DNA from: an uncultured Gammaproteobacteria bacterium
GTDB lineage: Bacteria > Patescibacteriota > Patescibacteriia > UBA1558 > 2-01-FULL-52-15
DNA: 64,000 bases
Assembly (NCBI GenBank): GCA_964402565.1
Contig: CAYOCJ010000001.1
Span: 568,823-632,822, forward strand
Direction of reading: 5' to 3'
Both the position numbers and the translations under genes were made by a program. The notes beneath the pieces are model-generated. The model saw only the letters and a program-made list of their open reading frames with translations. It was not told the DNA's origin and ran no database searches. How positions within the stretch are numbered: position 1 is the first letter of the stretch; every line of letters starts with the position of its first letter. Positions 1-64,000 of the stretch are shown here, one piece after another.

Positions 1-538
1 CTTCGTCTTTTTGCATGCTTTCATTCAGCCACTGCCTGAAAAGGTCAGCCTTATCTTTCTTGATCTGCTTTGATTTCCAGATCAGATATCTATCCAGACG
101 GGGCGACAGACGCAATGTATATTTTATCGTGAACGACTCTTGACCGATATTTTCGTCGAGGTATTGCAAGAATGCCTTTACTTTTTTGGTCAGTGAATCT
201 GGCGAGTAAAAAACGATCTTAATGTACTTTTTTACGTCGGCATTATACGTCAACGCCTCTACAGACGCGTCGAGAATGCTGCCCTTCGCGAGCAGGTATA
301 GCACCTGCTTCTTATGTGCGAGTGCCAGTGCCAGCAAATAACCAGTGTCAGCTTCAAGCGCTGTGCCATCGATAACTAACGCATCAAGTTCATTAAAATG
401 CGTGCCGTCTAAATTACCTTTTTTAAGATCGATGTTCGTCCACACTGAAATACCGAGCCGCTTCAGTTCCTGCACGAGCTCCTGATGCAAGAGCAGCTCT
501 TTCGGTCCCGATATATTGAGAGAAATAAAAAGTTTCAT
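1..538 (-). CDS. Partial CDS (N-terminus in window, runs off the left edge). It is absent from the ORF track because no stop falls in the window. The N-terminal region looks Rossmann-like, faintly nucleoside 2-deoxyribosyltransferase-like; function unknown.
   Basis: Manual translation of the minus strand from ATG (revcomp of cat at 536-538) gives MKLFISLNISGPKELLLHQELVQELKRLGISVWTNIDLKKGNLDGTHFNELDALVIDGTALEADTGYLLALALAHKKQVLYLLAKGS... open to position 1. The ATG forms an ATGA overlap with the TGA stop of the upstream gene 535..1524. Confidence 0.35.
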   Translation of the reverse strand, partial: MKLFISLNISGPKELLLHQELVQELKRLGISVWTNIDLKKGNLDGTHFNELDALVIDGTALEADTGYLLALALAHKKQVLYLLAKGSILDASVEALTYNADVKKYIKIVFYSPDSLTKKVKAFLQYLDENIGQESFTIKYTLRLSPRLDRYLIWKSKQIKKDKADLFRQWLNESMQKDE

Positions 539-1524
539 ATGCCGTTGTTTGAGTGCTCATCTTGAATTAATGCACCGAATTCGGCGTCAGTTGCGGCCGC
601 AGCATCAGCCCACAACACTTTTGCAACTGCAGCTGCCCAGCTCATATGGACAACGCTATAGGTGTCATCATGCTGCAAAACATAATGCTGATTAAAAAGG
701 ACGATCCGTTTAAAATTTTTTCTTAAATTTTCAAGATCTTGCTGGGCAATTTTTTCGTTCGCCTGTATATGCAAAAGCAAGGTTGTATATTCCTTATTAT
801 TTTTATGTTGTAATGCACTATGCGTGATGCCAAGAGGACTCGGGCCAATGATACATACTTTTTCAGAAAGTCGTGGTGTGAACGTCGTTTCCTCTTCTGC
901 GTTTCCCACTTTGTTCAAGCTGATACCGAAATCAACCTTGCCTAAATATGTTTCATCAAAAGATCGAAACAGGTTCATTGATCTGAAATCAGATATAACT
1001 GCTTTTGCAGGGTCGATCAATTTATTGCCGAACATGATAGCAGCACTCTTGAAACTGGGATTGCTTGCAACTTGGATAGCGTTGATCAAATTTGAACGTA
1101 ATCCCAATCCGCCAGATTTGATAATTGATGAAAGATCCTGTTCAGCAAGTGCTTCAGGCGAATAACGCGAACCGGTGAATATTACAGGCTTATTGAATCC
1201 TTTCAGTGTGAATTTCGCCGCGGCTGCCGCGAGAACCATACTCTCAGCACGCACCAAAACAACGAAACCATCAAACTCCACTTTTTTGGCTGCAAGAATT
1301 CTAAGAATATTATTCAAACTTTGCAGAGAAAAAGCCTCCTTCTCTCCTTGAAGAAAAATAGGAGTAATGTCTGTCAAAAGGGCTACTTCAGGTAGCTCTG
1401 AGAACCATGTTGGAATATCAGACTCTTGATCAACGAAAAAAATGCTCTTGTTTGCTTTGATACTCACAAGAGAACCCGAAGAAAACAGCAATGCTATTTT
1501 ATATTTTTTATCAATTTTACTCAT
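535..1524 (-). CDS. L-asparaginase family protein (type I asparaginase / GatD-like amidohydrolase)
   Basis: 329 aa. Motif layout GFVVLVRAESMVLAAAAAKF...KPVIFTGSRYSP parallels the asparaginase GVVITHGTDT...PVVLTGAMRP pattern. Assignment by family-level motif recall only. Confidence 0.55.
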   Translation of the reverse strand: MSKIDKKYKIALLFSSGSLVSIKANKSIFFVDQESDIPTWFSELPEVALLTDITPIFLQGEKEAFSLQSLNNILRILAAKKVEFDGFVVLVRAESMVLAAAAAKFTLKGFNKPVIFTGSRYSPEALAEQDLSSIIKSGGLGLRSNLINAIQVASNPSFKSAAIMFGNKLIDPAKAVISDFRSMNLFRSFDETYLGKVDFGISLNKVGNAEEETTFTPRLSEKVCIIGPSPLGITHSALQHKNNKEYTTLLLHIQANEKIAQQDLENLRKNFKRIVLFNQHYVLQHDDTYSVVHMSWAAAVAKVLWADAAAATDAEFGALIQDEHSNNGI

Positions 1525-1530
1525 GTGAGT

Positions 1531-2208
1531 TTAGTTCGAACCTACAAACAAGTATTTTATTATTATAAAAACCATCGCTAGCGTAAATAATGGGCCTAGC
1601 CAAATATAATCATAAGTAAATAAAGGTAGAATAAGATTGCAAATTGATCCAAAAAAAGCTGAAATCAAAGTAGAAAATATCACAACCTTTAGTAAATTTC
1701 GGTGTGAAGATGTAGAAACTTTATATTTTTGCCATAAAGTCAGAAATCCTTTAGCAATGTAACCTAAAAAACATAAAGAAAAGGCCGCATACGGCAAAAA
1801 ATTAATTTTTGTTTGATACGAAAAATTATCAAAATTTGAATAAATGTGTTCAACCTTAAAATAAAATATTAATACCGACACAAAGAATAATCCGAGAACG
1901 TATCTAACTTTTTCGCCAAAACTTATTGGTTTAACGCTATAAGGAAAGTAATGAGAAAATATGGAAAAAGAAACAGCTATCGAGGCTGCGGAAAAATAAA
2001 TAATGGAGCTAATTGCAATTGCACTCTCAAGGCTTGATGCAGTAAAAAAAATTCCCGTTGCTAAGCTCCAAACAGCGATAAAAAAAAGCATAACTGAAAA
2101 CGATCGATTTAGGCTACTCTTAGTGTTTTTAAGAAAAATAAATATCGATAGAGCTATATTCGCTCCTGCAGTTAAAAAGAGCAGAATTAATTTGTAATCT
2201 ATAATCAT
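1531..2208 (-). CDS. Polytopic membrane protein resembling the N-terminal 7TM sensor module (HisKA_7TM-like) of the adjacent histidine kinase; a standalone paralog or fragment
   Basis: 225 aa, about 7 hydrophobic segments. N-terminus LKNTKSSLNRSFSVMLFFIAVWSL matches LFQNTKSTINRYFAVMALCNSLWSF of ORF 2324..4525. Confidence 0.5.
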   Translation of the reverse strand: MIIDYKLILLFLTAGANIALSIFIFLKNTKSSLNRSFSVMLFFIAVWSLATGIFFTASSLESAIAISSIIYFSAASIAVSFSIFSHYFPYSVKPISFGEKVRYVLGLFFVSVLIFYFKVEHIYSNFDNFSYQTKINFLPYAAFSLCFLGYIAKGFLTLWQKYKVSTSSHRNLLKVVIFSTLISAFFGSICNLILPLFTYDYIWLGPLFTLAMVFIIIKYLFVGSN

Positions 2209-2323
2209 ATAAGCCGTCTTAATATTAATAGCCGTCCATTAAAGATTAGCACTTTCAGGATTTTAGTCAAGTGCCAAGGAATATTAAAATAATTGCTAAT
2301 ATTAGCAAAAATTTTTTTAATTT

Positions 2324-4525
2324 CTATTTTGTCGACAAAACAGGATCAGGCGTAATAATTGGTATTACAAATTGAAATGAGCTTCCTTTTTCAAGCCCAT
2401 CACTCTCAACCCAAATACGACCTCCGTGCTCAGTGACCACTCTCTGCGCAATATAGAGCCCAAGACCCGATCCTTGAGTATTAACTTGTGCAATGCCTGT
2501 GCCTCTAACAAATTTTCTAAACAACGATTTTGCATCATTAGGTCTTATACCAATGCCGGTGTCTTTGCAAATAAAATGTAATTCATTCTTTTCCTCTAAA
2601 GTCACAATTTCTATGCGTCCCTTTGGGGTATACTTTATTGCATTATCTATGAGATTTAAAATTACTTCACGAACTTTATCACTATCAACAAAAAGCTTGC
2701 GCATGTTTTTTGCAGGTGAAAAACTAACTTTAAGACCTTTCGAAATAAATTGACCTTGCAACTCCTTCAAAACACTTTCAACTAATAAATTAACATCAAC
2801 GGTTGTCTTATCGAGCTTAAATCTTCCTGATTCAATTCTTGAAACGTTAAGAAAAACATTTATAAGTCGAGCCAGGCGGGACGCGCTCTCAAAAAGATCT
2901 GAAATAATTTTTCTTTGCTTCTCTGGCACAGAGCCAAAATCGCCTTCAAGCAACATTGATAAATAACCCTTAAGAGCAGATATTGGGGTTCTAAGCTGAT
3001 GTGACGCAATTGATAAAAATTCAGACTTGGCCGTATCAAGTTGTTTTAAGTGCGCATTCGCGTCTTGTAATTGTAAATTTGTTTCCTTGAGTTTTTTAGT
3101 TGCAACATTAATTTTGTCTTGCAGTTTTAAATTAAATTCGCCAATCGATTCATAAAGCTGTGACTTTTCTATCGCAACAGCTACTTGGGGAGTCAAACTG
3201 CTGAAAAAACGAACCTCATCATCTCCATAAATATCGCCCGATTGCTTTTGACCTAGAATTATTACTGCCTTTAATTGTCCTTCGAGATAAACCGGCGCAC
3301 AAAACTCTATACCCTGTCTTTCAAGCTCATCAAGAACCTGTTTTGAACGCGTTAGTTCATCGGGATCCTCCATGTCAGCAACTCTCCTATACATTTCATC
3401 TGTAATAATAACGTCTTGTTTTTCTTTCAAAAACTCGATTAAATCACTTTTTGGATTAAATTCTTTACCTCCTAACCCACTCGTCAATGATAAAAATTTT
3501 GCGTTTTTCTGAACTAAAATATCAACGGTTTTTATTTTGAGATCATATGCCAAAGCAGAACGCAGGCTCGTTAATAAAACATCTAAATCAATTTCCTTCG
3601 CGATAATTATGCTAATTTCACGTAAAACCCCTTGATAGTCGATTTTTTCTTTGAAAAAAATATCATCAGTTAATTTTGCGAGAAAACGCTTAAGCGGGTC
3701 TAGCGCAATTACTACCGCAAATGATACGACCATAAATATCAACAACTTACCATACCGTCCTGTTTGTTCTTGAAGTGTTTCCGCAATGAAAAATGATGTG
3801 AAGGCAAAAATACTTGTGACAAAAGCCACAATGAGAAAATATAAAAAACTTTTTGCTAAAAGCGTTCTTATATTCATCAGCCTGTGACGAACTATGGAGT
3901 AGGTTATGAGAGAGAGATAAATAAACGAACCGACGACATCAAACTGACTAAAATTATCAATTCCAAGTAGCGGTAAAATAAAACTTGGGATTGTAGCCAT
4001 AAAAGTAAAAATTAAAGCGCCAAAAGCTACGTAAACAATTTGCTGCCGCCTTAGTCCTTCTGCTTTAAAGCTTTCTGTAAAAAGTTTAAAGTCTACAAAT
4101 AATAATGAAAAAACAATAAATGCTGTGTAGACATAAAATAAAGGTCCAAATTGGCCTTCAAAACTTCCAAAATTAACAGTATCAACCCTTTGTATAATTA
4201 ACTTTCCATACAAACTAGTAAAAAATAGCAGAGCCGTAAAAAAAACAATTGTGCTAGTTCTAATGAAATTTTTTTCTTTTCCGATCAGATGAAATAGCCA
4301 CTCTAACCCACTACCTAATATCAGAGCTCCAAAAGCATATTGAGCGTGTACCCAGATTGGATTATGACTATAGACAGTAATAAAATTACTAAAAGACCAT
4401 AGTGAATTACACAAAGCCATCACAGCAAAATATCTGTTAATGGTGCTTTTTGTGTTTTGAAACAATACGATCCCTCCTAAGCCCAAGCTTAGGAGTGAAA
4501 TAATTGCGACAAGTGTACTTAACAT
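2324..4525 (-). CDS. Sensor histidine kinase (7TM sensor region, GAF-like region, coiled coil, HisKA, HATPase_c)
   Basis: 733 aa. H-box ASHQLRTPISALKGYLSML; N/G boxes IDNAIKYTPKGRIEI, KDTGIGI, GSGLGLYIAQRVVTEHGGRIWVES; multi-TM N-terminus. Confidence 0.85.
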   Translation of the reverse strand: MLSTLVAIISLLSLGLGGIVLFQNTKSTINRYFAVMALCNSLWSFSNFITVYSHNPIWVHAQYAFGALILGSGLEWLFHLIGKEKNFIRTSTIVFFTALLFFTSLYGKLIIQRVDTVNFGSFEGQFGPLFYVYTAFIVFSLLFVDFKLFTESFKAEGLRRQQIVYVAFGALIFTFMATIPSFILPLLGIDNFSQFDVVGSFIYLSLITYSIVRHRLMNIRTLLAKSFLYFLIVAFVTSIFAFTSFFIAETLQEQTGRYGKLLIFMVVSFAVVIALDPLKRFLAKLTDDIFFKEKIDYQGVLREISIIIAKEIDLDVLLTSLRSALAYDLKIKTVDILVQKNAKFLSLTSGLGGKEFNPKSDLIEFLKEKQDVIITDEMYRRVADMEDPDELTRSKQVLDELERQGIEFCAPVYLEGQLKAVIILGQKQSGDIYGDDEVRFFSSLTPQVAVAIEKSQLYESIGEFNLKLQDKINVATKKLKETNLQLQDANAHLKQLDTAKSEFLSIASHQLRTPISALKGYLSMLLEGDFGSVPEKQRKIISDLFESASRLARLINVFLNVSRIESGRFKLDKTTVDVNLLVESVLKELQGQFISKGLKVSFSPAKNMRKLFVDSDKVREVILNLIDNAIKYTPKGRIEIVTLEEKNELHFICKDTGIGIRPNDAKSLFRKFVRGTGIAQVNTQGSGLGLYIAQRVVTEHGGRIWVESDGLEKGSSFQFVIPIITPDPVLSTK

Positions 4526-4529
4526 CGGG

Positions 4530-5723
4530 CTAAATGACCTTTAATTTTTTCCCCACATTGAAAATTTTTTCAAAAGCTTCATCAATTTGTTCGTATGAAT
4601 GCAAAGCACTCAGCGCAAATCGAATACGTGCCATTCCTTTAGGTACAGCTGGCCATCTTACTGTGGGAGCAAAAACACCTGTTAAATAGAGTTCCTCCGC
4701 AAACTTCATCGCCAAATTTTCATCACCGATGTGAACCGGCACAATTTGAGTCACGCTCGAATAGGTGTTGAAACCGACTTCGTTTAGTTTCATCCTAAAA
4801 TACTGTGCTTTTTTCATCAAATCTTTGATCACACTATTATTGGATTGAACAAATTGAATTGCTGCTCGCACAGCTCCTACAACACCTGGGGAAAGCGAGT
4901 CCGAAAACATATAGGATCTGCAAGCCACTCTCATATAATCAATTAATGCTTTATCTCCACTTAAAAAACCCCCTGAGACCCCAAGCCCTTTACTGAAAGT
5001 GGCCATATTAAGATGAACCTTGCCTTTGCGTCCAAAGTGCTCAGCCGTTCCCGCGCCAGTATCGCCCAATACACCAATCGCATGAGCGTCATCGACCATA
5101 ACAGCGGCATCGAATGCGTCCGCTAAATCTAATATTTTATCCAAATGAGCAATATCTCCATCCATTGAAAAAACTCCATCTGTCACAATGAGTTTTCTGA
5201 AACGCTTATACCGAGAAATCTTTCTTTCTAAATCGTCAATGTTATTATGAGAATAAATCACAATTTCTGCATTACTTAGTTTACATCCGTCAACAATGCT
5301 CGCATGGTTATATTCATCACTAAAAATGACAGCTTTTTTTGCAAGAAAAGACTTTCCAAACCCAAGCAAGTTGATGTAGCCTGGTATTATGCCAGCATTT
5401 GCTCCATAGCCAGATGCAATTGTTAATGAATCTTCTGAGCCAACAAATTTTGACAGTTCCTTTTCTAATTCATTATGTATCAACATGGTTCCTGTTAGAA
5501 GACGCACGCCGCCTGTTCCTGCGCCAAACTCACGAATTGATTCTATGGCTGCTTTTTTTACTTGTTCATTATTTGCTAGACCAAGATAATTATATGAGCC
5601 CATCATTAGTATTCTTTTTTTATCTACGCTAACATATGGGCCAGTGGCTGTTTCCAAAACAATACCTTGTGGCAAACCTAATTTATTTTTTATGTAGTCG
5701 AACACTTTTTGAATTTCGTCCAT
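4530..5723 (-). CDS. PLP-dependent alpha-oxoamine synthase family enzyme (serine palmitoyltransferase / Kbl / BioF-like)
   Basis: 397 aa. Glycine-rich PLP region SGYGANAGIIP, DDAHAIGVLGDTG, and a lysine motif ATFSKGLGVSGGF that is closer to the SPT-type TFSKS than the Kbl-type TLGKA. Confidence 0.8.
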   Translation of the reverse strand: MDEIQKVFDYIKNKLGLPQGIVLETATGPYVSVDKKRILMMGSYNYLGLANNEQVKKAAIESIREFGAGTGGVRLLTGTMLIHNELEKELSKFVGSEDSLTIASGYGANAGIIPGYINLLGFGKSFLAKKAVIFSDEYNHASIVDGCKLSNAEIVIYSHNNIDDLERKISRYKRFRKLIVTDGVFSMDGDIAHLDKILDLADAFDAAVMVDDAHAIGVLGDTGAGTAEHFGRKGKVHLNMATFSKGLGVSGGFLSGDKALIDYMRVACRSYMFSDSLSPGVVGAVRAAIQFVQSNNSVIKDLMKKAQYFRMKLNEVGFNTYSSVTQIVPVHIGDENLAMKFAEELYLTGVFAPTVRWPAVPKGMARIRFALSALHSYEQIDEAFEKIFNVGKKLKVI

Positions 5724-5729
5724 ACTCGT

Positions 5730-7421
5730 CTATTGACTTTTTTCAATTATATTCCTCCTCTTCAACTTCTGACTCAACGTCAGCATATCATTTTCCATAG
5801 TCCACTTCTCTGCTACCAGCTTAAATTCTCGTACTTGCTCAAATGATTGAAAATGCTCCAACATTTTTTTTATCTCTTCCGCATACACTACGTGCACGCG
5901 CTGGTTCGACAAGACCTGCGGCATCTCGTACGTAATCTGCTCCTTCTCGCACAGCATGCGTAAATTATCTAACTCAGGAACGATCAGCGCCGCTATTGCC
6001 CGCTCCGTATCTCCGTAGACCATGGCCTGAAGGATCAAAGGGCTCTCTTCTAACGCTTGCTCAATGGGCACCGGAAAAACATTACGGCCTGTCGACAATA
6101 CGATCATTTCTTTAATACGGCCGATGATTAAAAGAAAGCCATCAGCATCTATCGAACCGAGATCGCCAGTATGAAACCACCCGTCACTATCGATCACCTC
6201 TGCAGTTAACTCAGGTGCATCATGGTAGCCTTTCATGACCGAATCTCCTTTGGCTAGTATCTCTCCGTTCGGCGCTATCCGTATTTCTGCAGATGCGAGC
6301 GGCAGCCCAACGGTACCGAACTTATGCATTTCGATCTGATTTGCGGCAAGAACAGGCGATGTTTCCGTTAAACCATAGCCTTCAAGTATGAGCACCCCAA
6401 GCGATTCAAAAAATTCCGCAATGTGTTTTGGCAGCGCTCCTCCGCCTGAAACAGCGAAACGAAGCATGCCGCCGAATGCCCCGCGCACGTTGTGAAAGAT
6501 CAGCTTCTCACCTATATAATACATCAGTGCATCGACAAACGAAAGGCGTCCCTCAAGCCTCCGTACTGCCGCGCGATGTGCCCTGATGAATAGCAGGTGT
6601 ACTATGGCGTTCGACGACAATTTTTTTATTATTTTTTCATGAACTCGTTCAAAAATTCGTGGTACGCTTACCACAATGGTCGGCTTTGCAAACTGCATGT
6701 CCTCAGCAAGCGTTTCGATGCTTCGAGCATAGGTGATCTGAGCACCCGAAAGCAGCGGTACATAATACCCTGCGGTTCGTTCGAGAATGTGTGATAACGG
6801 TAAGAACGAAAAAAAAGTATCGGACGGGAAAACAGCAATATGCTGGACTAAGGCTCGTACATTGCTCAAAATATTTACGTGCGTCAGTTCAACTCCTTTC
6901 GGCTTTCCCGTTGTGCCTGAAGTGTACACTATGGTATGTACATCGTTTGATTGCGGCTCGTAAGCTACGCTGCTGTCCGGATGTGCTGCGGTCGCATCCT
7001 GAACGATTGACTCCGATTCATATATTTTTAATGTTTTGTATGTGTTCAGCTGGCTTTGCATTGATTTTTTTAAGGCCGCATCGACGCACAAAAAAGAGCT
7101 GCCGGAGTGCTGCAAAATATGCTCTACATAATCATAGGTATATGTTGAATGGATCGGAACAGAGATGCCGCCGCATCGCGCTATGGCGAGATCTGCAATG
7201 ACCCATGCGGGGCTATTCTTCATAAACAATGCCACGCGGTCGCCAGGATGAAGACCATCCTGCAACAATCGATGTGCAAATGCGTCCACCTGCTGCAGCA
7301 AGCGTCTGTATGATATGCCGTTTTTTTCTGAATCCCCGATCGTGCTCACGGCAATACGATCACTGTGCTGTTCAGCTGATTCTCGAAAGGAGTGATACAC
7401 GGAATAACGGCCAGTAGGCAT
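5730..7421 (-). CDS. AMP-dependent acyl-CoA (or acyl-ACP) synthetase/ligase, long-chain fatty-acid type
   Basis: 563 aa. AMP-binding motif YTSGTTGKPKGVELTH, GYGLTETS, WFHTGDLG, and a C-terminal lysine region. Confidence 0.85.
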   Translation of the reverse strand: MPTGRYSVYHSFRESAEQHSDRIAVSTIGDSEKNGISYRRLLQQVDAFAHRLLQDGLHPGDRVALFMKNSPAWVIADLAIARCGGISVPIHSTYTYDYVEHILQHSGSSFLCVDAALKKSMQSQLNTYKTLKIYESESIVQDATAAHPDSSVAYEPQSNDVHTIVYTSGTTGKPKGVELTHVNILSNVRALVQHIAVFPSDTFFSFLPLSHILERTAGYYVPLLSGAQITYARSIETLAEDMQFAKPTIVVSVPRIFERVHEKIIKKLSSNAIVHLLFIRAHRAAVRRLEGRLSFVDALMYYIGEKLIFHNVRGAFGGMLRFAVSGGGALPKHIAEFFESLGVLILEGYGLTETSPVLAANQIEMHKFGTVGLPLASAEIRIAPNGEILAKGDSVMKGYHDAPELTAEVIDSDGWFHTGDLGSIDADGFLLIIGRIKEMIVLSTGRNVFPVPIEQALEESPLILQAMVYGDTERAIAALIVPELDNLRMLCEKEQITYEMPQVLSNQRVHVVYAEEIKKMLEHFQSFEQVREFKLVAEKWTMENDMLTLSQKLKRRNIIEKSQ

Positions 7422-7423
7422 AT

Positions 7424-8266
7424 TTACATTTCAATAAAGTGAGTAACCTTCTGAAAAATCTTATTCTTATTCTCCGAGCGCAGCGGATTATGGTTCAATT
7501 CCTTTAAAATGAACATTTCCTTGTATACGCTGCCAACATTATCAAAAATATACTCCGCGCTCCTCGGATGAGATATCCGGTCATCGCGCGAGTGAATGAT
7601 AAGTATCGGAACAGTCACCTCGCGCAGGTGTTTTCTCGTGACCTGTTTGACTGAATCGCGGAAGTGCCCCAAACCATTCGTAGGAAACGAAGCATAATTG
7701 CCCGTTGATTCATATGCTTCGACGCGGTATTTCGATACATAAGGCTTCCGCACCTTTGAAATGCCGAAAAGCCTGAAGACATGGTATAGAATAAAATAGT
7801 AGGTCCGCCATTTCCAAAAAATCGACGGTCCGAGGCACACAATGCCTTTGAATCGATCCGGATACCGGCGTGCCAGATCAAGTGCTATATTTGCTCCGAA
7901 CGAGTAGCCGATCAAAACTATCCTCTTTCCGGAAGCTGCTGCCTCATTCGCTACAGCCTCGACGCTTTCCATCCAGTCCTGATAATTGCTTTGGATCAGG
8001 TCGTCAATATCAGTGCCATGTCCGGCAAGGCGGGCCACCATCACATCAATACCCTGTGAATACAAAAAATCGGCAAGCTCCTTCATATCATACGGGCTGC
8101 CGGTAAACCCATGGATCAAGATTGCTACCGTATCATTGTCGCGATGCAGGTAATTATACGGCTTGGCCTTGTCTTTGACGGGATGCGCATCAGCATTGCT
8201 TCGAGACCTGAGGTTAGCCTTTTTTTGACCAAATAGCATGGCTCTAGTATACCAAGATTCGCCCAA
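7424..8266 (-). CDS. Alpha/beta-fold hydrolase (carboxylesterase / lipase-like)
   Basis: 280 aa. ILIHGFTGSP oxyanion region, nucleophile elbow GYSFG (GXSXG), and a C-terminal His region IIHSRDDRISHP. Confidence 0.7.
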   Translation of the reverse strand: MGESWYTRAMLFGQKKANLRSRSNADAHPVKDKAKPYNYLHRDNDTVAILIHGFTGSPYDMKELADFLYSQGIDVMVARLAGHGTDIDDLIQSNYQDWMESVEAVANEAAASGKRIVLIGYSFGANIALDLARRYPDRFKGIVCLGPSIFWKWRTYYFILYHVFRLFGISKVRKPYVSKYRVEAYESTGNYASFPTNGLGHFRDSVKQVTRKHLREVTVPILIIHSRDDRISHPRSAEYIFDNVGSVYKEMFILKELNHNPLRSENKNKIFQKVTHFIEM

Positions 8267-8317
8267 AATGAAAAATATGCGATCCGAGCTTCATACGAAC
8301 TATGGACGAATGTCGAC

Positions 8318-9814
8318 CTACTTAATGTGAAAAATTTTGAGCTTGGTCAGCGCCTTTTCTGCAAGATGCAAACGATCCTTGCTTTCCGCATAGAGCGTAA
8401 ACAATCGCTCTCCTTTTTTAACATGCGTGCCATATTCTTTATTTAAATACAGTCCCGCTAATTTGACCGAGGGTGCGCCAAGAATGCGGCAGACATAATT
8501 AATGCCTTTATTATCAGTAAAGATTATTTTGCCGCTCTTGGGGGCTGTATAGTACTTCTTGTGAGCGCCAAGCGTGATGTCTTCTGAATCAATATCAGGA
8601 TCTCCGCCTTGTTCCTTGATGATCTGCTGCATTTTTTTCCATGCTCTGCCGCTGTCCAGGACTTTCCAGGCAATAGTTGCACCCTGGCCTTTCTTGCAGT
8701 AGTTGATCATTTCAAGCAATTGACCTGCCAAGTGAACGGCTTTTGCGGCGAGGTCGCCAGGGCGATCTTTTTTCTGCTGCAGGACCCGCAACACATCTCG
8801 TGCTTCAAGGGCCGGACCAACGCCGAAGCCTACCGGATCAGAGGTTTTGATGATGCTCACAATGACCTTGATGCCGAAACGTTTGCCGATCGTGATGAAT
8901 TTCTCCTCCAGCATTCGCGCGGTCTTCATATCCGGAATCTTCGTCGTCGGTCCAACCGGCATATCAATAATCAGGTGGTTGACACCGGTAGCAACTTTCT
9001 TGGCCATGATCGAGACGATCATTTTGCTGTACGGCTCAAGCGACAATGGATAGCTTACTTTCAGTATCTTGTCATCCGCCGGCGCTAAACTCAATCCGCC
9101 ACCCCACACCAGGCATCCGTTGGTCTTCTTCACGATTCGTTTTATGTCCTGCACAGAGTGGCTCACGGGAGCAAGGACTTCCATAGTGTCGGCAGTTCCT
9201 GCTGGCGACGTTATCGCTCGAGATGATGTTTTCGGGATCTTGATGCCCAACGATGCAATGATAGGTATGACGACCATGGTCGTGCGATTGCCCGCAAGGC
9301 CTCCCACTGAATGCTTATCAACGACAAGACCCGGGAATTTCAAAGTGTCGCCGGTCTCAGCCATAGCCTTGGTCAGATAGTACAGCTCATCGTCCGTATA
9401 ATCATGCATGAAACCCGCAGCAACAAAATAGGTGATCTGCACTTTATTCAGCTGATCGGTGACTATGTCTGAAATAATGGAGTAGATCTCTTTATAGTTA
9501 AGCCTTTTGCCCAGCAAACGTTTCTTGATAGCCTGGACCGAACGCGCTGTCTCCTGAAAATTTACCTCGGCAATGGCATTATCTTTGATCTTGGTATTAT
9601 TCTCCCAAATGTCCTTGTAGATGCCGATGTGACCCGGCCGTACGCGCTCCTTGCTCGTATTGGCCGAAGCGATAAAGGTCGCACCATTGATAACTACTTT
9701 CAGCGTATCTCCTGCGTGAATGCCATAATGCCACGCTTCTTTCTCATTCAACATAACGATCTTCATCGATCCGGTCTCGACATCAAGCTTTTTAACCTTT
9801 AAAAAATATGACAT
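8318..9814 (-). CDS. Thymidine/AMP phosphorylase family (archaeal-type DeoA-like AMP phosphorylase with N-terminal extension)
   Basis: 498 aa. HSVGGLAGNRTTMVVIPIIASLGIKIPKTSSRAITSPAGTADTMEVL matches the pyrimidine-nucleoside phosphorylase core. The N-terminal ~90 aa extension is typical of AMP phosphorylases. Confidence 0.75.
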   Translation of the reverse strand: MSYFLKVKKLDVETGSMKIVMLNEKEAWHYGIHAGDTLKVVINGATFIASANTSKERVRPGHIGIYKDIWENNTKIKDNAIAEVNFQETARSVQAIKKRLLGKRLNYKEIYSIISDIVTDQLNKVQITYFVAAGFMHDYTDDELYYLTKAMAETGDTLKFPGLVVDKHSVGGLAGNRTTMVVIPIIASLGIKIPKTSSRAITSPAGTADTMEVLAPVSHSVQDIKRIVKKTNGCLVWGGGLSLAPADDKILKVSYPLSLEPYSKMIVSIMAKKVATGVNHLIIDMPVGPTTKIPDMKTARMLEEKFITIGKRFGIKVIVSIIKTSDPVGFGVGPALEARDVLRVLQQKKDRPGDLAAKAVHLAGQLLEMINYCKKGQGATIAWKVLDSGRAWKKMQQIIKEQGGDPDIDSEDITLGAHKKYYTAPKSGKIIFTDNKGINYVCRILGAPSVKLAGLYLNKEYGTHVKKGERLFTLYAESKDRLHLAEKALTKLKIFHIK

Positions 9815-9830
9815 GCGTGCTCAATAATCA

Positions 9831-11711
9831 TTAATTAGTTTTAGAACTAAATGCATACAGGGCCGATACCTTGATCAGGCCGTCAGCATCAGTCGTATAC
9901 GCAAACGCCCGCGTCTGAAGCGTATCCGAGGGGTTGAGCTGGGTATAGGCGGCAAGCGCGTCCTTTTCAATCTGCATGAATTTCGCACGATCCGTGACGA
10001 TCAAACCAGTGTAATTCGCATTTATCCGCATGGTCACCGCAGCATCAGGCGTCGCATTCGGGCGTACTTCATAGGTGGCGATGGTCTTATCCATGAAAGA
10101 TGCCAGCAGGTAAGTCCCCGCTTTTTCCTGCTCTGAGACATAGACAGGGAAATTATCATTCCAGAGCTGCGCCGCTAAGTAGTCTGCAATTGCAGCATTC
10201 AAGGCATCTGGCGTCGGGTCTGCATGCGTTGGCGAACTATCGCTCAAGTGCTTTATGATAAGGTCTTTGGTAGCTCCATCAATAGAGATGACTTTGTCGA
10301 TCTGATATGTCTGGCGTTTGCCCGGAAGGCCGCCTTTTTGCACTGCTTCAGGCGATAAACCTACTGAAAAATTGAATGAAACATTATTAAGCACTTCTGT
10401 GGCCGTTATTGCCGGCGTTGTTGTGGCCACAGGACCAGGATTCACATCCAGAATGGGCGGCAAGTCCGGCGGAGGCGGTGCTGGTGTTGCATATTTCAGC
10501 CAAGCGAACCAACCAACGAGATTCAAGAGGATGAAAAAAACAACCGCCAGTGCAATAGTACGCTTCTTATCTCTGCTCATCGGCCTTGCCTGCCCATTCT
10601 CCTCTTGCGCTGCACTCGTTGGAATTTTCTTTATATCAGGAATCCAGTCGTTTTCTTTATGCTTCAAAAAGTTAATGGCATCGCTGCGGTCGCCAAGCGC
10701 GATGCGTGCTAGTCCCAACACATTCAAAAAAGTCGGCGCATACCATTCTTGCGTATCAATTTTAAAGAGTGGCGATGGTGCAGCGACGGTCGTCGGCAGA
10801 CCCAAATTCGATGAAAAGTAATCATCGATCCCTGCGAGAGACGCGGTACCCCCGGCAAGAAGAACTCTGTTCACGGCAGTGCCCGTTTTTCGTTCATAGA
10901 ACTTGATGAAGACCAGTAATTCGTCTTTGAGAGGCTGTACTTGGCCCTGAATGATGAGCATTTCGGCACCGTCGCCAGAGCCGTTCGCTGAACGCAAACC
11001 GCTGGCCATTTTTCTCTGTTCCGCTTCATTCTGGCTGATCTTCAACTTTTCTGCGAGCGCTGAGGTGATATTATTGCCGGCAATATTGATATTGATCGAT
11101 TCCTGCAATGCCCCTGTTCTAAAAATTGACGCTATCGTTGTCCGTGCACCGATATCAAGCAAAAGGACTGTCTCATCAACGCGTTCATCAATGGTCGCCA
11201 TCGCCAGCGCAAGGGATTCGAGCGTTACCAGCGAAACCTTCATTGATAACCCCTGAAATAACGTTACATATTCTTGAAGCAGCGGTGCATTCGTCGCAAC
11301 GAACAGATATTCTTTTGTATCACCAAGCGTCCGCAGCATACTAAAATCCGCAGCGATTTGTTTCGCGTCGAGCGGCATAGTCTGGACCGCTTGCGAGAAC
11401 AGAGCGGATGGAATTTGCTTCGCCGGCAGTTTCGCACCGATCGAAAGCGTTTCTACGTATACGCGCGACTCGGGCAACGTTATCACTACCTCATGGGCCG
11501 AGATCGGCGTTGGCTGGGCTTGCGCCAAAAGCTGCTTCACGGCTGCGCGAAGCTTATCCTGATCTATGATCTTTCCATCCTCAATGATGCCGCTTTCAAG
11601 TACTATCCTCGACTGGCTTTTGATCCGCAGGCTGCCTTTTTCTCTCAATAATTCAAGAGCCTCAATGGAAAAATCAGAAATATTTATTGCACAGGTCTTT
11701 CGTTCTAACAT
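9831..11711 (-). CDS. pilM: Type IV pilus assembly protein PilM (actin-like ATPase) fused to a PilN-like bitopic C-terminal region
   Basis: 626 aa. PilM-like DIGARTTIASIF and LLAGGTASLAGIDDYFSSNLGLPT, then a TM helix (IALAVVFFILLNLVGWFAWL) and a ~230 aa extracytoplasmic tail. Confidence 0.65.
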   Translation of the reverse strand: MLERKTCAINISDFSIEALELLREKGSLRIKSQSRIVLESGIIEDGKIIDQDKLRAAVKQLLAQAQPTPISAHEVVITLPESRVYVETLSIGAKLPAKQIPSALFSQAVQTMPLDAKQIAADFSMLRTLGDTKEYLFVATNAPLLQEYVTLFQGLSMKVSLVTLESLALAMATIDERVDETVLLLDIGARTTIASIFRTGALQESININIAGNNITSALAEKLKISQNEAEQRKMASGLRSANGSGDGAEMLIIQGQVQPLKDELLVFIKFYERKTGTAVNRVLLAGGTASLAGIDDYFSSNLGLPTTVAAPSPLFKIDTQEWYAPTFLNVLGLARIALGDRSDAINFLKHKENDWIPDIKKIPTSAAQEENGQARPMSRDKKRTIALAVVFFILLNLVGWFAWLKYATPAPPPPDLPPILDVNPGPVATTTPAITATEVLNNVSFNFSVGLSPEAVQKGGLPGKRQTYQIDKVISIDGATKDLIIKHLSDSSPTHADPTPDALNAAIADYLAAQLWNDNFPVYVSEQEKAGTYLLASFMDKTIATYEVRPNATPDAAVTMRINANYTGLIVTDRAKFMQIEKDALAAYTQLNPSDTLQTRAFAYTTDADGLIKVSALYAFSSKTN

Positions 11712-12143
11712 CTAATCAAGTATATCTTTATAATCGATAATGGTAAATGGGTTCGTCGCGATATTCACGTTCGTATTGGTCCTTCCGACCATGCTTCCGC
11801 CCAAAGCACTGGTAGTTGTAGCACTTGCATTGATCGTGCGGGTATTGCCGGAGCCGGCGATAATTGCCGTGCAATGCGTATTCGTGTCACCTGAGTTGAC
11901 ATTCAGGCTGACAGCGCCCGATACTGTATTATCCCTTCTGAGGCGCGCTAAAGCATTATTGACGCACGAGGACGTTAGATTTCCGACCTTGCTCGCTGAT
12001 AAGCGTGAATCACTTGCTATGGCCTCATCAGCATTCATGAGCGCGATAGAAAGGCCATAAATCAAAATGAACGACGTGATGATCATGACTGAGATCAGCG
12101 CTATAATACCCCGATTCGCATGAGATGCACGAGTCGTGCTCAT
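11712..12143 (-). CDS. Small N-terminally anchored protein, possibly a non-canonical minor pilin-like component (lacks the G-F-T-L-I-E motif)
   Basis: 143 aa. N-terminal hydrophobic helix NRGIIALISVMIITSFILIYGLSIAL, a Thr/Ser/Asn-rich tail, and ATGA-coupled to neighbours inside the pilus operon. Confidence 0.35.
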   Translation of the reverse strand: MSTTRASHANRGIIALISVMIITSFILIYGLSIALMNADEAIASDSRLSASKVGNLTSSCVNNALARLRRDNTVSGAVSLNVNSGDTNTHCTAIIAGSGNTRTINASATTTSALGGSMVGRTNTNVNIATNPFTIIDYKDILD

Positions 12144-13873
12144 GGGCTTTTCCTGAATGCTGAAGTACTGCTTGTCGTGTAGGTTGCTAAGTTAAAATTT
12201 GAAGGCAATGCCTGGCTGTCATAGCCCACATTAATAGTCGTTTCTATAGCCTGCCTGGAACCGACGGTCGTAGTAGCAAATACTAGCCCTCCGGACAATA
12301 CGCGCGCCCGTGACCGATCGACCAAATCAAATGTTTCAGTGTGGGAGCTTAATGGCGGAACATCGCAAGACGAGTTTCTTCCCGCACTCGGATAATTCTG
12401 ATAGCACACTAATTGAACCCCGTATTGGTATGGCACGAGGGCGCCGCTCGTTCTCAAGCGTTTCTGAGTCCCGCTTGAATCAGATCCTGAATATATATAC
12501 TCGCCGTCGAGCACCATGCCTCTGACATCATCGGTGTCAAGAAGTGTGCCTATAATCATCCCAATACCGCTATCGCTAAACGGTCCATCGGCGGCACATG
12601 GAGCTCCATCTCCGGTACACGGCGCCAGGTCAGAAAGCTGCCGTTTTTCTATAAGCAACTCATTTACGTTTCCAAAAAACTCACCTCCGGTGAACATGTA
12701 ATTGCTGTCAATGACCATCGACCACGGAAGAGCTGCGCCTATTACTGAATAGTCTGTCAAAACAGTAGAGCCATCGGTCAATGACACTTTCGCGACATAC
12801 CAATCGTAGTATGAATCATACCCTGCCGCATAAATATAGGATGAATTAACGGCGATTGCGGTACCAGCGCTTGAGAAGGTATCGTATACCTCGCCATAGA
12901 CCGATCCGAACCCGCCGACAACATCGCCGGTTGAAAGTGTCCGTTTGACTATAACTGATCCGTCATGGTTCACGCCGGGAAAACCGCCAGTGTGGTAATA
13001 ATAATCTCCGATAAGGTACATATACGTCGAGTCAATATCAATGCCCCACAAATATCGAAAAGAATTCCCCGTGAGCGAAAGGACTCCGCCGTGTACAAAA
13101 TTCGGATCATATGCACCGCTAATTTTACTTCTTTTTTCTATGCGCCAATCATTCCCGTCATCACCCGCGATATACAGATAGTCCGAGTCCGTTTTCATAC
13201 TATGGATCGTGGCGCCGCCAGTGCTCTCGACGTATCCGTCAGAGTCGAAGCCAGTATCCAGAGTTCCGGTTGCGGCATCTCTCTTTTCAATGGCGAAGTA
13301 GAGCACGCCCTGTCCGCCGATATACAAATTACCGCTGTCATACACCAAACTTCGAATGCTAACAGCACTGGTAAGTGTTCCGAGGGTGCCGAAATGCTTT
13401 TCAAGCGACAGGTCTGACTTTCTGCGCTTCGTAATCTGATTGCCATATGCCGTGTAAATATAGGTTCCATCCATGGCTATAGCTTGAGCGCCCGGCGTCT
13501 CTGAACCGGTGGTGCCCGCAGGCTTTATTGCAATTGCGTTCGTTTCATAATCCCCAGCACAGCCCGGAGGTAAAAATTTGAGTGATGATGTCGCGAAATA
13601 GAGATATAAGGTAGATGGGTCTGTATAACACTTATTACCGGAGCTGTCAGTGACAAAACCATCAGAATTCCTTACCAAAAAATTAACTAAGGACAACACA
13701 CGTGAAGCCGCGGCATGCATATCGCTGGTGATAGAAAAACGCAGCCGGGAGCCCTGTATAATAAAAGCGATATTGGAAAGCGCGACCAGAATGAAGGCCA
13801 GCACGCCAACGTAAATAATGAGCTCTACCAGCGAAAAACCCTTTTGGATCTTTTTTTTGAAAGGAAGCTTCAT
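12140..13873 (-). CDS. Type IV pilin-like protein with a class III (prepilin) signal, fused to a large beta-propeller-like repeat domain (PilY1-like tip-adhesin architecture)
   Basis: 577 aa. N-terminus KGFSLVELIIYVGVLAFILVAL is a prepilin cleavage/assembly motif. Recurrent Y-x-Y-x-x-G blades (YIYTAYGN, YLYIAGDD, YMYLIGDYY, YIYAAGYDSYYD, YMFTGGEF, YIYSGSDS). Confidence 0.6.
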   Translation of the reverse strand: MKLPFKKKIQKGFSLVELIIYVGVLAFILVALSNIAFIIQGSRLRFSITSDMHAAASRVLSLVNFLVRNSDGFVTDSSGNKCYTDPSTLYLYFATSSLKFLPPGCAGDYETNAIAIKPAGTTGSETPGAQAIAMDGTYIYTAYGNQITKRRKSDLSLEKHFGTLGTLTSAVSIRSLVYDSGNLYIGGQGVLYFAIEKRDAATGTLDTGFDSDGYVESTGGATIHSMKTDSDYLYIAGDDGNDWRIEKRSKISGAYDPNFVHGGVLSLTGNSFRYLWGIDIDSTYMYLIGDYYYHTGGFPGVNHDGSVIVKRTLSTGDVVGGFGSVYGEVYDTFSSAGTAIAVNSSYIYAAGYDSYYDWYVAKVSLTDGSTVLTDYSVIGAALPWSMVIDSNYMFTGGEFFGNVNELLIEKRQLSDLAPCTGDGAPCAADGPFSDSGIGMIIGTLLDTDDVRGMVLDGEYIYSGSDSSGTQKRLRTSGALVPYQYGVQLVCYQNYPSAGRNSSCDVPPLSSHTETFDLVDRSRARVLSGGLVFATTTVGSRQAIETTINVGYDSQALPSNFNLATYTTSSTSAFRKSP

Positions 13874-13876
13874 ACC

Positions 13877-16800
13877 TTATTCGAAATCAATCTGGACATC
13901 GTATAGCGTCGGCGTATCGAGATTCGAGGCGCAATTCGTAAGATCAGCCCGATACTGGAAGAAACGTTTCCCCTGTAACGTACTATCTCCTGAAAGATCT
14001 TGAGACACACTGCTCCCGCTTCCGGAATATGCAGTAGCAGATGCCCATGGCGTCGACGTAGAATAATCAGCAGTAGGTCCCGTATTAGTTCCGCGCACTT
14101 TCAAGGTAAGCGCACAGCCGGTCGGAATATTTTGAGACCAGGTTATCCTGAGCGCATTACGCTGGACGACGGCAGCATAGGTAGATACATCGATCGACTG
14201 GGATACCAGATACCCGGAACCTGCGTAATTCAGAACCACGGTGCCTGGCTGCGTGGTGAAGCTCCAGCTTGTGGTATCAGCTATTCCGGCATACGCGTTT
14301 GACGAGGCATCGAGAAATGCGTAGGCATCGATCTGTATATAATACTCTGTATTGCCAGCCAAAGTGACAGACGGGTCGATGGTTATCGTATTGGTACCGC
14401 TGCCAGTAACCTGGCTTAAGCCAGCGTCAATAGCCTCAACTGATGAATCATCTGATGTTTTTTTAATGTACACAAAATAACCTGCTTGAGCTGTAACAGC
14501 CTCGCTAAACGTAAGCACTAAATTCGTGGTTGCTGAAATACCAGTAGAGTTGTCTACCGGAGAGAGCGTATTCACCGTCGGAGCAGTATTGTCGACAACC
14601 GGTATCAATAGCGTCGCAGGCGTTGCCTGATCATTTGAAAAATCGTTGACCGTCAGGCGCAGACAATACGCCCCGCCATTTGCTGATGCAGCATCGGTCC
14701 CGCTTTTCCAGGCAAAATTTAAGGTATTTGCTCCGGATGCAGTCTTGATCTTCTTCGTAGAAGCCGTACCTATCTGGTAGCTATTGGAGTTATTCAGGTC
14801 GACGGTTCCATTGGTATCATAGTACGACGCCGTAATAGGACCTCCATTCAGCTGTTCCGGATCTGGCCCTGCAAGGGTAGCCTTGGTCCAAGATCCAGTA
14901 CATGAAGAGCCGCTTTGGTATTCAATTAATGCTTTTGACAAGTCGCCATTCGGATCATTCACGGTGATGTTAACGGGGATAATACCGGATGAATTAGACG
15001 GTGCCGACCCCCAGGTACCGGTAGGACGATTGTCGAAGGTGACACTGGTCTTACTAACCGTCGTAGCAGTGTTACCAGCTAAATCAGTTGCGTCGAATGC
15101 AAAAGTATAAATAGTGCCATTGACCAAGGTTGGTGCACTGGTACAACCAGAGCTCATATTAAAATTATTATGTCCTCCGGTATTCAGTGCAGCGCCTGTA
15201 AGCGTGCAGGTTTGATTGCTTGCTGCTGTACCGCCAGTGCGCGTCATGACGATCGTGCCACTTGCGATCGCTTCACTCAAGGTATAGCTCACATCTGATG
15301 ATGTGGTCACACTATCGATGGTCGAGCTGGAGTTCGGTAATACGCCCGATATAGTCGGCGATGTGGTGTCATAGGTCACACTGGTCCGTGAAACCTGTGT
15401 CGCCGTATTGCCTGCGGCATCAGTTGCATCAAAGTTAACTGTATAAATCGTGCCGTTGACTAGCGATTGCGCACTGGTACAGCCATTGGTCGTGTCGCTC
15501 AAATCAAGGTTATTATGTGCTCCGGAGTTCAAGGCAGTCCCCTTCAATGTACACGTGTGAGTAGTCCCATCAGTCGTACCACCAGTACGAGTAAAGACAA
15601 TGGTACCGCTCGTGATAGCCTCGCTTAAGGTATAACTGACATCAGATGAGCTCGTGATGCTGTTAATAGAGGTGCTCGATGCTGGCAATACTGATGAAAA
15701 TGCAGGCGCTGTAGTATCGTAGGTGACGCTTGTCGCAGATACTGTTGTTGCAGCATTTGCAGCGGCATCTGTGCCGTTAAATGCGAAGGTGTATACAGCG
15801 CCATCGACCAGCGTCTGCGCAATGCTGCAGCCATTGGTCGTATTCGTCATATCGAAGTTGTTATGCGCTCCGCTATTCAGCGCAGTACCGACCAAGGTAC
15901 AGGTATGCGGCGAAGATCCGTCTGATGTGCCCGATGTTCTGGTGACGGTGATGGTACCGCTTGCTATTGCTTCGCTTAAGGTATAGCTGACATCTGAAGA
16001 ACTTGAAATACTATTAATAGAGGTGCTTGATGCTGGCAAGGTCGAAGAAAAAACCGGAGCTGTTTTATCTGCAACAGTCGTAATCATAGGATAATGCGGA
16101 TAGCTATCGAGCGCAGTGCCTCCTGATTTTACTACTTTGAAACAATAATTTGTGCTTGCTGGCGTTCCATTATCGATCAAAGCATAGTCCCACATACCAT
16201 TGCCATTCAGTAGCATGGTATCGACGCTATCAGTGAAGTTATTCGCTTCTTCATAGGTTTGCTTATGTATCGTCTCTGATCCATGCGTCGGGTCGCTTGC
16301 ATTACTGGTAAGCGTAGCGCCATCGGCCGGAGAATTTGCAGTATTATAGGCAACGAGAGTCGAACTGGTGACATCAGTGTAGCTGGATGGTGTTCCTCCG
16401 GATGGTGACGCACAAGTGCCAGAGCCTTTATCCACGTACTGCAGTTTAAAATCCTGACCATTCTTGTACAACGGAGAGCTTGACGCGTGAACCAGTTCAC
16501 GCAGTCTGAACTGCTGGCCATTCGTGGTCAATGAGCCATTCGTATCCTGGGAAGCCAGCGCACTTCCCACGTCGGTCGAAGCAGCATTTGCAAAAAATCG
16601 AAACCCATCTTGAGCGTAGGTCTTCGCATGCCACGCTGCATACCGGTACGTCACGCCGCTCGAGTCTGTTTCAGTATTGTTGCCGACCGTAAAGCCATCG
16701 TTAGTGGTGGTCGTAATACGCGACGCGGCATTTGAAGTACCAGAAAAGTATTGTGTATTATCCGTTGCGATAGACCCGCTCCGGTGCACGCCTGAAACTG

Positions 16801-18640
16801 CACCGGTTTGCTTGATAAGCGTAAGATCAGGCTGGAATGTCAGCCCAGTGATCGAATGGCCGGCAGATCCTGTATACGACCCCACTTTGAAATTTGTACC
16901 GGTCTTAAATGCAAACCAGTAATAGTTGCTCGCTGACGTATTTACATTTGCATCGGTACCAAGCGTAAATCCAGCGCTATCCAGAGATGTGATAGCTCCT
17001 GAAGCAATGTCAGCAGTGGCAGCAAAATGCATAGCGACAGTACCGCCAGTGGACGATGTCTTCCAGATTCCCCATGTCGCTCCAAAACTTCTGGTGACAA
17101 GCAGATCCGGTTGGAAAGGCACCCGCGTGACGCTGCGCGCAAGTCCATTCCCATAATACACACCAATGGCAAAATCAGCAGCGCCGGTATTGGTCTCGGG
17201 ATTGAATGCATTTCCGAATGCCTGCCACCGATAGACTTGCGCATTCGTGTTCACCGTCGCGTTCGTACCAAGGGTAAAACCATCAGAATCAAGTGACTTG
17301 ATCTGATTATACGTTGCAGCAGAATTTAATGATAAATTTATTGTAGTCGTCGCAAGTAAATTCATCCTATACACGGTGCCGGATCCGGCGTCACTTTTGA
17401 TAATAACCAGATCTGGCCTAAACCCAACTCCGGTAATGGCTTTATTGTCGCTTCCGTTGCCTGTATACGAACCTGTGGCCATTGTAAAGGTTCCAGACCC
17501 CGATGGGGTACTTGCCCCTCCAATGGCAATGTAGTTATACGCAATTAAATTTGTATTTGAGTTCGCTCCCGCGCCTACGCTAAATTGCGCAGAGCCAAGC
17601 GACGTAATATGAGTTGTCGCATTCGCAGTATTAGTAAAAAAGCTCGTACTATCGCCGAAGCTTTCCGTTTCGTTAAAAACAGCGGCATTCGCTCCTGCAG
17701 ATTTTGTCATAGCAAACACTGGATTCAAACCTGTGGTAGTGATGTTTTGAGATGTGCCATTCCCTGCATACGTACCTGCAGCGAATGCACCGGATACCGT
17801 CTTAAATGCAACATAGTAATACGTTACTGCATTGGTATTTACTGCTGCTGCATTCGCTACGGTAAAACTGGTTGAGTTCAGCGAGTAAAAATTCAAATGT
17901 CCTGTTTCATTCGCGGTCGCTGAAAAGAAAGCTGCTGTTCCGGAAGCATGACTTGATGATGTCCACACGCCCTGGCCGGCCGTGGTTGCCGACTTGACCA
18001 TCACGAAGGCCGGCTGAAAACCCGTGCTGATGGTCTGGCTTGCAGCGCCATTGCCTGTATACGAACCAACGCAGAATGTACCGCTGCTCGAGCAATCTGA
18101 ACCATCAAAGGCTATCCACTTATACCGGGTAATGACGGTGGTTGTCAGTGCATTGACCCCGGCATCAGTACCAAGGGTGAATCCTCCATTCGAAGCCGAG
18201 TCCAGTGATGTGATTGCGCTGCCGAAATCTGCTGTCGCCGTATCGAGTACATTAGAATTCGTGCTGGATATAGACGTTGATTTCCAGACAACGCCTTTGC
18301 CGGCGGCAGTGTCGGCCTTGATCATGACCAGGTCGGGTGCTGAGGAAAAACCTAATCCTGAAATCGATTTCGTTGCATTTGAACCTATATAGTACCCTGT
18401 TTGAACTGAGAATGTTGCAGCTTTCGCATGTTCAACTCCGGGAAAGAGATAGCCCGAGTAGCCAAAAAACGTCCACAGCAAATGGATGAAGATCGCTGTC
18501 ACATACAAGACCGTATGCTGTATCCTCCGCACATGGCGCGCATGCAGCAAATCCATTTTTTCACCAAGCGCATGCTTCCACGTCTTTTTTCGCGATACTG
18601 TCTTTATCTTCATCTTTCTTTTTGTCTTCTTTTTTTGCAT
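13877..18640 (-). CDS. Giant membrane-anchored surface protein with N-terminal ~90-aa repeats (GFTLGT modules) and C-terminal SbsA/Big-like Ig domains; putative pilus-associated adhesin
   Basis: 1587 aa. N-terminal basic stretch then one TM helix. At least six GFT(L/V)G(T/N) repeat modules. Three near-identical ~114-aa Ig-like repeats (TAPVFSSTLPASSTSINSISSSSDVSYTLSEAIASGTI...), then a further SbsA_Ig-like domain. The start codon choice is uncertain; several in-frame Met. Confidence 0.6.
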   Translation of the reverse strand: MQKKKTKRKMKIKTVSRKKTWKHALGEKMDLLHARHVRRIQHTVLYVTAIFIHLLWTFFGYSGYLFPGVEHAKAATFSVQTGYYIGSNATKSISGLGFSSAPDLVMIKADTAAGKGVVWKSTSISSTNSNVLDTATADFGSAITSLDSASNGGFTLGTDAGVNALTTTVITRYKWIAFDGSDCSSSGTFCVGSYTGNGAASQTISTGFQPAFVMVKSATTAGQGVWTSSSHASGTAAFFSATANETGHLNFYSLNSTSFTVANAAAVNTNAVTYYYVAFKTVSGAFAAGTYAGNGTSQNITTTGLNPVFAMTKSAGANAAVFNETESFGDSTSFFTNTANATTHITSLGSAQFSVGAGANSNTNLIAYNYIAIGGASTPSGSGTFTMATGSYTGNGSDNKAITGVGFRPDLVIIKSDAGSGTVYRMNLLATTTINLSLNSAATYNQIKSLDSDGFTLGTNATVNTNAQVYRWQAFGNAFNPETNTGAADFAIGVYYGNGLARSVTRVPFQPDLLVTRSFGATWGIWKTSSTGGTVAMHFAATADIASGAITSLDSAGFTLGTDANVNTSASNYYWFAFKTGTNFKVGSYTGSAGHSITGLTFQPDLTLIKQTGAVSGVHRSGSIATDNTQYFSGTSNAASRITTTTNDGFTVGNNTETDSSGVTYRYAAWHAKTYAQDGFRFFANAASTDVGSALASQDTNGSLTTNGQQFRLRELVHASSSPLYKNGQDFKLQYVDKGSGTCASPSGGTPSSYTDVTSSTLVAYNTANSPADGATLTSNASDPTHGSETIHKQTYEEANNFTDSVDTMLLNGNGMWDYALIDNGTPASTNYCFKVVKSGGTALDSYPHYPMITTVADKTAPVFSSTLPASSTSINSISSSSDVSYTLSEAIASGTITVTRTSGTSDGSSPHTCTLVGTALNSGAHNNFDMTNTTNGCSIAQTLVDGAVYTFAFNGTDAAANAATTVSATSVTYDTTAPAFSSVLPASSTSINSITSSSDVSYTLSEAITSGTIVFTRTGGTTDGTTHTCTLKGTALNSGAHNNLDLSDTTNGCTSAQSLVNGTIYTVNFDATDAAGNTATQVSRTSVTYDTTSPTISGVLPNSSSTIDSVTTSSDVSYTLSEAIASGTIVMTRTGGTAASNQTCTLTGAALNTGGHNNFNMSSGCTSAPTLVNGTIYTFAFDATDLAGNTATTVSKTSVTFDNRPTGTWGSAPSNSSGIIPVNITVNDPNGDLSKALIEYQSGSSCTGSWTKATLAGPDPEQLNGGPITASYYDTNGTVDLNNSNSYQIGTASTKKIKTASGANTLNFAWKSGTDAASANGGAYCLRLTVNDFSNDQATPATLLIPVVDNTAPTVNTLSPVDNSTGISATTNLVLTFSEAVTAQAGYFVYIKKTSDDSSVEAIDAGLSQVTGSGTNTITIDPSVTLAGNTEYYIQIDAYAFLDASSNAYAGIADTTSWSFTTQPGTVVLNYAGSGYLVSQSIDVSTYAAVVQRNALRITWSQNIPTGCALTLKVRGTNTGPTADYSTSTPWASATAYSGSGSSVSQDLSGDSTLQGKRFFQYRADLTNCASNLDTPTLYDVQIDFE
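15040..16080 (-). repeat. Three tandem near-identical ~340-nt coding repeats (Ig-like domains) inside the giant surface protein gene
   Basis: Visible DNA repetition, e.g. gtgacactggtc...gccattgaccaaggt / ...gccgttgactagcg / ...gccatcgaccagcg units, encoding TAPxFSSxLPxSS...VSxTSVTYD repeats. Boundaries approximate (+/-30 nt). Confidence 0.7.
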
Positions 18641-18642
18641 AG

Positions 18643-19263
18643 CTAGCCGGTTGTCGTGGCTAATTCAAGTCTGCCCGTCGTAGACGGAACATCAACACGA
18701 TACTGCGTTTCCCAGTTTGTCGATCCTTCGGTCCATGCAGACGTGCTCGTCGCGCCGCTCCACATGGTCTGAGACATGCGCACCGCATCATCATTCGTAA
18801 GATACGCTTCGAACTTATAATCGCTCTGTCCGGCAGCGCTAATAACAACGACGACCTTTTTCGTATATTTATCATTGACGCCGCTTCCGATGGCGCCCGT
18901 AGCCAAATCTCTCTGGACTGAACTGATATAGATAGACCTGGTCAAGCCGCTTCGAACCTCAGTTCCTGTACTGATCACCCAGTCGCCGCTTGCATTCTTA
19001 TCCAGGCGGACCGATGTCGCTGAGTCATACGAATCACCTCCGTCATTCGCTTCCAATGAGCCCCAATTTCTATCAGAGATGATCTCTAAAGCTTCCATAG
19101 CATCGTCAGCGAATCGGGCTTTTTTTTGTATATCTCCAGTCCCGGTGAATGCAGAATAACTGCCTGTTGCAAGGTAGGTAATGCCGGCGCCGAGGATCAA
19201 AAATACCCCGATTGCTATAGTCATTTCTATCAGTGAAAATCCTTTAGTACAAAGCGTAGCCAT
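18643..19263 (-). CDS. Type IV pilin / pseudopilin (prepilin-type N-terminal cleavage/methylation domain)
   Basis: 206 aa. N-terminus MATLCTKGFSLIEMTIAIGVFLILGAG is the canonical G|FSLIEM pilin motif. Confidence 0.75.
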   Translation of the reverse strand: MATLCTKGFSLIEMTIAIGVFLILGAGITYLATGSYSAFTGTGDIQKKARFADDAMEALEIISDRNWGSLEANDGGDSYDSATSVRLDKNASGDWVISTGTEVRSGLTRSIYISSVQRDLATGAIGSGVNDKYTKKVVVVISAAGQSDYKFEAYLTNDDAVRMSQTMWSGATSTSAWTEGSTNWETQYRVDVPSTTGRLELATTTG

Positions 19264-19288
19264 AGAGATAGTATATCACGCGCGCATC

Positions 19289-20551
19289 TTAATAATAATC
19301 TGCATAACCGGTGCTATCCATTTGTATGGTTGTCGTCGATACACCGTTCGCGACATAGATTTTTGAAGGTACAAACTCATTCGTGGTTGTTGTCCTGGAA
19401 AAAATGGAAAGACCTCGTATCTGCTGGGGTGTGAGCGGACGGTCATATACAAATACATCATCAAGATATGCCTGGGAATTCATGCGGTTTGTATTGTCTG
19501 AATTAAGGCCTATATAGCTTTCATTCATTGACTCCCCCGAGCAGGTAACGGTAGTCGCTGCTGCCTCATCACCATCAATATACAATTTTAATTTAGAACT
19601 AGATGCATCATACGTTGCGGCAATATGGTACCAGCTAGCTACCACAAGAGGATTCGAAGCAACCGCAGTATAGTAATCATGGCCATCGTAACATACTGCG
19701 GTCGGTTTATTTGATGCATCAATATAGATGCCTCCGGACTTGTAGTAAGCATCCGTAGTGGTCTGCGATCCGCCAATAAGCGCAGACTGTATATAGGAGC
19801 CGGTGGTTCCGACCTCCATTGCATAGGTAAAGCCGGTGCTTGCCTGATGGCCAAGAATGGTATTTGGAATATCGATCTGCTCGCCTGTTCCTGAATTTGC
19901 GACCGTTGTTTGCCGCGACCCTGAACCGCCATTAAAGCCGACTGAATATGCTGGCTGAAAATACAAAGTGCCCGATGCAGTATTATTATTCCCTGAAACA
20001 TCGAACAGATCTTGAAATGCGTACCATCCGAAATCCGGATAAAATCTGGTCATTGAATATGACTCCATCGAATAGCGCGCCACTGGGTTCGGCGGCAGAC
20101 CATAGGTGTTCATCAGATACCCTGAGTAACGCTCAAAATACGGGTCTATGCCTTCAAGATCGGTCAGGTAATTATTTGCCCGAAGGGTAACGCGTGTATC
20201 GTAGCTGCTGTCACGCGAGGCAAAATCAGTACCTTTGAAAAGCACGACGCAATCGACGGCGGTTGAAGACCCGCAATCGGTAGTGCCATTGTCCACGAGA
20301 TGTATGCCCCAATTTTCATGTTCTCGATTCGAAACTGCATACTGCCTGCCGGTCTCGAGCAAATGGACAATGTCCCGTGCATCATCAACGGTCTGGTCAG
20401 CCCCGGTCGCGAAACTATTGATGAATCGCGGCACAAAGGCTCTGAGCAAGAGCATGACAACGGCAAGAACAACGATCATCTCGAGCAAGGTAAAGCCCGC
20501 ATTTCCAGAGTGATTCTTATATGTTCGCATGCGCCTCCGCAACATAACCAA
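19289..20551 (-). CDS. Type IV pilin-like protein with a C-terminal LamG/concanavalin-A-like jelly-roll domain (minor pilin or adhesin)
   Basis: 420 aa. NAGFTLLEMIVVLAVVMLLL prepilin motif. C-terminal WYHIAATYDASSSKLKLYIDGDEAA...YLDDVFVYDRPLTPQQI is typical of LamG-like domains. Confidence 0.65.
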   Translation of the reverse strand: MVMLRRRMRTYKNHSGNAGFTLLEMIVVLAVVMLLLRAFVPRFINSFATGADQTVDDARDIVHLLETGRQYAVSNREHENWGIHLVDNGTTDCGSSTAVDCVVLFKGTDFASRDSSYDTRVTLRANNYLTDLEGIDPYFERYSGYLMNTYGLPPNPVARYSMESYSMTRFYPDFGWYAFQDLFDVSGNNNTASGTLYFQPAYSVGFNGGSGSRQTTVANSGTGEQIDIPNTILGHQASTGFTYAMEVGTTGSYIQSALIGGSQTTTDAYYKSGGIYIDASNKPTAVCYDGHDYYTAVASNPLVVASWYHIAATYDASSSKLKLYIDGDEAAATTVTCSGESMNESYIGLNSDNTNRMNSQAYLDDVFVYDRPLTPQQIRGLSIFSRTTTTNEFVPSKIYVANGVSTTTIQMDSTGYADYY

Positions 20552-20562
20552 AACAAGTTTTT

Positions 20563-21771
20563 TTATTGATGGATCCCTCCGATGATATTGCCGATCGGCA
20601 GGATGATGGACAGAGCCATAAAGGCAACCAAAAAACCAATGACCAGCAGGAGCACCGGCTCCAGAATGGTCGAGAGATTCTTCGAAAAAGAGTCAAGCTC
20701 ATCTTCATAGAACTCTGCCAGGTATTCGAAGGTTTCTGATAGATTTCCCGAAAGCTCTCCGACATTGATCATTTTCGTAACTAATGAGGGGAAAAAATGA
20801 GGGTACCGATGCAAGGTAACCGAGAGTGCTGTTCCCTTACGAACTTCCACCAGCATGGCTGCCACGCGATCCTGATACAGCGAATTGCTTAATGCGCGGG
20901 TCATGATGTCGAGCGACTCGTCGATGGTCAGTCCTCCCTGAAGCATCAATGCCATGGAACGGTTGAAGTTTGCCAGATTCGAGGTTTTACTGAATTGATG
21001 GCTAATCGGCAGATGATATACCAGCCAATGAATGTAGCGTTTGGTTTTCGGCAGTTTATTCGCGACGATCACAGCCACGATAGACCCGACAGCCGCAACG
21101 GTCACCAGGTACCAATACTTTTGCGAGAATGTCGCCACGACGATGAAAATTTTGGTCACCAATGGCAGAGCGACATTCAATGATTTGAACAATTGCAAAA
21201 ATTTCGGCAGGATGAAAATCGACAGCGTGATACCAAGGCCGCCTAATGCGATGATCACGATCGCCGGGTACATCATGGCCGACTGGATCTTGGAATGCAG
21301 GTCATGGTCCTTCTTCAGCTTGACGCTGAGGTTGATCAAATTCCTTTCCAAAGAACCGCTCTGCTCACCGATCTTCACCATGTTCACGAAAAATTCATTG
21401 AATGTGTACGGGAATAGGCGCAAGCCGTCAGAAAGCTCACTCCCTTTTCTCACGAGTTCAAGCAAACGCCGCAGGATCGATTTCATTCGTCCGCGCGACT
21501 GCTCATATAACGCTTCAATGCTCTCATCCAATACCATGCCTGACTTGATCATCAGGGATAAATGCTTGACGAAGAGCATCTTTTCTTTCAGCGGAACGAT
21601 GCCGAAGCCAGACAATGGCCGCTTGTGATATTTCTTGGAAACTGATTCCAGCGACTGCACGTCATAGCCCTGCTGCATCAATGAAAAATGCGCCTGCTTC
21701 AAATTTTCAGCATCGATATCCCCTTGGAAGATCTGCTTATTTTTATCGAGTACTCGATAATGGAATTGCAT
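20563..21771 (-). CDS. pilC: Type IV pilus / T2SS inner-membrane platform protein PilC/GspF
   Basis: 402 aa. Two T2SSF-type repeats with three TM helices. 1-nt gap to pilB downstream. Confidence 0.9.
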   Translation of the reverse strand: MQFHYRVLDKNKQIFQGDIDAENLKQAHFSLMQQGYDVQSLESVSKKYHKRPLSGFGIVPLKEKMLFVKHLSLMIKSGMVLDESIEALYEQSRGRMKSILRRLLELVRKGSELSDGLRLFPYTFNEFFVNMVKIGEQSGSLERNLINLSVKLKKDHDLHSKIQSAMMYPAIVIIALGGLGITLSIFILPKFLQLFKSLNVALPLVTKIFIVVATFSQKYWYLVTVAAVGSIVAVIVANKLPKTKRYIHWLVYHLPISHQFSKTSNLANFNRSMALMLQGGLTIDESLDIMTRALSNSLYQDRVAAMLVEVRKGTALSVTLHRYPHFFPSLVTKMINVGELSGNLSETFEYLAEFYEDELDSFSKNLSTILEPVLLLVIGFLVAFMALSIILPIGNIIGGIHQ

Positions 21772-21772
21772 A

Positions 21773-23446
21773 CTATCCTCGTACTACTCTTATTATTTCT
21801 TCAATGCTGGTCTTCCCGACCAGCACTTTCTCGAGTCCATCCTCTACCATGGTAATCATACCATGTTCGCGTGCAACCTGGCGGATCTGGTCAGCATTCG
21901 CTTTCGACACGATCAGTTCGCGAATCGCATCATCCATCGGCAATACCTCGAAAATACCGATACGACCCTGATACCCGGTTTGGCTGCAGAATGAGCACCC
22001 TTTGCCCTTATACGTACGAGCCTGGCCTTCATACACGTACTTAGAAATATCGACATCGGCACCAAAGAGCTTCGCTAATTCAGTCTCAGAAACGCTTTCA
22101 CTTGCAATGCATTTCGAGCAAATTTTGCGGACGAGGCGCTGGGCGATGATAATGTCGATGGTCGACGCGATCAGGAACGGCTCGACATGCATATCATAGA
22201 GTCGCGGCAACGTGGTCGCCGCATCGTTCGTATGCAAGGTCGAAAGCACCAAATGACCGGTCATAGCAGCATTGATCGCAATGGCAGCTGTTTCCTCATC
22301 GCGAATTTCACCGACCATGATGATGTCAGGATCTTGGCGGAGCAAGGAGCGAAGACCTGCAGCGAAGGTGAGGTTTGTTTTCGGATTGACCTGGATCTGA
22401 TTCATGCCATCCAGGTAGTATTCGACCGGATCCTCAATAGTAGAAATATTGACTTCTCTGCTATTCACGATGAGCAGCAACGCATACAAAGTCGTCGTTT
22501 TACCGCTGCCGGTAGGCCCGGTGGACAGTATCATGCCATGAGGCTTTGCAATGGCATCACGCACCAGCTGCAAACCATGCTGCGAAAGGCCTAATTCCTC
22601 GAGCGAGGTCAGGCGGGAGTCGGGCGCCAATAAACGCATGACCACTTTCTCGCCTTGCGTTGTCGGCAAAATCGAAACACGAATATCGATGTCTGCTTTA
22701 TCAATGGACATCATCATTTTGCCGTCCTGTGCTGAACGGTGTTCATCGGTTCTGAGCTTGCTCAAAATCTTGATACGCGTGATGATCAGGTCGTGAATAG
22801 CCATAGGCAAAGTGAGCACATCGTGGAGAATGCCGTCAATTCTGAAACGGATCAGCACATCTTCTTTGTGCGGTTCGATATGAATATCTGAAGCTTTATT
22901 TTGGAAGCCATATGCCACGAGCGTATCTACGATCTTGATAACCGACACATCCTCTGCCCGGGCGCCCCGCGCCTTGAGCGCATTGACCTTAATGATCTCC
23001 TCAAATTGCAATTTGATGCTTTTTCGGTACTGAACCAGAGCCTGCTCGATCAAAAGCTCAGGGCAATAGTACGGTATAACGTGTTCACCGGTCTTCTTTT
23101 CCATCATTTTGATGAACTCGTAATCCTCGGGGTCAGACATTGCCAGTTTCAAGCCTTCGGCATCACGGCGGAATGCAAGTACGAAGCGTTTGCGGGCGAC
23201 CACTTCGGGTATTTCAGTAAGCGTTTCCGGAACAATAGCTTCTTTTCGCAGGTCGATAAATTTGACCTTATAATAATTGGCAAGTAATTGGCCGATCTGG
23301 TCTGCTTTAACGACATTCCGTTCTATCAAAACATCGGTCAAACGTTTCTGTTCACGGTCAACGATACTTAATGCCTCAGAAAGCACTTCAGGGCTTGCGA
23401 GGTTCACTTTTTGTATGATCTGTACTATGGCTTCTTTAGATAGCAT
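21773..23446 (-). CDS. pilB: Type IV pilus assembly ATPase PilB/GspE family
   Basis: 557 aa. Walker A LSTGPTGSGKTTTLYALL, Asp/His boxes GEIRDEETAAIAINAAMTGHLVLSTLHTND, tetracysteine CSKC...CSFC, and an N-terminal T2SSE_N-like domain. Confidence 0.92.
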   Translation of the reverse strand: MLSKEAIVQIIQKVNLASPEVLSEALSIVDREQKRLTDVLIERNVVKADQIGQLLANYYKVKFIDLRKEAIVPETLTEIPEVVARKRFVLAFRRDAEGLKLAMSDPEDYEFIKMMEKKTGEHVIPYYCPELLIEQALVQYRKSIKLQFEEIIKVNALKARGARAEDVSVIKIVDTLVAYGFQNKASDIHIEPHKEDVLIRFRIDGILHDVLTLPMAIHDLIITRIKILSKLRTDEHRSAQDGKMMMSIDKADIDIRVSILPTTQGEKVVMRLLAPDSRLTSLEELGLSQHGLQLVRDAIAKPHGMILSTGPTGSGKTTTLYALLLIVNSREVNISTIEDPVEYYLDGMNQIQVNPKTNLTFAAGLRSLLRQDPDIIMVGEIRDEETAAIAINAAMTGHLVLSTLHTNDAATTLPRLYDMHVEPFLIASTIDIIIAQRLVRKICSKCIASESVSETELAKLFGADVDISKYVYEGQARTYKGKGCSFCSQTGYQGRIGIFEVLPMDDAIRELIVSKANADQIRQVAREHGMITMVEDGLEKVLVGKTSIEEIIRVVRG

Positions 23447-23458
23447 GGCATTGTTTCA

Positions 23459-24058
23459 TTAAAATTGCTGCGCTCCGCATTGAGGACAAAATTTAACGCC
23501 TTTATCAAGCTTGGTCCCGCACTCCGGACAAAAATTATGCGCTGAACTTTGCTTTGGCCGAGAAGGTGCTGCTGCAGCAGGCTGTTCAACTGGCTGTACA
23601 ACAGGCGCCTTTTCTACTGAAGGTGACTGAGTAGCCGCAGCAACAGGTGTTTTCACAACAGCTGGAGCTTTCGGCTTAACCTTGCTCATGTGCAGGTGAT
23701 AGTCGATGCGTTCAGCGATGATATCAAGCGTCGTATTATCTTTGACCAGGTACTCCACAGCACCAAGATCAAGCGCTCGCTTCTGGTCATCGCTCTGAGC
23801 TAAATTTGAAAGAATGATGACCGGTATAGAGCTGAGCTCATCTGATCGCTGAAGATCAGTAAGTACTTCGAAGCCGCTCTTCTTCGGCATGATAAGGTCC
23901 AGGATCACACAGTCCGGCTTCAAAGTCATGATCTTCTGAAGACCGTCTTCGCCGTCGACGGCCAATTCAACGTCAAAGCCCTTATCATGCAGCTCCGCTT
24001 GGTAGACTTTGCGGAGGAAGCTGTCATCATCAATGAAAAGAACGGTGCCTTTACTCAT
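23459..24058 (-). CDS. CheY-like response regulator receiver domain with a C-terminal zinc-ribbon
   Basis: 199 aa. LFIDDDSFLRKVY...KPDCVILDLIMPKKSGFEVL receiver motifs, and C-terminal CPECGTKLDKGVKFCPQCG. ATGA overlap with the upstream CheA-like gene. Confidence 0.8.
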   Translation of the reverse strand: MSKGTVLFIDDDSFLRKVYQAELHDKGFDVELAVDGEDGLQKIMTLKPDCVILDLIMPKKSGFEVLTDLQRSDELSSIPVIILSNLAQSDDQKRALDLGAVEYLVKDNTTLDIIAERIDYHLHMSKVKPKAPAVVKTPVAAATQSPSVEKAPVVQPVEQPAAAAPSRPKQSSAHNFCPECGTKLDKGVKFCPQCGAQQF

Positions 24059-25626
24059 ACGATATGTTCAAAAAGTACTCGATGATTCACGATCGTTACC
24101 GGTATACCCTCCTCAGATACTGCTGCGCTCGAAACAAGCTTGCTTTTTTGAACCACCGGCAGACTCTGTGCCAATAACTCCTGCTCCTGAACTCCTGACG
24201 GTAAAAAGAGAGCACATCGGCGTCCTTCATGAACCACAATAGCTACTGCAACCGCATGCAATGCTGAGGCGTCTGCCCCATCGACGAATGCGCCGATAGT
24301 GCGCACCGGGACCTTTGCATTTCGATAGCGATACTCCGTCGGAACTGCGCCATCGGAAGGTAATTGTATAATTTTTTCTACCGTAAATAAAGGCAATGCA
24401 AGATAGTAGGCGCCCCATTGCCAGGTCAATGCACGGAACAGCGTGGGAGCCAATGGAACAATCAATTCAAAGGTTGTGCCCTTATTCTTTCCCCGGTTCG
24501 CGCTTCGCATTTCCATCGTGCCATGCAAGCCTTCCAGCACGCTTCGTACAAAAGGAAGGCCGACCCCGCGACCTGAAACCAACGATGCCTGTTCCCGGGA
24601 GCTGACACCTGCGCCTATTAAGAACTGCATGCGAAGCTCAGGCTTCATTTTCATCAGTTTCTGCTTCGTAGTCCGGTTATTTCGCAAAACAGATCGTTCC
24701 AGAGCGTCCCAATCAATGCCATGTCCCGTATCGCTCACCATGACATGCATGGCGCCTGCCCGCAGGTCGAATGACAGCCGAATAACTCCGGTGTCTCCTT
24801 CGCGGAATCCATGGTCAACGGCATTTTTGATAAGCTGTACGCAGGCCTCCCGCAGTGCTTCCAGGACCTGCGATTCAAAACGCATGTCATGGTCTTTGAA
24901 TTCGAAGGTGATGAATTTCTTTTGCTGCCTTGAGAGATCACGCACGAGCCGTGATAAGAATGCGAAATATTGGCGTACCGGAATAAGTTTCATGTCGATG
25001 ATCGCTTTTCTCAGATCACTGGCATGCGTGGCGAGATTATAAAGGCCGACCTTGAGCGCACCGATATCGTTCGAATGTAGAACGCGCTGCAATTGCTGCT
25101 GGGAAATCACAATATCATTGACCAATGCATACGCATTTTCCAATTCTGCAGAACTAATGTCTACATACGAACTTAACGGTGCGTATATTGAGCTGGTGGT
25201 ATCGCTCGTTGTTTGCGCCTGAGGCGCCGCCTGATCTGCCGCGCGAGTTTTTTTCCCTGATGGCCGCAAAGTGAATGCAATAGCAGGCCCGAGGTCTATT
25301 TCACTATCTGACTCGCGGATGCTATCAAGGTTGCGCCGGAACGCATCAATCGCCATAAAGCATGCGTCAAGACTGTCGCTCCCCAGCGACCGATTCCCCT
25401 GACGAACTCCGATGAACAAATCCTCTACTTGGTGCAATGCATTTGCCAGCGCCTGGTAATTCATGGTCGCCGCATCACCTTTGAGCGCATGCAATTGCTG
25501 CAGAATCGCATCGATCCCTTTCTTGTCATGAGGATTTTTTTCAAGAAGTATCAGCACATCCTCAAGATGCTTCAATTTGAGCGCTGCCTCGGACAAAAAG
25601 AGCTGCTTGTACTGGCTTACGTGCAT
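24055..25626 (-). CDS. cheA: CheA-like chemosensory histidine kinase (Hpt, dimerisation, HATPase_c, CheW-like domains)
   Basis: 523 aa. Hpt QQLHALKGDAATMNYQALANALHQVED; kinase LIKNAVDHGFREGDTG, VSDTGHGID, SGRGVGLPFVRSVLEGLHGTMEM, GKNKGTTFELIVPLAP; C-terminal CheW-like region. Confidence 0.8.
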   Translation of the reverse strand: MHVSQYKQLFLSEAALKLKHLEDVLILLEKNPHDKKGIDAILQQLHALKGDAATMNYQALANALHQVEDLFIGVRQGNRSLGSDSLDACFMAIDAFRRNLDSIRESDSEIDLGPAIAFTLRPSGKKTRAADQAAPQAQTTSDTTSSIYAPLSSYVDISSAELENAYALVNDIVISQQQLQRVLHSNDIGALKVGLYNLATHASDLRKAIIDMKLIPVRQYFAFLSRLVRDLSRQQKKFITFEFKDHDMRFESQVLEALREACVQLIKNAVDHGFREGDTGVIRLSFDLRAGAMHVMVSDTGHGIDWDALERSVLRNNRTTKQKLMKMKPELRMQFLIGAGVSSREQASLVSGRGVGLPFVRSVLEGLHGTMEMRSANRGKNKGTTFELIVPLAPTLFRALTWQWGAYYLALPLFTVEKIIQLPSDGAVPTEYRYRNAKVPVRTIGAFVDGADASALHAVAVAIVVHEGRRCALFLPSGVQEQELLAQSLPVVQKSKLVSSAAVSEEGIPVTIVNHRVLFEHIV

Positions 25627-26051
25627 ATATAGGTAGTGATAAGTTTCGGAATGTCGATGATGGTGATCTTCCTTTTTTGATGGTCGGTATATCTGAGCGT
25701 ACAGGCGAGCAATGGTTTTTTAAAATCAGCCATGCGCGGATTTGCTATCAGCTGCCCGACTTTTTCAACTCGAATCGCATAGTACGCGCCTTCATGCCTG
25801 ACGATCACTGCCTGATTCGCATTTCGCGAAACTCCCAGATTCATGATAGGCGCACAGTCGACCACGGTCATCAATTGGCCGAGCATATAGCCCAAGCCAA
25901 GTACTGACCGAGATCGATTGCCGGGGATCGTCGTGATCTGCGCAAGCGCAGTGACGCCATCGACTTGATCGACCGGCAATGCATACCAGCGGTCTTGTAT
26001 CGTAAATGGAAGTAAGGTGGTGATTTTTTTTATGGTTGCCATTTTGATCAT
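25617..26051 (-). CDS. CheW-like coupling protein
   Basis: 144 aa. Single CheW-like domain (RWYALPVDQVDGVTALAQITTIPGNRSRSVLGLGYMLGQLMTVVDCAPIM...AVIVRHEGAYYAIRVEKVGQL). Overlaps the CheA start and the MCP stop. Confidence 0.6.
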   Translation of the reverse strand: MIKMATIKKITTLLPFTIQDRWYALPVDQVDGVTALAQITTIPGNRSRSVLGLGYMLGQLMTVVDCAPIMNLGVSRNANQAVIVRHEGAYYAIRVEKVGQLIANPRMADFKKPLLACTLRYTDHQKRKITIIDIPKLITTYICT

Positions 26052-27937
26052 TTTCGAGATCCAATAAGCGATCCTAATCGCTGTACGATCACGCTTAACT
26101 TAGAGACCGCGGTACTGTTCGTCTTTATGCCTTTTTTCTGTTCTACCGAAACTGCTTGTATTCTCGTGGCTTCGCGCAGCGTTGATTTCGCTTGCGTATG
26201 GAGGTCAGTCATGCGTAATGCGATCTGGCTGGTGCTTTCAGACTGCTTTGCAACCTGTTTGTCGATAGCCTGTACACTCAACGCAATTTGCATTGCATCT
26301 TTCGACATCTTATTCAAGCTTTCCAGAGCGCGCGTAATGACTGTGAGGCTGTCGACCGCTTCAGAGCGTTCCCGCGATGATGCTTCCTTGCTGCGAAGCA
26401 GCTGTTGCTGTATGGACTTAACCAGCTCATTGATATGCTCGCTGGCCTCTCTGCTCAGCAATGAGAGCTTGCCTACTTCCGATGCAAGGCTCGAAACGCT
26501 ATGCATGCCGCGGTCCGTAGAGCTTGCTTCGATCGTAGCATTTAAACTTGCGTACGTCGTAGCCTGTGCAAGCGAACGAACATCGGCAGCGATCGAATCT
26601 ACTTGTTCGCTATACCTGCCGAGAGTAGTAATGAGCCCTTCGTGGGCTGTTGCAAGCTTCTTAATGCTCGCAATGCTCGTACGCGCCTCCTCTGCGTCAC
26701 GCTGGCCTTTGACTGCCAAGGCATCGATCAACTGTACACTGGCTGCCGCTTTCGCCGTTAATTTCCGGATATCCGCAAGCGAATCGGCGATCTTGGTCCC
26801 ATCAGTATCAACAGCTTTCATATTCTTCAATTGGTCCTTATAGTTCGTGAGCAAGCTCGTTGCAACAGCTTCCTGCGAGATCATGGTCGCCTCTGCCGTT
26901 GCAATGCCTGACTGTATGGCTCCGGTCGACGAGGTAATATCGGTGATGGTTTTAAAAATCGGCTTCACCAAAATACGGCTGATGAGCCCGACGAAAATAT
27001 ATAAAATGCCGAGCATCAAAATAAGCGAACCAATATAGGTCAAAAGCTGTAAACGCTCCTGCTCTTTCAGCCTCCCGATAATTTCATTGCGATCGACCAT
27101 GGTGACGAGGTACTGGGGAGAACCTGCGATCGAGACCGGCGAAATATGTATCATGACGGTATGCCCTGCGAAGGTCGTTTGCGCGATAATGCCATTGTTC
27201 GGCCTGCTTTGCTCGAGCCATGCAGACAGCGGAACGGTTGCCGCTCCCTGATCCGGAATTCCCAGATCAAAAGGCTGAGTTATCAAAACGCCAGTCGTAT
27301 CCGTCAGAAAAATATCCGCGTGTTTTGCAAGCCGGTCAGTGTCGATCGCGGCGTCAGATCCTACGCCTTGGAGCGCAAATGCTTGATCGCTGACGCCTTC
27401 AGCGAGGAACTCGTCAATATCTTGAATGGGATAGCGGATGACGATCCATTGATTCCCGGTGTCGACGCGTCTGCCTATGAAAACCGAATCCTTCGAAAAA
27501 TGAACCGCAGATTGCAGGTCAGTCGGCTGCGGGACCCATAAGTCTGATTCATTGGTGCTGAGCTGATACTGCGTCTGCAGCGAGCCGCTCGAAGAGATGC
27601 CATATATGATGCCGCGCGAAGCAAGGCCGCTTTGATCCCGCACTACCCCAGCAAGCGCCTGATCAAGAGCTTTCGGCGATGTCAGGCCTGATTCACGGGC
27701 TTCGGTCTGCAATGCGATAGCTTCAGCAATTTTTTGCCGTTCATCGAGATAGCGTCTGATCTGAGATGCTTTGACCGATGAAAAAAGCCCAAGCTCCCGC
27801 TGTGCCGAAAGAATGATCGCCTGTCGTTGGAAATAATAGCCAAGACTGCCCACTATGCATGCCGGAAAAATACCAGCCACCAAAAACCACAGTGCAAATA
27901 TGGCATTTAACCTGCTATTGGCTCTCTCGATCATCAT
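26048..27937 (-). CDS. Methyl-accepting chemotaxis protein-like transducer (two TM helices, ~270-aa extracytoplasmic sensor, HAMP, divergent MCP signalling domain)
   Basis: 629 aa. TM helices near residues 10-35 and 300-325. Signalling core TTYASLNATIEASSTDRGMHSVSSLASEVGKLSLLSREASEHINELV resembles the MCP hairpin tip [33 protein letters not shown] but is divergent. Confidence 0.7.
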   Translation of the reverse strand: MMIERANSRLNAIFALWFLVAGIFPACIVGSLGYYFQRQAIILSAQRELGLFSSVKASQIRRYLDERQKIAEAIALQTEARESGLTSPKALDQALAGVVRDQSGLASRGIIYGISSSGSLQTQYQLSTNESDLWVPQPTDLQSAVHFSKDSVFIGRRVDTGNQWIVIRYPIQDIDEFLAEGVSDQAFALQGVGSDAAIDTDRLAKHADIFLTDTTGVLITQPFDLGIPDQGAATVPLSAWLEQSRPNNGIIAQTTFAGHTVMIHISPVSIAGSPQYLVTMVDRNEIIGRLKEQERLQLLTYIGSLILMLGILYIFVGLISRILVKPIFKTITDITSSTGAIQSGIATAEATMISQEAVATSLLTNYKDQLKNMKAVDTDGTKIADSLADIRKLTAKAAASVQLIDALAVKGQRDAEEARTSIASIKKLATAHEGLITTLGRYSEQVDSIAADVRSLAQATTYASLNATIEASSTDRGMHSVSSLASEVGKLSLLSREASEHINELVKSIQQQLLRSKEASSRERSEAVDSLTVITRALESLNKMSKDAMQIALSVQAIDKQVAKQSESTSQIALRMTDLHTQAKSTLREATRIQAVSVEQKKGIKTNSTAVSKLSVIVQRLGSLIGSRK

Positions 27938-28074
27938 GTGTTACAAAATAAAAAATCGACCAACTATAGCCGATCAGGACATAAGCAGGTGCAACCCCGG
28001 CGCACGCGAACCTGCTCGTTTTTTTTGTGCATAGATTAGCTTATCTTTTGTTTTAATTTCGATTTTATTATACT

Positions 28075-28103
28075 CATTTCTCAAAAAAAACACAAACCCC
28101 TTT
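28075..28103 (-). promoter_or_regulatory. Possible sigma70-type promoter for the MCP-led operon (-35 TTGTGT, 17-nt spacer, -10 TATAAT on the minus strand), about 150 nt upstream of the MCP start
   Basis: Minus-strand read ttgtgttttttttgagaaatgagtataat. Coordinates approximate. Confidence 0.3.
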
Positions 28104-28119
28104 GCACCCTGCTGCTTTC

Positions 28120-28581
28120 TTACTTGATAACTTTATCAACGGTGACTTGTTGTCCGAAAAAAGTATCGCAAGCTCCGAGCATCACATGATCACCGCTTTG
28201 CTGGACATACATTCTTGATTCCGTCGTTGAGTTGCTGAGCGGATCGAGAAGCATTTCTTTCATATACCCAGGCACCAAGGTCTTTGCGAGATCGACGCAG
28301 GGAATATCCTTCGAAAGCGCAGGACAATAAGCTTTACACTCATTGGTATTAGCAATCATTGATGGTTGAGAGGGCAATGCGGGTAATGTTCCGCCATGGT
28401 CCGAAGCATAGTATTGCAATGCCTGCGCAATCACGTCCAAATACCGCTGTCGCTCGTGATTTACCTGTTCACGCCACTGCACCGGATAATTGCTTATGGA
28501 TAATAAAACCAGCACGACAATAATGGATGCGTATACTGCGGCTATGATCTTTAAACCGATCGATAGATGTTTTTTTGGCAT
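28120..28581 (-). CDS. Hypothetical N-terminally anchored secreted protein
   Basis: 153 aa. TM helix LKIIAAVYASIIVVLVLLSI; no recognisable domain. Confidence 0.35.
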   Translation of the reverse strand: MPKKHLSIGLKIIAAVYASIIVVLVLLSISNYPVQWREQVNHERQRYLDVIAQALQYYASDHGGTLPALPSQPSMIANTNECKAYCPALSKDIPCVDLAKTLVPGYMKEMLLDPLSNSTTESRMYVQQSGDHVMLGACDTFFGQQVTVDKVIK

Positions 28582-28584
28582 ACT

Positions 28585-29601
28585 CTAGTTTGACGTCGAG
28601 ATGATAGCCCTGGCTGCATCCCACATGGAGCTGTCGCCTTTTGTTTTAAGCAAATACCACCACTCCACTCCCCAAAAATAAGCCTGCTTGAAACCGGTCC
28701 TTCGTGCAAGCTCAGCATTTGTCTGCAGCTGCTGCACCGTGAATGATTTCGCAGCTTCCTCGGGACCTATATCCTGTACTTTCTTGAAATGTGCTGGCCA
28801 TGGTTCTGCCTGCAGCTCTGCAACGATAGCTGATTGAGGTGACTTGCCCGCAAATTTCGCTTTTACATCATACAGCCATGCGGGCCATGGCCAGCGGAAA
28901 TAGCCAAAATAATTATTCCACACAACTCGGTAAATGGTAATGCCAAGAATATCAGAAAAGTGGGCGGCCTTTCGCCATGTATTCAGCTCGCCAGAATCTG
29001 TCAAAATAAGCGGGCGCGGATCAGCGAGCCGCAAGTTGTTTATCTCAGTTTTGATCAAGTCTTCATCAGCTTTCGGGCATTCGCCAAACCATGAAAAGAA
29101 GTATTCATTTTCAAGCTGCCAGGCGCTGATCGATGATACGCTCTTGAAATGTTCAATTGCAGCCTTTGACATCGCCAGATGCGCCTGCTTCATATCAGCG
29201 TCTGAAAGCGAGTTTGACCACCCAGGCTGATGGCATTCGGGCCAGCGCGGCAAGCGGCGCCCGATATTCAAAATAAAATGTACATTGCGTTTCGTACCTT
29301 CTGCAAGCATCCAATCATAGTCGGAAAAATCGTAGGTTCCTTTCGTCCGCTCAATATCGTCCCAATACACGGGCAATCGCACCTGTTTGACCCCAAGGTC
29401 ATCAAGCATACTCGTATATGCAGCGCGCCAATCTAAGCCAAGCTCTTCTGCATATTTTTTTGAGAATGTCACTCCCCAGAAATGCTCCGGAACTTTTGAT
29501 TGCTGCAGCGTAAGGTGATGGCCCGCGAACTTGAAATACCAAAAACCCCAAACAATACAAAGAAACAAGATCAAAAATTTCTTAGAATGTCTGCGGCTCA
29601 T
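28585..29601 (-). CDS. Membrane-anchored glycoside hydrolase, clan GH-A TIM barrel (GH42/GH35-like beta-galactosidase/glycanase fold)
   Basis: 338 aa. VRLPVYWDDIERTKGTYDFSDYDWMLAEG resembles the GH-A N-terminal strand region. WQLENEYFF resembles the acid/base NEY(G) motif. N-terminal TM anchor. Confidence 0.45.
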   Translation of the reverse strand: MSRRHSKKFLILFLCIVWGFWYFKFAGHHLTLQQSKVPEHFWGVTFSKKYAEELGLDWRAAYTSMLDDLGVKQVRLPVYWDDIERTKGTYDFSDYDWMLAEGTKRNVHFILNIGRRLPRWPECHQPGWSNSLSDADMKQAHLAMSKAAIEHFKSVSSISAWQLENEYFFSWFGECPKADEDLIKTEINNLRLADPRPLILTDSGELNTWRKAAHFSDILGITIYRVVWNNYFGYFRWPWPAWLYDVKAKFAGKSPQSAIVAELQAEPWPAHFKKVQDIGPEEAAKSFTVQQLQTNAELARRTGFKQAYFWGVEWWYLLKTKGDSSMWDAARAIISTSN

Positions 29602-29604
29602 GCA

Positions 29605-30549
29605 TTAAATGGCTACGAAGTAGAGACCTATGCCGATGAAAATGAGTGCGGCAATTTTCTGCAGGATAACAGGAGCGCTAATATGTTCCTGCAATAATTT
29701 TGGCTTGAAAAATGTAATGAGCGCCGCAAACAAAAGAATGAATACATACTGGAAACTTTGCAGTGCTGATACGAGCGCAACGCTGACATGCGGGAACGAT
29801 ATGACATAACGCTGGCCGACAAATCCAATAGCTCCTAAACCCTGGCTTGCTAACCAAATCACTTTCATGCGGAATGAAAGCGGTTTCAGGCTGTTCGCGA
29901 TCGATGCACGAATGGATTTTGAAAAGGCTAAGAACACGAGCGCGACTGCAGTTCCAAGCTGTGGCCAGACCAGGCTATTCATGAAACCCTCTTCGCGGGA
30001 TAAGTATTGCGTCAGAACAAGAAAAAGAGAGAACGATAACGAGGCAGCAAGGGCATAGATGGTACCCCATCTCCTTGGCTGGCTTGTTTTTCCGCGAGGT
30101 GTAATGGAAATAATGATGGTTCCGATAACTAAAAATAAGAAAGCAAGGAACTTCGCTGTATCAAGCGGATCGTAGCTAAAGGTCATGAAAAAAGCCAAGA
30201 TCGGCATGCTGCCGCCTATGACAGGCAATACGCGCGATGCTTCTCCTTTTTGCAATGCCGTATACAGCAAGTAGATCGCCAGTGTAAAAATAATGCCGAC
30301 AAAAATTGCGACGAGCGTATGCCACAAAGTCATGAAGGTCAGAAGTCCGAATGGCATCGGCCGGCTGTCAATGAATTGGCTGACCATGACATCAATGACC
30401 AGCAAAGCCACAACGCCGACGCTCATCACCGAAACCCAGGTCGCATAGACGATACTTTCAGTGACAATGCTGGACAAAAAAATTTTATCAACCAGATTGC
30501 TGATGGATAAAATAAAGTATGAAATCAATATAATGTAGAGCCAATTCAT
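29605..30549 (-). CDS. Polytopic membrane protein (about 10 TM; DMT/EamA-like transporter fold guessed)
   Basis: 314 aa, highly hydrophobic throughout, two roughly repeated halves. Confidence 0.35.
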   Translation of the reverse strand: MNWLYIILISYFILSISNLVDKIFLSSIVTESIVYATWVSVMSVGVVALLVIDVMVSQFIDSRPMPFGLLTFMTLWHTLVAIFVGIIFTLAIYLLYTALQKGEASRVLPVIGGSMPILAFFMTFSYDPLDTAKFLAFLFLVIGTIIISITPRGKTSQPRRWGTIYALAASLSFSLFLVLTQYLSREEGFMNSLVWPQLGTAVALVFLAFSKSIRASIANSLKPLSFRMKVIWLASQGLGAIGFVGQRYVISFPHVSVALVSALQSFQYVFILLFAALITFFKPKLLQEHISAPVILQKIAALIFIGIGLYFVAI

Positions 30550-30604
30550 GCAATAGGGCCATTGATTGAATACCTAGTAGTATAGCATATAAAGCTGGGG
30601 TATA

Positions 30605-30640
30605 ACAAAAGACTTTATGCACGCATAAAGTCTTTTCGCA
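30605..30640 (-). terminator. Intrinsic terminator-like hairpin downstream of the Cys-rich small ORF
   Basis: Near-perfect 13-14 bp inverted repeat aaaagactttatgc/gcataaagtctttt (30607-30636), followed on the minus strand by a U-rich run (cttttguuaua). Confidence 0.4.
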
Positions 30641-30655
30641 AGGCCGGAAAAATGC

Positions 30656-30775
30656 CTATTTACCGCACGGACAAGCGTTTCCGCATGAGCACTCTGGCGC
30701 TCCCGCGGTGCCGCATGCGCAACCGCAATCGCACCCTTCAGCGCCGCAATTGCATGATTTTTTTTCTTCGTCCAT
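30656..30775 (-). CDS. Unannotated 39-aa cysteine-rich peptide, metallothionein-like (10 Cys arranged as CxC motifs)
   Basis: Manual translation of the minus strand: MDEEKKSCNCGAEGCDCGCACGTAGAPECSCGNACPCGK* (ATG = revcomp of cat 30773-30775; TAG = revcomp of cta 30656-30658). Below the 60-aa ORF-track threshold. The track ORF 30574..30786 is in another frame. Confidence 0.5.
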   Translation of the reverse strand: MDEEKKSCNCGAEGCDCGCACGTAGAPECSCGNACPCGK

Positions 30776-30798
30776 GGTGTTCTCAATTAATGATCTTC

Positions 30799-30827
30799 AG
30801 TATAGGATACCGCGGCGAAGCTGTGAA
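30799..30827 (-). promoter_or_regulatory. Sigma70-like promoter for the Cys-rich peptide gene (-35 TTCACA, 17 nt, -10 TATACT; ~23-nt leader)
   Basis: Minus-strand read ttcaca-gcttcgccgcggtatcc-tatact-gaagatcattaattgagaacacc-ATG. Confidence 0.4.
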
Positions 30828-30842
30828 CGCAAGCAATATTCA

Positions 30843-32183
30843 TTATAACTGCTCGATGACCGAGCGCAATTCTCGCATATGACTGCCTTCGTACTCTTCT
30901 CGTGTAATATGCGCAGCTGCATACAATGCATTCAGCGGCTTGCTGTCTTTCACCTGGTAATGACGAGGATAATGATATTCGATAGGTCCATTGTCGAGCA
31001 CGATAATGTGCTGCCGCTGGAGATAATCTCTTAGTGCCTGATCATTGCCATGGCTTCGGAATCCGCCTTGCACCGCAAGCGCCGCCAATGCGTCGTGATC
31101 AAGCATCACCGTATACGGAATATGAAAAATCTTCATCAGTTCAATATAGACATCGATATTGCTCTTACCATGGACATGTATCACCTTGATATCATCCGGC
31201 CCCTGATAAAACCGGTCAATCAAACCGCGCATCAAGATCCGGTCAGACACTCCCTCGACAAGCAGGACCTTATCGGCGAAGAACATTTCCAGATTATCAG
31301 CGTTCAGCTCCTGCACGAGTCGCTCCTGATCAAATTGACTCGGGTTTTGAGCGAGTGAATATACGTGACTACCGTCAGCATCTTTGAGCACACGATACAC
31401 TTGCCGCAATGTATACGCGGTCACAAATAAGGGTGAATGCGTCGTCATGATGATCTGGCAGGTTGCCCTGCTGCTCAGAATCTTGAGCAGCTTCTTGATC
31501 ATACCCGGATGTAAGTGGATTTCAGGCTCATCGATCATGACGATGGAGTATTCAGGATGCAGCGCATACAGCAAAATGACTAGCACACGCCGAAAGCCGC
31601 CGCCAAGCCGGTCGATCGTAATGCTTTTTGGCCCTACTGATACTGAACCAAATCCGGCAGATGAATCATCCACAATACTATTGATGCTTTCAACTTCCGG
31701 GAAATGGTCATGCAATAGATTTGTTAATACACCGAACTGCTGCGGGTATTTTTGAGCAAAAGAAGTATAATCTTTTTCTATCTGAAAAAAATCAGAAAAA
31801 TCCTCATACCTGAGCATTTTACACCTGCGGCTCAAGGTGGTCATTAACTCTGGTGAAAGTTTCCGCGAATGATCATCAGACGCATTGACTTCATAGTGCG
31901 TGCCTTTGAAGAAGACGCGCTGGCCGCCATGCAGCAGATCCTGGCCATGCGATCCTAACTCCAGCGTCATCATGATCTCAGAACGATAGTGGTGTAGCCG
32001 GGTAGGAGACAACTCTGGATGCAAAACAAAATCTATGGCGTCCAGAATATTGGTTTTGCCGCAATTATTCGGGCCAATAAATACATTAAAATTCGGCGAA
32101 AGCGGTATGCTGACGGGGTGAATAAAGCTCTTATAAGACCCTATCCAGAGATCCGAAATGACCATGCAACAAGTATAGCACAC
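30843..32183 (-). CDS. OLD-family (overcoming lysogenization defect) ABC-type ATPase with C-terminal TOPRIM nuclease domain; candidate anti-phage defence nuclease
   Basis: 446 aa. Walker A FIGPNNCGKTNILDAIDF, signature-like LGGGFRRVL, Walker B with the OLD/AAA_21 hallmark IVMIDEPEIHLHP, H-loop MTTHSP. TOPRIM-like VLLVEGVSDRIL and VMLDHDALAA (DxD). The likely true start is a few codons downstream (MVISDLW). Confidence 0.7.
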   Translation of the reverse strand: MCYTCCMVISDLWIGSYKSFIHPVSIPLSPNFNVFIGPNNCGKTNILDAIDFVLHPELSPTRLHHYRSEIMMTLELGSHGQDLLHGGQRVFFKGTHYEVNASDDHSRKLSPELMTTLSRRCKMLRYEDFSDFFQIEKDYTSFAQKYPQQFGVLTNLLHDHFPEVESINSIVDDSSAGFGSVSVGPKSITIDRLGGGFRRVLVILLYALHPEYSIVMIDEPEIHLHPGMIKKLLKILSSRATCQIIMTTHSPLFVTAYTLRQVYRVLKDADGSHVYSLAQNPSQFDQERLVQELNADNLEMFFADKVLLVEGVSDRILMRGLIDRFYQGPDDIKVIHVHGKSNIDVYIELMKIFHIPYTVMLDHDALAALAVQGGFRSHGNDQALRDYLQRQHIIVLDNGPIEYHYPRHYQVKDSKPLNALYAAAHITREEYEGSHMRELRSVIEQL

Positions 32184-32251
32184 TGCGATACACCAAACCG
32201 CCCTGCGCCGGGTCGGCGCAGGGCGGTTCTAACAGCGATTACAATGTCTGG

Positions 32252-33598
32252 TTACCTGATAAAAAACGAGCCCAAAATCCTAATATGTTCGCCTATGGCC
32301 TCAACCGCATGGATGTGAACATAGAATGCGCTCGCGACAACCAGGATAAGTGCCAGCGCATTCAGAATGATATGCGCATGCTGTACCTTGATCTTTACGA
32401 CGATATTGACCAGCAATAATCCAACCAAAGATAGTAAGAATACAAATAAGAAACGGTCAGCCCATGCAATAGCGTGCTGCAGCCACGTCCCTTTGCTCAG
32501 GACAACGCCGGTCTTGAACTGGTCAACGATCTGTCCCTGTTCATTGGTCACCGCTTCACCCAAGACTTCTATCTCAGGCTGCAATGCTGCAAGCGTAGCA
32601 GGATCCAATCGAGTCGGCTCTGCCGAAGGTTGTCCGGTAACGGTTGTTGGATTTGGCTGAACGACCGGCTGCGGTGCTGGCGCAGGTTGAGGCTGCGTTA
32701 CGATAGGCGTTGGAGCTGGTGCCGGTTTCGGAGCTGGCTGCGGAGTCGGTTTCGGCTTCACGACCGGCTGCGGTGCTGGCGCAGGGGTTGGCGTTGGCGC
32801 AGGCACAGGAGTCGGCGTTGGCTTTACTTCAGCCACTGGCGCGGGAGGCGTGTCAGCAGACACAACCTTGGTGACCGGTTGCTTCTGTGTGCCAAAAAAT
32901 ACAACCATCAGATTCGTCTGATGCCCGTCCAAATTACCGCTTAGTGTAGCAATACCGATCTCTTCATAGGCAGCATTCAGCAAATTTTTGTCATGCGTCG
33001 GGCTAGCCTGAAACGCTTTGAAAACTGAGTTTGCGGTAAGAAAATCCATGCCAAGGTTCTCACCCATTGCTTTAAAATCATAGCGAGCCGGATCCAGCCA
33101 CTGCCACGGTTTCTTGCCATCCGGGCCATAGTGGCTGAAATAATTCTCAGCGATCATGTCATTGCCTTTCGCCGTTGCTGCTTCTTCAAGATATGAGTTC
33201 ACGGCGAGTTCATGCCCTCCCCGCTCGACCCGGTATTGATTGATGAGCGTATACATCTGTGAGCGAATATCCTGCTCCAGTCGTCCGAGATTCGGATAGA
33301 GCACGAATAAAGTCGAGATCAAAGCGACTTTAATAAAGACGACCAACAGCATGATGTGCTTTACTGAACGAGCCTGAAAGACTTTTGGCTGATAGCCATT
33401 ACGCTCATGCGGTATGACAAAATCAACCAGCGCTCGCGATGCCGTATGCAGGCGCAGTGAAAAGATCTCACTTAGTTTGTCGCGTTCTTCTTGAGGCATA
33501 TGACGATACATAATCCAACTCACCAAAGCTGCACCGCTGAACAATAACTTGATCAATGGGTGATGCTTATGCGGTTTATTATCTTCAGTATTGCCCAT
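32252..33598 (-). CDS. Membrane protein with extracellular CAP/SCP/PR-1-like domain and a proline-rich (PAPxP) linker
   Basis: 448 aa. CAP-like region GHELAVNSYLEEAATAKGNDMIAENYFSHYGPDGKKPWQW...ENLGMDF...AYEEIGIA. ~70-aa low-complexity linker PTPTPVPAPTPTPAPAPQPVVKPKPTPQPAPKPAPAPTP. TM helices at both ends. Confidence 0.6.
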   Translation of the reverse strand: MGNTEDNKPHKHHPLIKLLFSGAALVSWIMYRHMPQEERDKLSEIFSLRLHTASRALVDFVIPHERNGYQPKVFQARSVKHIMLLVVFIKVALISTLFVLYPNLGRLEQDIRSQMYTLINQYRVERGGHELAVNSYLEEAATAKGNDMIAENYFSHYGPDGKKPWQWLDPARYDFKAMGENLGMDFLTANSVFKAFQASPTHDKNLLNAAYEEIGIATLSGNLDGHQTNLMVVFFGTQKQPVTKVVSADTPPAPVAEVKPTPTPVPAPTPTPAPAPQPVVKPKPTPQPAPKPAPAPTPIVTQPQPAPAPQPVVQPNPTTVTGQPSAEPTRLDPATLAALQPEIEVLGEAVTNEQGQIVDQFKTGVVLSKGTWLQHAIAWADRFLFVFLLSLVGLLLVNIVVKIKVQHAHIILNALALILVVASAFYVHIHAVEAIGEHIRILGSFFIR

Positions 33599-33607
33599 AT
33601 GATATCT

Positions 33608-33636
33608 ATAATACCATATTTATTTGCATTTGTCAA
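33608..33636 (-). promoter_or_regulatory. Consensus sigma70 promoter (-35 TTGACA, 17 nt, -10 TATTAT) about 9 nt upstream of the ATG of 32252..33598; implies a leaderless or near-leaderless mRNA
   Basis: Minus-strand read ttgaca-aatgcaaataaatatgg-tattat-agatatcat-ATG. Plus coordinates -35 33631-33636, -10 33608-33613, ATG 33596-33598. Confidence 0.5.
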
Positions 33637-33662
33637 AGCAGAGCTTACTAACAGGGCTAACC

Positions 33663-34307
33663 TTAGAGCTGTACAGGATATGCTTCGACTACAATACGAT
33701 TTTTACTCGTAAATTTGGGCGTGCAGCTGAATAAGGTCAGCTTTGGAGTCTTGGTATTTGCAAGGATGTCTACCTTGCTTGGTTTCACGATCGAGACTTT
33801 AGCTACAGCGTAATGATACTCCTTGCCCTCCCATGTCAGAGAGATAGGATCGCCGACCTTCATTTTGTCGATGTCCCAGAATGTTTTTGTACTTGGAGGA
33901 CGCCACATGTATCGATGTGCAGAGATCACCGTATTGCCGCCCTTTGCAGGCGTAGATGTGCCAGGCACATGCCATAAACCCTTGTTCAGAGTTTTTTCGC
34001 TTTTTCCTTCTAGCACGGCACTGTTCACGCCCATGCGGGAAACTACCAGAGTGTTCGTCACTTGTTTAACCGGCGGCTTTGTCGGAACAATTACTTTCTT
34101 CACCGTAGCAGCCTGAACAACCGGCACAGGGAATGAAAGATTCTGTGAAGTCACCGTTGCTGTTACCGCTTGCTCATCTTCGTTCGCATATGTCTGCAAA
34201 GCTGCATGAGCGCCGAGTACACCTACGCCAAACCCTGCTGCTAAGGCGAGTAGCGAGATGACCGCTACGAAGCGGACTGAGAATTTATTGCGATTGTCGA
34301 TAGGCAT
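33663..34307 (-). CDS. Sortase (transpeptidase, sortase family)
   Basis: 214 aa. N-terminal TM anchor. Catalytic His region GGNTVISAHRYM (cf. sortase NTVLAGHR), Cys motif LTLFSCTP (cf. LTLITCTP), downstream Arg NRIVVEA. Confidence 0.75.
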   Translation of the reverse strand: MPIDNRNKFSVRFVAVISLLALAAGFGVGVLGAHAALQTYANEDEQAVTATVTSQNLSFPVPVVQAATVKKVIVPTKPPVKQVTNTLVVSRMGVNSAVLEGKSEKTLNKGLWHVPGTSTPAKGGNTVISAHRYMWRPPSTKTFWDIDKMKVGDPISLTWEGKEYHYAVAKVSIVKPSKVDILANTKTPKLTLFSCTPKFTSKNRIVVEAYPVQL

Positions 34308-37300
34308 AAAAGAATGAGCTTATTGAAGTCGAGATAAAGAGAACTGTCAAGACTAATAGCCAAGCGCCGACATTTTCGCCACCGGTATCCGGCAATGTCT
34401 TGAATGGCGCTTCAACACCCAAGACGACTGGTTTGAAGACCTGTACATTGACCGAATCTTCGACCGGCTGGCCATTTCGAATGGTTGCGGTCGCGTGATT
34501 GACATAGGTACCCGTTGCTACTGAATTATCAATATGCACCGCATAGGTAGTTGTCTGTACCGAGCCGACGCTCATCGGAGCAAAGTCCCATGTCTTGAAT
34601 CCAGTGCCACCGTCAACGAAGGTAAAGCCAGATGGCAATGTGTCTGATAATTTAGGATCATACGCAACCGTGTTGCCTGTATTCTTGATCACAACCGTAT
34701 AGGTAACAGTGTCGCCAGCTTCTACGGTGTTTTTATCTACGGTCTTATCGATAGAGATGGTAGGTACTGAGAAGAATCCTCCGCCACCACCGCCTCCTCC
34801 TCCACCTCCGCCACCACCGCCACAATTTGATGTGCATGATGGATTCGAATTTGAAGGCGTCACACATTGGCCATCGCTGTTAACTACCATACCCTCAGGC
34901 ACGGTGCTTTGAACACCATCGATATTCGGACACATGTCGGTCGGCGGCACCGGTTTCGGTGCATTGAATGCTACACAGTAGTAGGTATTTCCAGCTGAGA
35001 CAGCTTCAATATTGTCATAGTTGTCATAATGGTTCGTATCCTTATGGCAATAGATCTCAGCAGTTACATTATCTGCATTAGGACTTTGCGGCGGATAGGT
35101 GAACGGAATGTAGCCATCCTTTAATACTTCACGAACCCACAGCGATGGAGCTCCTTCAAGGTCGCTGATCGTTGCAGTAGCGACGCCTTCGGCATTAGTA
35201 ACACCGAACGTTTTCCAGTCGCTATAGTTCGTACCGGTAGTAGTATTTGGTCCGCAATAGGGTGCATCGCACATACCAGTAGAATCTCCGGCAGCCGTAG
35301 CCTCACCTATGAAGTCGCCTTTTAATTTATCAACGCCTTCCTGGCCGTCCTTATCGCCGAAACCCCATTGGAAGTTCCAATCAGGAGTCAGGTAGCAATG
35401 CGGATGATCTGCAATAAAGGCTGCTGATGTAGTTGAGGTAATATTCGGCATGCCAGTTTCTCCCCAATTCGGGAGGTCTGCTTCTGAATCGCAGACGATC
35501 TTTGTAGCAATGACGGAGACCGGCTCTATCGTACATTGCGATGAGCAGCCATCACCATTTGCAGTATTTCCGTCATCACAGGCTTCACCAGCTTCCATGA
35601 TGCCGTTTCCGCATTGCGGGCCGGTAACTGGCGGCTGGAAGTTAGCCAGTTTGCATTGATAATCAGATGAACCGTCAGCAAGTATGGTGCAGGAGCCGGT
35701 AACCGGAGTCCAGCCATCTTGCATAACCTCGCGGACCATATAGTCCCCTTGTTCTAAGTTATTGAAGCAATATCCGGTATCGGTAGTAACCGCAGTATCT
35801 ACCAGCGTATAGGGATCATCACCGCAGGTATAGGTCCAGCCATGGCCTGTAATAGCGAGACAGTTTTCATTATCCTGGAGTATTTTTTTATTCTTTATGG
35901 TTTCATCGCTGACGCCGGAAATAGTGTCAGTAATTGAACCGATGATATTTGAGATAATGCTTGGCGCATTTTTCTTATAGAGCTGAATGGTCCAGCCAGA
36001 GAGGTTCTCTTCACCTGGATCCTGAACCGCATTTTGGTTCTTATCATTGAATTTAACTCCGCAAATATTCGAAGTATTCGTTGCCTGCAACGTGCATTGC
36101 TCGGTACAAACCTGATGATCGCCGACGCCGTCAGTGCCATCGCATTGTTCGTCGCCATTCTTGACGCCATCACCGCAATACGGGACAGCCTCTATTTGGC
36201 ATTGATCAGTACAGATTTGATGATCGCCGACGCCGTCTGTGCCATCGCATTGCTCATTAGCATTTTTGATATGATCTCCACAGTATGGAAGATCCTGAAT
36301 AGTGCATTGCTGTGTGCAGGATTGATGATCGCCAACGCCGTCAGTGCCATCGCATTGTTCGTCGCCATTCTTGACGCCATCACCGCAAAAATCGGTACAG
36401 ATCAAGGTGCATTGCAGTGTGCAGGATTGATGATCGCCAACGCCGTCAGTGCCATCGCATTGTTCGTCGCCATTCTTGATATTGTCGCCACAGTACGGGA
36501 CATTCTCCAGAGTGCATTGGCTCGTGCAGCTTTGATGCGGGCCGACGCCGTCAGTGCCATCGCATTGTTCAGTGCCCTCTTTCACATGATTACCGCAGCT
36601 TGGAGCTATGATAGTCGTAGGCTCATCAACGCATACCCAGCGATTATACTCCTGAGTCCAGAAGCATGCGCGGTTATTCAGCACATCTCCGTTCACGACA
36701 GACTCAGACACATGCATCTTGATATGGACTTCGTTTATCTCGCCAGGCGGCACTTCACCGAAGTTCCAATGGTTATTACCATCGACTGGTGACGGGATGC
36801 TTGAGATATAGGATGTACGATTGTCGTAGTACTCTTTGATCTCAACTCCCCCGCCGGTGCAGTAACCGGTGCCGGTATTTGTAAGGCGTAATGTGTAGGT
36901 CAATTCAGAACCAGGCGCTACCGGATCAGCACTATCTGTTTTAACGAGTTCCATACGGCAGAATGGTTCAAGCTTACAATACTTGTTGCATCCGTCGCCG
37001 TTATTGTTATTGCCATCGTCACACTGTTCTGCTTTACCTTCTCCGTTCGGATTTTGTATCGTTCCGTCGCCGCAATAGCTGAGATTTTCAAGCGTGCACT
37101 GGCTCGTACAACGCTGATGCGGACCGACACCGTCTGTGCCGTCACATTGCTCAGTGCCTTCTTTCACATTATTTCCGCATTGAGCTGCGTAAATACATTG
37201 AGGCTTTTTTGGATTTTCAGTTTCGTAAAAAGTATATATGCGTTCACCGATCGTTGCCGAATCCTGCAATTGCTGCAAGGTGGCAGAACCATCAGCCATA

Positions 37301-37893
37301 ACTTGCTCGAGTTTTGTCAACGCTTGTTTGATCGTCGACTGGTCATTCAAGTTCAACCTATCAAAAGCAGAATCGCCATTATCACCGCCTGAAACCAAAG
37401 CATTCAATTGCAAATGGCCTGCGGCAATATTCGATTCATCAGCTAACAAAAATTGGCTCAGCTTACAGCGAGTAGCCGGAATGTCTCCTCCGCTGCAAAC
37501 GGTAGCTAATTCGGTACAGATCTGGCTTGCTCCAATACTGGAGTATACGCCTGAGAAATACTGTGATGACATATTCCTGATCTGCGTCTTCCAGACGCTT
37601 TCGCCGGTGCCATTATGGCAGCCATCATTATTTTTATAATAGCCCTTTGACTTTGCATCACAGGCAGGCCCTGAAGAACTCGTGGCCAGCGCCAGGGACG
37701 TCAATTTGCTCAAAATCCCCGTACTGCCTGCAGCACGATAGACCAAAGGTGATGCCATTGGTAAAACAATATTCACGCTCAAAAAGATGACAGCTATTGT
37801 TTTAAGTAATGATTTCTTACGCATAGGCTTATTTTTTACCCTATAATTTTGCTTAAAATTAGGCTTTTTTAATGGGAAATTAATAAATAACAT
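34285..37893 (-). CDS. LPXTG cell-wall-anchored surface protein: signal peptide, multiple Myxococcus-type cysteine-rich repeats (CGDG...EQCDDGN...GDGC), poly-Gly linker, DUF11-like beta domain, LPDTG sorting signal
   Basis: 1202 aa. Repeats such as YCGDGVKNGDEQCDGTDGVGDHQSCTQQCT and CGNGIMEAGEACDDGNTANGDGCSSQCT. CGGGGGGGGGGGGGGGFF tract. TYTVVIKNTGNTVAYDPKLSDTLPSGFTF (DUF11-like). C-terminal FKTLPDTGGENVGAWLLVLTVLFISTSISSFFYAYRQSQ (LPXTG, hydrophobic segment, charged tail). Stop overlaps the sortase start. Confidence 0.8.
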   Translation of the reverse strand: MLFINFPLKKPNFKQNYRVKNKPMRKKSLLKTIAVIFLSVNIVLPMASPLVYRAAGSTGILSKLTSLALATSSSGPACDAKSKGYYKNNDGCHNGTGESVWKTQIRNMSSQYFSGVYSSIGASQICTELATVCSGGDIPATRCKLSQFLLADESNIAAGHLQLNALVSGGDNGDSAFDRLNLNDQSTIKQALTKLEQVMADGSATLQQLQDSATIGERIYTFYETENPKKPQCIYAAQCGNNVKEGTEQCDGTDGVGPHQRCTSQCTLENLSYCGDGTIQNPNGEGKAEQCDDGNNNNGDGCNKYCKLEPFCRMELVKTDSADPVAPGSELTYTLRLTNTGTGYCTGGGVEIKEYYDNRTSYISSIPSPVDGNNHWNFGEVPPGEINEVHIKMHVSESVVNGDVLNNRACFWTQEYNRWVCVDEPTTIIAPSCGNHVKEGTEQCDGTDGVGPHQSCTSQCTLENVPYCGDNIKNGDEQCDGTDGVGDHQSCTLQCTLICTDFCGDGVKNGDEQCDGTDGVGDHQSCTQQCTIQDLPYCGDHIKNANEQCDGTDGVGDHQICTDQCQIEAVPYCGDGVKNGDEQCDGTDGVGDHQVCTEQCTLQATNTSNICGVKFNDKNQNAVQDPGEENLSGWTIQLYKKNAPSIISNIIGSITDTISGVSDETIKNKKILQDNENCLAITGHGWTYTCGDDPYTLVDTAVTTDTGYCFNNLEQGDYMVREVMQDGWTPVTGSCTILADGSSDYQCKLANFQPPVTGPQCGNGIMEAGEACDDGNTANGDGCSSQCTIEPVSVIATKIVCDSEADLPNWGETGMPNITSTTSAAFIADHPHCYLTPDWNFQWGFGDKDGQEGVDKLKGDFIGEATAAGDSTGMCDAPYCGPNTTTGTNYSDWKTFGVTNAEGVATATISDLEGAPSLWVREVLKDGYIPFTYPPQSPNADNVTAEIYCHKDTNHYDNYDNIEAVSAGNTYYCVAFNAPKPVPPTDMCPNIDGVQSTVPEGMVVNSDGQCVTPSNSNPSCTSNCGGGGGGGGGGGGGGGFFSVPTISIDKTVDKNTVEAGDTVTYTVVIKNTGNTVAYDPKLSDTLPSGFTFVDGGTGFKTWDFAPMSVGSVQTTTYAVHIDNSVATGTYVNHATATIRNGQPVEDSVNVQVFKPVVLGVEAPFKTLPDTGGENVGAWLLVLTVLFISTSISSFFYAYRQSQ
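34775..34835 (-). repeat. In-frame (GGN)n simple-sequence tract encoding about 15 consecutive glycines
   Basis: Plus strand ccgccaccaccgcctcctcctccacctccgccaccaccgcc (purine/pyrimidine-skewed triplet repeat). Coordinates approximate. Confidence 0.7.
36090..36610 (-). repeat. Tandem ~114-nt coding repeats (about 4.5 copies) encoding the Cys-rich CGDG...EQCDGTDGVGDHQxCT modules
   Basis: Repeated DNA units gattgatgatcgccaacgccgtcagtgccatcgcattgttcgtcgccattcttga... visible by eye. Further degenerate copies occur near 37000-37200. Confidence 0.7.
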
Positions 37894-37947
37894 AGAAAAA
37901 TACCATATATCTATGGTATTGTCAAGGGGGGGGCACTATATAATCGA

Positions 37948-39303
37948 TCAATAGGGCAAAATAGTCCCCAATTGCTTCATGTCGGTTATCTTTTCAGCTA
38001 TGATCTTCTCAATATTGAAGGTGCCGAATTTGGGAGCTTCTATAAAGCCCTGAAGTGCTGCTTCGGCAAGCCAGCCGCTGTCCAACCAGTCAAAAAGCCA
38101 CTCTGAGGTATAGTCCGGGTCTTCTTGATATGCCCCGCAACCGATTGATTCTACCCAAAGCCGGTTAAATCGCTCCTGCGAGCCGATGGGAGGCGCTATG
38201 ACCAGCGGAATACCGAGTGCAGCGTAAAAGCTCAGTTCAGATGGCTTGGTCCACAGAATATCAGTTGTCCGCAAAGCTTGGTCGAATTTCTTGAAGTACT
38301 CGAATTTCGAATTTGCGAACACGATATGGATATGCTTATCAAGCTCATGCATCAACCCCATGGAGCGGACCGCATCATTGAAAAACTTGCTGACTTCATT
38401 ATGTATCCCTGCAACCATGGTAAAACTTATCTGGTGTTGAAGGATCTTATTTTTTAAGCTCCTCAAAATTTGAACAGCTAGTTCGCGTTGTGCTCCTGCA
38501 CCGCCGACGGGGAAGGTGAGCGTTAATGGATGCAGCGAGTGACGCGGCAATGCGTGAGCACCCAAATGCTCTTTGACGGTCTCATGGTACTGCTTATAGT
38601 AATTTCTTTTCGGATCAAGATTCACGAGGCGGTAAAGAATATCCTGTTTCAGGCGTGTCAATCGATCATTGCCCAAATTTTCTAATGGCAATGGAAATCC
38701 GGTAAGAAAAATATTATCTTCTTTGATGCCGTAGAGCTTGAGGCGATTTGCGACGCGATAGGTCGGCGCAAAATAGCGTATGCGAGAACGAGAAGGGTAT
38801 TGCGGCACCCACGCGCGGCTGATATCAGTATCCGTCGCTAAGCAGTATATGTCTCCCGGATATTCGAAATGCTCAGCCATGAATGCAGGAATGAAGAACG
38901 TGCAGATTAACGGCAATGGTTTTTTTGAAAGTTTTTCGATCAAATGCTTGCCCCAATTTGAATTGCGGATCAGCGACATGATCTGCGTCACCTGCAAAGT
39001 CGGCGCTGAGAGATCGCGCTTCGGATAGAATGGCGGTATGCTCTGCAGGGTATCGTACAACTCGAACACCTCTTCGCCGATCAAAGGAACTTGTTTGAAG
39101 CGTGAGATGAATTCATAGAAGCGGCGCGAGTTCCGCCAAATTTTCCGATCATGCACGGGGATGCCAGGGTAATTATTTGCATTCAAAATATCGCCCTCGG
39201 CGAGATACCTCAAAGGAAATGCAGCACGCTGATGCCCATATCCCATATCGACGCTGATGACCCATGCTTTCGGGTGTGTATGTGTTTTTGTTTCCTCCTG
39301 CAT
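37948..39303 (-). CDS. GT-B glycosyltransferase, MGDG-synthase / UgtP (GT28)-like, putative glycolipid synthase
   Basis: 451 aa. N-terminal VISVDMGYGHQRAAFPL resembles the MGDG_synth G-x-GH-x-x-A motif. C-terminal ILWTKPSELSFYAALGIPLVIAPPIGSQERFN resembles the GT-B nucleotide-sugar-binding half. Confidence 0.5.
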   Translation of the reverse strand: MQEETKTHTHPKAWVISVDMGYGHQRAAFPLRYLAEGDILNANNYPGIPVHDRKIWRNSRRFYEFISRFKQVPLIGEEVFELYDTLQSIPPFYPKRDLSAPTLQVTQIMSLIRNSNWGKHLIEKLSKKPLPLICTFFIPAFMAEHFEYPGDIYCLATDTDISRAWVPQYPSRSRIRYFAPTYRVANRLKLYGIKEDNIFLTGFPLPLENLGNDRLTRLKQDILYRLVNLDPKRNYYKQYHETVKEHLGAHALPRHSLHPLTLTFPVGGAGAQRELAVQILRSLKNKILQHQISFTMVAGIHNEVSKFFNDAVRSMGLMHELDKHIHIVFANSKFEYFKKFDQALRTTDILWTKPSELSFYAALGIPLVIAPPIGSQERFNRLWVESIGCGAYQEDPDYTSEWLFDWLDSGWLAEAALQGFIEAPKFGTFNIEKIIAEKITDMKQLGTILPY

Positions 39304-39312
39304 ACTACTGTA

Positions 39313-39639
39313 TCACCATAGATACAAACTTATTCTCCACAAGAGATAGCCGCTGCTGATGCCGACAATATTGGTCGTCATATCGTACCAATCAAAGTGA
39401 TCGCCAGGGCGCATCATATCGTGCAGTTCCTTGGCTACGCCGAGCAAAATGACCGCCGGAAGCACCAGCAAGCTATTCCAGATCAACAGGCCGAAAAAAG
39501 TTAATGCCAGAGATGCGGTAAAATGAACTGTTTTATCGTAGCGGCCGAAATAGACGCCTTTAAAAAAATCCAATAGCGTAGTCATGTCGTCATAATTATA
39601 ACATAAAAAAACAGCCCGTAGGCCTAGCTTACCTAGCAC
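39313..39639 (-). CDS. Small membrane protein, VanZ-like family (tentative)
   Basis: 108 aa, 3 TM. AKELHDMMRPGDHFDWYDMTTNIVGISSG resembles the VanZ E-x-H...R...D...N...G pattern. Confidence 0.4.
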   Translation of the reverse strand: MLGKLGLRAVFLCYNYDDMTTLLDFFKGVYFGRYDKTVHFTASLALTFFGLLIWNSLLVLPAVILLGVAKELHDMMRPGDHFDWYDMTTNIVGISSGYLLWRISLYLW

Positions 39640-39647
39640 GCAGCGTA

Positions 39648-39842
39648 CTAGACAGCAACCGGAGTTTCCGGCGACTTTTTTTCCTGCTCCTCTACTTTCT
39701 TTGCATGTTCTTCGATGGCCGCTTTGGTGATGTCATGAAAAGGATTGTCAGTGTATTCTGACATGAGCTTTTGGTACTCTGGATCAGGATTCGGCTCCTT
39801 GGTCACGAGCGGCTCTAATGATGGATTGACGGTGTCTGACAT
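39648..39842 (-). CDS. Small acidic hypothetical protein
   Basis: 64-aa ORF, no recognisable domain; tightly packed between genes. Confidence 0.25.
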   Translation of the reverse strand: MSDTVNPSLEPLVTKEPNPDPEYQKLMSEYTDNPFHDITKAAIEEHAKKVEEQEKKSPETPVAV

Positions 39843-39882
39843 AGTATCGAAACACTACCACAATGTACGCAGTTCCTGCAAC

Positions 39883-40344
39883 CTATGCATACCGGTCGAC
39901 GCGGAAGCAGAAAAATAACAAAATGCTGATCAAAAGGAAAGCAACGAATGACATCAGCGGTATCGTAATGAAGCCCAAGAAGCTGATGTCGATGGTCGAG
40001 CATGCTATGCTGCCTTTCGTGCAGTTAATGAAGGAGTTCTCTGCTGCCGGTTTATACATCTGTATGAGATAGTGATATCCGGCGATAATCGCTCCTATGC
40101 AGCTCATCGGTAAAATATATTTCGGAAAATTCGCATCACGCAACCGAAGCGCAACGACAGACAGCAGGACGATCGGGTACATCAGGATGCGTTGATACCA
40201 GCAGAGCTCGCAAGGCGTGAGTCCAACGATCTCGCTGAAATACAGACTGCCAAGCATTGCAGTCGCAGAAATGAGAAGAACGCACAAATATAAATTTCGT
40301 TTCGACAATACTCTCATACGTGTTTCAAGTATAGCATAGAACAT
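39883..40344 (-). CDS. Disulfide bond formation protein B family (DsbB/BdbC-like thiol-disulfide oxidoreductase)
   Basis: 153 aa, 4 TM. Signature GLTPCELCWYQRILMYP (cf. BdbC PCVLCWYQRICMYP) and a second Cys pair NCTKGSIACS. Confidence 0.75.
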   Translation of the reverse strand: MFYAILETRMRVLSKRNLYLCVLLISATAMLGSLYFSEIVGLTPCELCWYQRILMYPIVLLSVVALRLRDANFPKYILPMSCIGAIIAGYHYLIQMYKPAAENSFINCTKGSIACSTIDISFLGFITIPLMSFVAFLLISILLFFCFRVDRYA

Positions 40345-40379
40345 GCGCTGATAATAGTTCAGGGCCCAGATATCACGTG

Positions 40380-40860
40380 TGTAATACCTGGGCCCTAGTC
40401 GCTTGGGATCAGTGCTCCTGCATGGGGAAATTCTCCCCCATCAGGATGCGATTTGCTTCATCCTCCAGCTCTTCGTCCCTGAGGACGCGCTCGTCGTCAT
40501 CCGACGGGGTCTCGCTCTGAACGAGATAGAGATGGGGATTGCCGGGTTCGACGAGAAGGTCAGGATGGGCGTCCAGGAGTTGATCGAGACTGGTCTCGTG
40601 GCCATTGTTGCCTTCGGCATCCCAGTGACGTACGAATCGTGCGCCTTCCCCGATGCGCCGATGCGCACAGGGTATGCCCTGCGATCCTTCGCCGGCCATG
40701 GCTGACGCCATGGAAAGCATGTCTCCGGGAAACCGGGGGTTGACGCCGCTGGCGCCAAGCATGTAGCCGACTTCGACCCGTTCTGCGCCTTCATCCAAAA
40801 GTTCTCGTTGCTCGACTGTCAATCGATCCCTCAGCATACCGTTCCTCCTCCTTTTTTCGT
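40380..40860. other. Compositionally anomalous high-GC (~58-60%) island of ~480 bp in a ~42-46% GC context; contains mutually overlapping ORFs on both strands (40403..40705 + and 40409..40837 -)
   Basis: Direct inspection of base composition versus flanks. Third-codon-position GC is ~75% in the plus frame (TTG start) and ~65% in the minus frame (ATG start), so the coding strand is ambiguous. Confidence 0.5.
40409..40837 (-). CDS. Hypothetical acidic protein encoded in the high-GC island (strand/frame uncertain; alternative is + 40403..40705)
   Basis: 142-aa ORF with ATG start. No recognisable motif; very acidic C-terminus. Confidence 0.25.
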   Translation of the reverse strand: MLRDRLTVEQRELLDEGAERVEVGYMLGASGVNPRFPGDMLSMASAMAGEGSQGIPCAHRRIGEGARFVRHWDAEGNNGHETSLDQLLDAHPDLLVEPGNPHLYLVQSETPSDDDERVLRDEELEDEANRILMGENFPMQEH

Positions 40861-40955
40861 AGCATCCACTACCAGAAAACGGTTGACTTAACGATACGCC
40901 GTTTTTTTAACTTGTCAATACATTCTAAACATGGTCTGGTTTTTCAGCAGATATT

Positions 40956-41507
40956 CTAGCGAATTTTATCAAGAATGTGCCTACTCTCGTCAGGGTTAAA
41001 CCCTTTTAACGCTAACCATGCATACACCTTGGAGTTTATTTGGTATTTCTTTTTTGGATCAGCTCCGTATTTCTCGTGAAGTCTCTGGTATTTGATCTTT
41101 GCAGCCGAGGTAATCTTTTCTAAATCCTGCTTTCCGCCATTTTCCTCAAATTCTTTTAACACGTCGTCAACAATGTGCATTGGAAGCTTGCGAGACATCA
41201 TTTTCCTGCGAATAACCCGCATACCGTCTTTTTTATCTTTCAATAGCTCGAAGAGGCGAGCAGCATACTTTCTATCGTCAACCAGCCCCTGCTGGCACAG
41301 TTTCTCAACTACTTTCTGAGCATTTTCCTTAGTATAAAAAACATAGCGGATCGTATCAGGGTACAATTTTTTTAGCCGAACGATTCGGTCTACCAGACGC
41401 TTTTCAGAAACTTCGCCATCGGCAAGCCAGGCGAGCATCTTTTGATAGATATGCTGAAGGTCAGGATCGTCGAATGTTTGCCGATCTGTCATAGAGAGAT
41501 TATACAC
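40956..41507 (-). CDS. recX: RecX-like regulatory protein (RecA regulator family)
   Basis: 183 aa. All-helical, with three-fold repeated ~45-aa helical modules and a basic/acidic pattern typical of RecX; weak motif-level match. Confidence 0.5.
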   Translation of the reverse strand: MYNLSMTDRQTFDDPDLQHIYQKMLAWLADGEVSEKRLVDRIVRLKKLYPDTIRYVFYTKENAQKVVEKLCQQGLVDDRKYAARLFELLKDKKDGMRVIRRKMMSRKLPMHIVDDVLKEFEENGGKQDLEKITSAAKIKYQRLHEKYGADPKKKYQINSKVYAWLALKGFNPDESRHILDKIR

Positions 41508-42149
41508 CAGATCCTAAAATTATTTTGCAAGTCGATGTTAAATGATATAATTACCTTAGAAACGTTAGCTAAGTACAGAGAAAAAAGCCGTCATAAAAAA
41601 GTTTTTTAAAAAAATACACAGGCAGAAAACACAAACCATAGAATAAAAAATGAGCGCCGTCGGTTTCCAAAAACGGCTCTCAATACGGTGTAAGACTAAG
41701 ACCAAAATAAAGCTTATCAACTTAGACCTACATCACTATGGCTACTATCAAACGATGGTTCAAACGGTTTCGAAAAAATGATTGGGATGAAAATCTCCGG
41801 CTGTACGGATTAAAATAGTAATGAACGTTCTTTCAAAAAAACGTACGTGTGAAGCTTGAAAAGCGATCACAGGTGCTCAACATAGGACGATGCGTAGGAG
41901 TGATTATGGATTTATGTACCAGTTTCGAGAGCAATCATGGTCCAAACTCTGTTCCCTGTCGGGAAAATGTTTCGTTAGAAAACAAATCAGAATGTGCTCT
42001 TTGCGAGCACAGTGAGGTGAGTCAGATGCGGAATAGCACGCGGCGCATGAGAATCGAAGACGAATTGGTCACAACATCTCATGGCCTACTCCCCATGACT
42101 CTATGGGCAGGGGGCTAAGTAAGATCGCCCCCTCCCAAATTCAAAACAT

Positions 42150-42299
42150 ATGACATACGAAAATCAAGCGCTCGTAACTAATATCTTATTCATTCTAGAA
42201 GGTGCGGTGCTTTTAATTGCCGCGAATTGGGCCGGTTGGATGATACTGTCTATCGGAGGGCTTATGATGATTGAAACGATCAGAATTAGATCCATTTGA
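42150..42299 (+). CDS. Possible 49-aa small hydrophobic protein inside the long non-coding stretch (speculative)
   Basis: Manual translation MTYENQALVTNILFILEGAVLLIAANWAGWMILSIGGLMMIETIRIRSI*. One or two predicted TM segments; no Shine-Dalgarno. Confidence 0.2.
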   Translation: MTYENQALVTNILFILEGAVLLIAANWAGWMILSIGGLMMIETIRIRSI

Positions 42300-42388
42300 T
42301 GCCCAGGAAACAAACACCAGCGCAGATTGGCAATCGCCCTTTAATTCATTTATAGTTAGTGTGTGTTTAAAAAAAATTTAACGCACTG

Positions 42389-43141
42389 ATGAAACATCTC
42401 GTTGACATAACCTACGAAACCTATACAAGCGGCGCTATAACCGTGCCTTGCGTTATTGCCCAACCAAAAGAGAGCGGATCCTATCCCTGTATTATTTATA
42501 ATCGCGGAGGTAATCGGGAATTTGGAAAAATTACCCCTGCATATGGCGAATATTTAGTAGAAAGAATTGCTTCATGGGGATATATAGTTGTTGCATCTCA
42601 ATATCGCGGGCTTATTGGTGAAGAAGGTGCCGACGAATTTGGCGGGGCAGATGTTGATGACGTAGTCAATCTAATTAGCGTGCTTAAAAGCTTACCAAAT
42701 GCAGACACACAGCGAATTGGGATGTTTGGCTGGAGTCGTGGAGGCATGATGGTTTACCTGGCTTTGAAAAAAATGCATTTCATCAAAGCAGCTGTCTCAG
42801 TTGCAGGAGTTGCTGATTTACTAGAAACTGCGAAACGCCGGCCTGAAATGAAAAAAATATTTGAAGAGCTGATCAGCACCGGACCAGACCTGGAAGAAAA
42901 ACTCAAGGAACGCTCAATAGTATACTGGCCTGAGAAGCTACCAAAAGTACCGCTACTCCTCATGCATGGCACCGCTGATTGGCGTGTCAACTATGAACAA
43001 AGTGTACAGCTTGCAAACGAGCTCACAAAACGTAACTTTCCTGTAACTCTCAAATTATTTACCGGGGGCGATCATGCCCTGACAGACTATGATGATGAAG
43101 TTTGGAAAATGACAAAAGAATGGTTTGAAAAATATGCTTAA
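42389..43141 (+). CDS. Alpha/beta hydrolase of the prolyl-oligopeptidase (S9) / dienelactone-hydrolase type
   Basis: 250 aa. Nucleophile elbow GWSRGG (GXSXG), LLMHGTADWRV (Asp region), C-terminal GGDHAL (His). Confidence 0.7.
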   Translation: MKHLVDITYETYTSGAITVPCVIAQPKESGSYPCIIYNRGGNREFGKITPAYGEYLVERIASWGYIVVASQYRGLIGEEGADEFGGADVDDVVNLISVLKSLPNADTQRIGMFGWSRGGMMVYLALKKMHFIKAAVSVAGVADLLETAKRRPEMKKIFEELISTGPDLEEKLKERSIVYWPEKLPKVPLLLMHGTADWRVNYEQSVQLANELTKRNFPVTLKLFTGGDHALTDYDDEVWKMTKEWFEKYA

Positions 43142-44354
43142 CAAAAAAAATAACTCAGAAAAAAAATTCTATATAACTCTCCTGGCTGCTATTATTGCTT
43201 TGAGCGGGTTTTTGATGATTGAAAATTCACTAACATACCAAAACGAAGGAAATAGCCTATCGATTCAAAAACCTGCCACACGCTCCTCTGCTACACGTCT
43301 TCTAGTTAAGTACACTAGGTTTAAACCCTCAACTGAAGAATATCGCATTATTAACTCTCAGGGTGTAGTTTTAGAAAAATTAGATTTCTCGCCAGAAAAA
43401 TACAGTATTGTAGCCGACCCAACGGGGAGTAATATCATTAGACGCTCACCAAATAAAATTGAGATAGCTTCAGGTTCAAAAAATAGAACATTTAAAACTA
43501 TAGTTGAAAATGATAAGGGCATTTCTGATATTATTTTTTCCAGCGATGGCACAAAAATAGCTTACACAACGTCAAGTGTGCTTAAAAAGAATCAAGACGA
43601 CATTCCGCTTGCAGGCAAAAGCACTCTTTTTATAGTCGATGCTGATGGCCGCAATAACAAAAAAATTATGGATATCGAGCTCTATTCGAAATTGGTAGGA
43701 TTCAATGCCGCGGACGGGACCATGCTCTATTCAGTATGCGGTTTTGACTTGTGTGATAATTTTTCTAAACTGACCGCAGTTAGTACAGAAAATTTTACAC
43801 GTAAACGCATAGGATCTTTTGATGCTTTCAATGGCTATGCCCTCATGAGTGACCTAAGTAAAATGTATTATTCTGATGGCAAGACTAAGGATATTATGCA
43901 ATATGATTTTCAAAGCGGCACATCTTCAAAGATTTTCTCACTACATGAAAATGGAATAGATCAAGGAGACAACACTCCCTCCATTGGTCGTTTTTTTGTA
44001 TCCCCTGATCAAACAACATTGATCTTCACTGCATATAATACAGGGTCGAGCGGCGCTGAGATTACATACGAAATGAACTTAAATACTAATCAAGTTCGAG
44101 AAATACTACATGACAAAAAATACTACAATATTGGGCCAGAAGGATGGTCGCCTGATGGCAAGCTCATCTTATTCAACACCTTTTGTTATGGCTGCGGAAA
44201 AAAATTTGGTTACGACAACGAGGGTGAATACTATTTTATGAACTATGAAACAGGGCAACTATATAAGTTCTTCACGTCAGAAATGATTTCATATTTAGAT
44301 CAAACCATTCATAACGAGAGCATGCATCTCGAAACGTGGCTGCGGGGTAATTAG
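43125..44354 (+). CDS. N-terminally anchored protein with TolB-like PD40/WD40-like beta-propeller repeats
   Basis: 409 aa. TM helix ITLLAAIIALSGFLMI. Repeats like IIFSSDGTKIAYTTSS, LFIVDADGRNNKKIMD, FFVSPDQTTLIFTAYN, GWSPDGKLILFN. The start may be the second Met (43134). Confidence 0.5.
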   Translation: MKNMLNKKNNSEKKFYITLLAAIIALSGFLMIENSLTYQNEGNSLSIQKPATRSSATRLLVKYTRFKPSTEEYRIINSQGVVLEKLDFSPEKYSIVADPTGSNIIRRSPNKIEIASGSKNRTFKTIVENDKGISDIIFSSDGTKIAYTTSSVLKKNQDDIPLAGKSTLFIVDADGRNNKKIMDIELYSKLVGFNAADGTMLYSVCGFDLCDNFSKLTAVSTENFTRKRIGSFDAFNGYALMSDLSKMYYSDGKTKDIMQYDFQSGTSSKIFSLHENGIDQGDNTPSIGRFFVSPDQTTLIFTAYNTGSSGAEITYEMNLNTNQVREILHDKKYYNIGPEGWSPDGKLILFNTFCYGCGKKFGYDNEGEYYFMNYETGQLYKFFTSEMISYLDQTIHNESMHLETWLRGN

Positions 44355-44484
44355 CGGATTGAAATTAAATTTTTTTTCGACATTTGAATTCCGTTGTAAC
44401 GAAAACAGGGCTATCAACGGCATTCAAGAAATAACTCTTGACTGTCTGTGCTTGTTCTTTGACAGGCGATAAAGGACGGAAGCG

Positions 44485-46614
44485 ATGCAAAAACCAGTGT
44501 TTTGTTTCTTCGTGCTGCTCTATTGTTCACTTGCATTTGGCCAGTCTCCAATTGATCTCAAACTTCCTTTTCCGAATGGCGAAACATGGACGATGACACA
44601 AGGATACAATCAAGGGTCCCACATTGCTTATGCGTCGTCTGATGAGCGCTATGCTGTAGATTTTGCCAGCAGTTGTGGCTCGACATGGGGCAAGCCGGTG
44701 CTCGCGGCTGCAGCAGGAACAGTCCATATCGTTTCAACGACAGACAACGATGATTGGGGAGTCAACCTCTGGATCGTACATGAGGGTGGATGTAGGACCC
44801 GTTATGCGCACATGATTGTCGGATCACTCTTCGTACGTGAGGGAGAGTTTGTTACGCAGGGTCAAATTATCGGACTGACTGGCAAAACAGGTTATACCAT
44901 CCCTTCAGGTTGTCAAAACAACGGAGGTTCACATATTCATCTAGTCCTACAGTGCCTAGTGAATGGCGCGTATGTTGGTAAAAAGCCGGAACCGATTTCT
45001 GGTTATACTGATTTTACCAGAAATCAAGTTCCATATACCTCCAACAACGGCAATATAATCGGGCATTGGAATACCGGATGGAAACTTGATGGATCCTCTG
45101 AGGCTTTCTACCGAGCTTATGCGCGTAACCCACATGCGAACTTTGGCCTCCCAACTGCTGACGCAGGCAATCCAAACGGAGCCTTTGTCCATCAATGGAA
45201 TAACACTTCAATCAACGATCTCTTTGTTCAAAACTTTGACGATCCTGATTTTGAAAAGCGAGGTGTGATTCTTTGGAAACAAAGCTCTCCCGCGAATGCG
45301 TATGTGGTACGAGGCGGCTTCTGGGAACTATACCGCTACAATAACGGACCTGTCACCTATGGCGCTCCGGTCACTGACGAGGGTTGCTGGTACAACAATG
45401 GTATCGTATCTGCACTCCCCAATTTCAACTTCCCGGCAGCACAGCTATTCCAAAAGGCAAATGGCAGCACAGGCATCATGGTCTGGAATCCAAACTGGGT
45501 TCAAGGTACTACGGTCAGGTTCATCGACAATATCCCGAATGTACCCTACACTATCGGACCATGTCCTTCACAGACCAGTCAAACAACTTCTCAAAACATC
45601 TTCGCTTCGGCCTTCCAGACAGATCCTTCAACGGTCAAAGTCACAGTCAATAATGCAAGTAAACTCGCCTATGACACGTATGAGTTGATCAGAAATGACG
45701 TGCCTGTAGGCGGCGGCTCGTTAGGCAGTGTCACAAAGATCACTGATCCTTCAGTCATCGAAGGTACGGCCTATGACTACCAGGTCCGCGGAACTATCAA
45801 TGGCCATACCGTGGCCTTGTCGAACCAAATACCCTTAGACACCGCTTGCAACCCGGTAACTATGTCTGATTGTGACGGGATCGATGGCAGTGCAGACAAT
45901 TGCCCGAGCGTCGATAATGCTGATCAAAAAAACTCAGACACCGACGTCTTTGGCGATGCCTGCGACAATTGTCCGACCGTCTACAACCCAAGCCAGGCAG
46001 ACAGCGACGCGGATGGCATCGGCGATGCCTGCGACCCATGCCCCTATGGGTCCTGCCTGGTAACCGTGTTCAGCGACAATTTCAACCGAGCTGCGCTCGG
46101 CACGAACTGGGAAGCCTGCAGCACTGCAAGCATCATCAATAATACTTTGCAGCTGCAGAACACTTCAGGCCCGACGAATTGTCCAGATGTCGGCCAAAGC
46201 TTTGCGCAGGCAACGCTCGTCGTTCCTGGCGATGAGATTCGCGATGGCGCAGTTCAATTCGATCTCAATACCGGCGGTCCGACACGTGCCAATAATGTTT
46301 TTCGGATCGGCTTCGGTGCATTCAGTGTGTATATCAACCAGGATAGCGCCACTGACAATGCGTGCCGGAGAAGGGTTGAACTGCGGGCTTTTGACACTGC
46401 TATCACCATGGCCTGTGGCATAACCATCAATCCAGGACGGTACGAATTCAGCGTGTCAGGTAATGCAATTCGGTTCAGAAATGTCTCTGGCGGAACCGTG
46501 ATCAACCAGACTGCGACATACGATCTTCAAACAACGGCAGGCCCGCTCGTGACAAGTGTTAACGAGGACACAACCACCGTAGACAATATCACCTTACAGA
46601 GGCGAGTTCCTTAA
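44485..46614 (+). CDS. Secreted multidomain M23 (LytM-type) metallopeptidase with LGFP-like repeats, thrombospondin type-3 (Ca-binding) repeats and a C-terminal lectin-like domain
   Basis: 709 aa. Signal peptide [21 protein letters not shown]23 motifs [15 protein letters not shown]...GTVH...RTRYAHM...[24 protein letters not shown]3 repeats [59 protein letters not shown]. Confidence 0.75.
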
Positions 46615-46622
46615 CGTCACTA

Positions 46623-46660
46623 ACCCTGCATTGCGAAAGCGATGCAGGGTTATCTTTTTG
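46623..46660 (+). terminator. Rho-independent terminator of the M23 peptidase gene
   Basis: ccctgcattgcgaaagcgatgcaggg imperfect hairpin (8-10 bp stem) followed by ttatcttttt. Confidence 0.5.
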
Positions 46661-46668
46661 TAATAGCA

Positions 46669-47076
46669 TTATGTGCGCAACCTCTTCGACTGTTGAGTCA
46701 CAGCGTACACGCTCAAGACAGCTACATAGGTCGTGACCATTTCAAATGTTACCTGGTACCGTCCTCCGCTCAGGACGCTGGTCAGCACAAAAAAGACGAA
46801 AACCGCAGTCCAGATATGCACGAAATATTCTCCGGCGAAATGCGAGGTGAATTTCTTGTCTTTCCATCGCAAGAATTCCTTCTGCCCTACATAGATCGTC
46901 AATACTGCAGGATAAATAATCGCGATCAAGCTGTCTGCAGACTCGAACTGCGCGCGCCAGAAGAAATGCAAAAAATATACAACGAAAGTGACAATGGACC
47001 AGCCATTGACCATATGCTTCCAAAAAAGAAAGCTTTTTAACCGTCGTTCGTTTTTTACGCTATTGAACATACTCAT
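46669..47076 (-). CDS. Hypothetical 4-TM membrane protein
   Basis: The track ORF 46669..47127 overlaps the upstream gene by 55 nt. An internal Met (MSMFNS...) at 47076 gives a classic ATGA overlap with the stop of 47073..47531 and is the likelier start. Confidence 0.35.
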   Translation of the reverse strand: MSMFNSVKNERRLKSFLFWKHMVNGWSIVTFVVYFLHFFWRAQFESADSLIAIIYPAVLTIYVGQKEFLRWKDKKFTSHFAGEYFVHIWTAVFVFFVLTSVLSGGRYQVTFEMVTTYVAVLSVYAVTQQSKRLRT

Positions 47077-47531
47077 GGATGTAACTGTGCATGCCACAGT
47101 AAGCGCTCTACTGGCCGATAATCCCATGCTTCGCGATGCGGCGTAGCCTTTGTAGCATTATTGTTGACGCCAATCCCCTTGCCAATATAGAAACCCAGAT
47201 GTCGATGCGACCTGCCTGACGGAAATGCTCGCGGCGCATACACAATCACACAGCCGATGCGCGGTCTTTTAATGTCGCGCCACCCTGAACGTATCAGATC
47301 ATTCTCTGCTGCAGTTACTGTCGTATGCAACTCCTTGACCAGGTCGAACATTTTTAAGATCGAGGTCAGATAAAAAGCGCAGGCTAGATTTCCATTCTCA
47401 AGGACTTCGACATTCTTTCCGTCTATCTTGAAATAGCATTCACGAAACATCGTTGACCCTACTGAACCGCGGATCACAGCCAAATAGGTCTTGTGGATCA
47501 AGTGCTGCGGTTTTTGCTCTTGCGTCGGCAT
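47073..47531 (-). CDS. Hypothetical protein, possibly a papain-fold (NlpC/P60/CHAP-like) hydrolase
   Basis: 152 aa. Candidate Cys (LACAFYL) and His (SHRHLGFYIGKG, cf. HVGIYxG of NlpC/P60) separated by ~60 aa; weak. Confidence 0.3.
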   Translation of the reverse strand: MPTQEQKPQHLIHKTYLAVIRGSVGSTMFRECYFKIDGKNVEVLENGNLACAFYLTSILKMFDLVKELHTTVTAAENDLIRSGWRDIKRPRIGCVIVYAPRAFPSGRSHRHLGFYIGKGIGVNNNATKATPHREAWDYRPVERLLWHAQLHP

Positions 47532-47536
47532 ACGAA

Positions 47537-50068
47537 TTATCGGGTTTCTTTTTCAGCAAAACGATAATATAAATTCTTTGCGGTTTCGGTAACGATAAAA
47601 TAGCTGCCAACGACGATGAAGAGTTCAATCAAGTGCTCAGGCTTGGGACTGATGAATTTAAATATGGTATGCCCCACCGACGTGAATGGAATAATAATGG
47701 TGGCAATGAATGCAGTTCCTGACAGCCAATATAAAATAGGTGACGCCTGTTTTGCTTTCCAAATAGGCAGCCTCGTGCGGATCGAAAACAAGAATACCAG
47801 CTCAGTCAAGATGCTTCCGATGAACCAGTTCGTTTGCAGAACCTCCGGAGAAATGCGGAAGAAAAGGCCGAACATGATGAAATCAAAAACGGTGCTTACG
47901 ACGCCAAGCAAAGTCGCGATGAGCACAATCTCTTTCACATCATAGCTTTTTGGTTTTTTGAGCTCCATGGTATCAGTGGTATCGGTAGCTATCGCGATCA
48001 TGGGAAAATCCGACAGCAAATTCACCAACAGGATCTGCAAGGCAAGCATCGGAAGAAAATCTACGATCAGCGACGCGACAGCGACGGCATAAAAATTTCC
48101 GAAATTTGAAGCAAGAGTTGCTTTGATGTACTTCACGGTATTCACGAAAACCGACCGGCCTTCTTGAATGCCGTCAACGATGACCTGCAGGCTTTTTTTC
48201 AACAGAATAATATCAGCAGTTTCCTGCGCAATATCTGAAGCGCCCTGTACAGCGAGACCGACATTTGCAATTTTCAACGCCGGCGCGTCATTGATCCCTT
48301 CTCCCAAGAAACCGACCTCGTGTTTCTCCTGCAATATTTGAATGATTTTGAACTTTTGCTGCGGCGATACGCGCGCGAATACATTAAATGAATGAGCGGC
48401 AGCAACCTGCTTTTCATGCGACAATTCCTGGAATGCAGCGCCGGTGATAACGTCAGTGAACTTTTCAACCAGGCCTATCTGCTGGGCCACGGAGCCGGCA
48501 ACTTCAGGACTATCCCCGGTCAATATCTTCACCGCAACGCCGAGCGATTTTGCTTTCCGGAGCGATTCTTTCGTCGTTTTCTTCAGTGGGTCCACGAATG
48601 AAATAATACCGACGAATTGCAAATCTTTTTCTTCGTGCTCAATCGCATGCCCATGATCGCCATGCAGATCTTTCTGAGCTACAGCGATAACGCGGTAGCC
48701 CTGCTTGCCGGCATCGACAAGCCATTTCGAGATCACCTCATGAACGCCTGCCGGGATCTTGGAGCATAATGGCAGTATGTCCTCGGGCGCTCCCCGTACG
48801 ATCAATTGACTGGCCTGCGCCTTCTCTACGATCACGGTATTTCTTCTGCGGGCAGGGTCAAAAGGTATTTCATCAACGCGTTTAAATCCATGCAGGTCTT
48901 TGCGCTCATGCGCCGAGAGTTTATTCCATAGCGCCAGATCAAATGCGTTATTCGGTTCTTTTTCTTTTTCAGTCAGAAAAGGCGCGGCAATGCTTGCAAT
49001 GAACACAACATTTGCATTGCTGGGTGCGAAAACCTGCGCGACGCTCAATACATTCTCAGTGAGCGTACCGGTCTTATCGGTACACAATACATCAATGCTG
49101 CCCAGATCTTCGATGGAAGATAAACGCTTCACGACGACATGGTGCTTGGCAAGATGCAAACCGCCCCTCGACAATGAAAATGTGGTGACCACGGGCAATG
49201 CTTCAGGTATGACGCTCACTGCCAGGGCGATGGCAAAAATGAAAAGCTCAGGGATATCGATGGACGGCCCTTTGATCAAAATATTCGCCACGACAATGAA
49301 AGCCAATGTAATGAGGACCAGGCGCAAGATAAAAGAGCTGAAACGCGCAATGCCCTTGGCGAAGGTGCTGACACGGACAGTCTCTGTCGCAAGTTTACTG
49401 ATATCTCCCATGACGGTCCGGACACCGGTCGCACAGACGATCCCTAAGCCTTTACCGCTAACCACAGCAGTACCAGAAAAACCCATGTTCGCAGCTTTAA
49501 ATATCTCGGCAGTCGGCTGGGATAATGCTTCTGATTGCTTCCGAATAGGCACCGACTCTCCGGTAAGAATCGACTCATCCACCATGAAGTTCGTTGCCCG
49601 AAGTAAGCGGATATCCGCAGAGATGATGTCGCCCGGTTCAAGTACCACAATATCGCCGACGATCAATTCTCTGCTGGGTATCATCTGCTCTGCTCCGTCA
49701 CGTATGACACGCGACCGGCGGACAACATACTGTTTCAATAGCTGCAAGGTCTGCTCTGATCGATATTCCTGATAAAAACCGATCCCCGCATTGATGATCA
49801 CGAATAGGACGATCATCGAACCATCGATATACTCCTTGAGTATAATAGCAACGATCGCAGCGCTGATCAGAAGATAAATGAATGGCGAAGTGAACTGCCG
49901 CTTCAGCAGGTCAAACCACGTAGTCGGCTTGGTCCTGATCTCGTTGAAACCTTGTGAACCTAAAAGTTTGCGGGCCTCAGCCTGAGCGATGCCGTGCTCG
50001 ATCGACGAATGATAGCGTGCGGTCAATTCATTCTCCGAAATGACCGTTAATTGGGAAAAATCTGCCAT
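47537..50068 (-). CDS. P-type cation-transporting ATPase (type II, Ca2+/Mg2+-like)
   Basis: 843 aa. Phosphorylation site CTDKTGTLTEN, TM4 IPEALPVV (cf. SERCA PEGLPAV), hinge GEGINDAPALKIANVGLAV, TGDSPEVA; 8-10 TM. Confidence 0.85.
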   Translation of the reverse strand: MADFSQLTVISENELTARYHSSIEHGIAQAEARKLLGSQGFNEIRTKPTTWFDLLKRQFTSPFIYLLISAAIVAIILKEYIDGSMIVLFVIINAGIGFYQEYRSEQTLQLLKQYVVRRSRVIRDGAEQMIPSRELIVGDIVVLEPGDIISADIRLLRATNFMVDESILTGESVPIRKQSEALSQPTAEIFKAANMGFSGTAVVSGKGLGIVCATGVRTVMGDISKLATETVRVSTFAKGIARFSSFILRLVLITLAFIVVANILIKGPSIDIPELFIFAIALAVSVIPEALPVVTTFSLSRGGLHLAKHHVVVKRLSSIEDLGSIDVLCTDKTGTLTENVLSVAQVFAPSNANVVFIASIAAPFLTEKEKEPNNAFDLALWNKLSAHERKDLHGFKRVDEIPFDPARRRNTVIVEKAQASQLIVRGAPEDILPLCSKIPAGVHEVISKWLVDAGKQGYRVIAVAQKDLHGDHGHAIEHEEKDLQFVGIISFVDPLKKTTKESLRKAKSLGVAVKILTGDSPEVAGSVAQQIGLVEKFTDVITGAAFQELSHEKQVAAAHSFNVFARVSPQQKFKIIQILQEKHEVGFLGEGINDAPALKIANVGLAVQGASDIAQETADIILLKKSLQVIVDGIQEGRSVFVNTVKYIKATLASNFGNFYAVAVASLIVDFLPMLALQILLVNLLSDFPMIAIATDTTDTMELKKPKSYDVKEIVLIATLLGVVSTVFDFIMFGLFFRISPEVLQTNWFIGSILTELVFLFSIRTRLPIWKAKQASPILYWLSGTAFIATIIIPFTSVGHTIFKFISPKPEHLIELFIVVGSYFIVTETAKNLYYRFAEKETR

Positions 50069-50090
50069 AGTTTGTAGCTATAGTATAGCA

Positions 50091-50123
50091 CAAAAGCCCT
50101 GCCAGATGGCAGGGCTTTTAATC
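50091..50123 (-). terminator. Intrinsic terminator-like hairpin downstream of 50136..51671 (and just upstream of the P-type ATPase start)
   Basis: aaagccctgcca-gat-ggcagggcttt: perfect 12-bp stem, A/T-rich flanks. Confidence 0.45.
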
Positions 50124-50135
50124 AAAATATCTATG

Positions 50136-51671
50136 TTATTTCAGTTCGTCTCCCAATGGGTAGGCTTTGAGATGTGTCGCGCTGATATCAACCACATCCA
50201 ATGCATTGAATCCTTTGTTTCGGAAAACCGCATCAGACGCAAATGGATGCGCGCTTCCATTGCTCAGTAAATAAACCGTTGCGGAACCCGGCACATGCAC
50301 AAGCACTGCATCAGGGTATTGATTGAGTTCGCCTTTCTCTACCGAGACGATATCACTCCAGCGGTTCGCCGGGTACGAGGAAAAGGCGGCTGAAGAAGGA
50401 ATGGCTAATTTGAGAATGCGGTTATCCGGACGGCGATACAAATGATAGACCGTATTGCTGTCTTCTGCTTTCATTAAATGAACCAATGGATATTTCTCTA
50501 AGGCGCTCGAAGAAACTTGCTGTGGCGCCCTGCCCTCGTCGTATCGTGCTAATGAACTCTTTCCGGTTAGCCTGTATAGCTGATTCATAATGACGGCATA
50601 GATATCTGCCGAACCGGCAACGCGATACAATGCTGTTGCAGGATCGGTTGTAAGCGTCGTAAACCCAAGGACCAATACTTTTTCTGGTGCGGTTATAGAG
50701 ACGGTTGGAGCAGGAGCACCCTTCGTCTTGAATGTATAGGTATCCGAAGTAGCATACGCACCAAACACATCAGCAGACTGTACATAGAATGAATAGGTAG
50801 TGTCCGGTTTTAAGTTCGGTATATATGAACTATGGAAAAAATCACGGAACTTCGACGTCTGGTCGATCGTATTTGCATAGACGCCTGGTGCCCATACGAC
50901 GATGACACCGTTCGAGAGTTTATTCGTATTCCAAGATATAGTCACGTAATCCTGCCCGAGCTGCGGATCGTTGATGGTCAGCGGCCTGATATCAGAGATC
51001 GCGAACAGGGTTTTTTCGGATTCAGTGTTAAAGAGAGTAGTAAAAGTCATGTCGCTATAGTACGCTGTATTGCCGGCTGCATCAGCAGAAACAACCTGAA
51101 AATGATAAGTCGTGCCTGGCGCAAGGCCTCCGAGCGTAACGTCATGCAACTTTAAGTAGCCGCCCCAGCCAGCTGCAGACGCATATGCTGATGTAGCGCC
51201 AAATTTAACGACCGAGTTCGCAATTTCATTCGTTTCCCATTGAAACGTGGCTGATGTTGCAGTTACATACGGCACATGTACATTGCTGATAATCGGCAGC
51301 GAGGTATCGATGTATTCAGTCGTCTTGAACGTCCGGTCAAAGGTAGAAACCTTTTGACCATTGATCCCTGAAGTTACCGAAAAGTGATAGGTACTTAAAG
51401 GCGTCAAACTGGTAATAGTAATTTCATGGCTCGTCCGCAATTCAGAACCAGTCGTTAAATACACGCCGTAACTTGTATCTAAACCAAAATCGATCCGGCT
51501 GGTGGATGCGATATTCGTGTTCCAGCGCACCACTGCTTTTGTATCAGTGATATTCGACACAGAAACATCGCTTATCTGCATTGCCGTTTGAGCAGTGGCC
51601 GGTAAAGCAAAATAGGCCACAGAGACTCCTATAGCCAAAACGGACAAATATTTTTTCGCTTGATTATGCAT
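50136..51671 (-). CDS. Secreted protein with three fibronectin type III / purple-acid-phosphatase-N-like domains and a C-terminal domain of unknown function
   Basis: 511 aa. Signal peptide LSVLAIGVSVAYFALPATAQT. Repeated Fn3-like units (VVRWNTN...TYHFSVTS; FQWETN...TYHFQVVSADAAGN; ISWNTN...TYSFYVQSADVFG). Confidence 0.55.
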   Translation of the reverse strand: MHNQAKKYLSVLAIGVSVAYFALPATAQTAMQISDVSVSNITDTKAVVRWNTNIASTSRIDFGLDTSYGVYLTTGSELRTSHEITITSLTPLSTYHFSVTSGINGQKVSTFDRTFKTTEYIDTSLPIISNVHVPYVTATSATFQWETNEIANSVVKFGATSAYASAAGWGGYLKLHDVTLGGLAPGTTYHFQVVSADAAGNTAYYSDMTFTTLFNTESEKTLFAISDIRPLTINDPQLGQDYVTISWNTNKLSNGVIVVWAPGVYANTIDQTSKFRDFFHSSYIPNLKPDTTYSFYVQSADVFGAYATSDTYTFKTKGAPAPTVSITAPEKVLVLGFTTLTTDPATALYRVAGSADIYAVIMNQLYRLTGKSSLARYDEGRAPQQVSSSALEKYPLVHLMKAEDSNTVYHLYRRPDNRILKLAIPSSAAFSSYPANRWSDIVSVEKGELNQYPDAVLVHVPGSATVYLLSNGSAHPFASDAVFRNKGFNALDVVDISATHLKAYPLGDELK

Positions 51672-51741
51672 AGTAAAATTGCTATTTTAGGCTAACTATA
51701 GACTATACTATATAGTTCTATTTTTGTCAAGAGATGCTTGT

Positions 51742-51770
51742 TTGCCTCAAAGACAAAACGGACATATACT
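51742..51770 (+). promoter_or_regulatory. Sigma70-like promoter of the desaturase gene (-35 TTGCCT, 17 nt, -10 TATACT)
   Basis: ttgcct-caaagacaaaacggaca-tatact. A Shine-Dalgarno aaggaga lies 7 nt before the in-frame GTG at 51850. Confidence 0.4.
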
Positions 51771-51810
51771 TCGTCAACCGTTCTTTTCATTGCAGTGAAC
51801 AATCACCTAC

Positions 51811-52638
51811 GTGTCCCCCGCAAGGGACTCTATAAGAAGGAGACGACCTGTGTGGCGGATACTTTTTGCCCTTGCCTGCGCTGTACCGATTCTCTACATC
51901 ACCACCCTCACCACAACCATCTACCTGCACCGCGGGCTTACGCACGGGAGCCTTGAGTTCCACCCAGCCTTGGATCTCGCAATACGATTCTACAAGTGGA
52001 TTCAAACCGGATTGATCCGGCGGGAATGGGTAGCGGTGCATCGTAAGCATCATGCCCACACTGATGAAGAAGGCGATCCGCATAGCCCGTACCAGTATGG
52101 CGTGTGGAAAGTCACGTTCGCGAACGTCAAGTACTACCGCAGGGAAACCCAGAATCCTGAGACAGTCAAAGTGTATGCGAAGGACATCAAGCGAGACTGG
52201 TTCGATAACTTCTTCGATCACAGCCTCGTCGGAATTGCGCTCGGCATCACCATCTGGTGCTTCATCTTCGGTCTCTGGGCCGGGATCATCGCCTTTGCGG
52301 TGCATGGCGTGGCGTATGTCTTTCTTTCGGGAGCCATCAATGGCCTTGGTCACAGTGACCATCATGGTTACCGTAACTGGCCAAATACGGCGCGGAACCT
52401 CAGGTGGCTTGCCTGGCTGACCGGAGGCGAAGGCCTCCACAACAATCATCATGGCGCTCAGCGTTCTCCAAAGCTCTCAATGGCACCGGGAGAATCTGAC
52501 CCTGCGTGGTGGGCAATACGAGTTCTTGCCTGGATAGGACTGATTAAGATCAAAGGCAAAACCATCGACCTTCCTCGCCGCGGCGCGATCGCAAACGATC
52601 CTCCGAATACGCCGCATGCGTTCACTGCGACCCACTAG
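51811..52638 (+). CDS. Acyl-CoA (stearoyl-CoA-type) delta-9 fatty acid desaturase, membrane di-iron enzyme
   Basis: 275 aa. His boxes HRGLTHGS, WVAVHRKHHAHTDEEGDPHSP, GEGLHNNHHG, as in SCD/DesC. The GTG at 51811 is the track start; the GTG at 51850 (preceded by aaggaga) is the likelier start. Confidence 0.85.
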   Translation: MSPARDSIRRRRPVWRILFALACAVPILYITTLTTTIYLHRGLTHGSLEFHPALDLAIRFYKWIQTGLIRREWVAVHRKHHAHTDEEGDPHSPYQYGVWKVTFANVKYYRRETQNPETVKVYAKDIKRDWFDNFFDHSLVGIALGITIWCFIFGLWAGIIAFAVHGVAYVFLSGAINGLGHSDHHGYRNWPNTARNLRWLAWLTGGEGLHNNHHGAQRSPKLSMAPGESDPAWWAIRVLAWIGLIKIKGKTIDLPRRGAIANDPPNTPHAFTATH

Positions 52639-52642
52639 GCTT

Positions 52643-52678
52643 AGGCCCGCTGGTGCTAACCGGCGGGCCTCCTTTTTT
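52643..52678 (+). terminator. Rho-independent terminator of the desaturase gene
   Basis: aggcccgc-(12-nt loop)-gcgggcct followed by ccttttttag. Confidence 0.55.
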
Positions 52679-52694
52679 AGCATACCTTTTAGTA

Positions 52695-52930
52695 TTGACC
52701 ATTCTGATAGACTTTCATATGATTACAACTGTCCGCGGCCCGCAAGGCTCCCAGGAGAGAGGAAGGCCAACAACAACCCCGTTCTTTTAAGGACTGCTGT
52801 GCCGATTGGCACACAGGGCGTCCCAAGACGAAAGAGCGCCGATCAGCTACGGCACGCCGGACTGATCGAAGCGACCCTTGGGGTTTTACTACGCTAAAGG
52901 CTCCTGTCCTCGACCAGGAGCCTTTTAAAT
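52695..52930 (+). ncRNA. Candidate ~200-nt small RNA or structured leader: own sigma70-like promoter (-35 TTGACC 52695-52700, 17 nt, -10 TATGAT 52718-52723), ORF-free GC-rich body, ending in an intrinsic-terminator-like hairpin (52897-52930)
   Basis: No ATG in the ~200-nt body. Multiple local hairpins (gtgcc-gatt-ggcac; gatcag...ctgatc). Terminal aaggctcctg-tcctcgac-caggagcctt then ttttaaattt. No match recognised to SRP, RNase P, tmRNA or tRNA motifs. Confidence 0.3.
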
Positions 52931-52941
52931 TTCATCAATAA

Positions 52942-52970
52942 TTGACCTAAACGAGTTTATTAGGTATAGT
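52942..52970 (+). promoter_or_regulatory. Consensus sigma70 promoter of typA (-35 TTGACC, 17 nt, -10 TATAGT), only 10 nt upstream of the ATG; leaderless or near-leaderless transcript
   Basis: ttgacc-taaacgagtttattagg-tatagt-gttgcgagtt-ATG (52981). Confidence 0.5.
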
Positions 52971-54816
52971 GTTGCGAGTTATGTCAGACCAATCACAAGA
53001 AAACATCAGAAATATCGCGATCATCGCTCACGTTGACCATGGAAAGACAACCCTGGTCGACGCTCTTTTGAAACAGTCGAATACATTCCGTAATGCTGAA
53101 GCTATGGGCACGACGATCATGGATTCAAATGAGCTGGAACGCGAGCGAGGTATTACTATTTTCAGCAAAAATGCTGCTATTGCATGGAAGGGCATCAAGA
53201 TAAACATCGTTGATACTCCTGGCCACGCAGATTTTGGCGGCGAGGTAGAACGCATCATGAATCTGGTAGATGCCTGTTTATTGCTGGTTGATGCAAAAGA
53301 AGGTCCGATGCCACAAACAAAATTCGTATTGAAAAAAGCCATTGATGCCGGACATAAGATCATTGTGGTCATCAATAAAGTAGACCGCAGGGATGCGCGG
53401 CCAGACTGGGTACTGAATAAAACTTTTGACCTGTTCGTACATTTGAATGCATCAGACGAGCAGACTAATTTTCCGGTGCTTTACGCATCGGCAGTTCAGG
53501 GTCTCGCGGGAACCGATCACGCACTCGAGTCAATGAAAGATATATCGCCTATCCTGGATACGGTCATTGCCGAAGTGCCGAAACCGACAGGCGACCCGTC
53601 GAAACCGCTTCAAATTTCTGTCGTGAACGTCCGCTATGATAACTATAAGGGTCGTACTGCTATCGGGCGTGTCATGAACGGATCGGTGAGCAAAGGCCAG
53701 CCGGTCGTGCATATTGATCGCAACGGCGTCACTGCTCCGGCGAAAATTACCTCGATCATGGTCTTTGACGGCTTAGGAACCAAGGAAATAGACAGCGTCT
53801 CTGCCGGCGAGATCGTTGCTGTAAGCGGCATCGAAGATATTACCATTGGTGAAACGATCGCCGACGCAAATGAACCGAAAGCGCTGCCAGTCATGCAGAT
53901 AGAAGAACCGACCGTGAAGATGACCTTCGGGGTCAATACGTCGCCATTTGCCGGAACTGAAGCGACCTATTCAACATCGAGGAATTTGGAAGAGCGCCTG
54001 AACAGAGAATTGCAAAATGATGTTGCGCTCAGAGTTGAACGCGGGGCAGGTGAAGGCGCCTTCGTCGTTTCGGGCCGCGGAGAATTGCACCTCGCTATCC
54101 TTATTGAAAAGATGCGCCGCGAGGGCTACGAAATGCAAGTATCCCGACCGCATGTCATCTTCAAAGAAGAGAACGGGATTGTCGAAGAACCATTCGAGCA
54201 GGTATATATTGAAACGCCTGAAAACTTCTCCGGAGTCATTATCGAAAAGATGAGCAAACGAAAAGGCGAAATGAAGGATATGCGCGTCGAAGATACGGTT
54301 GCCTACATGGAATTTGAAATACCTACCCGAGGTTTCATCGGCTATCGAAATGAATTCATCACTGATACGAAAGGCCAGGGTATTATTAACTCCCTGGTCC
54401 TCGGCTACCGCCGTGAGATCGGCGATATTGAATCAAAAACACATGGTTCGCTTATCTCAATGGAACAAGGCGAAACGGTCGCTTACTCATTAGACAATTT
54501 GCAAGAACGCGGCACGCTGTTCATCGGCCCAGGCGTACCTGTCTACGCAGGCATGGTCATCGGCCAAAATTCCCGGGCAGAAGATATGGAAGTGAACCCG
54601 ATCAAAGCAAAGAAGCTCTCAAACATGCGGAGCAAAGGCGATGGCGCAGGCATCAGATTGGATGAGCCGCATACTATGGACCTTGAAGCATCGCTTGAAT
54701 ATATCGGCGAGGACGAACTGGTTGAAGTCACGCCAAAAAATATCCGTATTCGAAAAACACATCTCGACCCGCATGCTCGCAAGCGTTACAACGCTGAAGT
54801 ACAGGGAAAGCGCTAA
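52969..54816 (+). CDS. typA: Translational GTPase TypA/BipA
   Basis: 615 aa. G1 IAIIAHVDHGKTTLVDALL, G3 DTPGHADFGGEVERI, G4 INKVDR; EF-G-like domain order with the BipA-specific C-terminal domain. The likely true start is ATG 52981 (MSDQSQEN...). Confidence 0.95.
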   Translation: MLRVMSDQSQENIRNIAIIAHVDHGKTTLVDALLKQSNTFRNAEAMGTTIMDSNELERERGITIFSKNAAIAWKGIKINIVDTPGHADFGGEVERIMNLVDACLLLVDAKEGPMPQTKFVLKKAIDAGHKIIVVINKVDRRDARPDWVLNKTFDLFVHLNASDEQTNFPVLYASAVQGLAGTDHALESMKDISPILDTVIAEVPKPTGDPSKPLQISVVNVRYDNYKGRTAIGRVMNGSVSKGQPVVHIDRNGVTAPAKITSIMVFDGLGTKEIDSVSAGEIVAVSGIEDITIGETIADANEPKALPVMQIEEPTVKMTFGVNTSPFAGTEATYSTSRNLEERLNRELQNDVALRVERGAGEGAFVVSGRGELHLAILIEKMRREGYEMQVSRPHVIFKEENGIVEEPFEQVYIETPENFSGVIIEKMSKRKGEMKDMRVEDTVAYMEFEIPTRGFIGYRNEFITDTKGQGIINSLVLGYRREIGDIESKTHGSLISMEQGETVAYSLDNLQERGTLFIGPGVPVYAGMVIGQNSRAEDMEVNPIKAKKLSNMRSKGDGAGIRLDEPHTMDLEASLEYIGEDELVEVTPKNIRIRKTHLDPHARKRYNAEVQGKR

Positions 54817-54824
54817 CGTAAGAA

Positions 54825-54897
54825 CAGTGCGGTTGCTTATGCTGAACACCCTGCAGATCGGTCCCGGTGTGAAGCGTATGCAACCGCACTGATTATT
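54825..54897. terminator. Bidirectional terminator region between convergent typA and the L,D-transpeptidase gene
   Basis: 12-bp inverted repeat cagtgcggttgc (54825-54836) / gcaaccgcactg (54880-54891) enclosing a structured ~40-nt loop, followed by attattt. Confidence 0.45.
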
Positions 54898-55633
54898 TAA
54901 TGGAAACCTTTGTACCAACTTGCGCGAACCAGTAGAGCGGTTCCATATTCTCATAGCTTACATTCACACAACCATGGCTCATCGGGTGACCGAAGTTATG
55001 ATGCCAATAGGCGCCGTGAATATAATATCGATACTTGCCTGTCGTAAAGTGTAAATTCCATTTCGTATTCGGCAAATCATACCCTGGGCCTCCATAATGC
55101 TTCACCGGGACTTTATCAAGCACTTTAAACTCACCCACGGGCGTTGGCATAGTCTTCACGCCGCTTGAGATAGGAAAAGAAGCCATCTCGACATCTCCAA
55201 AGAAGTATTTTAAATGCTGTGTTTTAAGATCAACCTCGATACGTTTCTCTTCTTGAATTTTATCGCTATTCAAAGGATCAAATCCTGCAGCAACCTCATC
55301 CCCGTCAGAAAATCCGTCGCCATCAGTATCAGGGTTTTTGAGATCGGTGCCTAGTTTGATCTCCCATGCGTCATTCAGGCCATCCTTATCTGAATCAACC
55401 TGCATAAGTTTTTTCTTATCGCCGAACAAGGGCGAATAGCCCTGAGCGATCTCATCGCCATCACTATATCCGTCGCCGTCCGTGTCCGCTAACAGCGGAT
55501 CGGTCCCATACATATGAAGCTCATCATCATCGGAAAGTCCGTCATGATCGGTATCCACAATATCCTGTGCACGAGCGATGTGGCACACTGATGCTATCAA
55601 AAGCACTACGAATACATACAGCGCTTTTTTCAT
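54893..55633 (-). CDS. Secreted L,D-transpeptidase (YkuD domain) preceded by acidic Ca-binding D-x-D-x-DG repeats
   Basis: 246 aa. Signal peptide ALYVFVVLLIASVCHIARAQD. Repeats DTDHDGLSDDDE, DTDGDGYSDGDE, DTDGDGFSDGDE. Catalytic HGAYWHHNFGHPMSHGCVNV (cf. YkuD SHGCVR). Confidence 0.8.
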   Translation of the reverse strand: MKKALYVFVVLLIASVCHIARAQDIVDTDHDGLSDDDELHMYGTDPLLADTDGDGYSDGDEIAQGYSPLFGDKKKLMQVDSDKDGLNDAWEIKLGTDLKNPDTDGDGFSDGDEVAAGFDPLNSDKIQEEKRIEVDLKTQHLKYFFGDVEMASFPISSGVKTMPTPVGEFKVLDKVPVKHYGGPGYDLPNTKWNLHFTTGKYRYYIHGAYWHHNFGHPMSHGCVNVSYENMEPLYWFAQVGTKVSIK

Positions 55634-55678
55634 ATAAGCAGTATAGCATACTCGTCCTGGTTGAAGACATCCGTCAGT

Positions 55679-55707
55679 TTGAAAGCCGAAAAAAATTGAT
55701 ATATACT
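55679..55707 (+). promoter_or_regulatory. Consensus sigma70 promoter (-35 TTGAAA, 17 nt, -10 TATACT) 6 nt upstream of the pilin ATG; leaderless mRNA
   Basis: ttgaaa-gccgaaaaaaattgata-tatact-gtatgc-ATG (55714). Confidence 0.5.
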
Positions 55708-55713
55708 GTATGC

Positions 55714-56553
55714 ATGAAGAGACATGGATTCACACTTATTGAAATTCTGATTGTAGGAACGATCATTGTATTTTTGGCGCTCGCAGCATTATTTACGGTA
55801 AATTATTTCATTGATCGTGCCCAAATAGCTGCTACAAAGGCAAATGTGCGCCAGCTCGCTATAGCCATTAAACAATTGCAGATCGATACGCGCCAATGGC
55901 CTGAACGATCGTACGCGAGCCCCTCGAATCCCACGGAAGGTCCTATCATATGCAATATTGCTGAAGCGAATTTCAGATCTCCGATGCAAGTCTGCGTCCC
56001 GCCCACAGGCGGATGTGATTATCAGAACCAGGCGACTAGCGATTGCTTGACTCCAAACTCAGGTTCTCTGCCATTGCATGAGTACGCCCAGGGCATCGGA
56101 AATATCGCAGGCGCACTTGATGATTATCAGGATGATAACGGCAACTATCCGCATCCGGAGTGGACAGATCTAGAAGACAGCTGGGCACCAAGTTTATGGG
56201 CCGGATTAACCGGAAACCCGGGACGCAAATCATGTACGAAAACATTTACCAAAACCTGCACCACGGATGCACAATGTCCGACCGGTGAAAAATGCTATGA
56301 CAATGCGGCTTACTTTAATCGCCTGAACGATATGAATCCATATCCTAATTGGCGCGGGCCCTATATCTCGCAACCGATGTATGATGCCTGGGGCAGGCCG
56401 TTTTTTGCAGATTGCAATTACAAGCTTCCCAATACGAGCGACAAATACGCTTTTGCTTTCGGATCGCTAGGACCTGACGGCGTGAAAAGCACCAGCGATG
56501 ATATCGTGTTATATAATAGCTCGGTCACTCAAGCAAGCGGACCAAGCTGTTAA
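55714..56553 (+). CDS. Type IV pilin (prepilin-type N-terminus) with ~250-aa Cys-containing globular domain; candidate major pilin
   Basis: N-terminus MKRHGFTLIEILIVGTIIVFLALAALF is the canonical G|FTLIE motif. The track ORF 55567..56553 starts at an upstream GTG; the ATG at 55714 with the promoter immediately upstream is preferred. Confidence 0.7.
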   Translation: MKRHGFTLIEILIVGTIIVFLALAALFTVNYFIDRAQIAATKANVRQLAIAIKQLQIDTRQWPERSYASPSNPTEGPIICNIAEANFRSPMQVCVPPTGGCDYQNQATSDCLTPNSGSLPLHEYAQGIGNIAGALDDYQDDNGNYPHPEWTDLEDSWAPSLWAGLTGNPGRKSCTKTFTKTCTTDAQCPTGEKCYDNAAYFNRLNDMNPYPNWRGPYISQPMYDAWGRPFFADCNYKLPNTSDKYAFAFGSLGPDGVKSTSDDIVLYNSSVTQASGPSC

Positions 56554-56578
56554 TCTCTGATGCAGTTGCGTTACATCG

Positions 56579-56908
56579 CTAAATGCCGCTGGCGCTGATA
56601 TCGTTCAATAATTTAAAATAGTCGCCATAGAGCTTCGCGAGGATCCAGAGATTGAAGATCAGAGAAACGATCGTAATAATGATGATGGCAATGCCGATGC
56701 GTCTCGCAAGGGCATTTTTTTGCCGTGCGTATTTGATGCCCCAGCCAAGTCCAAAAGGCGGAAACAATGCGCTGATAATATACATCACGGCCTGCTTTGT
56801 TGCGGTTGTTGAAAGCTCGGATCGCAGCTGCTTTCCGCATTTCATGCAAAAAACAGCATCGGGCGGATTTTGAGTCGAACAAAATGGGCAGAGTAATTGC
56901 GCTTCCAT
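56579..56908 (-). CDS. Zinc-ribbon domain membrane protein
   Basis: 109 aa. N-terminal CPFCSTQNPPDAVFCMKCG zinc ribbon followed by two TM helices. Confidence 0.45.
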   Translation of the reverse strand: MEAQLLCPFCSTQNPPDAVFCMKCGKQLRSELSTTATKQAVMYIISALFPPFGLGWGIKYARQKNALARRIGIAIIIITIVSLIFNLWILAKLYGDYFKLLNDISASGI

Positions 56909-56909
56909 A

Positions 56910-57839
56910 CTACTGCATCCTACCGCTGTTTCGCGCTGCCAGCAAGACCGAGGGCGCTGTAGCGCTTAAGGCGAGTATTTCTCCGTCGGTGAATTCTCCG
57001 TCTCTCTTTGCCGCGCAAAGCAACGCTCCGACAACATTTTGATCTTCAAGCACCGGCACGGCCATAAGCCGGGGCCGCGCGTATGGCATAGCGCGGTGCA
57101 TAGGTTTGAAATCGGCCGCAATGATGCGAAAGGGCTTCTGTGTCTTGAATACTTCGGATAATACTGTATCTTTATCCAAATTTTCTTCAGCGCCGATCAA
57201 ATGCTCATAGTACCCGAAATCAGAAAGAATTTTGAGTGATTGTCCTGATGCATTGAATGAAGCAAAGAGGGCTTTTTCTGCATTAAATGATAAGGCCAGC
57301 ATTTTAACCATCTCGTCCAGCTCTTGTCCGCGCGGCTGTTCATTCAGGATAGTCGACAAGCCGATCAATAAAGCCATAGTCCTCTGCCTTTCCCTGGAGC
57401 GGATGGCTTGTATGCGCCCCAGCTGATACAAGATTGACCGCTCGCCGACAGCTGAACGTTTTGCCAGTTCCAATGTTTTTAACACTGAGAACTCTATGAC
57501 CTCGGTCACCTCATCGCGTGCATGCACGTGATACGGATATCTCTTGCCGGGCTCAAGCAAGGTCGTATATCCCCATAAGTTGTGCTTATCGAGAATTTCT
57601 ACCGGAATGCGTATCAGATCAGTGTTCCGCTGCGGGTTGGTAAAGACAAAGCTGATCTCTATCTTGCCTTTCAGTATGAATAAGATCTTGGCATTTGCAG
57701 TGCCGGCATGATAGATTGATTCATCAGGAATATATGACTTGAGCGTGCCTGAAGAAACGAAAAATTCGAGGTCACGAATATTAACCCCGTCGAACAATTG
57801 GCTTTGAGCTAATGCATGCAGCGCCTCCTGCGAGTCCAT
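56910..57839 (-). CDS. Regulatory protein with N-terminal cyclic-nucleotide-binding (Crp-like) domain and C-terminal GAF-like domain
   Basis: 309 aa. cNMP-binding-like LFDGVNIRDLEFFVSSGTLKSYIPDESIYHAGTANAKILFILKGKIEI. C-terminal alpha/beta region compatible with GAF; no DNA-binding HTH recognised. Confidence 0.45.
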   Translation of the reverse strand: MDSQEALHALAQSQLFDGVNIRDLEFFVSSGTLKSYIPDESIYHAGTANAKILFILKGKIEISFVFTNPQRNTDLIRIPVEILDKHNLWGYTTLLEPGKRYPYHVHARDEVTEVIEFSVLKTLELAKRSAVGERSILYQLGRIQAIRSRERQRTMALLIGLSTILNEQPRGQELDEMVKMLALSFNAEKALFASFNASGQSLKILSDFGYYEHLIGAEENLDKDTVLSEVFKTQKPFRIIAADFKPMHRAMPYARPRLMAVPVLEDQNVVGALLCAAKRDGEFTDGEILALSATAPSVLLAARNSGRMQ

Positions 57840-57990
57840 GTCGATAGTTACCTGTCAATAATCAGTTGCTTGTCACCACAGAAAATGCTTCTGTCTTGTA
57901 TGATATATATTCAATCACGATGGACCCAATATATCAAGCAACTGAGTAATCCTCCTCTTTCAATAATACCGAACAGCATGTATCATTCGG

Positions 57991-59340
57991 ATGATGTCAA
58001 CATGGTCTAACGCACTGCCTGCCTTCGTCAAGAACTCTCCAAGCGCTATCTGTTTGGCAATTTTTTTTCTTTTTTTCGTGATATATAACCTGAACCTGGC
58101 CTACGAAACGAGCGGCGATATACGAGGAACTGAATTAACGCCTGTGTCTATTATTAATGAGGGTAACTTGGAATTTAGCGAATTCTCAGACGGGACACCA
58201 GGCCAATACTGGTTCTATGCAGACCCTGCGACACAGTTGGTTGTATCAGTGTACCCAATCTTTACCGGCATTCTGGTGACGCCTGTCTATTGGATCGCAC
58301 ACATACTCGGCATAGATATCACGTCACTAGCGCATCAAAAATTCCTTGCAAAATTTTGCAGTGCAGCGATCGCCTCGCTGACGGTCGTGCTCATGTACCT
58401 GCTGGTACTCGAGGTAAGTACACAACGCACTGCTTTTCTTATGGCAGGACTCTTCGGATTAGGAACGGACATATGGGCCACTGCAAGCCGCGGACTTTGG
58501 CAGCACGGACCGGGGGTTCTGTTCATCATACTGAGCTTGCTCTTTCTATTACGTGGCAAAAAAAATAAAAACTATCTTCCCTGGGTCGGGCTCTGGATGG
58601 GATGCGCTGTCTGGACCAGGCCGGCTAATGTATTATTGCTATTGCCTCTCGCATTGTACGTTTTATTCCGTCATCGTCAATACGCTGCAAAATTTATTAC
58701 GCTTGGCGCGTTACCAGTACTTATGATGTGCCTGTATTCCTGGACATACTTCCATGAAATAAAAAATCTTGGGCAGGCGCAGGTCATAGAATTCAGCGGC
58801 AACTTTTTCCAGGGGCTTGTCGGCCTGCTTATATCGCCGAGCCACGGCATTTTGACGCATGCGCCAGTATTCATTTTTGCCTTTGCCTCTTTTTATTATG
58901 CTTTTCAGAACAGAAAAAAAGATCCGCTCTATCTGCTCCTTGTCATTGGATCTTTATTATTCCTGTTCTTCATAGCCAAATGGCCGATGTGGTGGGGCGG
59001 ATGGAGCTATGGATATCGATTACTCATCGAGCTGAGTCCTTTTCTTATGTTGCTTTCAGCCTACTGGTGGCATCATGTCCTCCGGCATAATAAGATCATG
59101 GCGAGCTGTTTCATTGTGCTCGCGCTTCTATCGGTCGGGATAGAAACTGTCGGGGCTTTTTTCAGCCCATGCAGATACGGCAACCGGACCGTCACGCTTG
59201 AAGACCAGAGCGGCTTATGGGACATAACATCGCATCCTCTACTGAGCTGTATCAATCGCGCGTCATTCTGCGATCCATCAAAGCGGCTCGATGTGTTATT
59301 CCATTGGAACAGTCCGTACAAAACTATTTGCAGGCAATAA
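57991..59340 (+). CDS. Polytopic membrane protein, GT-C-fold glycosyltransferase-like (PMT/ArnT-type), tentative
   Basis: 449 aa, >=10 TM. Conserved acidic/aromatic residues in the first extracytoplasmic loop (FSEFSDGTPGQYWFYADP). Confidence 0.35.
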   Translation: MMSTWSNALPAFVKNSPSAICLAIFFLFFVIYNLNLAYETSGDIRGTELTPVSIINEGNLEFSEFSDGTPGQYWFYADPATQLVVSVYPIFTGILVTPVYWIAHILGIDITSLAHQKFLAKFCSAAIASLTVVLMYLLVLEVSTQRTAFLMAGLFGLGTDIWATASRGLWQHGPGVLFIILSLLFLLRGKKNKNYLPWVGLWMGCAVWTRPANVLLLLPLALYVLFRHRQYAAKFITLGALPVLMMCLYSWTYFHEIKNLGQAQVIEFSGNFFQGLVGLLISPSHGILTHAPVFIFAFASFYYAFQNRKKDPLYLLLVIGSLLFLFFIAKWPMWWGGWSYGYRLLIELSPFLMLLSAYWWHHVLRHNKIMASCFIVLALLSVGIETVGAFFSPCRYGNRTVTLEDQSGLWDITSHPLLSCINRASFCDPSKRLDVLFHWNSPYKTICRQ

Positions 59341-59363
59341 GGTCCTTTACATTGCGCTTCACG

Positions 59364-61001
59364 TCACGGCGCAGTATGCGGGGCGACCTTATTCAGGTAG
59401 ATATATTGTATCGGTGAGAACAGCGTGCTGACTTTCCTTTTTTCAAGTACTTCATAGCCGCCGAGCGGAGAAAAAGAAAGTATGTATTTCATTTGATGCC
59501 CCGGTGTCAGCTCTTTGACATACCACGGAGCCCAGGTTGGTGTTTCGGAACCTAATAGTATTCCCTTTCCGTACAAATGCCAGCCATTCCACTCATAGCC
59601 TCCTTCAATATCAGACACAGCGACTCCTCTGCTCAGGAGTACATTGCCCAGGTCCCATCGAACTCGATTCCAAGATAGATAATCGTACGTTCCGATCGCG
59701 CTGCATGATGCTAGTACAATAAGCATTACCACAAAAGCCGTTGGCGACCATTTCACCGTTCGAAGCACAGAACCGCAATACAGCGCCACAACTGGCAGCA
59801 CAGCAAGTAGATATCGGTCAAATGAGAAAATGGGCAGCAAAATGACCATATACAGTACAAAAAAGTAGCTGACAAACCTAGTGTCCTGCAGATTATTTCT
59901 TGCATTGAGCATAACTAAAGCCATGAGTACAAGATTGAACGTGAGCGCGGCCGTCAATATGAACGGCCACACTGTCAGGGAATCTATTGCTATGTCTCCT
60001 TGCATGACTGAAGAAGCCGGACCAAGGCCTGTGATGTTAATAATATTTCCCATCGAAGGGAAAAATGCATGGTTCACCGCAGCATATATCAAAACGACGG
60101 CGCCAAGACCGGTGAGCACCCAACATTGCCGCGTACGCAGCCACGAGAGATTTTTTGCCAAAATCGATATTGAAACAGGCGTTAAAAATAATGAGAATAG
60201 GAGTAAGAAATCCCAGCCATTCGTAATGATATGTTGGGCATATGACAGGCCCTGATATAAAAACCTGGCCCCGACTGTAGTCGGCAGCGCATGCAGCATA
60301 AAAAGTATAGAGTAGAACATTACCAGTATTATTCCTGGCAATACAAAGGCAAGTAAAAACTGGCGCAGATGAAATGGTCTTTTCCGAAGCAGGTAGTAAG
60401 CTCCTGCACTGACGAATAGAACGATATTCGTCTGCCGTATAAAAAAACCTAAAACGGAAAGCGCTGATCCGAGCGTAAGGTATGTTACTTTGCTTTCTTT
60501 AAATCCCAGGAAATACCAGTACAGCGAGGCGACAAGAAAAAAGAGAGATGGAATATCGCTCATAAACGTGTAAGAAAGGTTCATGAAGATGGGATTAGCC
60601 CAGATCAGGAGTGCCAAAAGCAAACTCGATACAACAGGAACATCGCATTTTCGCAACAAGCGGTACATCAAAATAATAATTCCCCACGAAAAGACGATTG
60701 TACTTATCCTGAACAGGCTGAACGAAAATCCGAACACCGTTCCTAACACCGCACCATAGGCCATCAGTATATGTGAATTCGGTGATATCCAATCAGGATA
60801 ACTCAGGACGCCGAATTTCAAAAAATTATATATCGTTACTGTATGTACCCAGTCATCGTTCAAGGCAAATTCTCCCAACGGGCTAATGACAATGATCTGA
60901 ACAAGAAACAAAAAACCAAGGACGATATATGCATGTCTATCCCTTATTGCCCTGTATCCTCTGCTTATGCTGCGCGGCTGTTCCACGACCGTTCGTGTCA
61001 A
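59364..61001 (-). CDS. Polytopic membrane protein, GT-C-fold glycosyltransferase-like (ArnT/PMT family-like)
   Basis: 545 aa, about 12 TM with C-terminal soluble domain. First loop NDDWVHTVTIYNF (acidic loop typical of GT-C). Confidence 0.4.
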   Translation of the reverse strand: MTRTVVEQPRSISRGYRAIRDRHAYIVLGFLFLVQIIVISPLGEFALNDDWVHTVTIYNFLKFGVLSYPDWISPNSHILMAYGAVLGTVFGFSFSLFRISTIVFSWGIIILMYRLLRKCDVPVVSSLLLALLIWANPIFMNLSYTFMSDIPSLFFLVASLYWYFLGFKESKVTYLTLGSALSVLGFFIRQTNIVLFVSAGAYYLLRKRPFHLRQFLLAFVLPGIILVMFYSILFMLHALPTTVGARFLYQGLSYAQHIITNGWDFLLLFSLFLTPVSISILAKNLSWLRTRQCWVLTGLGAVVLIYAAVNHAFFPSMGNIINITGLGPASSVMQGDIAIDSLTVWPFILTAALTFNLVLMALVMLNARNNLQDTRFVSYFFVLYMVILLPIFSFDRYLLAVLPVVALYCGSVLRTVKWSPTAFVVMLIVLASCSAIGTYDYLSWNRVRWDLGNVLLSRGVAVSDIEGGYEWNGWHLYGKGILLGSETPTWAPWYVKELTPGHQMKYILSFSPLGGYEVLEKRKVSTLFSPIQYIYLNKVAPHTAP

Positions 61002-62371
61002 TAATAATTAACCCGATAAGTTCTGCCTGCTTCGTCCCATATCAATTCGGCAGAACCATGCGCATAGTTCGGGTGATCATTCGAATGAAGGAAAATAATG
61101 TCTTCATCGCCCAATGCCGTCAGCGTACGGAAAGCGCCTACGATCGACGCCACATTAGATTCGAAAGGCCTATAAGGAGCTATGTATACTGGTCGTATAC
61201 CCTGTATGCCAATATCACGTACAGCTTTCTGTAACGTCCGTCCGCTGGCATACACGTATGGATAATCCCGAGAAACAATATATATCCATGAGCATGCATT
61301 AACGAGCAGCAGCATAATGTAACATGCCATGGAATATTTTTTAAATTTAAATACTTCAGTGAAAATGGCTCCAGCAATAATGCCAGCCCCTACTCTCGGT
61401 AAATAAGCATAACGCGAGGCTAGCGGCCCCCACCAATGTACTGTTGAAAAAAATAGTGTCGGGAGGGCTGTAATGAGTATCCACAATAATCCATATCCTA
61501 TCGTTCTATTCCTTACGAGACCTAGCAAAACCAATATACATACGCACATAGCCGTCAAGATAGCACCGGTTGTGCCAACCATCGTAAAAACAGGTAAGAA
61601 CAAGTCAGCAATAAGAAAAGGCAATTTGACTATACTCAGGATATTTGGATGCCACCAGCCTTCCGAAACCGTCAATGCAGAATGCTGCCAAATGTATTGT
61701 TGGACAATATACATCATAGTAACTGTTCCAACAGATGCGATCAGAGCCCAATGCAGCCAGCTTTTTTCTATTTTCTTTTTTGAAGAAAAATGATAAAAAC
61801 CTGACACCACAAGCAGAAACGGTGTAATGACCGCTATTTCTTTCGTGCCGAATGCACACAAAACAAAAATAAAAGTGAGACAAGCATGTTGTGCGCGTTT
61901 AGATTCAAGGAACGTATTGTATGCAATGACTGATGCGAGGATGAATACGGTCGCTATGCTATGCAAGTTTGCTGCGATCCAAACGATAGGTTCATACGCT
62001 GAACCTGCCACAGCAACAAAACACAATGCTACGATGGACGCGGATGTCTTTTTTGTAAGTTGATACGTAAGGACACCGGTCAGAAAACTGACTAACGTGT
62101 GTACAACAAGACCCGCCAAAAAATAAATCCATGTTGCGTAGCCAAATAATGAAAAAAATACTGAATAAAATGCGTTCAGTGCGGGTGAATAAAAACTAGA
62201 AACTCGATAAGTTAGAATTTTCCAGACATCATTATCTAATAGCTGGCCATGCCATAACCAAGTAAAATCATCAGAGAAAAAGCTGCCATAGAACATGGTC
62301 CATGAGAATAATAAAAACGTAATTATACTCGCGATCAGAAGAAATGTAATATAAAGCTTGCGGGAGCTCAT
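60998..62371 (-). CDS. Polytopic membrane protein, GT-C-like
   Basis: 457 aa, about 11 TM, ATGA-coupled to 59364..61001. First loop FFSDDFTWLWHG. Confidence 0.35.
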   Translation of the reverse strand: MSSRKLYITFLLIASIITFLLFSWTMFYGSFFSDDFTWLWHGQLLDNDVWKILTYRVSSFYSPALNAFYSVFFSLFGYATWIYFLAGLVVHTLVSFLTGVLTYQLTKKTSASIVALCFVAVAGSAYEPIVWIAANLHSIATVFILASVIAYNTFLESKRAQHACLTFIFVLCAFGTKEIAVITPFLLVVSGFYHFSSKKKIEKSWLHWALIASVGTVTMMYIVQQYIWQHSALTVSEGWWHPNILSIVKLPFLIADLFLPVFTMVGTTGAILTAMCVCILVLLGLVRNRTIGYGLLWILITALPTLFFSTVHWWGPLASRYAYLPRVGAGIIAGAIFTEVFKFKKYSMACYIMLLLVNACSWIYIVSRDYPYVYASGRTLQKAVRDIGIQGIRPVYIAPYRPFESNVASIVGAFRTLTALGDEDIIFLHSNDHPNYAHGSAELIWDEAGRTYRVNYY

Positions 62372-62602
62372 GGAATAATGGTATCACAGTTCTCTACGTG
62401 CGTCCCTAATGAAAAAATGCCCAAATATGTTGAGCATCTTTTCATGGCAGGCCACCTCGAGTTGGAACCGTGGGGAAGCTTGACCTGGTTAGCTTTTCTA
62501 ATGCCTTTTCAGTATACCAGATCGACGCGCCTCGAGCACTAGTCAGCTGTGGTCAGGGCAACCATTTTTTGTATACTCCTCATACCCGATGATACTTCCG
62601 CA

Positions 62603-62630
62603 TTGACCCTATTTATAGACTTGATACAAT
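62603..62630 (+). promoter_or_regulatory. Consensus sigma70 promoter (-35 TTGACC, 16 nt, -10 TACAAT) 7 nt upstream of the ATG at 62638; leaderless mRNA
   Basis: ttgacc-ctatttatagacttga-tacaat-catagca-ATG. Confidence 0.5.
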
Positions 62631-62637
62631 CATAGCA

Positions 62638-63000
62638 ATGATCAACCAGCCTCAAAACACTACCATGAAAAATACTAGACTCAAAAAGATACTGCGCTCA
62701 ACTTGGTTTACTCCTTTACTAGTTTTAATAGTTGGTACTTTATGGATAATTCTCAAAAACTTTGAATCGCAAAAATCTCATTACTATATTCCTTGGTTGC
62801 TGTGGTTATTAGTGTTTCCTGTTATTATTTTTAGCTCAGTTCTAGTTGCTATTTCAATTGCAGCCAGTAAAAAATATAAAAACTGGTTTTTGGGCTTAAT
62901 AACTTTCATTGTAGTATATCTAATCGCATTAATGCTGTTTAGCTCTTCCTCCCTATTCGGTGCCAGTTTACGGGCACCATTTACTTTGTTTATAAGATAG
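62638..63000 (+). CDS. Small 3-TM hypothetical membrane protein
   Basis: 120-aa ORF with a strong promoter directly upstream; hydrophobic. Confidence 0.4.
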   Translation: MINQPQNTTMKNTRLKKILRSTWFTPLLVLIVGTLWIILKNFESQKSHYYIPWLLWLLVFPVIIFSSVLVAISIAASKKYKNWFLGLITFIVVYLIALMLFSSSSLFGASLRAPFTLFIR

Positions 63001-63026
63001 ACACTATAATTGTTGGGGAAAAGAAG

Positions 63027-63056
63027 CCCCGCCTAGCGAAAGCCGCCAGGCGGGGG
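63027..63056. terminator. Bidirectional terminator-like GC hairpin between convergent genes
   Basis: ccccgcct-agcgaaagccgcc-aggcgggg flanked by A/T runs. Confidence 0.4.
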
Positions 63057-63078
63057 AAATTAATTCAATGAACAAGTG

Positions 63079-64000
63079 TTACGGGCAGGAGTAGATCGCT
63101 CGTTGCCCAAGGAACGCTGATCCGTAGGTACCTCTCGAACAGAGTGATACTCCACGAACCAGGTAGTAGAAGGTTTGAGCTGCATTAGGTTGAGTCAAGT
63201 CAGTTGCTTGTGTTGCTGTAAGGTCGTTTGCCTCGCAGATTGCACCACCGTAGTTGCCAGCCTGACGCAGATCTGAGAGAAGCCCTCTCACGACGCCGTA
63301 TGTAACTGATGATCCGTCGGGATTTGTGACTCCGCTCCACGACAACGTTGTGTGGTCCGAGAAGATGAGATTCGCAACTTCAGGAACCTGACTCCAGAGC
63401 GATGCATTGAGCGGGTTACAATCCAAGGTGTTTGCAACCCCATCGCCATCGATGTCTGGGTCACAGTTGTCGCCGATACCATCGTTGTCGATATCGCTCT
63501 GGAAGGCGTCGGGAGTTGTCGGACACAGATCACACACATCACCGAACCCATCGTGATCCGTGTCGATCTGGGTAGGGTTACTTACCGTTGGGCAGTTGTC
63601 GCAAGCATCGCCGATACCATCTGAATCCGTATCAGCCTGATTCAGGTTGCTGACGAAGGGACAGTTATCGGTGCTACTTGCGATGGTGTCACCATCAGGA
63701 TCGTCTTTCTGGAAATCTGATGCCAAATAGCTTGCCGTGGTGTAAACGTTTTGTTCGCTATCGGCGGGTACCAGGTCTCGTTCGGATCTCCTGATGGTGA
63801 GATCAGTGAGGGTGTAAGGACCGTTGACTCCGTGGTTTCGGATGGCCACCCCATCGAATGATAGGGTGATTGTGTGCGAACCAGTAGACAGCTGTTGGCT
63901 TTGCGTATGTGCTACAGTGATCAATGCATTACCGGAATACTGCAAGCTGCCTTTAAGGTCATAGCTACCAGCTTGTGTAACCGTCACACCAACTGCGATA
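63079..64000 (-). CDS. Partial CDS (N-terminus beyond the window): secreted protein with thrombospondin type-3 Ca-binding repeats and beta-sandwich domains
   Basis: TSP3 repeats [61 protein letters not shown]...[20 protein letters not shown]. The ORF is open to the window end; the track start at 63987 is only the first in-window Met. Confidence 0.55.

Follow-up and report, generated by a model that had tools for sequence, protein, structure and literature searches.

A conserved Patescibacteria cassette in which an alpha-oxoamine synthase adjoins a 7TM sensor kinase: a candidate source and sensor of a fatty-acid-derived signal

The three genes at 4530..8266 (-) of the window (the whole 64,000-nt stretch of DNA analysed) are the 5′ half of a conserved Patescibacteria cassette, in which a PLP-dependent alpha-oxoamine synthase (AOS) is followed by a 7TM sensor histidine kinase. 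Because this AOS clade is paired with the kinase far more consistently than with the acyl-CoA/ACP synthetase (ACS) (27/27 versus 12/27 related loci), the condensing enzyme is more likely to serve the production and sensing of a fatty-acid-derived signal than the bulk synthesis of a ceramide-like membrane lipid. The genes are listed in cassette order, followed by a promoter-like site.

7424..8239 (-), 271 aa: alpha/beta hydrolase, monoacylglycerol-lipase / Est30-type esterase (Pfam Hydrolase_4, PDB relatives, orthologue position)
5730..7421 (-), 563 aa: AMP-forming long-chain fatty-acid ligase, acyl-CoA or acyl-ACP synthetase (PF00501, PF23562)
4530..5723 (-), 397 aa: PLP-dependent AOS, 'RWPAV' clade (PF00155, alignment, tree, AF2 model)
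2324..4525 (-), 733 aa: HisKA_7TM sensor histidine kinase with a GAF domain (Pfam, hydropathy, H-box, AF2)
1531..2208 (-), 225 aa: stand-alone 7TM membrane protein (PF16927, E 2e-7)
535..1524 (-), 329 aa: degenerate type-I-asparaginase-fold protein (PF00710, E 7e-15; alignment to AnsA structures)
1..538 (-), 3′ end beyond the window: conserved 186-aa protein 'c8' (translation matches L087 5271-5831)
8246..8274 (-): promoter-like site TTTTCA-17-TATACT with TG, inside the 51-nt gap upstream of the hydrolase

A preliminary description of this DNA had proposed the esterase, ACS and AOS as a translationally coupled three-gene module. The three ORFs lie precisely where it placed them, and the Pfam matches bear out the enzymes. 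The genes are closely packed, with gaps of 2 nt (hydrolase/ACS) and 6 nt (ACS/AOS); they do not overlap here, although overlaps of 1-29 nt occur in relatives. The boundary at 4530 did not hold, as the kinase, separated from the AOS stop by 4 nt, had been omitted. Eight related loci repeat the hydrolase-ACS-AOS order and 12 the ACS-AOS pair, among differing flanking genes, indicating that the arrangement is not due to chance. The promoter-like site might mark the start of the cassette transcript, a weak indication given that such sites are not more numerous upstream of the hydrolase than in shuffled sequence.

The hydrolase ORF (7424..8266) encodes 280 aa when started at TTG 8266. The most likely start, judged from the sequence, is ATG 8239; the resulting 271 aa equal the length of the orthologues, which hold the equivalent position in related loci L001, L004 and L171. 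The protein has a GYSFG nucleophile elbow, matches Hydrolase_4 / Abhydrolase (E 1e-24), and has as its nearest solved relatives the thermostable monoacylglycerol lipases 7e04 and 3rm3 and the carboxylesterase Est30 (1tqh). The synthetase matches PF00501 (E 2e-80) and AMP-binding_C_3 (PF23562), and its adenylation motifs YTSGTTGKPKG, GYGLTE and TGDLG are all intact. Its top NCBIfam matches were FadD11 and long-chain-fatty-acid-CoA ligases, every one under its cut-off. Such a fatty-acid-activating partner implies that the AOS would use a long acyl substrate.

The AOS matched PF00155 (E 2e-51). Its best NCBIfam score was to the BioF/Kbl-family model TIGR01825 (406 bits, cut-off 535), followed by Kbl (398, cut-off 460) and BioF (386, cut-off 426); it also failed all three SPT models (360/640, 314/500 and 251/670 bits) and the CqsA/LqsA-clade model (191 bits, cut-off 428). 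As controls, Kbl and BioF proteins from other loci passed their own models, and a Bacteroidota SPT passed at 668 versus 640. The best solved sequence relative was Sphingobacterium SPT (288 bits, versus 107 bits for CqsA structures), and the AF2 model (pLDDT 94) gave TM 0.91-0.94 to ThAOS, SPT and Kbl. The catalytic residues His140, Asp211, His214, Lys245 and Arg366/368 are intact and invariant across the family, Lys245 within TFSKGLG being the Schiff-base lysine. This motif is present as first described, but the argument drawn from it, that the enzyme is SPT/BioF-like rather than Kbl-like, is weak, as TFSKGLG combines F-S-K, the SPT pattern, with GVSG, the BioF pattern. The clade is marked by Trp357 and by a ~10-aa insertion at residues ~113-130. 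The insertion was common to 35/35 aligned relatives and missing from the reference enzymes, and the RWPAV motif was present in all of the best 120 database relatives. In the NJ tree the RWPAV AOS was recovered as a separate clade (bootstrap 57%) with the SPT clade nearest, the RWP+SPT grouping having a bootstrap of 34%. On sequence grounds the AOS is thus assigned to a distinct 'RWPAV' clade and is not an ordinary Kbl or BioF; its membership of SPT was not upheld.

A HisKA_7TM kinase was found downstream of the RWPAV AOS in 27/27 informative loci, directly after it in 21 and with 1-2 genes between in six. These loci, with AOS identities of 37-100%, represent several Patescibacteria classes and two Omnitrophota genomes and have unrelated flanks. 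As a negative control, no adjacent 7TM kinase was observed at 79 metagenome and ~60 GTDB-genome Kbl/BioF/SPT-type AOS loci. By comparison, the ACS lies immediately upstream of the AOS in 12/27 loci and is absent from 15/27. The GC3 was 0.49-0.57 upstream of the ACS/AOS junction versus 0.24-0.32 in the AOS, kinase and 7TM protein, and the break recurs at this junction in a 77%-identical relative. Because this foreign codon composition is common to all three genes, it suggests that they move as a unit. Around the constant, co-inherited AOS-kinase core the accessory enzymes vary: ACS with esterase, a PlsC-like acyltransferase, an amidohydrolase, or an ADC-like protein with an ICMT/PEMT methyltransferase. 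Upstream of each more distant 7TM kinase stands a different small-molecule enzyme.

The kinase consists of HisKA_7TM (7 TM helices plus 2 more), GAF, HisKA and HATPase_c domains, assigned by Pfam and hydropathy, with the H-box SHQLRTP around His508. The AF2 model of residues 1-300 (pLDDT 87) showed the sensor domain as a confident 7-helix bundle, whose only PDB neighbours were GPCRs, at a weak similarity below significance (E 2e-3, TM 0.43-0.51). The stand-alone 7TM protein is a paralogue of this sensor domain and clusters with the kinases; 7TM-only genes of this kind are present in L001, L011, L012, L036 and L171 (three copies in L171). To our knowledge, the quorum-sensing loci described so far have no such stand-alone paralogues, a point against a signalling role.

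We give about an even chance to the reading that the cassette activates scavenged fatty acid and joins it to an amino acid, yielding a long-chain alpha-aminoketone that the adjacent kinase senses. CPR bacteria rely on host lipids. The esterase, whose likeness to monoacylglycerol lipases counts for this reading, would free a fatty acid from a scavenged acyl-glycerol or lysolipid, and the ligase would turn it into an acyl thioester. Decarboxylative condensation by the AOS could then give an alpha-aminoketone chemically akin to 3-ketosphinganine and to amino-CAI-1. We infer that this amphiphile would enter the membrane, where the kinase, co-transcribed with the AOS, would perceive it through its receptor-like 7TM bundle and then phosphorylate a response regulator encoded elsewhere. 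Such a synthase-receptor pair, comparable to CqsA/CqsS and LqsA/LqsS, may act in autocrine, quorum or host-proximity signalling. Several observations count against signalling. The kinase has no receiver domain and the cassette no response regulator; the sole REC protein of the window sits in a CheA-type pilus chemosensory operon. The AOS lies outside the CqsA/LqsA clade, and its adjacency to the kinase would be just as expected if the kinase sensed membrane state or incoming fatty acid and only regulated a lipid pathway. The PlsC-like acyltransferase, PEMT, MGDG synthase and LpxL of some loci fit a structural lipid.

That structural product is the substance of the original proposal. On this reading ligase and AOS would make a long-chain base to be N-acylated to a ceramide-like or other aminolipid, a bulk membrane lipid, and the kinase would only regulate membrane homeostasis. 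It agrees with the SPT neighbours of the AOS in sequence and tree and with the activating ligase; bacterial SPT modules (Rhodobacteria SPT-AcpR-ACS; Bacteroidota SPT) use the same condensing chemistry, and in Proteobacteria SPT genes co-occur with ACS (PMC9386255). It also agrees with a PlsC-type acyltransferase immediately upstream of the AOS in L024 and L062 (PF01553, E 6e-20), with PEMT/ICMT, MGDG-synthase and LpxL-like genes near the Omnitrophota copy, and with the fatty-acid desaturase predicted earlier at 51811..52638, which Pfam confirmed (PF00487, 47 bits). The MGDG-synthase-like GT suggested at 37948..39303 was not confirmed, Pfam giving DUF6938 only. Unlike the SPT modules, however, the AOS fell below the SPT cut-offs by wide margins and has its own insertion and Trp. 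ACP, a member of the proteobacterial triad (PMC9386255), was found neither beside the AOS nor elsewhere in the window or 28 related loci, and no SDR-type reductase or bCerS-like / N-acyltransferase gene was recognised there. Moreover, the obligatory partner is the kinase, which none of the 27 informative loci lacks. We therefore regard an aminolipid module as possible but unlikely. Somewhat less probable still is an operon in which host fatty acids or other host lipids from outside, or a perturbed membrane, are what the kinase detects, instead of the AOS product, the enzymes detoxifying or assimilating lipids with that product as a metabolic intermediate. The operon opens with a lipase-type esterase and a fatty-acid ligase and has the kinase at its 3′ end, and the more distant 7TM kinases after diverse enzymes could represent either 'pathway plus its regulator' or, no more readily, 'synthase plus receptor'. 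The kinase also carries a GAF domain, and such domains often bind small metabolites. Yet its constant partner is the AOS and not the esterase or ligase (8-12/27), the inheritance of AOS, kinase and 7TM protein together is separate from that of these two, and a simple regulatory loop would need a response regulator or DNA-binding output, neither of which the operon contains.

A housekeeping Kbl (threonine/glycine metabolism) or BioF (biotin synthesis), with neighbours that are coincidental in a compact genome, appears very improbable. The AOS has its top NCBIfam matches there, shares all catalytic residues with the promiscuous Thermus ThAOS (7poa) and superposes on it best (TM 0.93-0.94, rmsd 1.7-1.8 Å), with Kbl also at TM 0.93. 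Relatives are publicly annotated as '8-amino-7-oxononanoate synthase'. However, the scores all fall under cut-offs that true Kbl and BioF pass, and ThAOS has GFPTVP in place of RWPAVP and neither insertion nor kinase context. Kbl and BioF likewise lack the insertion and the invariant Trp. No Tdh, BioA, BioB or BioD homologue was found in the window and 28 related loci (~480 kb in all), and synteny with the kinase, conserved across two phyla, is not coincidence. Some CPR encode a separate AOS homologue beside a Tdh homologue (PMC7567580, Table S4).

The preferred signal-and-sensor reading has its precedent in alpha-hydroxyketone quorum sensing, in which a PLP AOS-family enzyme using fatty acyl-CoA is encoded beside a polytopic kinase that senses the lipophilic product (PMC3376566). 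The present pair resembles CqsA/CqsS (Vibrio), LqsA/LqsS (Legionella) and JqsA/JqsS in joining a fold-type-I PLP enzyme to a polytopic histidine kinase. Unlike in those systems, the kinase here carries a PF16927 7TM sensor domain ahead of GAF, the cassette adds a ligase, an esterase, 7TM-only paralogues and an asparaginase-like protein, and its carriers are host-dependent ultra-small bacteria unable to make fatty acids. The AOS-kinase synteny itself is already known from bioinformatics: Bernard et al. (2020, mSystems; PMC7567580) listed 362 CPR AOS homologues, 51 of them adjoining sensor kinases, and read such 'CqsA homologue' / 'CqsS-like' loci, of the same kind as this pair, as possible complete AHK quorum-sensing systems. 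In that study all AOS homologues were pooled as 'CqsA', Tdh-adjacent ones included, and the same 'CqsS-like' kinases were also listed beside 'LuxI homologues'; text searches of the paper gave no mention of acyl-CoA and no sign of RWPAV clade delimitation, near-universal linkage or the wider cassette.

Two further proteins complete the cassette. The asparaginase-like protein has VRAES in place of the catalytic HGTDT motif and accompanies the cassette in L001, L011, L012 and L171. The Pfam search gave no family for 'c8', whose homologues adjoin the cassette in L001, L008, L011, L012 and L171.

The three gene identities proposed for this region in the preliminary description, a hydrolase, a fatty-acid ligase and a PLP-dependent alpha-oxoamine synthase (AOS), were all backed by Pfam and NCBIfam, and they belong to a longer cassette. 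Seven genes occupy the minus strand of window positions 1..8266, with intergenic gaps of 2-6 nt, apart from one of 115 nt and an overlap of 4 nt where the gene for a 186-aa protein starts. Promoter and terminator sites in the region were no commoner than in shuffled sequence, and the operon boundaries were therefore drawn from gene spacing alone.

Genes of the cassette (databases matched in brackets)
7424..8239, minus strand: alpha/beta hydrolase; the ATG start at 8239 fits the 271-aa orthologues, the reading frame itself reaching a TTG at 8266
5730..7421, minus strand: AMP-binding fatty-acid ligase (Pfam, NCBIfam)
4530..5723, minus strand: alpha-oxoamine synthase, AOS (Pfam, NCBIfam)
2324..4525, minus strand: HisKA_7TM-GAF-HisKA-HATPase histidine kinase (Pfam)
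1531..2208, minus strand: stand-alone HisKA_7TM membrane protein (Pfam)
535..1524, minus strand: asparaginase-fold protein (Pfam)
1..538, minus strand: 186-aa protein running off the window; a complete copy lies in a compared locus (L087:5271-5831)

The hydrolase was closest to thermostable monoacylglycerol lipases and the carboxylesterase Est30. The ligase retains intact adenylation motifs, and its best matches were FadD-type long-chain ligases. Membrane helices were predicted in none of AOS, the ligase and the hydrolase. In the asparaginase-fold protein the catalytic HGTDT is changed to VRAES and TGGT to SSGS, and judging from these motifs the 535..1524 product is probably not an asparaginase; the gene is kept with the cassette in four compared loci (L001, L011, L012 and L171). 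Five loci or more keep a gene for the 186-aa protein next to the cassette, and the protein has no family in Pfam; its reading as a nucleoside-deoxyribosyltransferase-like domain with a C-terminal ribbon-helix-helix was dropped for want of Pfam support. Directly upstream of the cassette lies an AMP phosphorylase gene (8318..9814, minus strand), whose product passes the TIGR03327 equivalog cut-off (549 versus 535). Such an enzyme is characteristic of nucleotide salvage of the archaeal type in CPR (Patescibacteria). The contig itself comes from a CPR genome: an identical AOS occurs on a 633-kb NCBI contig, homologues bear Patescibacteria or Parcubacteria names, and AMP phosphorylase and type IV pilus genes are among the neighbours. 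Record titles are no safe guide to taxonomy in the GTDB collection, where many Patescibacteria-like MAG contigs (L007-L012, L015, L019 and others) are titled 'uncultured Gammaproteobacteria bacterium isolate binchicken...'.

AOS belongs to the alpha-oxoamine synthase superfamily of fold-type I PLP enzymes (PF00155, E 2e-51). It has kept the Schiff-base Lys, the PLP-stacking His, the Asp/His pair and the carboxylate-binding Arg; K245, H140, D211, H214 and R366/R368 were invariant among 35 aligned family members. The AlphaFold (AF2) model (pLDDT 94) superposed on the Thermus BioF/Kbl enzyme ThAOS, serine palmitoyltransferase (SPT) and Kbl with TM 0.91-0.94, and a fold search with it returned SPT, Kbl, BioF and ThAOS, all at TM 0.88-0.94. 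As ThAOS, SPT and Kbl match the model alike, the fold does not discriminate among them. None of the curated NCBIfam equivalog models was reached.

Scores of AOS against family models, in bits, versus the cut-off of each model
TIGR01825 (BioF/Kbl family): 406 versus 535
Kbl models: 398 versus 460, and 331 versus 493
BioF model: 386 versus 426
SPT models: 360 versus 640 (CFB type), 314 versus 500 (beta type), 251 versus 670 (alpha type)
CqsA/LqsA-family model NF005526: 191 versus 428

Control proteins from other loci passed their own models, namely an archaeal Kbl/TIGR01825 protein, two BioF proteins and one Bacteroidota SPT (L084, 668 versus a cut-off of 640). Against solved structures, AOS scored 288 bits with Sphingobacterium SPT, 272 with ThAOS and 250-268 with Kbl; at the lower end were BioF (about 190), ALAS (189) and CqsA (107).

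What sets AOS and its relatives apart is an RWPAV motif, which all of the top 120 database relatives carry, to as low as 42% identity. The same position reads (F/Y)P(V/T)VP in Kbl, RPPTVP in BioF and SPAVP in Bacteroidota SPT. An insertion of 10-16 residues after GYxxNxG is also common to 35 aligned relatives and missing from the reference enzymes. Five further CPR members of this RWPAV family failed every model, and the true BioF proteins at other loci, BioW-BioF fusions included, carried neither the motif nor an adjoining kinase. A neighbor-joining tree of 150 sequences with 200 bootstraps, built without any CqsA/LqsA sequence, recovered the RWPAV family as one clade with moderate support (113/200, 57%). 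A plasmid search gave matches only to Kbl, BioF, HemA and unnamed class I/II aminotransferase homologues, with no CqsA reference among them.

The locus had been described as a sphingoid-base or aminolipid module, and phylogenetic placement had been proposed as the check. In the neighbor-joining tree the RWPAV family, AOS included, fell outside the bacterial SPT clade (199/200), and a sister grouping of the two was weakly indicated (68/200). Of that description the acyl-activating partner holds, the ligase being present; AOS lies below the SPT cut-offs and outside the SPT clade, and a search of the window and 28 related loci for acyl carrier protein (ACP) gave no match with E below 1. Spacers of 2-6 nt are too short to hold an extra small gene such as ACP. 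As for a 3-ketosphinganine reductase or a ceramide synthase, no cassette neighbour has a Pfam SDR or GNAT domain; the window covers 64 kb of a contig of about 633 kb. In Proteobacteria of the Rhodobacteria type, dedicated ACP and acyl-CoA synthetase (ACS) genes stand beside spt as an SPT-AcpR-ACS triad (PMC9386255); the present cassette shares the ACS and has no counterpart of the ACP gene. We consider it rather unlikely that the cassette makes a structural lipid, sphingoid or aminolipid, with the kinase as a regulator; should the product prove to be a structural sphingoid lipid after all, CPR would have its first demonstrated step of lipid synthesis. The preliminary description named threonine catabolism by Kbl as an alternative, and gave clustering within Kbl or BioF together with their partner genes as grounds for its refutation. 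These grounds do not apply: AOS scored below the Kbl and BioF cut-offs, and no Tdh, BioA, BioB or BioD homologue occurs in the window or the 28 related loci. A housekeeping Kbl or BioF function, for which the shared fold and the usual annotation speak, appears highly improbable.

Two further lipid-related genes had been named elsewhere in the window. The desaturase at 51811..52638 (plus strand) was borne out as a member of the fatty-acid desaturase family (PF00487, 47 bits); a 221-aa antisense ORF at 51787..52452, with no family match, overlaps it. The supposed MGDG-synthase-like glycosyltransferase at 37948..39303 (minus strand) matched DUF6938 only in Pfam and no glycosyltransferase family.

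The linkage between AOS and the kinase, which are separated by 4 nt in the window, was then compared across loci. In relatives with 77%, 66% and 63% identity the order hydrolase, ligase, AOS, 7TM kinase is retained between different flanks. Twenty-seven loci of the RWPAV clade were informative (23 from GTDB genomes and contig look-ups, one from a metagenome scan, one from Parcubacteria at 42% identity and two from Omnitrophota). A HisKA_7TM kinase lay downstream of AOS on the same strand in all 27, directly after it in 21 and with one or two genes interposed in 6; the ligase was present in 12/27 and the esterase in 8/27. No such kinase was found at the negative-control loci of Kbl, BioF or SPT type, 79 from metagenomes and about 60 from GTDB. 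The metagenome controls came from a scan with the family alignment, in which 79 of 80 loci were ordinary Kbl, BioF or SPT and served as controls only; the back-translated scan patterns (FSMDGD, DDAHxG) are generic to the superfamily.

One compared locus, L171, contains the gene set of the window in another order: three 7TM-only genes, then asparaginase-like, 186-aa-type, esterase, ligase, AOS, a 247-aa protein and the kinase. The recurrence of the same genes in a new order argues for a functional set and against a chance run. The AOS-kinase core is constant and its accessory genes differ between loci, some of which encode an acyltransferase of PlsC type (PF01553, E 6e-20), an Amidohydro_2 enzyme, an SRPBCC lipid-binding protein, or an ICMT/PEMT methyltransferase along with a weakly ADC-like protein; at the Omnitrophota loci a REC protein and an HD-GYP-type protein follow the kinase. 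Three loci place a 247-257-aa protein between AOS and kinase (L170:8227-9668, L052:2670-4096, L171:8233-8976). It is accompanied by an ICMT/PEMT-type methyltransferase in two of the three, and two of the three proteins show a weak acetoacetate-decarboxylase family match (E 1e-4 to 4e-3), suggesting that such interposed proteins and methyltransferases may tailor the AOS product further.

Codon composition indicated how the core may have been acquired. Third-position GC is 0.57 in the AMP phosphorylase, 0.53 in the esterase and 0.49 in the ligase, versus 0.32 in AOS, 0.28 in the kinase and 0.24 in the 7TM protein, and the drop falls exactly at the ligase/AOS junction (window ~5725). Given this step, the AOS-kinase-7TM block looks like a laterally replaced unit beside resident esterase and ligase genes. 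The 77%-identical relative has the same step (L001 ~10000) and low-GC relatives are uniform; the composition suggests low-GC Patescibacteria as the donor.

The kinase has an intact H-box (SHQLRTP, His508) and an intact ATPase domain. Its sensor domain belongs to Pfam PF16927 (HisKA_7TM), and in NCBIfam it gave a weak LIC10906 match only (residues 1-294). A confident model of residues 1-300 (pLDDT 87, pTM 0.70) comprised seven membrane helices, an external beta-hairpin and two more helices. Its only PDB neighbours in Foldseek were eukaryotic GPCRs at sub-significant scores (best E 2e-3, TM 0.43-0.51), so the predicted fold fits a receptor-like bundle and the GPCR match is a hint, not evidence, and proves nothing. 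Searching with the 7TM domain alone returned two matches, this membrane sequence being poorly conserved, and the full-length kinase was used instead. More distant HisKA_7TM kinases (28-37% identity; L173, L174 and the P0165 locus) had no adjoining AOS. Immediately before each stands a different small-molecule enzyme: a SAM methyltransferase in one case, a PlsC-like acyltransferase plus a methyltransferase in another, and in the third an AdoMet-decarboxylase-like protein (AdoMet_dc) together with an unknown protein. A layout of an enzyme followed by a 7TM kinase may thus be general in Patescibacteria.

No REC (receiver) domain was found on the kinase by Pfam, and there was no response regulator in the cassette or within 10 kb downstream. 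A REC gene follows the kinase in some relatives, e.g. L170, and in L174 it follows a more distant 7TM kinase with no AOS link. The sole REC protein of the window (23459..24058, with a zinc ribbon) is encoded in a chemosensory-type operon at 20563..27937 on the minus strand. The upstream part of this operon consists of MCP (26048..27937), CheW (25617..26051) and a CheA-like Hpt+HATPase protein (24055..25626), and the REC gene is followed downstream by PilB (21773..23446) and PilC (20563..21771). By gene content it looks like a Chp-like system controlling type IV pili in a CPR bacterium.

CqsA/CqsS and LqsA/LqsS each pair an enzyme of the AOS family with a neighbouring membrane kinase, which senses the acyl-derived amino- or hydroxy-ketone made by the enzyme (PMC3376566). 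The present cassette resembles them in that the gene of an AOS-family synthase adjoins that of a polytopic membrane sensor kinase. It differs in that the synthase lies outside the CqsA/LqsA family, by model score and by similarity to CqsA structures alike, and in having neither a receiver domain on the kinase nor a response regulator at the locus. By analogy, the cassette would work like CqsA/CqsS without belonging to that family, as the synthase clade and the receiver domain both speak against membership. Bernard et al. (2020) list 362 'CqsA homologues' in CPR, of which 51 adjoin 'CqsS-like' sensor kinases, with a CqsS N-terminal HMM matching CPR kinases at E 1e-9 to 1e-18, and propose complete AHK quorum-sensing systems from these adjacencies (PMC7567580). 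The core idea had therefore already been published there as a bioinformatic prediction. The present comparison adds that the RWPAV AOS appears to form a separate clade with its own signatures and with more similarity to SPT, Kbl and BioF than to CqsA; that its kinase linkage is essentially universal and reaches Omnitrophota; that its partners often include a fatty-acid ligase and a lipase-type esterase within a wider cassette; and that codon composition points to AOS and kinase moving together. RWPAV synthases are routinely labelled BioF/Kbl and have also been pooled with CqsA, and neither label holds.

The reading that we favour, at about even odds, is a signal route. The esterase would release a fatty acid, the ligase would activate it, AOS would condense the activated acyl group with an amino acid to a long-chain alpha-aminoketone, and the adjoining kinase would sense this product. 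It is favoured because the constant, co-inherited AOS-kinase pairing has the CqsA/CqsS and LqsA/LqsS layout; we infer the substrates, the product and the kinase ligand alike. The kinase could instead sense the incoming lipid. The lipase-type esterase and ligase would suit this; against it, the kinase accompanies AOS at every informative locus, those lacking the two lipid genes included. We hold it to be improbable. Extending the signal route, it is conceivable, with the balance against it, that Patescibacteria and some Omnitrophota have a widespread lipid-signalling class of their own, in which this AOS clade makes long-chain alpha-aminoketones out of fatty acids scavenged from the host and GPCR-like 7TM kinases read them. 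Such a class would be one branch of diversifying synthase-receptor cassettes, an enzyme followed by a 7TM kinase, exchanged laterally like pherotypes, and an episymbiont could thereby adjust its behaviour to the host lipid supply or the population density that it senses. CPR bacteria account for a sizeable part of bacterial diversity; they are host-attached and have no fatty-acid synthesis of their own. For the question of how they sense hosts or one another, the pairing of a lipid-condensing enzyme with a 7TM kinase, conserved and laterally mobile, offers a concrete experimental entry.

Elsewhere in the window, an OLD-family AAA-TOPRIM nuclease, a defence-type gene, is encoded at 30843..32183 (minus strand), a secreted CAP-domain protein at 32252..33598 and a sortase at 33663..34307 (minus strand).

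Follow-up and report, generated by a model that had tools for sequence, protein, structure and literature searches.

We predict, with a probability of about 0.7, that four genes in a 64-kb stretch of Komeilibacteria (CPR) DNA (the window, part of a 633-kb contig) encode a minimal, functional chemosensory pathway and belong to the operon for type IV pilus assembly. A CPR-like host had been suspected in the first-pass annotation, and among named homologues the nearest come from MAGs of Candidatus Komeilibacteria. Pathway and pilus genes form a minus-strand run from 27937 to 9831, about 12–13 genes whose ORF calls are separated by −10 to +25 nt:

27938..28119, minus strand: upstream intergenic gap, 182 nt, the widest of the region; tentatively, the likely start of the transcription unit
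26048..27937, minus strand: transmembrane chemoreceptor, 629 aa (Pfam MCPsignal and weak dCache_1)
25617..26051, minus strand: CheW coupling protein, 144 aa (Pfam CheW, 42 bits)
24055..25626, minus strand: CheA kinase, 523 aa, P1-P3-P4-P5 (Pfam Hpt, HATPase_c and weak CheW)
23459..24058, minus strand: CheY-like receiver with zinc ribbon, 199 aa (Pfam Response_reg 82 bits, Zn_Ribbon_1 35.7 bits)
21773..23446, minus strand: PilB-type extension ATPase, 557 aa, with MshEN N-domain (Pfam T2SSE 431.6 bits, MshEN)
20563..21771, minus strand: PilC platform protein, 402 aa (two Pfam T2SSF, 183.9 bits)
19289..20551, minus strand: prepilin with lectin-like Laminin_G_3, cleavage motif G↓FTLLE (Pfam N_methyl, Laminin_G_3)
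18643..19263, minus strand: prepilin, 206 aa, motif G↓FSLIE (Pfam N_methyl)
13877..18640, minus strand: repeat protein, 1587 aa (four Pfam DUF7483, Big_3_3, Big_5)
12140..13873, minus strand: prepilin, 577 aa, motif G↓FSLVE, repeated YxY motifs (Pfam N_methyl only)
11712..12143, minus strand: small N-terminally anchored protein, 143 aa (TM segment 9–39)
9831..11711, minus strand: 626-aa protein joining a PilM domain, a single TM segment and an outer domain of 220 aa (Pfam PilM_2, 105.8 bits)
8318–9814, downstream of the PilM fusion: AMP phosphorylase (NCBIfam 548.6 bits, cut-off 535)

The ORF analysis reproduced the strand, gene order and coordinates of the first-pass annotation, together with its tight gaps and ATGA overlaps, and the AMP phosphorylase that it had named passed the family cut-off. 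From the receptor gene to the PilM fusion the successive gaps are −4, −10, −4, 12, 1, 11, 25, 2, 3, −4 and 0 nt; ATGA overlaps occur at three of the junctions, one of them between the receptor and CheW genes. Judging by the gene overlaps only, the Che and pil genes would lie on one transcript. The unit cannot be defined by spacing alone, because equally close packing runs on downstream through unrelated metabolic genes as far as 2324, and tight same-strand packing is the norm for this genome. Upstream of the receptor gene there is a hairpin resembling a terminator, with a T-run (27975–27954, minus strand). The reading of this upstream gap as a transcription start is a tentative one because promoter and terminator scans gave matches no better than chance. 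Domain searches of the 64-kb window detected no flagellar or other motility genes.

The four signalling proteins

The MCP, CheW and CheA domains were all recovered by domain searches, and all four signalling proteins appear functional. The receptor consists of a first TM segment (residues 9–36), a dCache-like ectodomain, a second TM segment (296–329), a long helical hairpin (helices 337–473 and 480–626 in the AF2 model) and a divergent tip; a HAMP domain is absent. Its MCPsignal score exceeds the Pfam gathering score by a narrow margin (38.5 versus 34.6 bits). With Foldseek, the cytoplasmic part aligned to the cytoplasmic domain of TM1143 (2ch7) across 308 of 309 columns, the ectodomain matched the dCache domains of PctA, PctB and Mlp24, and the entire protein matched full-length models of B. 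subtilis McpB. The cytoplasmic domain, of about 306 aa, matches that of TM1143 (305–309 aa) end to end in the same register; judged from this length and alignment only, the receptor has the 44-heptad length. The divergence of the MCP core noted in the first-pass annotation is real, but the motif is not shortened, since the tip EASSTDRGMHSV and its canonical counterpart in T. maritima TM1143 (2ch7), EAARAGEAGRGF, can be aligned with no gap. This strongly diverged tip is the part that contacts CheA and CheW. No methylation consensus motif was found in the receptor or its close relatives, nor any CheR or CheB domain in ORFs of at least 150 aa in the 64 kb searched of the contig, and adaptation through receptor methylation is probably absent.

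The core domains of CheA have been defined as P1 (Hpt), P3 (dimerisation), P4 (kinase) and P5 (CheW-like) (PMC10782961). All four were recovered here, P1, P4 and a weak P5 by Pfam, and P3 by the AF2 model together with the profile comparison against PDB. P3 escapes Pfam, although the model gives a helical hairpin at 159–213, and the profile match to PDB spans P3–P5 (E 1e-52), aligning T. maritima CheA-289 from residue 154 on (E 4e-52), with which Foldseek agrees. There is no P2, residues 124–156 being a disordered linker in the model; a single Hpt is present and a C-terminal receiver is absent. In 14/14 CheA sequences compared, neither the phospho-accepting histidine nor any of the ATP-binding boxes N, G1 and G2 varies; the invariant positions are His46, N268, D299/G301/G303 and G352/G354/G356. 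Phosphotransfer from CheA to the receiver is predicted.

In the receiver protein, the presumed regulator of the output, a receiver domain (1–120) is followed by a Pro/Ala-rich linker and a C-terminal zinc ribbon with four cysteines. The phospho-acceptor pocket is intact, D10, D11, D54, S84, Y103 and K106 being invariant in 79/79 CPR homologues, and a CheW adaptor accompanies it. The receiver gene always lies between those of CheA and PilB, and CheW also keeps its position in all relatives. When Komeilibacteria were compared with other CPR lineages, the receiver domain (63% identity) was the most conserved of the signalling parts, roughly level with PilB (57%), while CheA (28–30%), CheW (27%) and the receptor (24–26%) were much less so. 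This similarity in conservation points to the pilus motor as the predicted target of the receiver, the pattern being the one expected if the receiver contacts the motor.

Zinc ribbons can bind nucleic acids, and the ribbon motif CPxCG..KFCPxC, found in 41 of the 120 top homologues, is highly conserved where present. The receiver could thus act through its ribbon on a nucleic acid or another non-pilus target, the Che module regulating expression and the adjacency to pilB reflecting operon economy. We consider this unlikely. The Zn_Ribbon_1 match bears out the C-terminal ribbon of the first-pass annotation, but sister CPR lineages have a receiver-only protein of 138–148 aa, without the ribbon, in the same gene order. 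The ribbon is accordingly an optional add-on and cannot be the essential output. Besides, Pfam detected no DNA-binding domain, and it is the receiver domain itself that is best conserved among the signalling parts.

The pilus genes and their possible output

The core of a type IV pilus assembly system of the single-membrane type is present, with PilB, PilC, PilM and prepilins carrying the signal G↓F(T/S)L(L/I/V)E. The ATPase is best typed as a type IV-A PilB by NCBIfam (541.8 bits, versus 189.5 for the PilT family). The start of the Laminin_G_3 prepilin is uncertain, a TTG codon in our call and 6 nt further downstream in public gene calls. The 1587-aa Ig-repeat protein, a probable pilus-associated adhesin, varies among relatives, with fn3 or LamG proteins taking its place in loci L010, L058 and L059. 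Two assignments of the first-pass annotation were not sustained. The beta-propeller of the 577-aa prepilin found no Pfam support, as its C-terminal 537 aa gave no Pfam match and show merely the repeated YxY motifs. In the 626-aa protein, the supposed PilN half had no Pfam match, and the C-terminal part matched no family even allowing E values up to 5; what is seen is PilM, one TM segment (383–408) and the 220-aa outer domain, a topology that is PilN-like. Equivalent PilM fusions of 581–609 aa form the last gene of the cluster in L058, L059 and L061. The 143-aa anchored protein has a pilin-like N-terminus without Glu5 and no Pfam or NCBIfam match, and is weakly similar to equally placed genes of L058 and L059.

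The cluster had been described as devoid of PilT and PilD, and domain searches extended this to the whole 64-kb window, although both genes may be elsewhere in the genome. Because no PilT lies in the window, retraction-driven twitching stays putative. The pathway may then be functional and linked to the pilus while gating DNA uptake or host attachment and release, like an 'alternative cellular function' system, instead of steering movement. CPR pili have been discussed mainly in connection with DNA uptake and host contact (PMC7143001, PMC11809585). The richness of the cluster in lectin-like and Ig-like pilins and adhesins fits such a role, as does the lack of signs of methylation-type adaptation, which matters most in gradient navigation. 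Against this, PilT may sit elsewhere on the 633-kb contig, and the signalling logic would be identical to that of motility control, so that the present evidence fits either. We regard this reading as possible, but clearly the less probable one.

Conservation of the Che–pil junction and relation to known systems

The order MCP-CheW-CheA-REC-PilB-PilC-pilins was found in six Komeilibacteria lineages with 41–67% CheA identity (the listed values are 67, 47, 47, 42 and 41%). By itself this is weak support for selection, because the unrelated upstream genes are syntenic within Komeilibacteria as well, and it is the cases from other lineages that bear the weight. The same order appeared in four more distant Parcubacteria-group contigs, one of them Nomurabacteria (4/4 of the non-Komeilibacteria contexts, sampled through the receiver), where the upstream flanks contain Wzy_C and polysaccharide genes and not OLD, EamA and GH5-like ones. 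The Che–pil adjacency was thus kept in every relative examined, also where the flanking genes differ, which argues that it is selected and not a product of chance. Neither of the two outcomes that the first-pass annotation had named as refuting its reading occurred, since the domain searches recovered MCP, CheW and CheA and the adjacency persisted. The synteny of unrelated genes in Komeilibacteria and the tight spacing all over the genome could suggest adjacency by chance or collinear inheritance without functional coupling, and the degenerate receptor tip could mean that the Che module is a relic in decay. We find both very improbable: the junction in other candidate phyla, with different flanks, largely refutes the former, translational overlaps join the four Che genes with only 12 nt to pilB, and the catalytic residues are invariant and the reading frames intact over that 41–67% divergence.

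The first-pass annotation had compared the cluster with Pil-Chp and Frz. The functional analogy holds, since Pil-Chp of P. aeruginosa (Tfp class: PilJ, PilI, ChpA, PilG/PilH, PilK, ChpB) is also a receptor-CheW-CheA-CheY pathway for type IV pili with a single-domain receiver as output. Membership does not. PilJ is a 40-heptad receptor, whereas the one studied here has the length of TM1143 (44 heptads). PilK and ChpB are CheR and CheB homologues, of which none was found in the 64-kb window, and the Pil-Chp genes are not known to be joined to pilB-pilC, as the Che genes are here. Our 523-aa CheA has a single Hpt and no receiver, in contrast to ChpA, with its many Hpt domains and C-terminal receiver (PMC10782961). 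In a neighbour-joining tree of P3–P5 (100 bootstrap replicates, without class-labelled Tfp references) the CPR CheAs fell apart from the long multi-Hpt CheAs, 19/19 of them forming one clade (100/100) with a sister group that lacks resolution. They separate by score too (380–800 bits, versus at most 350 for other CheAs). From the single-Hpt CheA without receiver, the HAMP-less receptor of 44-heptad length, the separate CheA clade and the lack of CheR, CheB, PilT and PilD in the window, we infer that the cluster is not of the Pil-Chp type.

The F1 class (B. subtilis, T. maritima, archaea), which serves flagella or the archaellum, has receptors of 44 heptads. CPR cells are single-membraned. The likeness includes the cytoplasmic length, shared with TM1143, the McpB-like fold of the full-length receptor, and the top NCBIfam CheA model, the haloarchaeal CheA_Halo (194.5 bits, far under its cut-off of 950, versus 105.8 for the E. 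coli type). Archaeal F1 systems drive the archaellum, itself a type IV filament machine (bioRxiv 10.64898/2026.05.11.724246), and most of the F1 hosts in that preprint are single-membraned too. On the other side, this cluster is predicted to act on a bacterial type IV pilus, the window contains no P2, CheC, CheD, CheV, CheR or CheB, HAMP is missing, the tip is diverged, and the CPR CheA clade is not nested among F1-labelled sequences in the tree, where its sister group is without resolution.

The Tax/Pix systems of Synechocystis exert a chemotaxis-like control of type IV pili. They are not known to include CheR or CheB, and regulators of the receiver type reportedly act in them on the extension ATPase PilB1. 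Compared by description only, they differ in their photosensory GAF receptors, hybrid CheA with receiver, PATAN-REC or CheY regulators without zinc ribbon, and genes unfused to pilB-pilC. Similar in layout is a metagenomic locus (L019, Ga0209343_10002173) with CheA on the same strand and less than 8 kb from PilB and PilC, receivers and prepilins in between, and a PilB 46% identical to ours. However, its CheA is canonical, with a Pfam-detectable dimerisation domain, and falls outside the CPR clade, and the locus has CheC, CheD and four separate receivers, none with a zinc ribbon. In the literature searched we found no description of a chemosensory–pilus fusion of the kind reported here.

In the pathway that we propose, an external ligand would bind the dCache ectodomain of the membrane receptor, whose long helical hairpin would set the activity of CheA, held there by CheW and P5. 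CheA would autophosphorylate at His46 and then phosphorylate the receiver at Asp54, and the receiver in this state would act on the motor encoded immediately downstream, either PilB or the PilB-PilC-PilM platform. The predicted behavioural output would be a shift in the frequency or position of pilus extension. This would bias how the cell moves by its pili or attaches, toward a host cell for instance. What is joined to the pilus assembly genes is a minimal chemotaxis-type set, and this in an ultrasmall CPR bacterium of reduced genome. As the junction recurs in other such lineages, some CPR organisms that are supposedly non-chemotactic probably steer the activity of their pili through sensing.

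Layout of the cluster on the minus strand

The first-pass annotation had listed a one-strand series of chemosensory and pilus genes, and we have recovered the same thirteen ORFs, with the same boundaries and order, on the minus strand from 27937 to 9831. Pfam assigned MCP, CheW, CheA, receiver and pil families along the series, and all the domains expected from that annotation (MCPsignal, CheW, Hpt, HATPase_c, T2SSE, T2SSF and N_methyl) were found.

Genes of the cluster and their Pfam matches
26048-27937, minus: receptor; MCPsignal (38.5 bits, gathering score 34.6), weak dCache_1
25617-26051, minus: CheW; CheW
24055-25626, minus: CheA; Hpt, HATPase_c, weak CheW-like domain
23459-24058, minus: receiver; Response_reg, Zn_Ribbon_1
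21773-23446, minus: PilB; T2SSE, MshEN
20563-21771, minus: PilC; T2SSF, two copies
19289-20551, minus: LamG prepilin; N_methyl, Laminin_G_3
18643-19263, minus: prepilin; N_methyl
13877-18640, minus: repeat protein; DUF7483 (four copies), Big_3_3, Big_5
12140-13873, minus: prepilin, 577 aa; N_methyl
9831-11711, minus: PilM fusion; PilM_2

The C-terminal zinc ribbon proposed for the receiver was matched by Zn_Ribbon_1, and the next gene after the cluster (8318-9814), taken for an AMP phosphorylase, scored above the NCBIfam cut-off for that enzyme. Two proteins kept half of their description. The 577-aa "pilin with beta-propeller" is a pilin by its N_methyl match and the "PilM-PilN" protein contains PilM, while the pilin body and the C-terminal part of the PilM protein, like the 143-aa and 153-aa proteins, gave no Pfam match at E up to 5, leaving neither propeller nor PilN recognizable. 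PilT and PilD, described as missing from the cluster, were not found by Pfam in any ORF of at least 150 aa in the window, and the same applies to CheR, CheB, CheC, CheD and CheZ. At residues 15-56 of PilB the MshE-type c-di-GMP-binding motif was matched weakly, with 22.2 bits against a cut-off of 38.

Starting at the receptor gene and ending at PilM, the successive gaps were -4, -10, -4, 12, 1, 11, 25, 2, 3, -4 and 0 nt, with three ATGA overlaps within the cluster. The spacing is equally tight downstream, through AMP phosphorylase, hydrolase, acyl-AMP ligase, aminotransferase and histidine kinase genes, and is therefore a trait of the genome and not of the cluster. The sole sizeable gap, 182 nt upstream of the receptor gene, contains a terminator-like hairpin; this was the sole notable match of a promoter and terminator scan in which the counts equalled the shuffle level. 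The cluster is probably read as a single transcript.

Another prepilin gene (N_methyl and T2SSG) is located at 55567-56553 on the plus strand, about 28 kb from the cluster, and is a candidate for the major pilin because the pilins of the cluster look minor or adhesin-type. The first 6 kb (1-6000), which code for an asparaginase-like protein, a protein with 7TM only, a 7TM-GAF-HisKA kinase and an aminotransferase, have a GC content of 0.35-0.39, against about 0.48 in the remaining window, and could be either foreign DNA or a mere compositional island. Two overlapping 152-aa ORFs (46669-47531, minus strand) had no family match, and no tRNA genes or Rfam families appeared above threshold across the 64 kb (1-64000).

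The Che-pil junction in different CPR lineages

CheA, receiver and receptor have identical copies on an NCBI contig of 633 kb. The closest named homologues came from Candidatus Komeilibacteria MAGs (47-49% identity for CheA, 73% for PilB), which NCBI places in the Parcubacteria group of Patescibacteria. In all the contexts of CheA homologues, at 67, 47, 47, 42 and 41% identity, we found the order receptor, CheW, CheA, receiver with zinc ribbon and PilB, followed, where these Komeilibacteria contigs extend, by PilC, a LamG pilin and another pilin. Upstream of the receptor gene (28120-32183, minus strand) are genes for an OLD-family ATPase/TOPRIM nuclease, an EamA-like, a GH5-like and a 153-aa membrane protein. 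Their order is kept in every Komeilibacteria relative and not in other CPR lineages, so that within Komeilibacteria alone the junction could be plain collinearity. Further upstream, a cell-surface block (32252-39303, minus strand) encodes a sortase, a surface protein of 1202 aa with DUF11/DUF4215, and two proteins with a CAP domain and DUF6938, respectively; relatives also have it upstream.

The decisive cases are from a search with the receiver, which reached beyond this group, to one Nomurabacteria and three other Parcubacteria-group contigs with receivers 45-62% identical to that of the window. All four showed the order receptor (379-382 aa), CheW, CheA (516-522 aa), receiver, PilB, PilC, pilins and PilM, over an upstream flank of Wzy_C and polysaccharide genes instead of the Komeilibacteria set. 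The flanks differ and the order stays, indicating that the Che-pil junction outlasts its flanks; the adjacency of chemosensory and pilus genes claimed from the single contig is thus found in its Komeilibacteria relatives and in these four. Some candidates were discarded. The receiver homologues of 264-295 aa (locus L060) belong to ordinary HisKA two-component pairs, and at two other loci (L018 and L024) the Che genes are of the usual kind, accompanied by HAMP receptors or CheB but not by pilus genes.

Several parts of the system vary. The zinc ribbon (CPxCG..KFCPxC) was present in 41 of the best 120 receiver homologues and missing from 38 receiver-only proteins of 134-161 aa; the two receiver-only genes that we sampled lie in the same Che-pil gene order. 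The zinc ribbon is an accessory rather than the core output. Optional, too, is the dCache ectodomain, which is missing from a 403-aa receptor of a Komeilibacteria MAG (P0245) and from all the 379-382-aa receptors, including those of three Parcubacteria-group loci outside Komeilibacteria:

Ectodomain-less members of the same receptor family
6885-8024 of L058
6895-8037 of L059
6900-8048 of L061

All four have two TM helices separated by a very short loop, and then the same hairpin of roughly 310 aa. The adhesin and pilin genes vary between lineages as well. We have compared the amino-acid identity of the proteins along the junction:

Identity between the window and the Nomurabacteria-type loci
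Receiver domain: 62%, or 45% with the linker (on average 63% across 26 x 53 pairs)
PilB: 57%
PilC: 38-41%
CheA: 28-30%
CheW: 27%
Receptor: 24-26%

The receiver diverges at the rate of the motor (PilB), unlike the sensory proteins. This conservation may reflect a constrained contact of the receiver with the conserved pilus machinery.

Predicted structure and function of the signalling proteins

Pfam missed the dimerisation domain of CheA. In the AlphaFold model (13 homologues, mean pLDDT 77) a five-helix Hpt (3-117) is followed by a disordered linker (124-156) that contains no P2, then by a hairpin of two helices (159-213), the kinase domain and a double barrel like that of CheW. The best Foldseek matches were the E. 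coli core signalling unit and T. maritima CheA-289, and the match of the family profile to the latter starts at the first P3 residue (E 4e-52). Model, Foldseek and profile together show that this CheA has all four core domains that Berry et al. defined for all CheAs (PMC10782961). Across 14 sequences there is no change in His46, which lies in an HxLKG motif, or in the N, G1 and G2 boxes for ATP binding. As for the receiver, all of 79 homologues keep D10 and D11 of the acidic pocket, D54, S84, Y103 and K106.

A word-index search provided five receptor homologues, and the resulting shallow AF2 alignment accounts for the moderate quality (pLDDT 70) of the receptor model. In this model TM1 and TM2 stand on either side of an alpha/beta ectodomain (residues about 40-290), and two helices follow (337-473 and 480-626). 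By Foldseek the ectodomain matched the dCache domains of PctA, PctB and Mlp24, the cytoplasmic part matched T. maritima TM1143 over 308/309 columns, and the whole protein matched B. subtilis McpB-type models. The tip aligns with TM1143 without gaps (offset 320), so that the cytoplasmic domain, of about 306 aa, has the length of that of TM1143, which we take to be a 44-heptad receptor (Alexander and Zhulin, 2007), and leaves no space for a HAMP domain. LNAxIEA and SEV are kept at the tip and SSTDRGMHSV stands where TM1143 has ARAGEAGRGF, bearing out the divergent MCP core reported in the first-pass annotation. No methylation consensus motif was found in the receptor or its close relatives. By their conserved residues and models, the signalling proteins are real and apparently functional.

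We propose that a ligand at the dCache ectodomain would alter CheA activity in a receptor-CheW-CheA complex. CheA would phosphorylate its His46 and then Asp54 of the receiver, which would act on PilB or on a PilB-PilC-PilM platform and change pilus extension. There would be no methylation adaptation, the signal being terminated by dephosphorylation of the receiver. The output might be movement, attachment or DNA uptake.

Place among chemosensory systems and significance

Published schemes recognise 17 flagellar classes of chemosensory system besides a single Tfp and a single ACF class (10.64898/2026.05.11.724246; PMC10782961). The window system resembles the Tfp class in being tied to type IV pili, but the ChpA of that class combines numerous Hpt domains with a receiver at the C-terminus (PMC10782961), and the window CheA has neither. 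With two defining features absent, we do not file it there; of the Pil-Chp/Frz-like reading, the pilus-linked Che module stands and Tfp-class membership does not. Receptor length fits the F1 class, and the best NCBIfam model for CheA was the haloarchaeal (F1-type) one, with 194.5 bits versus 105.8 for the E. coli type, both far below cut-off. Despite the fitting length, we have not assigned the system to F1, as the window contains no auxiliaries, CheA has no P2 and the CheA tree gives no sister group.

An exhaustive CheA profile search of 1.84 billion representatives (E up to 1e-30) gave 20,780 CheA-like proteins. Seven Komeilibacteria-type representatives scored 730-800 bits and six other short CPR-type CheAs 380-543 bits, with other proteins of similar architecture at 350 bits or less. 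In one protein of 4858 aa (P0247) the profile was matched by 34 separate segments, with the strongest matches in the kinase region. A genome-contig scan with the single window CheA matched only CheAs of Bacillus, Nitrosomonas and Kofleriaceae, at 22-23% identity. An NJ tree was built from 72 sequences over 367 columns of the P3-P5 region. In this tree the 19 CPR CheAs formed one clade (100/100 bootstraps) with a Komeilibacteria-type and a short-receptor subclade, apart from the long multi-Hpt CheAs and those of Bacillus, haloarchaea, Vibrio and Pseudomonas; the tree resolved no sister group, and distances were near saturation (1.8-2.2). A different kind of pilus-linked Che cluster is found in the metagenomic locus L019 (1-11852 of Ga0209343_10002173). 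It codes for a CheA whose dimerisation domain is canonical, for CheC and CheD, for four receivers, with two prepilins between the third and the fourth, and then for PilB (46% identity with that of the window), PilC and a GspH-like pilin.

The finding is real and the first-pass reading is correct in essence. Chemosensory control of type IV pili is of a known kind, and this is a new form of it, set apart by the CheA clade, the minimal set of four genes, the receiver, with or without zinc ribbon, encoded directly ahead of pilB, and the presence in several CPR lineages. A full-text literature search, with most subscription journals outside its scope, found no description of pilus-linked Che genes for CPR, Patescibacteria, Parcubacteria or Komeilibacteria. 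CPR organisms are routinely said to lack chemotaxis genes, for example in genome papers (PMC11809585, PMC7143001). Chemotaxis goes unmentioned in a perspective of 2024 on the biology of Patescibacteria, and one preprint merely lists Patescibacteria among the phyla with chemoreceptors.

This very small system has just four genes, and its CheAs are apparently a lineage apart, which makes it useful to study the minimal requirements of receptor-kinase arrays and their coupling to type IV filament machines. A bolder reading, to which we give roughly three chances in ten, is that the MCP-CheW-CheA-REC system of CPR constitutes a separate chemosensory class, in which a 44-heptad, F1-like array was recruited independently to the type IV pilus, with four genes, no methylation adaptation and a receiver, with or without zinc ribbon, that binds PilB directly. 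If it is a separate class, the common CPR receptor, with two TM helices and scant outer loop, may sense the condition of the pilus or of the pilins stored in the membrane, and the dCache ectodomain may be a later addition of Komeilibacteria for a chemical cue. For the question of how host-dependent CPR cells find and keep their partners, a conserved sensory pathway in a pilus operon offers a testable handle: a defined receptor, which in Komeilibacteria has a dCache domain for ligand binding, together with a kinase and a single output regulator beside its likely target PilB. Should the system prove to be a class of its own, it would mean that host-dependent ultrasmall bacteria seek or hold host cells via sensory control of their pili.

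Follow-up and report, generated by a model that had tools for sequence, protein, structure and literature searches.

What would a pilus do with a subunit that begins as a prepilin and continues as a beta-propeller? The question is raised by an open reading frame (ORF) of 577 amino acids, here called the target, which starts with ATG and occupies positions 12140..13873 (minus strand) of the window, the whole 64,000-nucleotide stretch of DNA analyzed here. The original prediction had described a protein of more than 540 residues at exactly this place, which the reading frame bears out. The bacterium appears to be ultrasmall and CPR/Patescibacteria-like, of a Komeilibacteria-like lineage. Attachment to other microbes is the way of life of CPR/Patescibacteria, and type IV pili are the best-supported device for it, one that to our knowledge has been tested experimentally in Saccharibacteria only. 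As the target combines a prepilin signal with a propeller body and its gene lies among minor-pilin genes, a binding module displayed by the pilus is the most reasonable reading of it. Specifically, we consider it probable that the target is a modular minor type IV pilin with the propeller inserted in its head, displayed by the pilus as a ligand-binding module.

The target gene in its operon

The gene is part of a tightly packed operon, which reads in the following order:

21773..23446, minus strand: PilB/GspE-type assembly ATPase with an MshEN domain (T2SSE, 431.6 bits; TIGR02538, 541.8 bits)
20563..21771, minus strand: PilC/GspF platform protein (T2SSF, 183.9 bits; GspF/PilC models)
19289..20551, minus strand: 420-aa modular prepilin with a concanavalin-A-like (Laminin_G_3, LamG) module at its C-terminus (Laminin_G_3, 67.2 bits; N_methyl, 23.7 bits)
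18643..19263, minus strand: 206-aa prepilin (KG/FSLIEMTIAIGVF), a minor pilin (N_methyl, 21.4 bits; TIGR02532; motif scan)
13877..18640, minus strand: 1587-aa surface protein, upstream of the target (Pfam DUF7483 in four matched stretches, Big_5; Big_3_3 just under the cut-off)
12140..13873, minus strand: the target
11712..12143, minus strand: 143-aa pilin-like protein without Glu5 (RG/IIALISVMIITSF), downstream of the target (sequence, conserved position)
9831..11711, minus strand: 626-aa protein whose N-terminus is a PilM (actin-like) domain, followed by a long C-terminal extension (PilM_2, 105.8 bits; TIGR01175, 115 bits)

The target is thus co-encoded with pilus machinery (PilB, PilC, PilM, and other pilins). 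This gene order is kept in five GTDB genomes and several metagenome contigs (Komeilibacteria/Patescibacteria MAGs), and the slot of the target between other prepilins and PilM is kept across many loci. The start of the target lies 3 nt from the stop of the giant upstream gene, whose product has, at its N-terminus, a hydrophobic but non-prepilin-like segment and whose position is conserved in related loci. At its other end, the TGA of the target overlaps the ATG of the 143-aa protein (ATGA), a homolog of which invariably comes after the pilin of the target slot in related loci. As the 143-aa protein has no Pfam or NCBIfam match, we infer its class and regard it as a candidate GspK/PilX/ComGG-like cap subunit. 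Elsewhere in the window, 55567..56553 encodes a candidate major pilin. A phmmer search of the target against all ORFs of the window returned only the target itself, and no tRNA or Rfam family was found anywhere in the window.

The propeller and its relatives

From its N-terminus, the predicted parts of the target are as follows:

13838..13873, minus strand: leader peptide of a class III (prepilin) signal, residues 1-12 (MKLPFKKKIQKG) (Pfam N_methyl; G12 invariant)
13667..13837, minus strand: pilin alpha1 helix, residues 13-69, with F at +1 and E at +5 (FSLVELIIY...), the polymerization stem (AF2 helix 15-69; invariant residues)
13502..13666, minus strand: residues 70-124, the first part of the globular pilin module (FLVRNSDGFV, LYFATSS, conserved C82/C105) (pilin-module HMM, AF2)
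12431..13501, minus strand: inserted seven-bladed beta-propeller, residues ~125-481, with seven repeats of 44-68 aa (repeat HMM, AF2, Foldseek)
12143..12430, minus strand: residues 482-577, the second part of the globular pilin module (GVQLVCYQNYP, conserved C490/C503, ATTTxGSRQAIETT, C-terminal SSTSAFR) (pilin-module HMM, AF2)

The repeats follow the pattern D-x-x-Y-x-Y-x-x-G ... W-R-I-E-K-R ... G-x-L-D-x-x-F-G-x-x-G. A single-repeat HMM derived from an unrelated protein, P0014, identifies seven units in the target (residues 132-167, 176-217, 225-265, 278-322, 340-355, 385-412, and 453-480) with a total of 74.2 bits, whereas the highest score among 200 shuffles of the target is 5.6 bits. Six or more Y-x-Y-x-x-G/D repeats had been anticipated; there are exactly seven units, and the motif forms the core of each (YIYTAYG, LYIGGQG, YLYIAGD, YMYLIGD, YIYAAGY, YMFTGGE, and YIYSGSD). 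AlphaFold2 (AF2), given a 13-sequence alignment, returned a model with a mean pLDDT of 80.8 and a pTM of 0.73, in which a 55-residue N-terminal helix (15-69) is accompanied by an all-beta region (131-473) with seven groups of strands. Foldseek against the PDB gave 582 significant matches (best E=5.6e-12), and the best 50 of 582 are all propellers, so that the propeller first suggested from the sequence stands up to structure prediction. The blade number is read from the secondary-structure string and the repeat counts of the model; eight blades were considered and rejected, as both the repeat HMM and the grouping of the strands point to seven and seven-bladed WD40 proteins have the higher target-normalized TM-scores.

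The best PDB fold matches are WD40 proteins, BamB, and designer propellers, with TM values of 0.63-0.68 for seven-bladed WD40 proteins. No homolog of the target's body was found in the PDB by phmmer or profile sequence searches, and the propeller, whose top fold matches are generic, yielded neither a binding or metal site nor a match to a lectin. The top Foldseek matches are 8-bladed designer proteins.

Word-indexed searches returned only 13 proteins for the target and, for the propeller-less ortholog P0136 described below, only P0136 itself; an exhaustive profile search was used instead. It places the propeller repeats in 15,422 representative clusters (set at 50% identity), in which protein sizes reach 4,951 aa. 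Repeats of this type are also found joined to a peptidoglycan peptidase of the M23 family (P0012) and to two unrelated prepilins (P0064 and P0078), as expected of a portable binding module, and with this distribution the module has no specificity to pilus biology. The M23 peptidase protein encoded at 44485..46614 of the window is without the repeat. On sequence comparison, the repeats are part of a very large family without a Pfam model, related to the delta-60 repeats distantly at best. Delta-60 proteins are predicted to adopt a propeller fold; their repeat length is similar to that of the target, and the '...G-x-L-D-x-x-F-G-x-x-G...' signature is one that we take to be common to both families, whereas the W-R-I-E-K-R strand motif is specific to the family of the target. 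The delta-60 model TIGR02608 (curated cut-off, 76.5 bits) gives sub-threshold matches on relatives (P0034, 40.9 bits; P0007, 33.4 bits; P0014, 19.6 bits) and no match on the target itself at E<=0.01, and a literature search for "delta-60 repeat" found no papers.

In comparison with the closest relative, identity is 53% for the target, 92% for PilB, 88% for PilC, and 90% for AMP phosphorylase; invariant columns make up 10% of the propeller versus 19-29% of the pilin parts. The target would appear to evolve fast, as is typical of exposed binding proteins.

PilX2 of TM7x (Nanosynbacter lyticus, Saccharibacteria) is a minor pilin whose seven-bladed propeller lies at the C-terminus; it is required for host binding, which its deletion halves (PMC11623550). 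The target is likewise a pilin-like CPR protein with a seven-bladed propeller, encoded among pilus genes, and the original description of such a fusion as unusual was overstated, as PilX2 had already been published. The two proteins differ in that the propeller of PilX2 is of the RCC1 type and C-terminal and no PilD signal is predicted (PMC11623550), whereas the target has a canonical G/F/E5 signal and an internal propeller; with no RCC1 match by Pfam at E<=1, the target does not belong to the PilX2 type.

It is conceivable, although unlikely, that the target is a modular pilin whose propeller is not a host-cell adhesin but serves DNA binding (competence pilus), acts as an enzyme or enzyme-targeting module (e.g., for cell-wall degradation at the tip), or forms a dock for the 1587-aa protein. 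DNA uptake has been proposed for CPR pili, and known modular pilins include some whose module is a peptidase or binds DNA (PMC8179133); the fusion to a peptidase in P0012, the presence of an enzyme, CylK, among the fold matches of the propeller, and the giant surface protein gene directly upstream with its 3-nt gap would fit such roles. Against them, if not decisively, stand the lack of a catalytic-family signature in the target at E<=1, the effect of the closest experimental analogue, PilX2, on host binding and not on competence, and the fast-evolving propeller surface, which fits a variable ligand.

Far less probable is a minor pilin covalently fused to a true PilY1/PilC homolog, in which the propeller would be the PilY1 C-terminal domain, including its calcium-dependent control of extension and retraction. 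The general fold class and the logic of a neighborhood among minor pilins are indeed shared: PilY1/PilC of Pseudomonas and Neisseria also has a seven-bladed propeller tied to the minor-pilin tip complex of type IV pili (T4P), with a presumed role in adhesion. PilY1, however, is no pilin and owes its presentation at the tip to a minor-pilin complex (PMC8179133), unlike the target, which is itself a prepilin with a pilin module. The PilY1-type C-terminal propeller (IPR008707, per PMC8179133) is unrecognizable in the target by sequence, since Pfam at E<=1 matches N_methyl only and no other family, PilY1 included, and a PDB search with the ortholog profile retrieved no chain of PilY1 at E<=10. PilY1 is also missing from the best 50 of 582 Foldseek matches, which show no preferential structural match to it; relatives give the sub-threshold delta-60 matches instead, and the repeat extends over thousands of clusters that include very large proteins. 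The label "PilY1-like", applied to the propeller originally, is not sustained by these comparisons, and we continue to favor a ligand-binding module carried by a minor pilin.

Prepilin signal and split pilin module

The target begins with MKLPFKKKIQK-G/FSLVELIIYVGVLAFILVAL, with cleavage predicted after G12. Residues 8-32 match Pfam N_methyl (PF07963) with 22.3 bits, a thin margin over the cut-off of 21.2 bits, and scores reach 29 bits among homologs of the target's pilin module. G12, F13, L15, and E17 are invariant in 7/7 full-length orthologs (37-54% identity), with Y21 also invariant in alpha1, and a motif scan finds G-F-[ST]-L-[ILV]-E followed by a hydrophobic stretch in three other ORFs of the window. 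A PDB search with the ortholog profile matches pilin N-termini only, e.g., Geopilin and MshA, and NCBIfam matches on the ortholog P0023 are N-terminal only, such as GspH and PpdB. The motif had been called a textbook one, and its conservation and the N_methyl match agree with that description. As no Peptidase_A24 (prepilin peptidase) was found among the 58 ORFs scanned by Pfam in the 64-kb window (nearly all of those of >=100 aa, excluding shadow ORFs inside longer genes), processing of the prepilin is assumed.

That the target is no pilin, its N-terminus being an ordinary Sec signal peptide or anchor and the propeller protein, on the surface or anchored in the membrane, just happening to be encoded in the operon, could draw on the marginal N_methyl score, the lack of a PilD gene among the ORFs scanned, and the non-prepilin, hydrophobic N-terminal segment of the adjacent giant protein, but it is highly improbable in view of the G-F-x-L-x-E invariant in the seven orthologs, the diagnostic Glu5 within a hydrophobic stretch that runs on as the 55-residue predicted helix, the higher N_methyl scores of pilin-module homologs, the slot between other prepilins and PilM kept in many loci, and the presence of PilB, PilC, and three more proteins with the same motif in the window. 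A class III signal is supported over the ordinary Sec signal that had been considered at the outset.

Within the modular pilin that we favor, the propeller appears to be an insertion that splits the pilin head and not a C-terminal appendage. An HMM of the pilin module aligns in two pieces, positions 2-113 with target residues 10-122 (184 bits) and positions 112-204 with residues 482-577 (120.6 bits), and is contiguous in propeller-less homologs that occupy this operon slot, either bare (185-209 aa) or with a LamG domain at the C-terminus, among them five ~430-aa prepilins that bear LamG (E 1e-17 to 1e-28). The propeller region is missing from LamG-type homologs and from P0136, an ortholog of 209 aa that is ~51% identical on both sides of the insertion and has a homolog of the 143-aa protein after it. 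In the target, the first pilin half (AF2 strands 89-94 and 111-121) ends in the beta-strand AIAIKP, and the second half comprises strands 482-492, 511-516, 530-537, 540-550, and 563-569; the AF2 model of P0136, with a helix (12-66) and seven strands, has a plain hairpin (108-115/120-127) where the target has its propeller. The propeller is predicted to replace the hairpin turn between strands ~113-118 and ~485-491 of the pilin head, with the contacts between the two halves deduced from the secondary-structure string and the repeat counts. P0136, the closest propeller-less ortholog, is known from one 1,126-bp contig; an assembly artifact was considered and rejected, since the pilin module is uninterrupted in five more distant homologs on long contigs. 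The original prediction had a propeller fused covalently to a pilin stem; the split HMM match and the propeller-less homologs instead put it within the pilin globular fold, which would show that a pilin head is able to tolerate the insertion of a whole propeller.

The AF2 secondary structure, with helix 15-69 and strands 89-121 and 482-569, would fit a "lollipop" pilin, in which an alpha1 of ~50 residues packs on an antiparallel beta-sheet. Solved pilins were not matched, in that Foldseek of the propeller-less pilin model (pLDDT 70.7) against the PDB gave nothing significant, the best being avidins at E=0.3, and a GspJ/PilW-like class for this minor pilin would be a guess from gene order alone. 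GspK and PilX/PilK-type minor pilins have a domain inserted in the pilin beta-sheet and are expected at the tip (PMC8179133); GspK and the target have in common an extra domain within the pilin fold and an expected position at the filament tip. The insert of GspK is alpha-helical and Glu5 is absent, whereas the target keeps Glu5 and its insert is an all-beta propeller, and no match of the target to GspK was found in sequence (NCBIfam) or in fold (Foldseek of the propeller-less pilin model).

Proposed display on the pilus and possible exchange of modules

Modular pilins have been described in Streptococcus sanguinis, whose PilB bears a vWA module and whose PilC bears a concanavalin-A-like one (Raynaud et al. 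2021, PMC8179133; Shahin et al. 2023, PMC9934059). Like these, the target consists of a class III signal, a small pilin module, and a bulky non-pilus module, and its gene lies in a T4P locus among minor pilins, with the module expected to be displayed for ligands. Unlike in these, the module sits inside a beta-hairpin of the pilin module and is a propeller of a repeat family without a Pfam model. The architecture is new among modular pilins, a class described before, and is not a new kind of system. The InterPro-based survey in PMC8179133 sought extra domains by database signatures and was thus unable to detect the propeller of the target, and the accessible part of its supplementary text has no "propeller" or WD40 entry. 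More generally, as a very abundant propeller repeat family is unmodeled in domain databases, domain-based surveys of modular pilins will miss such proteins.

A mechanism can be proposed in which the product would have a 12-residue leader (G-1, F+1, E+5), an alpha1 of ~55 residues, and a beta-sheet head with two conserved Cys pairs, a ~360-residue seven-bladed propeller taking the place of one hairpin turn in the head. A prepilin peptidase encoded elsewhere would remove the leader, and alpha1 would keep the target anchored in the membrane. The target could then join a priming or tip complex with the neighboring minor pilins, including the translationally coupled, E5-less 143-aa protein, which would be GspK/PilX-like by position. 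As PilB/PilC extrude the pilus, the propeller would be shown at or near the tip, where it may act as an adhesin or lectin-like ligand-binding module; for a CPR episymbiont, a host-cell surface structure would be the likeliest ligand. Tip location, ligand, and adhesin function are what we infer for the target.

Comparison of sequences suggests that the pilin in this slot behaves as a generic carrier, as relatives are bare (185-209 aa), have a C-terminal LamG, or have a propeller and further domains. It could be speculated, more tentatively, that the slot before the E5-less cap-like pilin is a cassette holder, which takes domains either C-terminally (LamG) or in the beta-hairpin (a closed seven-bladed propeller with DNRLRE-type domains) and would permit rapid retargeting of host recognition in episymbionts, and that the unmodeled "WRIEKR" repeat family (>15,000 clusters at 50% identity) is a general surface-recognition scaffold, which prepilins have acquired on at least three separate occasions. 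The locus provides a concrete, conserved candidate for the receptor-binding subunit of a Komeilibacteria-like CPR lineage, and as the modules in its slot are interchangeable (none, LamG, propeller, or a propeller with extras), host-range determinants of uncultured episymbionts may be predictable from sequence. The 420-aa LamG pilin of the window directly parallels S. sanguinis PilC, and it also has a parallel in the second large minor pilin of TM7x, PilX1, with its jelly-roll or lectin-like domain.

A propeller inserted within a pilin head

The most informative result of this analysis is that the propeller of the 577-aa target protein is an insertion within a pilin fold and not an appendage to it. 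The open reading frame, with an ATG start, lies exactly where the original prediction placed it, and its N-terminus (MKLPFKKKIQK-G-FSLVELIIYVGVLAFILVAL) matches the Pfam prokaryotic N-terminal methylation motif PF07963 over residues 8-32 with 22.3 bits, only just above the cut-off of 21.2 bits. This marginal score is backed by conservation of the motif residues, as G12, F13, L15, and E17 (prepilin positions -1, +1, +3, and +5) are invariant in all seven full-length orthologs at an overall identity of merely 37-54%, and by three further window ORFs in which a motif scan detects G-F-[ST]-L-[ILV]-E, the next 15 residues being all hydrophobic or small. The signal is thus of the predicted prepilin type rather than an ordinary Sec signal. 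Pfam scans of 58 window ORFs found no prepilin peptidase gene.

The unrelated 1150-aa protein P0014 contains 57-aa repeats, and a single-repeat HMM built on them picks out exactly seven units in the target (132-167, 176-217, 225-265, 278-322, 340-355, 385-412, and 453-480). Their scores sum to 74.2 bits, whereas 200 shuffled versions of the target reach no more than 5.6 bits. The Y-x-Y-x-x-G/D repeats noticed originally are genuine, the motif being the core strand of every unit. An AlphaFold2 model from a 13-sequence alignment (mean pLDDT, 80.8; pTM, 0.73) gives the following elements.

Elements of the AlphaFold2 model of the target
15-69: helix of 55 residues
89-94 and 111-121: two strands
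131-473: all-beta stretch with strands in seven groups
482-569: five more strands

Foldseek returned 582 PDB matches to this model at E<=0.001, of which the best 50 are all propellers, including the designer protein Tako8, the WD40 proteins beta-TrCP and G-beta, BamB, and CylK; within these 50, the top target-normalised TM-scores (0.63-0.68) and lowest rmsd belong to seven-bladed WD40 proteins. The predicted fold is therefore a beta-propeller, as had been proposed, and its assignment as seven-bladed rests on the repeat count and the grouping of modeled strands.

The insertion becomes visible in P0136, a 209-aa ortholog that matches only the two ends of the ortholog profile. It is ~50% identical to target residues 1-118 and 484-577 and lacks the whole propeller, the junction reading ...AIAIKP[propeller]GVQLVCYQNYP... 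in the target and ...VGVTVSTTLSGVTLTCYRDYP... in P0136. At the insertion point its AlphaFold2 model (pLDDT, 70.7) has a plain beta-hairpin (108-115/120-127), and a homolog of the 143-aa pilin-like protein encoded downstream of the target comes next on its contig. No solved pilin in the PDB was matched by the P0136 pilin-head model in Foldseek. As P0136 rests on one single 1.1-kb contig, independent support for the propeller-less form was sought. An HMM of the pilin module aligns to the target in two separate pieces, positions 2-113 with residues 10-122 (184 bits) and positions 112-204 with residues 482-577 (121 bits), and is matched contiguously (positions 2-202; E, 1e-17 to 1e-28) by five ~430-aa prepilins from other metagenomes. 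Two of the five (L011 and L013) carry a C-terminal Laminin_G_3 domain by Pfam scan, and the others share their C-terminal motif. All five, together with 185-191-aa homologs, occupy the operon slot of the target, with the 143-aa homolog and PilM encoded downstream. Since bare, LamG-bearing, and propeller-bearing homologs share one slot, the slot pilin is a conserved core minor pilin serving as a carrier.

Forms of the slot pilin
Form 1: bare
Form 2: with a C-terminal lectin-like module
Form 3: with a propeller inserted in the hairpin
Form 4: with the propeller itself bearing DNRLRE-type and other inserts (P0007, L010)

Both chain ends adjoin in a closed propeller ring, which makes a propeller a natural insert. 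The invariant cysteines C82, C105, C490, and C503 all fall within the pilin halves. The window also encodes a DsbB.

Type IV pilus operon and proposed function

The target belongs to a type IV pilus operon whose genes are tightly packed and all run in one direction.

Genes of the pilus operon
21773..23446 (-): PilB
20563..21771 (-): PilC
19289..20551 (-): 420-aa prepilin with concanavalin-A-like Laminin_G_3 (67 bits), by prepilin motif and Pfam; second modular pilin of the operon
18643..19263 (-): 206-aa prepilin
13877..18640 (-): 1587-aa surface protein with DUF7483 (four matched stretches) and Ig-like Big_5 and sub-threshold Big_3_3
12140..13873 (-): target
11712..12143 (-): 143-aa pilin-like protein without Glu5 (RG/IIALI...), no Pfam or NCBIfam match
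9831..11711 (-): 626-aa protein, N-terminal PilM and ~290-aa C-terminal extension

Only 3 nt separate the upstream stop from the target ATG, and the target TGA overlaps the ATG of the translationally coupled 143-aa gene as ATGA; in all related loci, a homolog of the latter is encoded downstream of the slot pilin. The gene order is kept in five species-representative genomes, always followed by an AMP-phosphorylase-type gene. Three of the five are labeled Patescibacteria or Candidatus Komeilibacteria and two 'uncultured Gammaproteobacteria'. For the latter deposits, L003 and L007 (binchicken and SRP269290 co-assembly MAGs), both the gene content and a close resemblance to Komeilibacteria/Patescibacteria MAGs suggest a placeholder or erroneous label. 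Between the window and the closest relative, identity is 88-92% for housekeeping and motor proteins, compared with 53% for the target, 55% for the LamG pilin, 57% for the 143-aa protein, and 62% for the giant 1587-aa protein, a sequence pattern as would be expected of exposed, fast-evolving components.

The propeller is pilin-borne, as originally proposed, by its prepilin signal, predicted fold, and pilin operon, and a binding role is the most plausible reading. Cleavage after G12 by a prepilin peptidase encoded elsewhere would leave the processed protein held in the membrane by its alpha1 helix, from where it could join neighboring minor pilins in a priming complex. Its place in the gene order would make the target the GspJ/PilW-like member, and the E5-less 143-aa protein would form the GspK/PilX-like cap. 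This assembly would reach the pilus tip, where the propeller could bind a ligand, most plausibly on the surface of the cell that hosts this episymbiont-type bacterium.

The 1587-aa protein within the minor-pilin block has an N-terminal hydrophobic segment that is not prepilin-like. In L012, L014, and L016, a 1037-1076-aa protein begins with the 206-aa-pilin homolog, so that the window may hold the split form of a giant modular pilin; alternatively, the 1587-aa giant may dock on pilins as PilY1 does. The PilM fusion measures 584-631 aa in most related loci, and the 626-aa protein could be a PilM-PilN/O-type fusion, which might suit a machine of monoderm style. Within the window, no secretin was detected. 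A candidate major pilin, with MKRHG/FTLIEILIV... and a GspG-type T2SSG domain, is encoded at 55567..56553 (+), 42 kb from the operon; its homologs directly follow PilM in L013, L016, and L018. A 153-aa ORF without family match (28120..28581, -), whose homologs lie just downstream of PilM/pilin genes in L012, L013, and L024, may be an unrecognised pilus component.

A Che-like module (23459..27937, -) lies directly upstream of pilB, with the same layout in the Komeilibacteria-type loci L006 and L007. Pil-Chp-like control of pili in a genome of CPR type would merit separate attention.

Genes of the Che-like module
23459..24058 (-): response regulator with C-terminal zinc ribbon
24055..25626 (-): Hpt+HATPase CheA-like kinase
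25617..26051 (-): CheW
26048..27937 (-): MCP

Repeat family and modular pilins

The comparisons made here do not support describing the propeller as PilY1-like. At E<=1, Pfam assigns the target no family except N_methyl; PilY1 is absent from the PDB matches to the ortholog profile, where pilin N-termini alone match, and from the best 50 of the 582 Foldseek matches. No Pfam model covers the repeat (apparently spurious matches on relatives: RNF220, RIP, and DUF7599), a ~55-aa pattern of D-x-x-Y-x-Y-x-x-G ... WRIEKR ... G-x-L-D-x-x-F-G with its own W-R-I-E-K-R strand and G-x-L-D-x-x-F-G-x-x-G turn. As relatives score 40.9, 33.4, and 19.6 bits with the NCBIfam delta-60 repeat TIGR02608, below its cut-off of 76.5 bits, the family may at best be a distant delta-60 relative. 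The profile of target orthologs finds the repeat in 15,422 proteins among 1.84 billion cluster representatives (50% identity), 617 of these at E<=1e-30, and the full pilin-plus-propeller architecture, among the matches listed, in a handful (P0001, P0004, P0005, P0006, P0023, and truncated P0028). Repeat proteins reach 4,951 aa (family P0014-P0158, found from window 12431..13501). The repeats adjoin an M23 peptidase in P0012, while P0064 and P0078 each carry them C-terminal to an unrelated prepilin module, and these arrangements point to a portable recognition module that pilins would have taken up more than once.

Calling the fusion unusual was an overstatement, as modular pilins (PMC8179133) and TM7x PilX2 (PMC11623550) are already published. 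Modular pilins were defined from S. sanguinis PilB (vWA) and PilC (concanavalin-A-like) by Raynaud et al. 2021, who report >1,200 proteins and 264 architectures, several from CPR phyla, cite GspK as an example of a pilin sheet with an inserted domain, and explicitly draw the parallel with PilY1 (PMC8179133). S. sanguinis PilC has the same architecture as the LamG prepilin of the window. PilX2 of Saccharibacteria TM7x is pilin-like, and host binding drops by half when it is deleted (PMC11623550). Like the target, it carries a seven-bladed propeller; however, PilX2 has a C-terminal, RCC1-type propeller and no predicted PilD signal, whereas the target combines a canonical prepilin signal, an unmodelled repeat family, and insertion in the pilin fold. 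It is by these differences a new variant within an established class of module-carrying pilins.

Other features of the window

GC content is 0.35-0.39 in 1..6000 (asparaginase-like, 7TM histidine kinases, and aminotransferase) and 0.41 at 42001..44000, compared with ~0.47-0.50 elsewhere. An OLD-family nuclease-type gene (30843..32183, -; AAA_15/AAA_21 ATPase and OLD-like TOPRIM) is a candidate anti-phage defence gene. At 33663..37893 (-), a 214-aa sortase and the end of a 1202-aa surface protein (DUF11, DUF7507, and DUF4215 repeats) overlap; the two are probably an adhesin and its anchoring sortase, as would fit a monoderm-type envelope.
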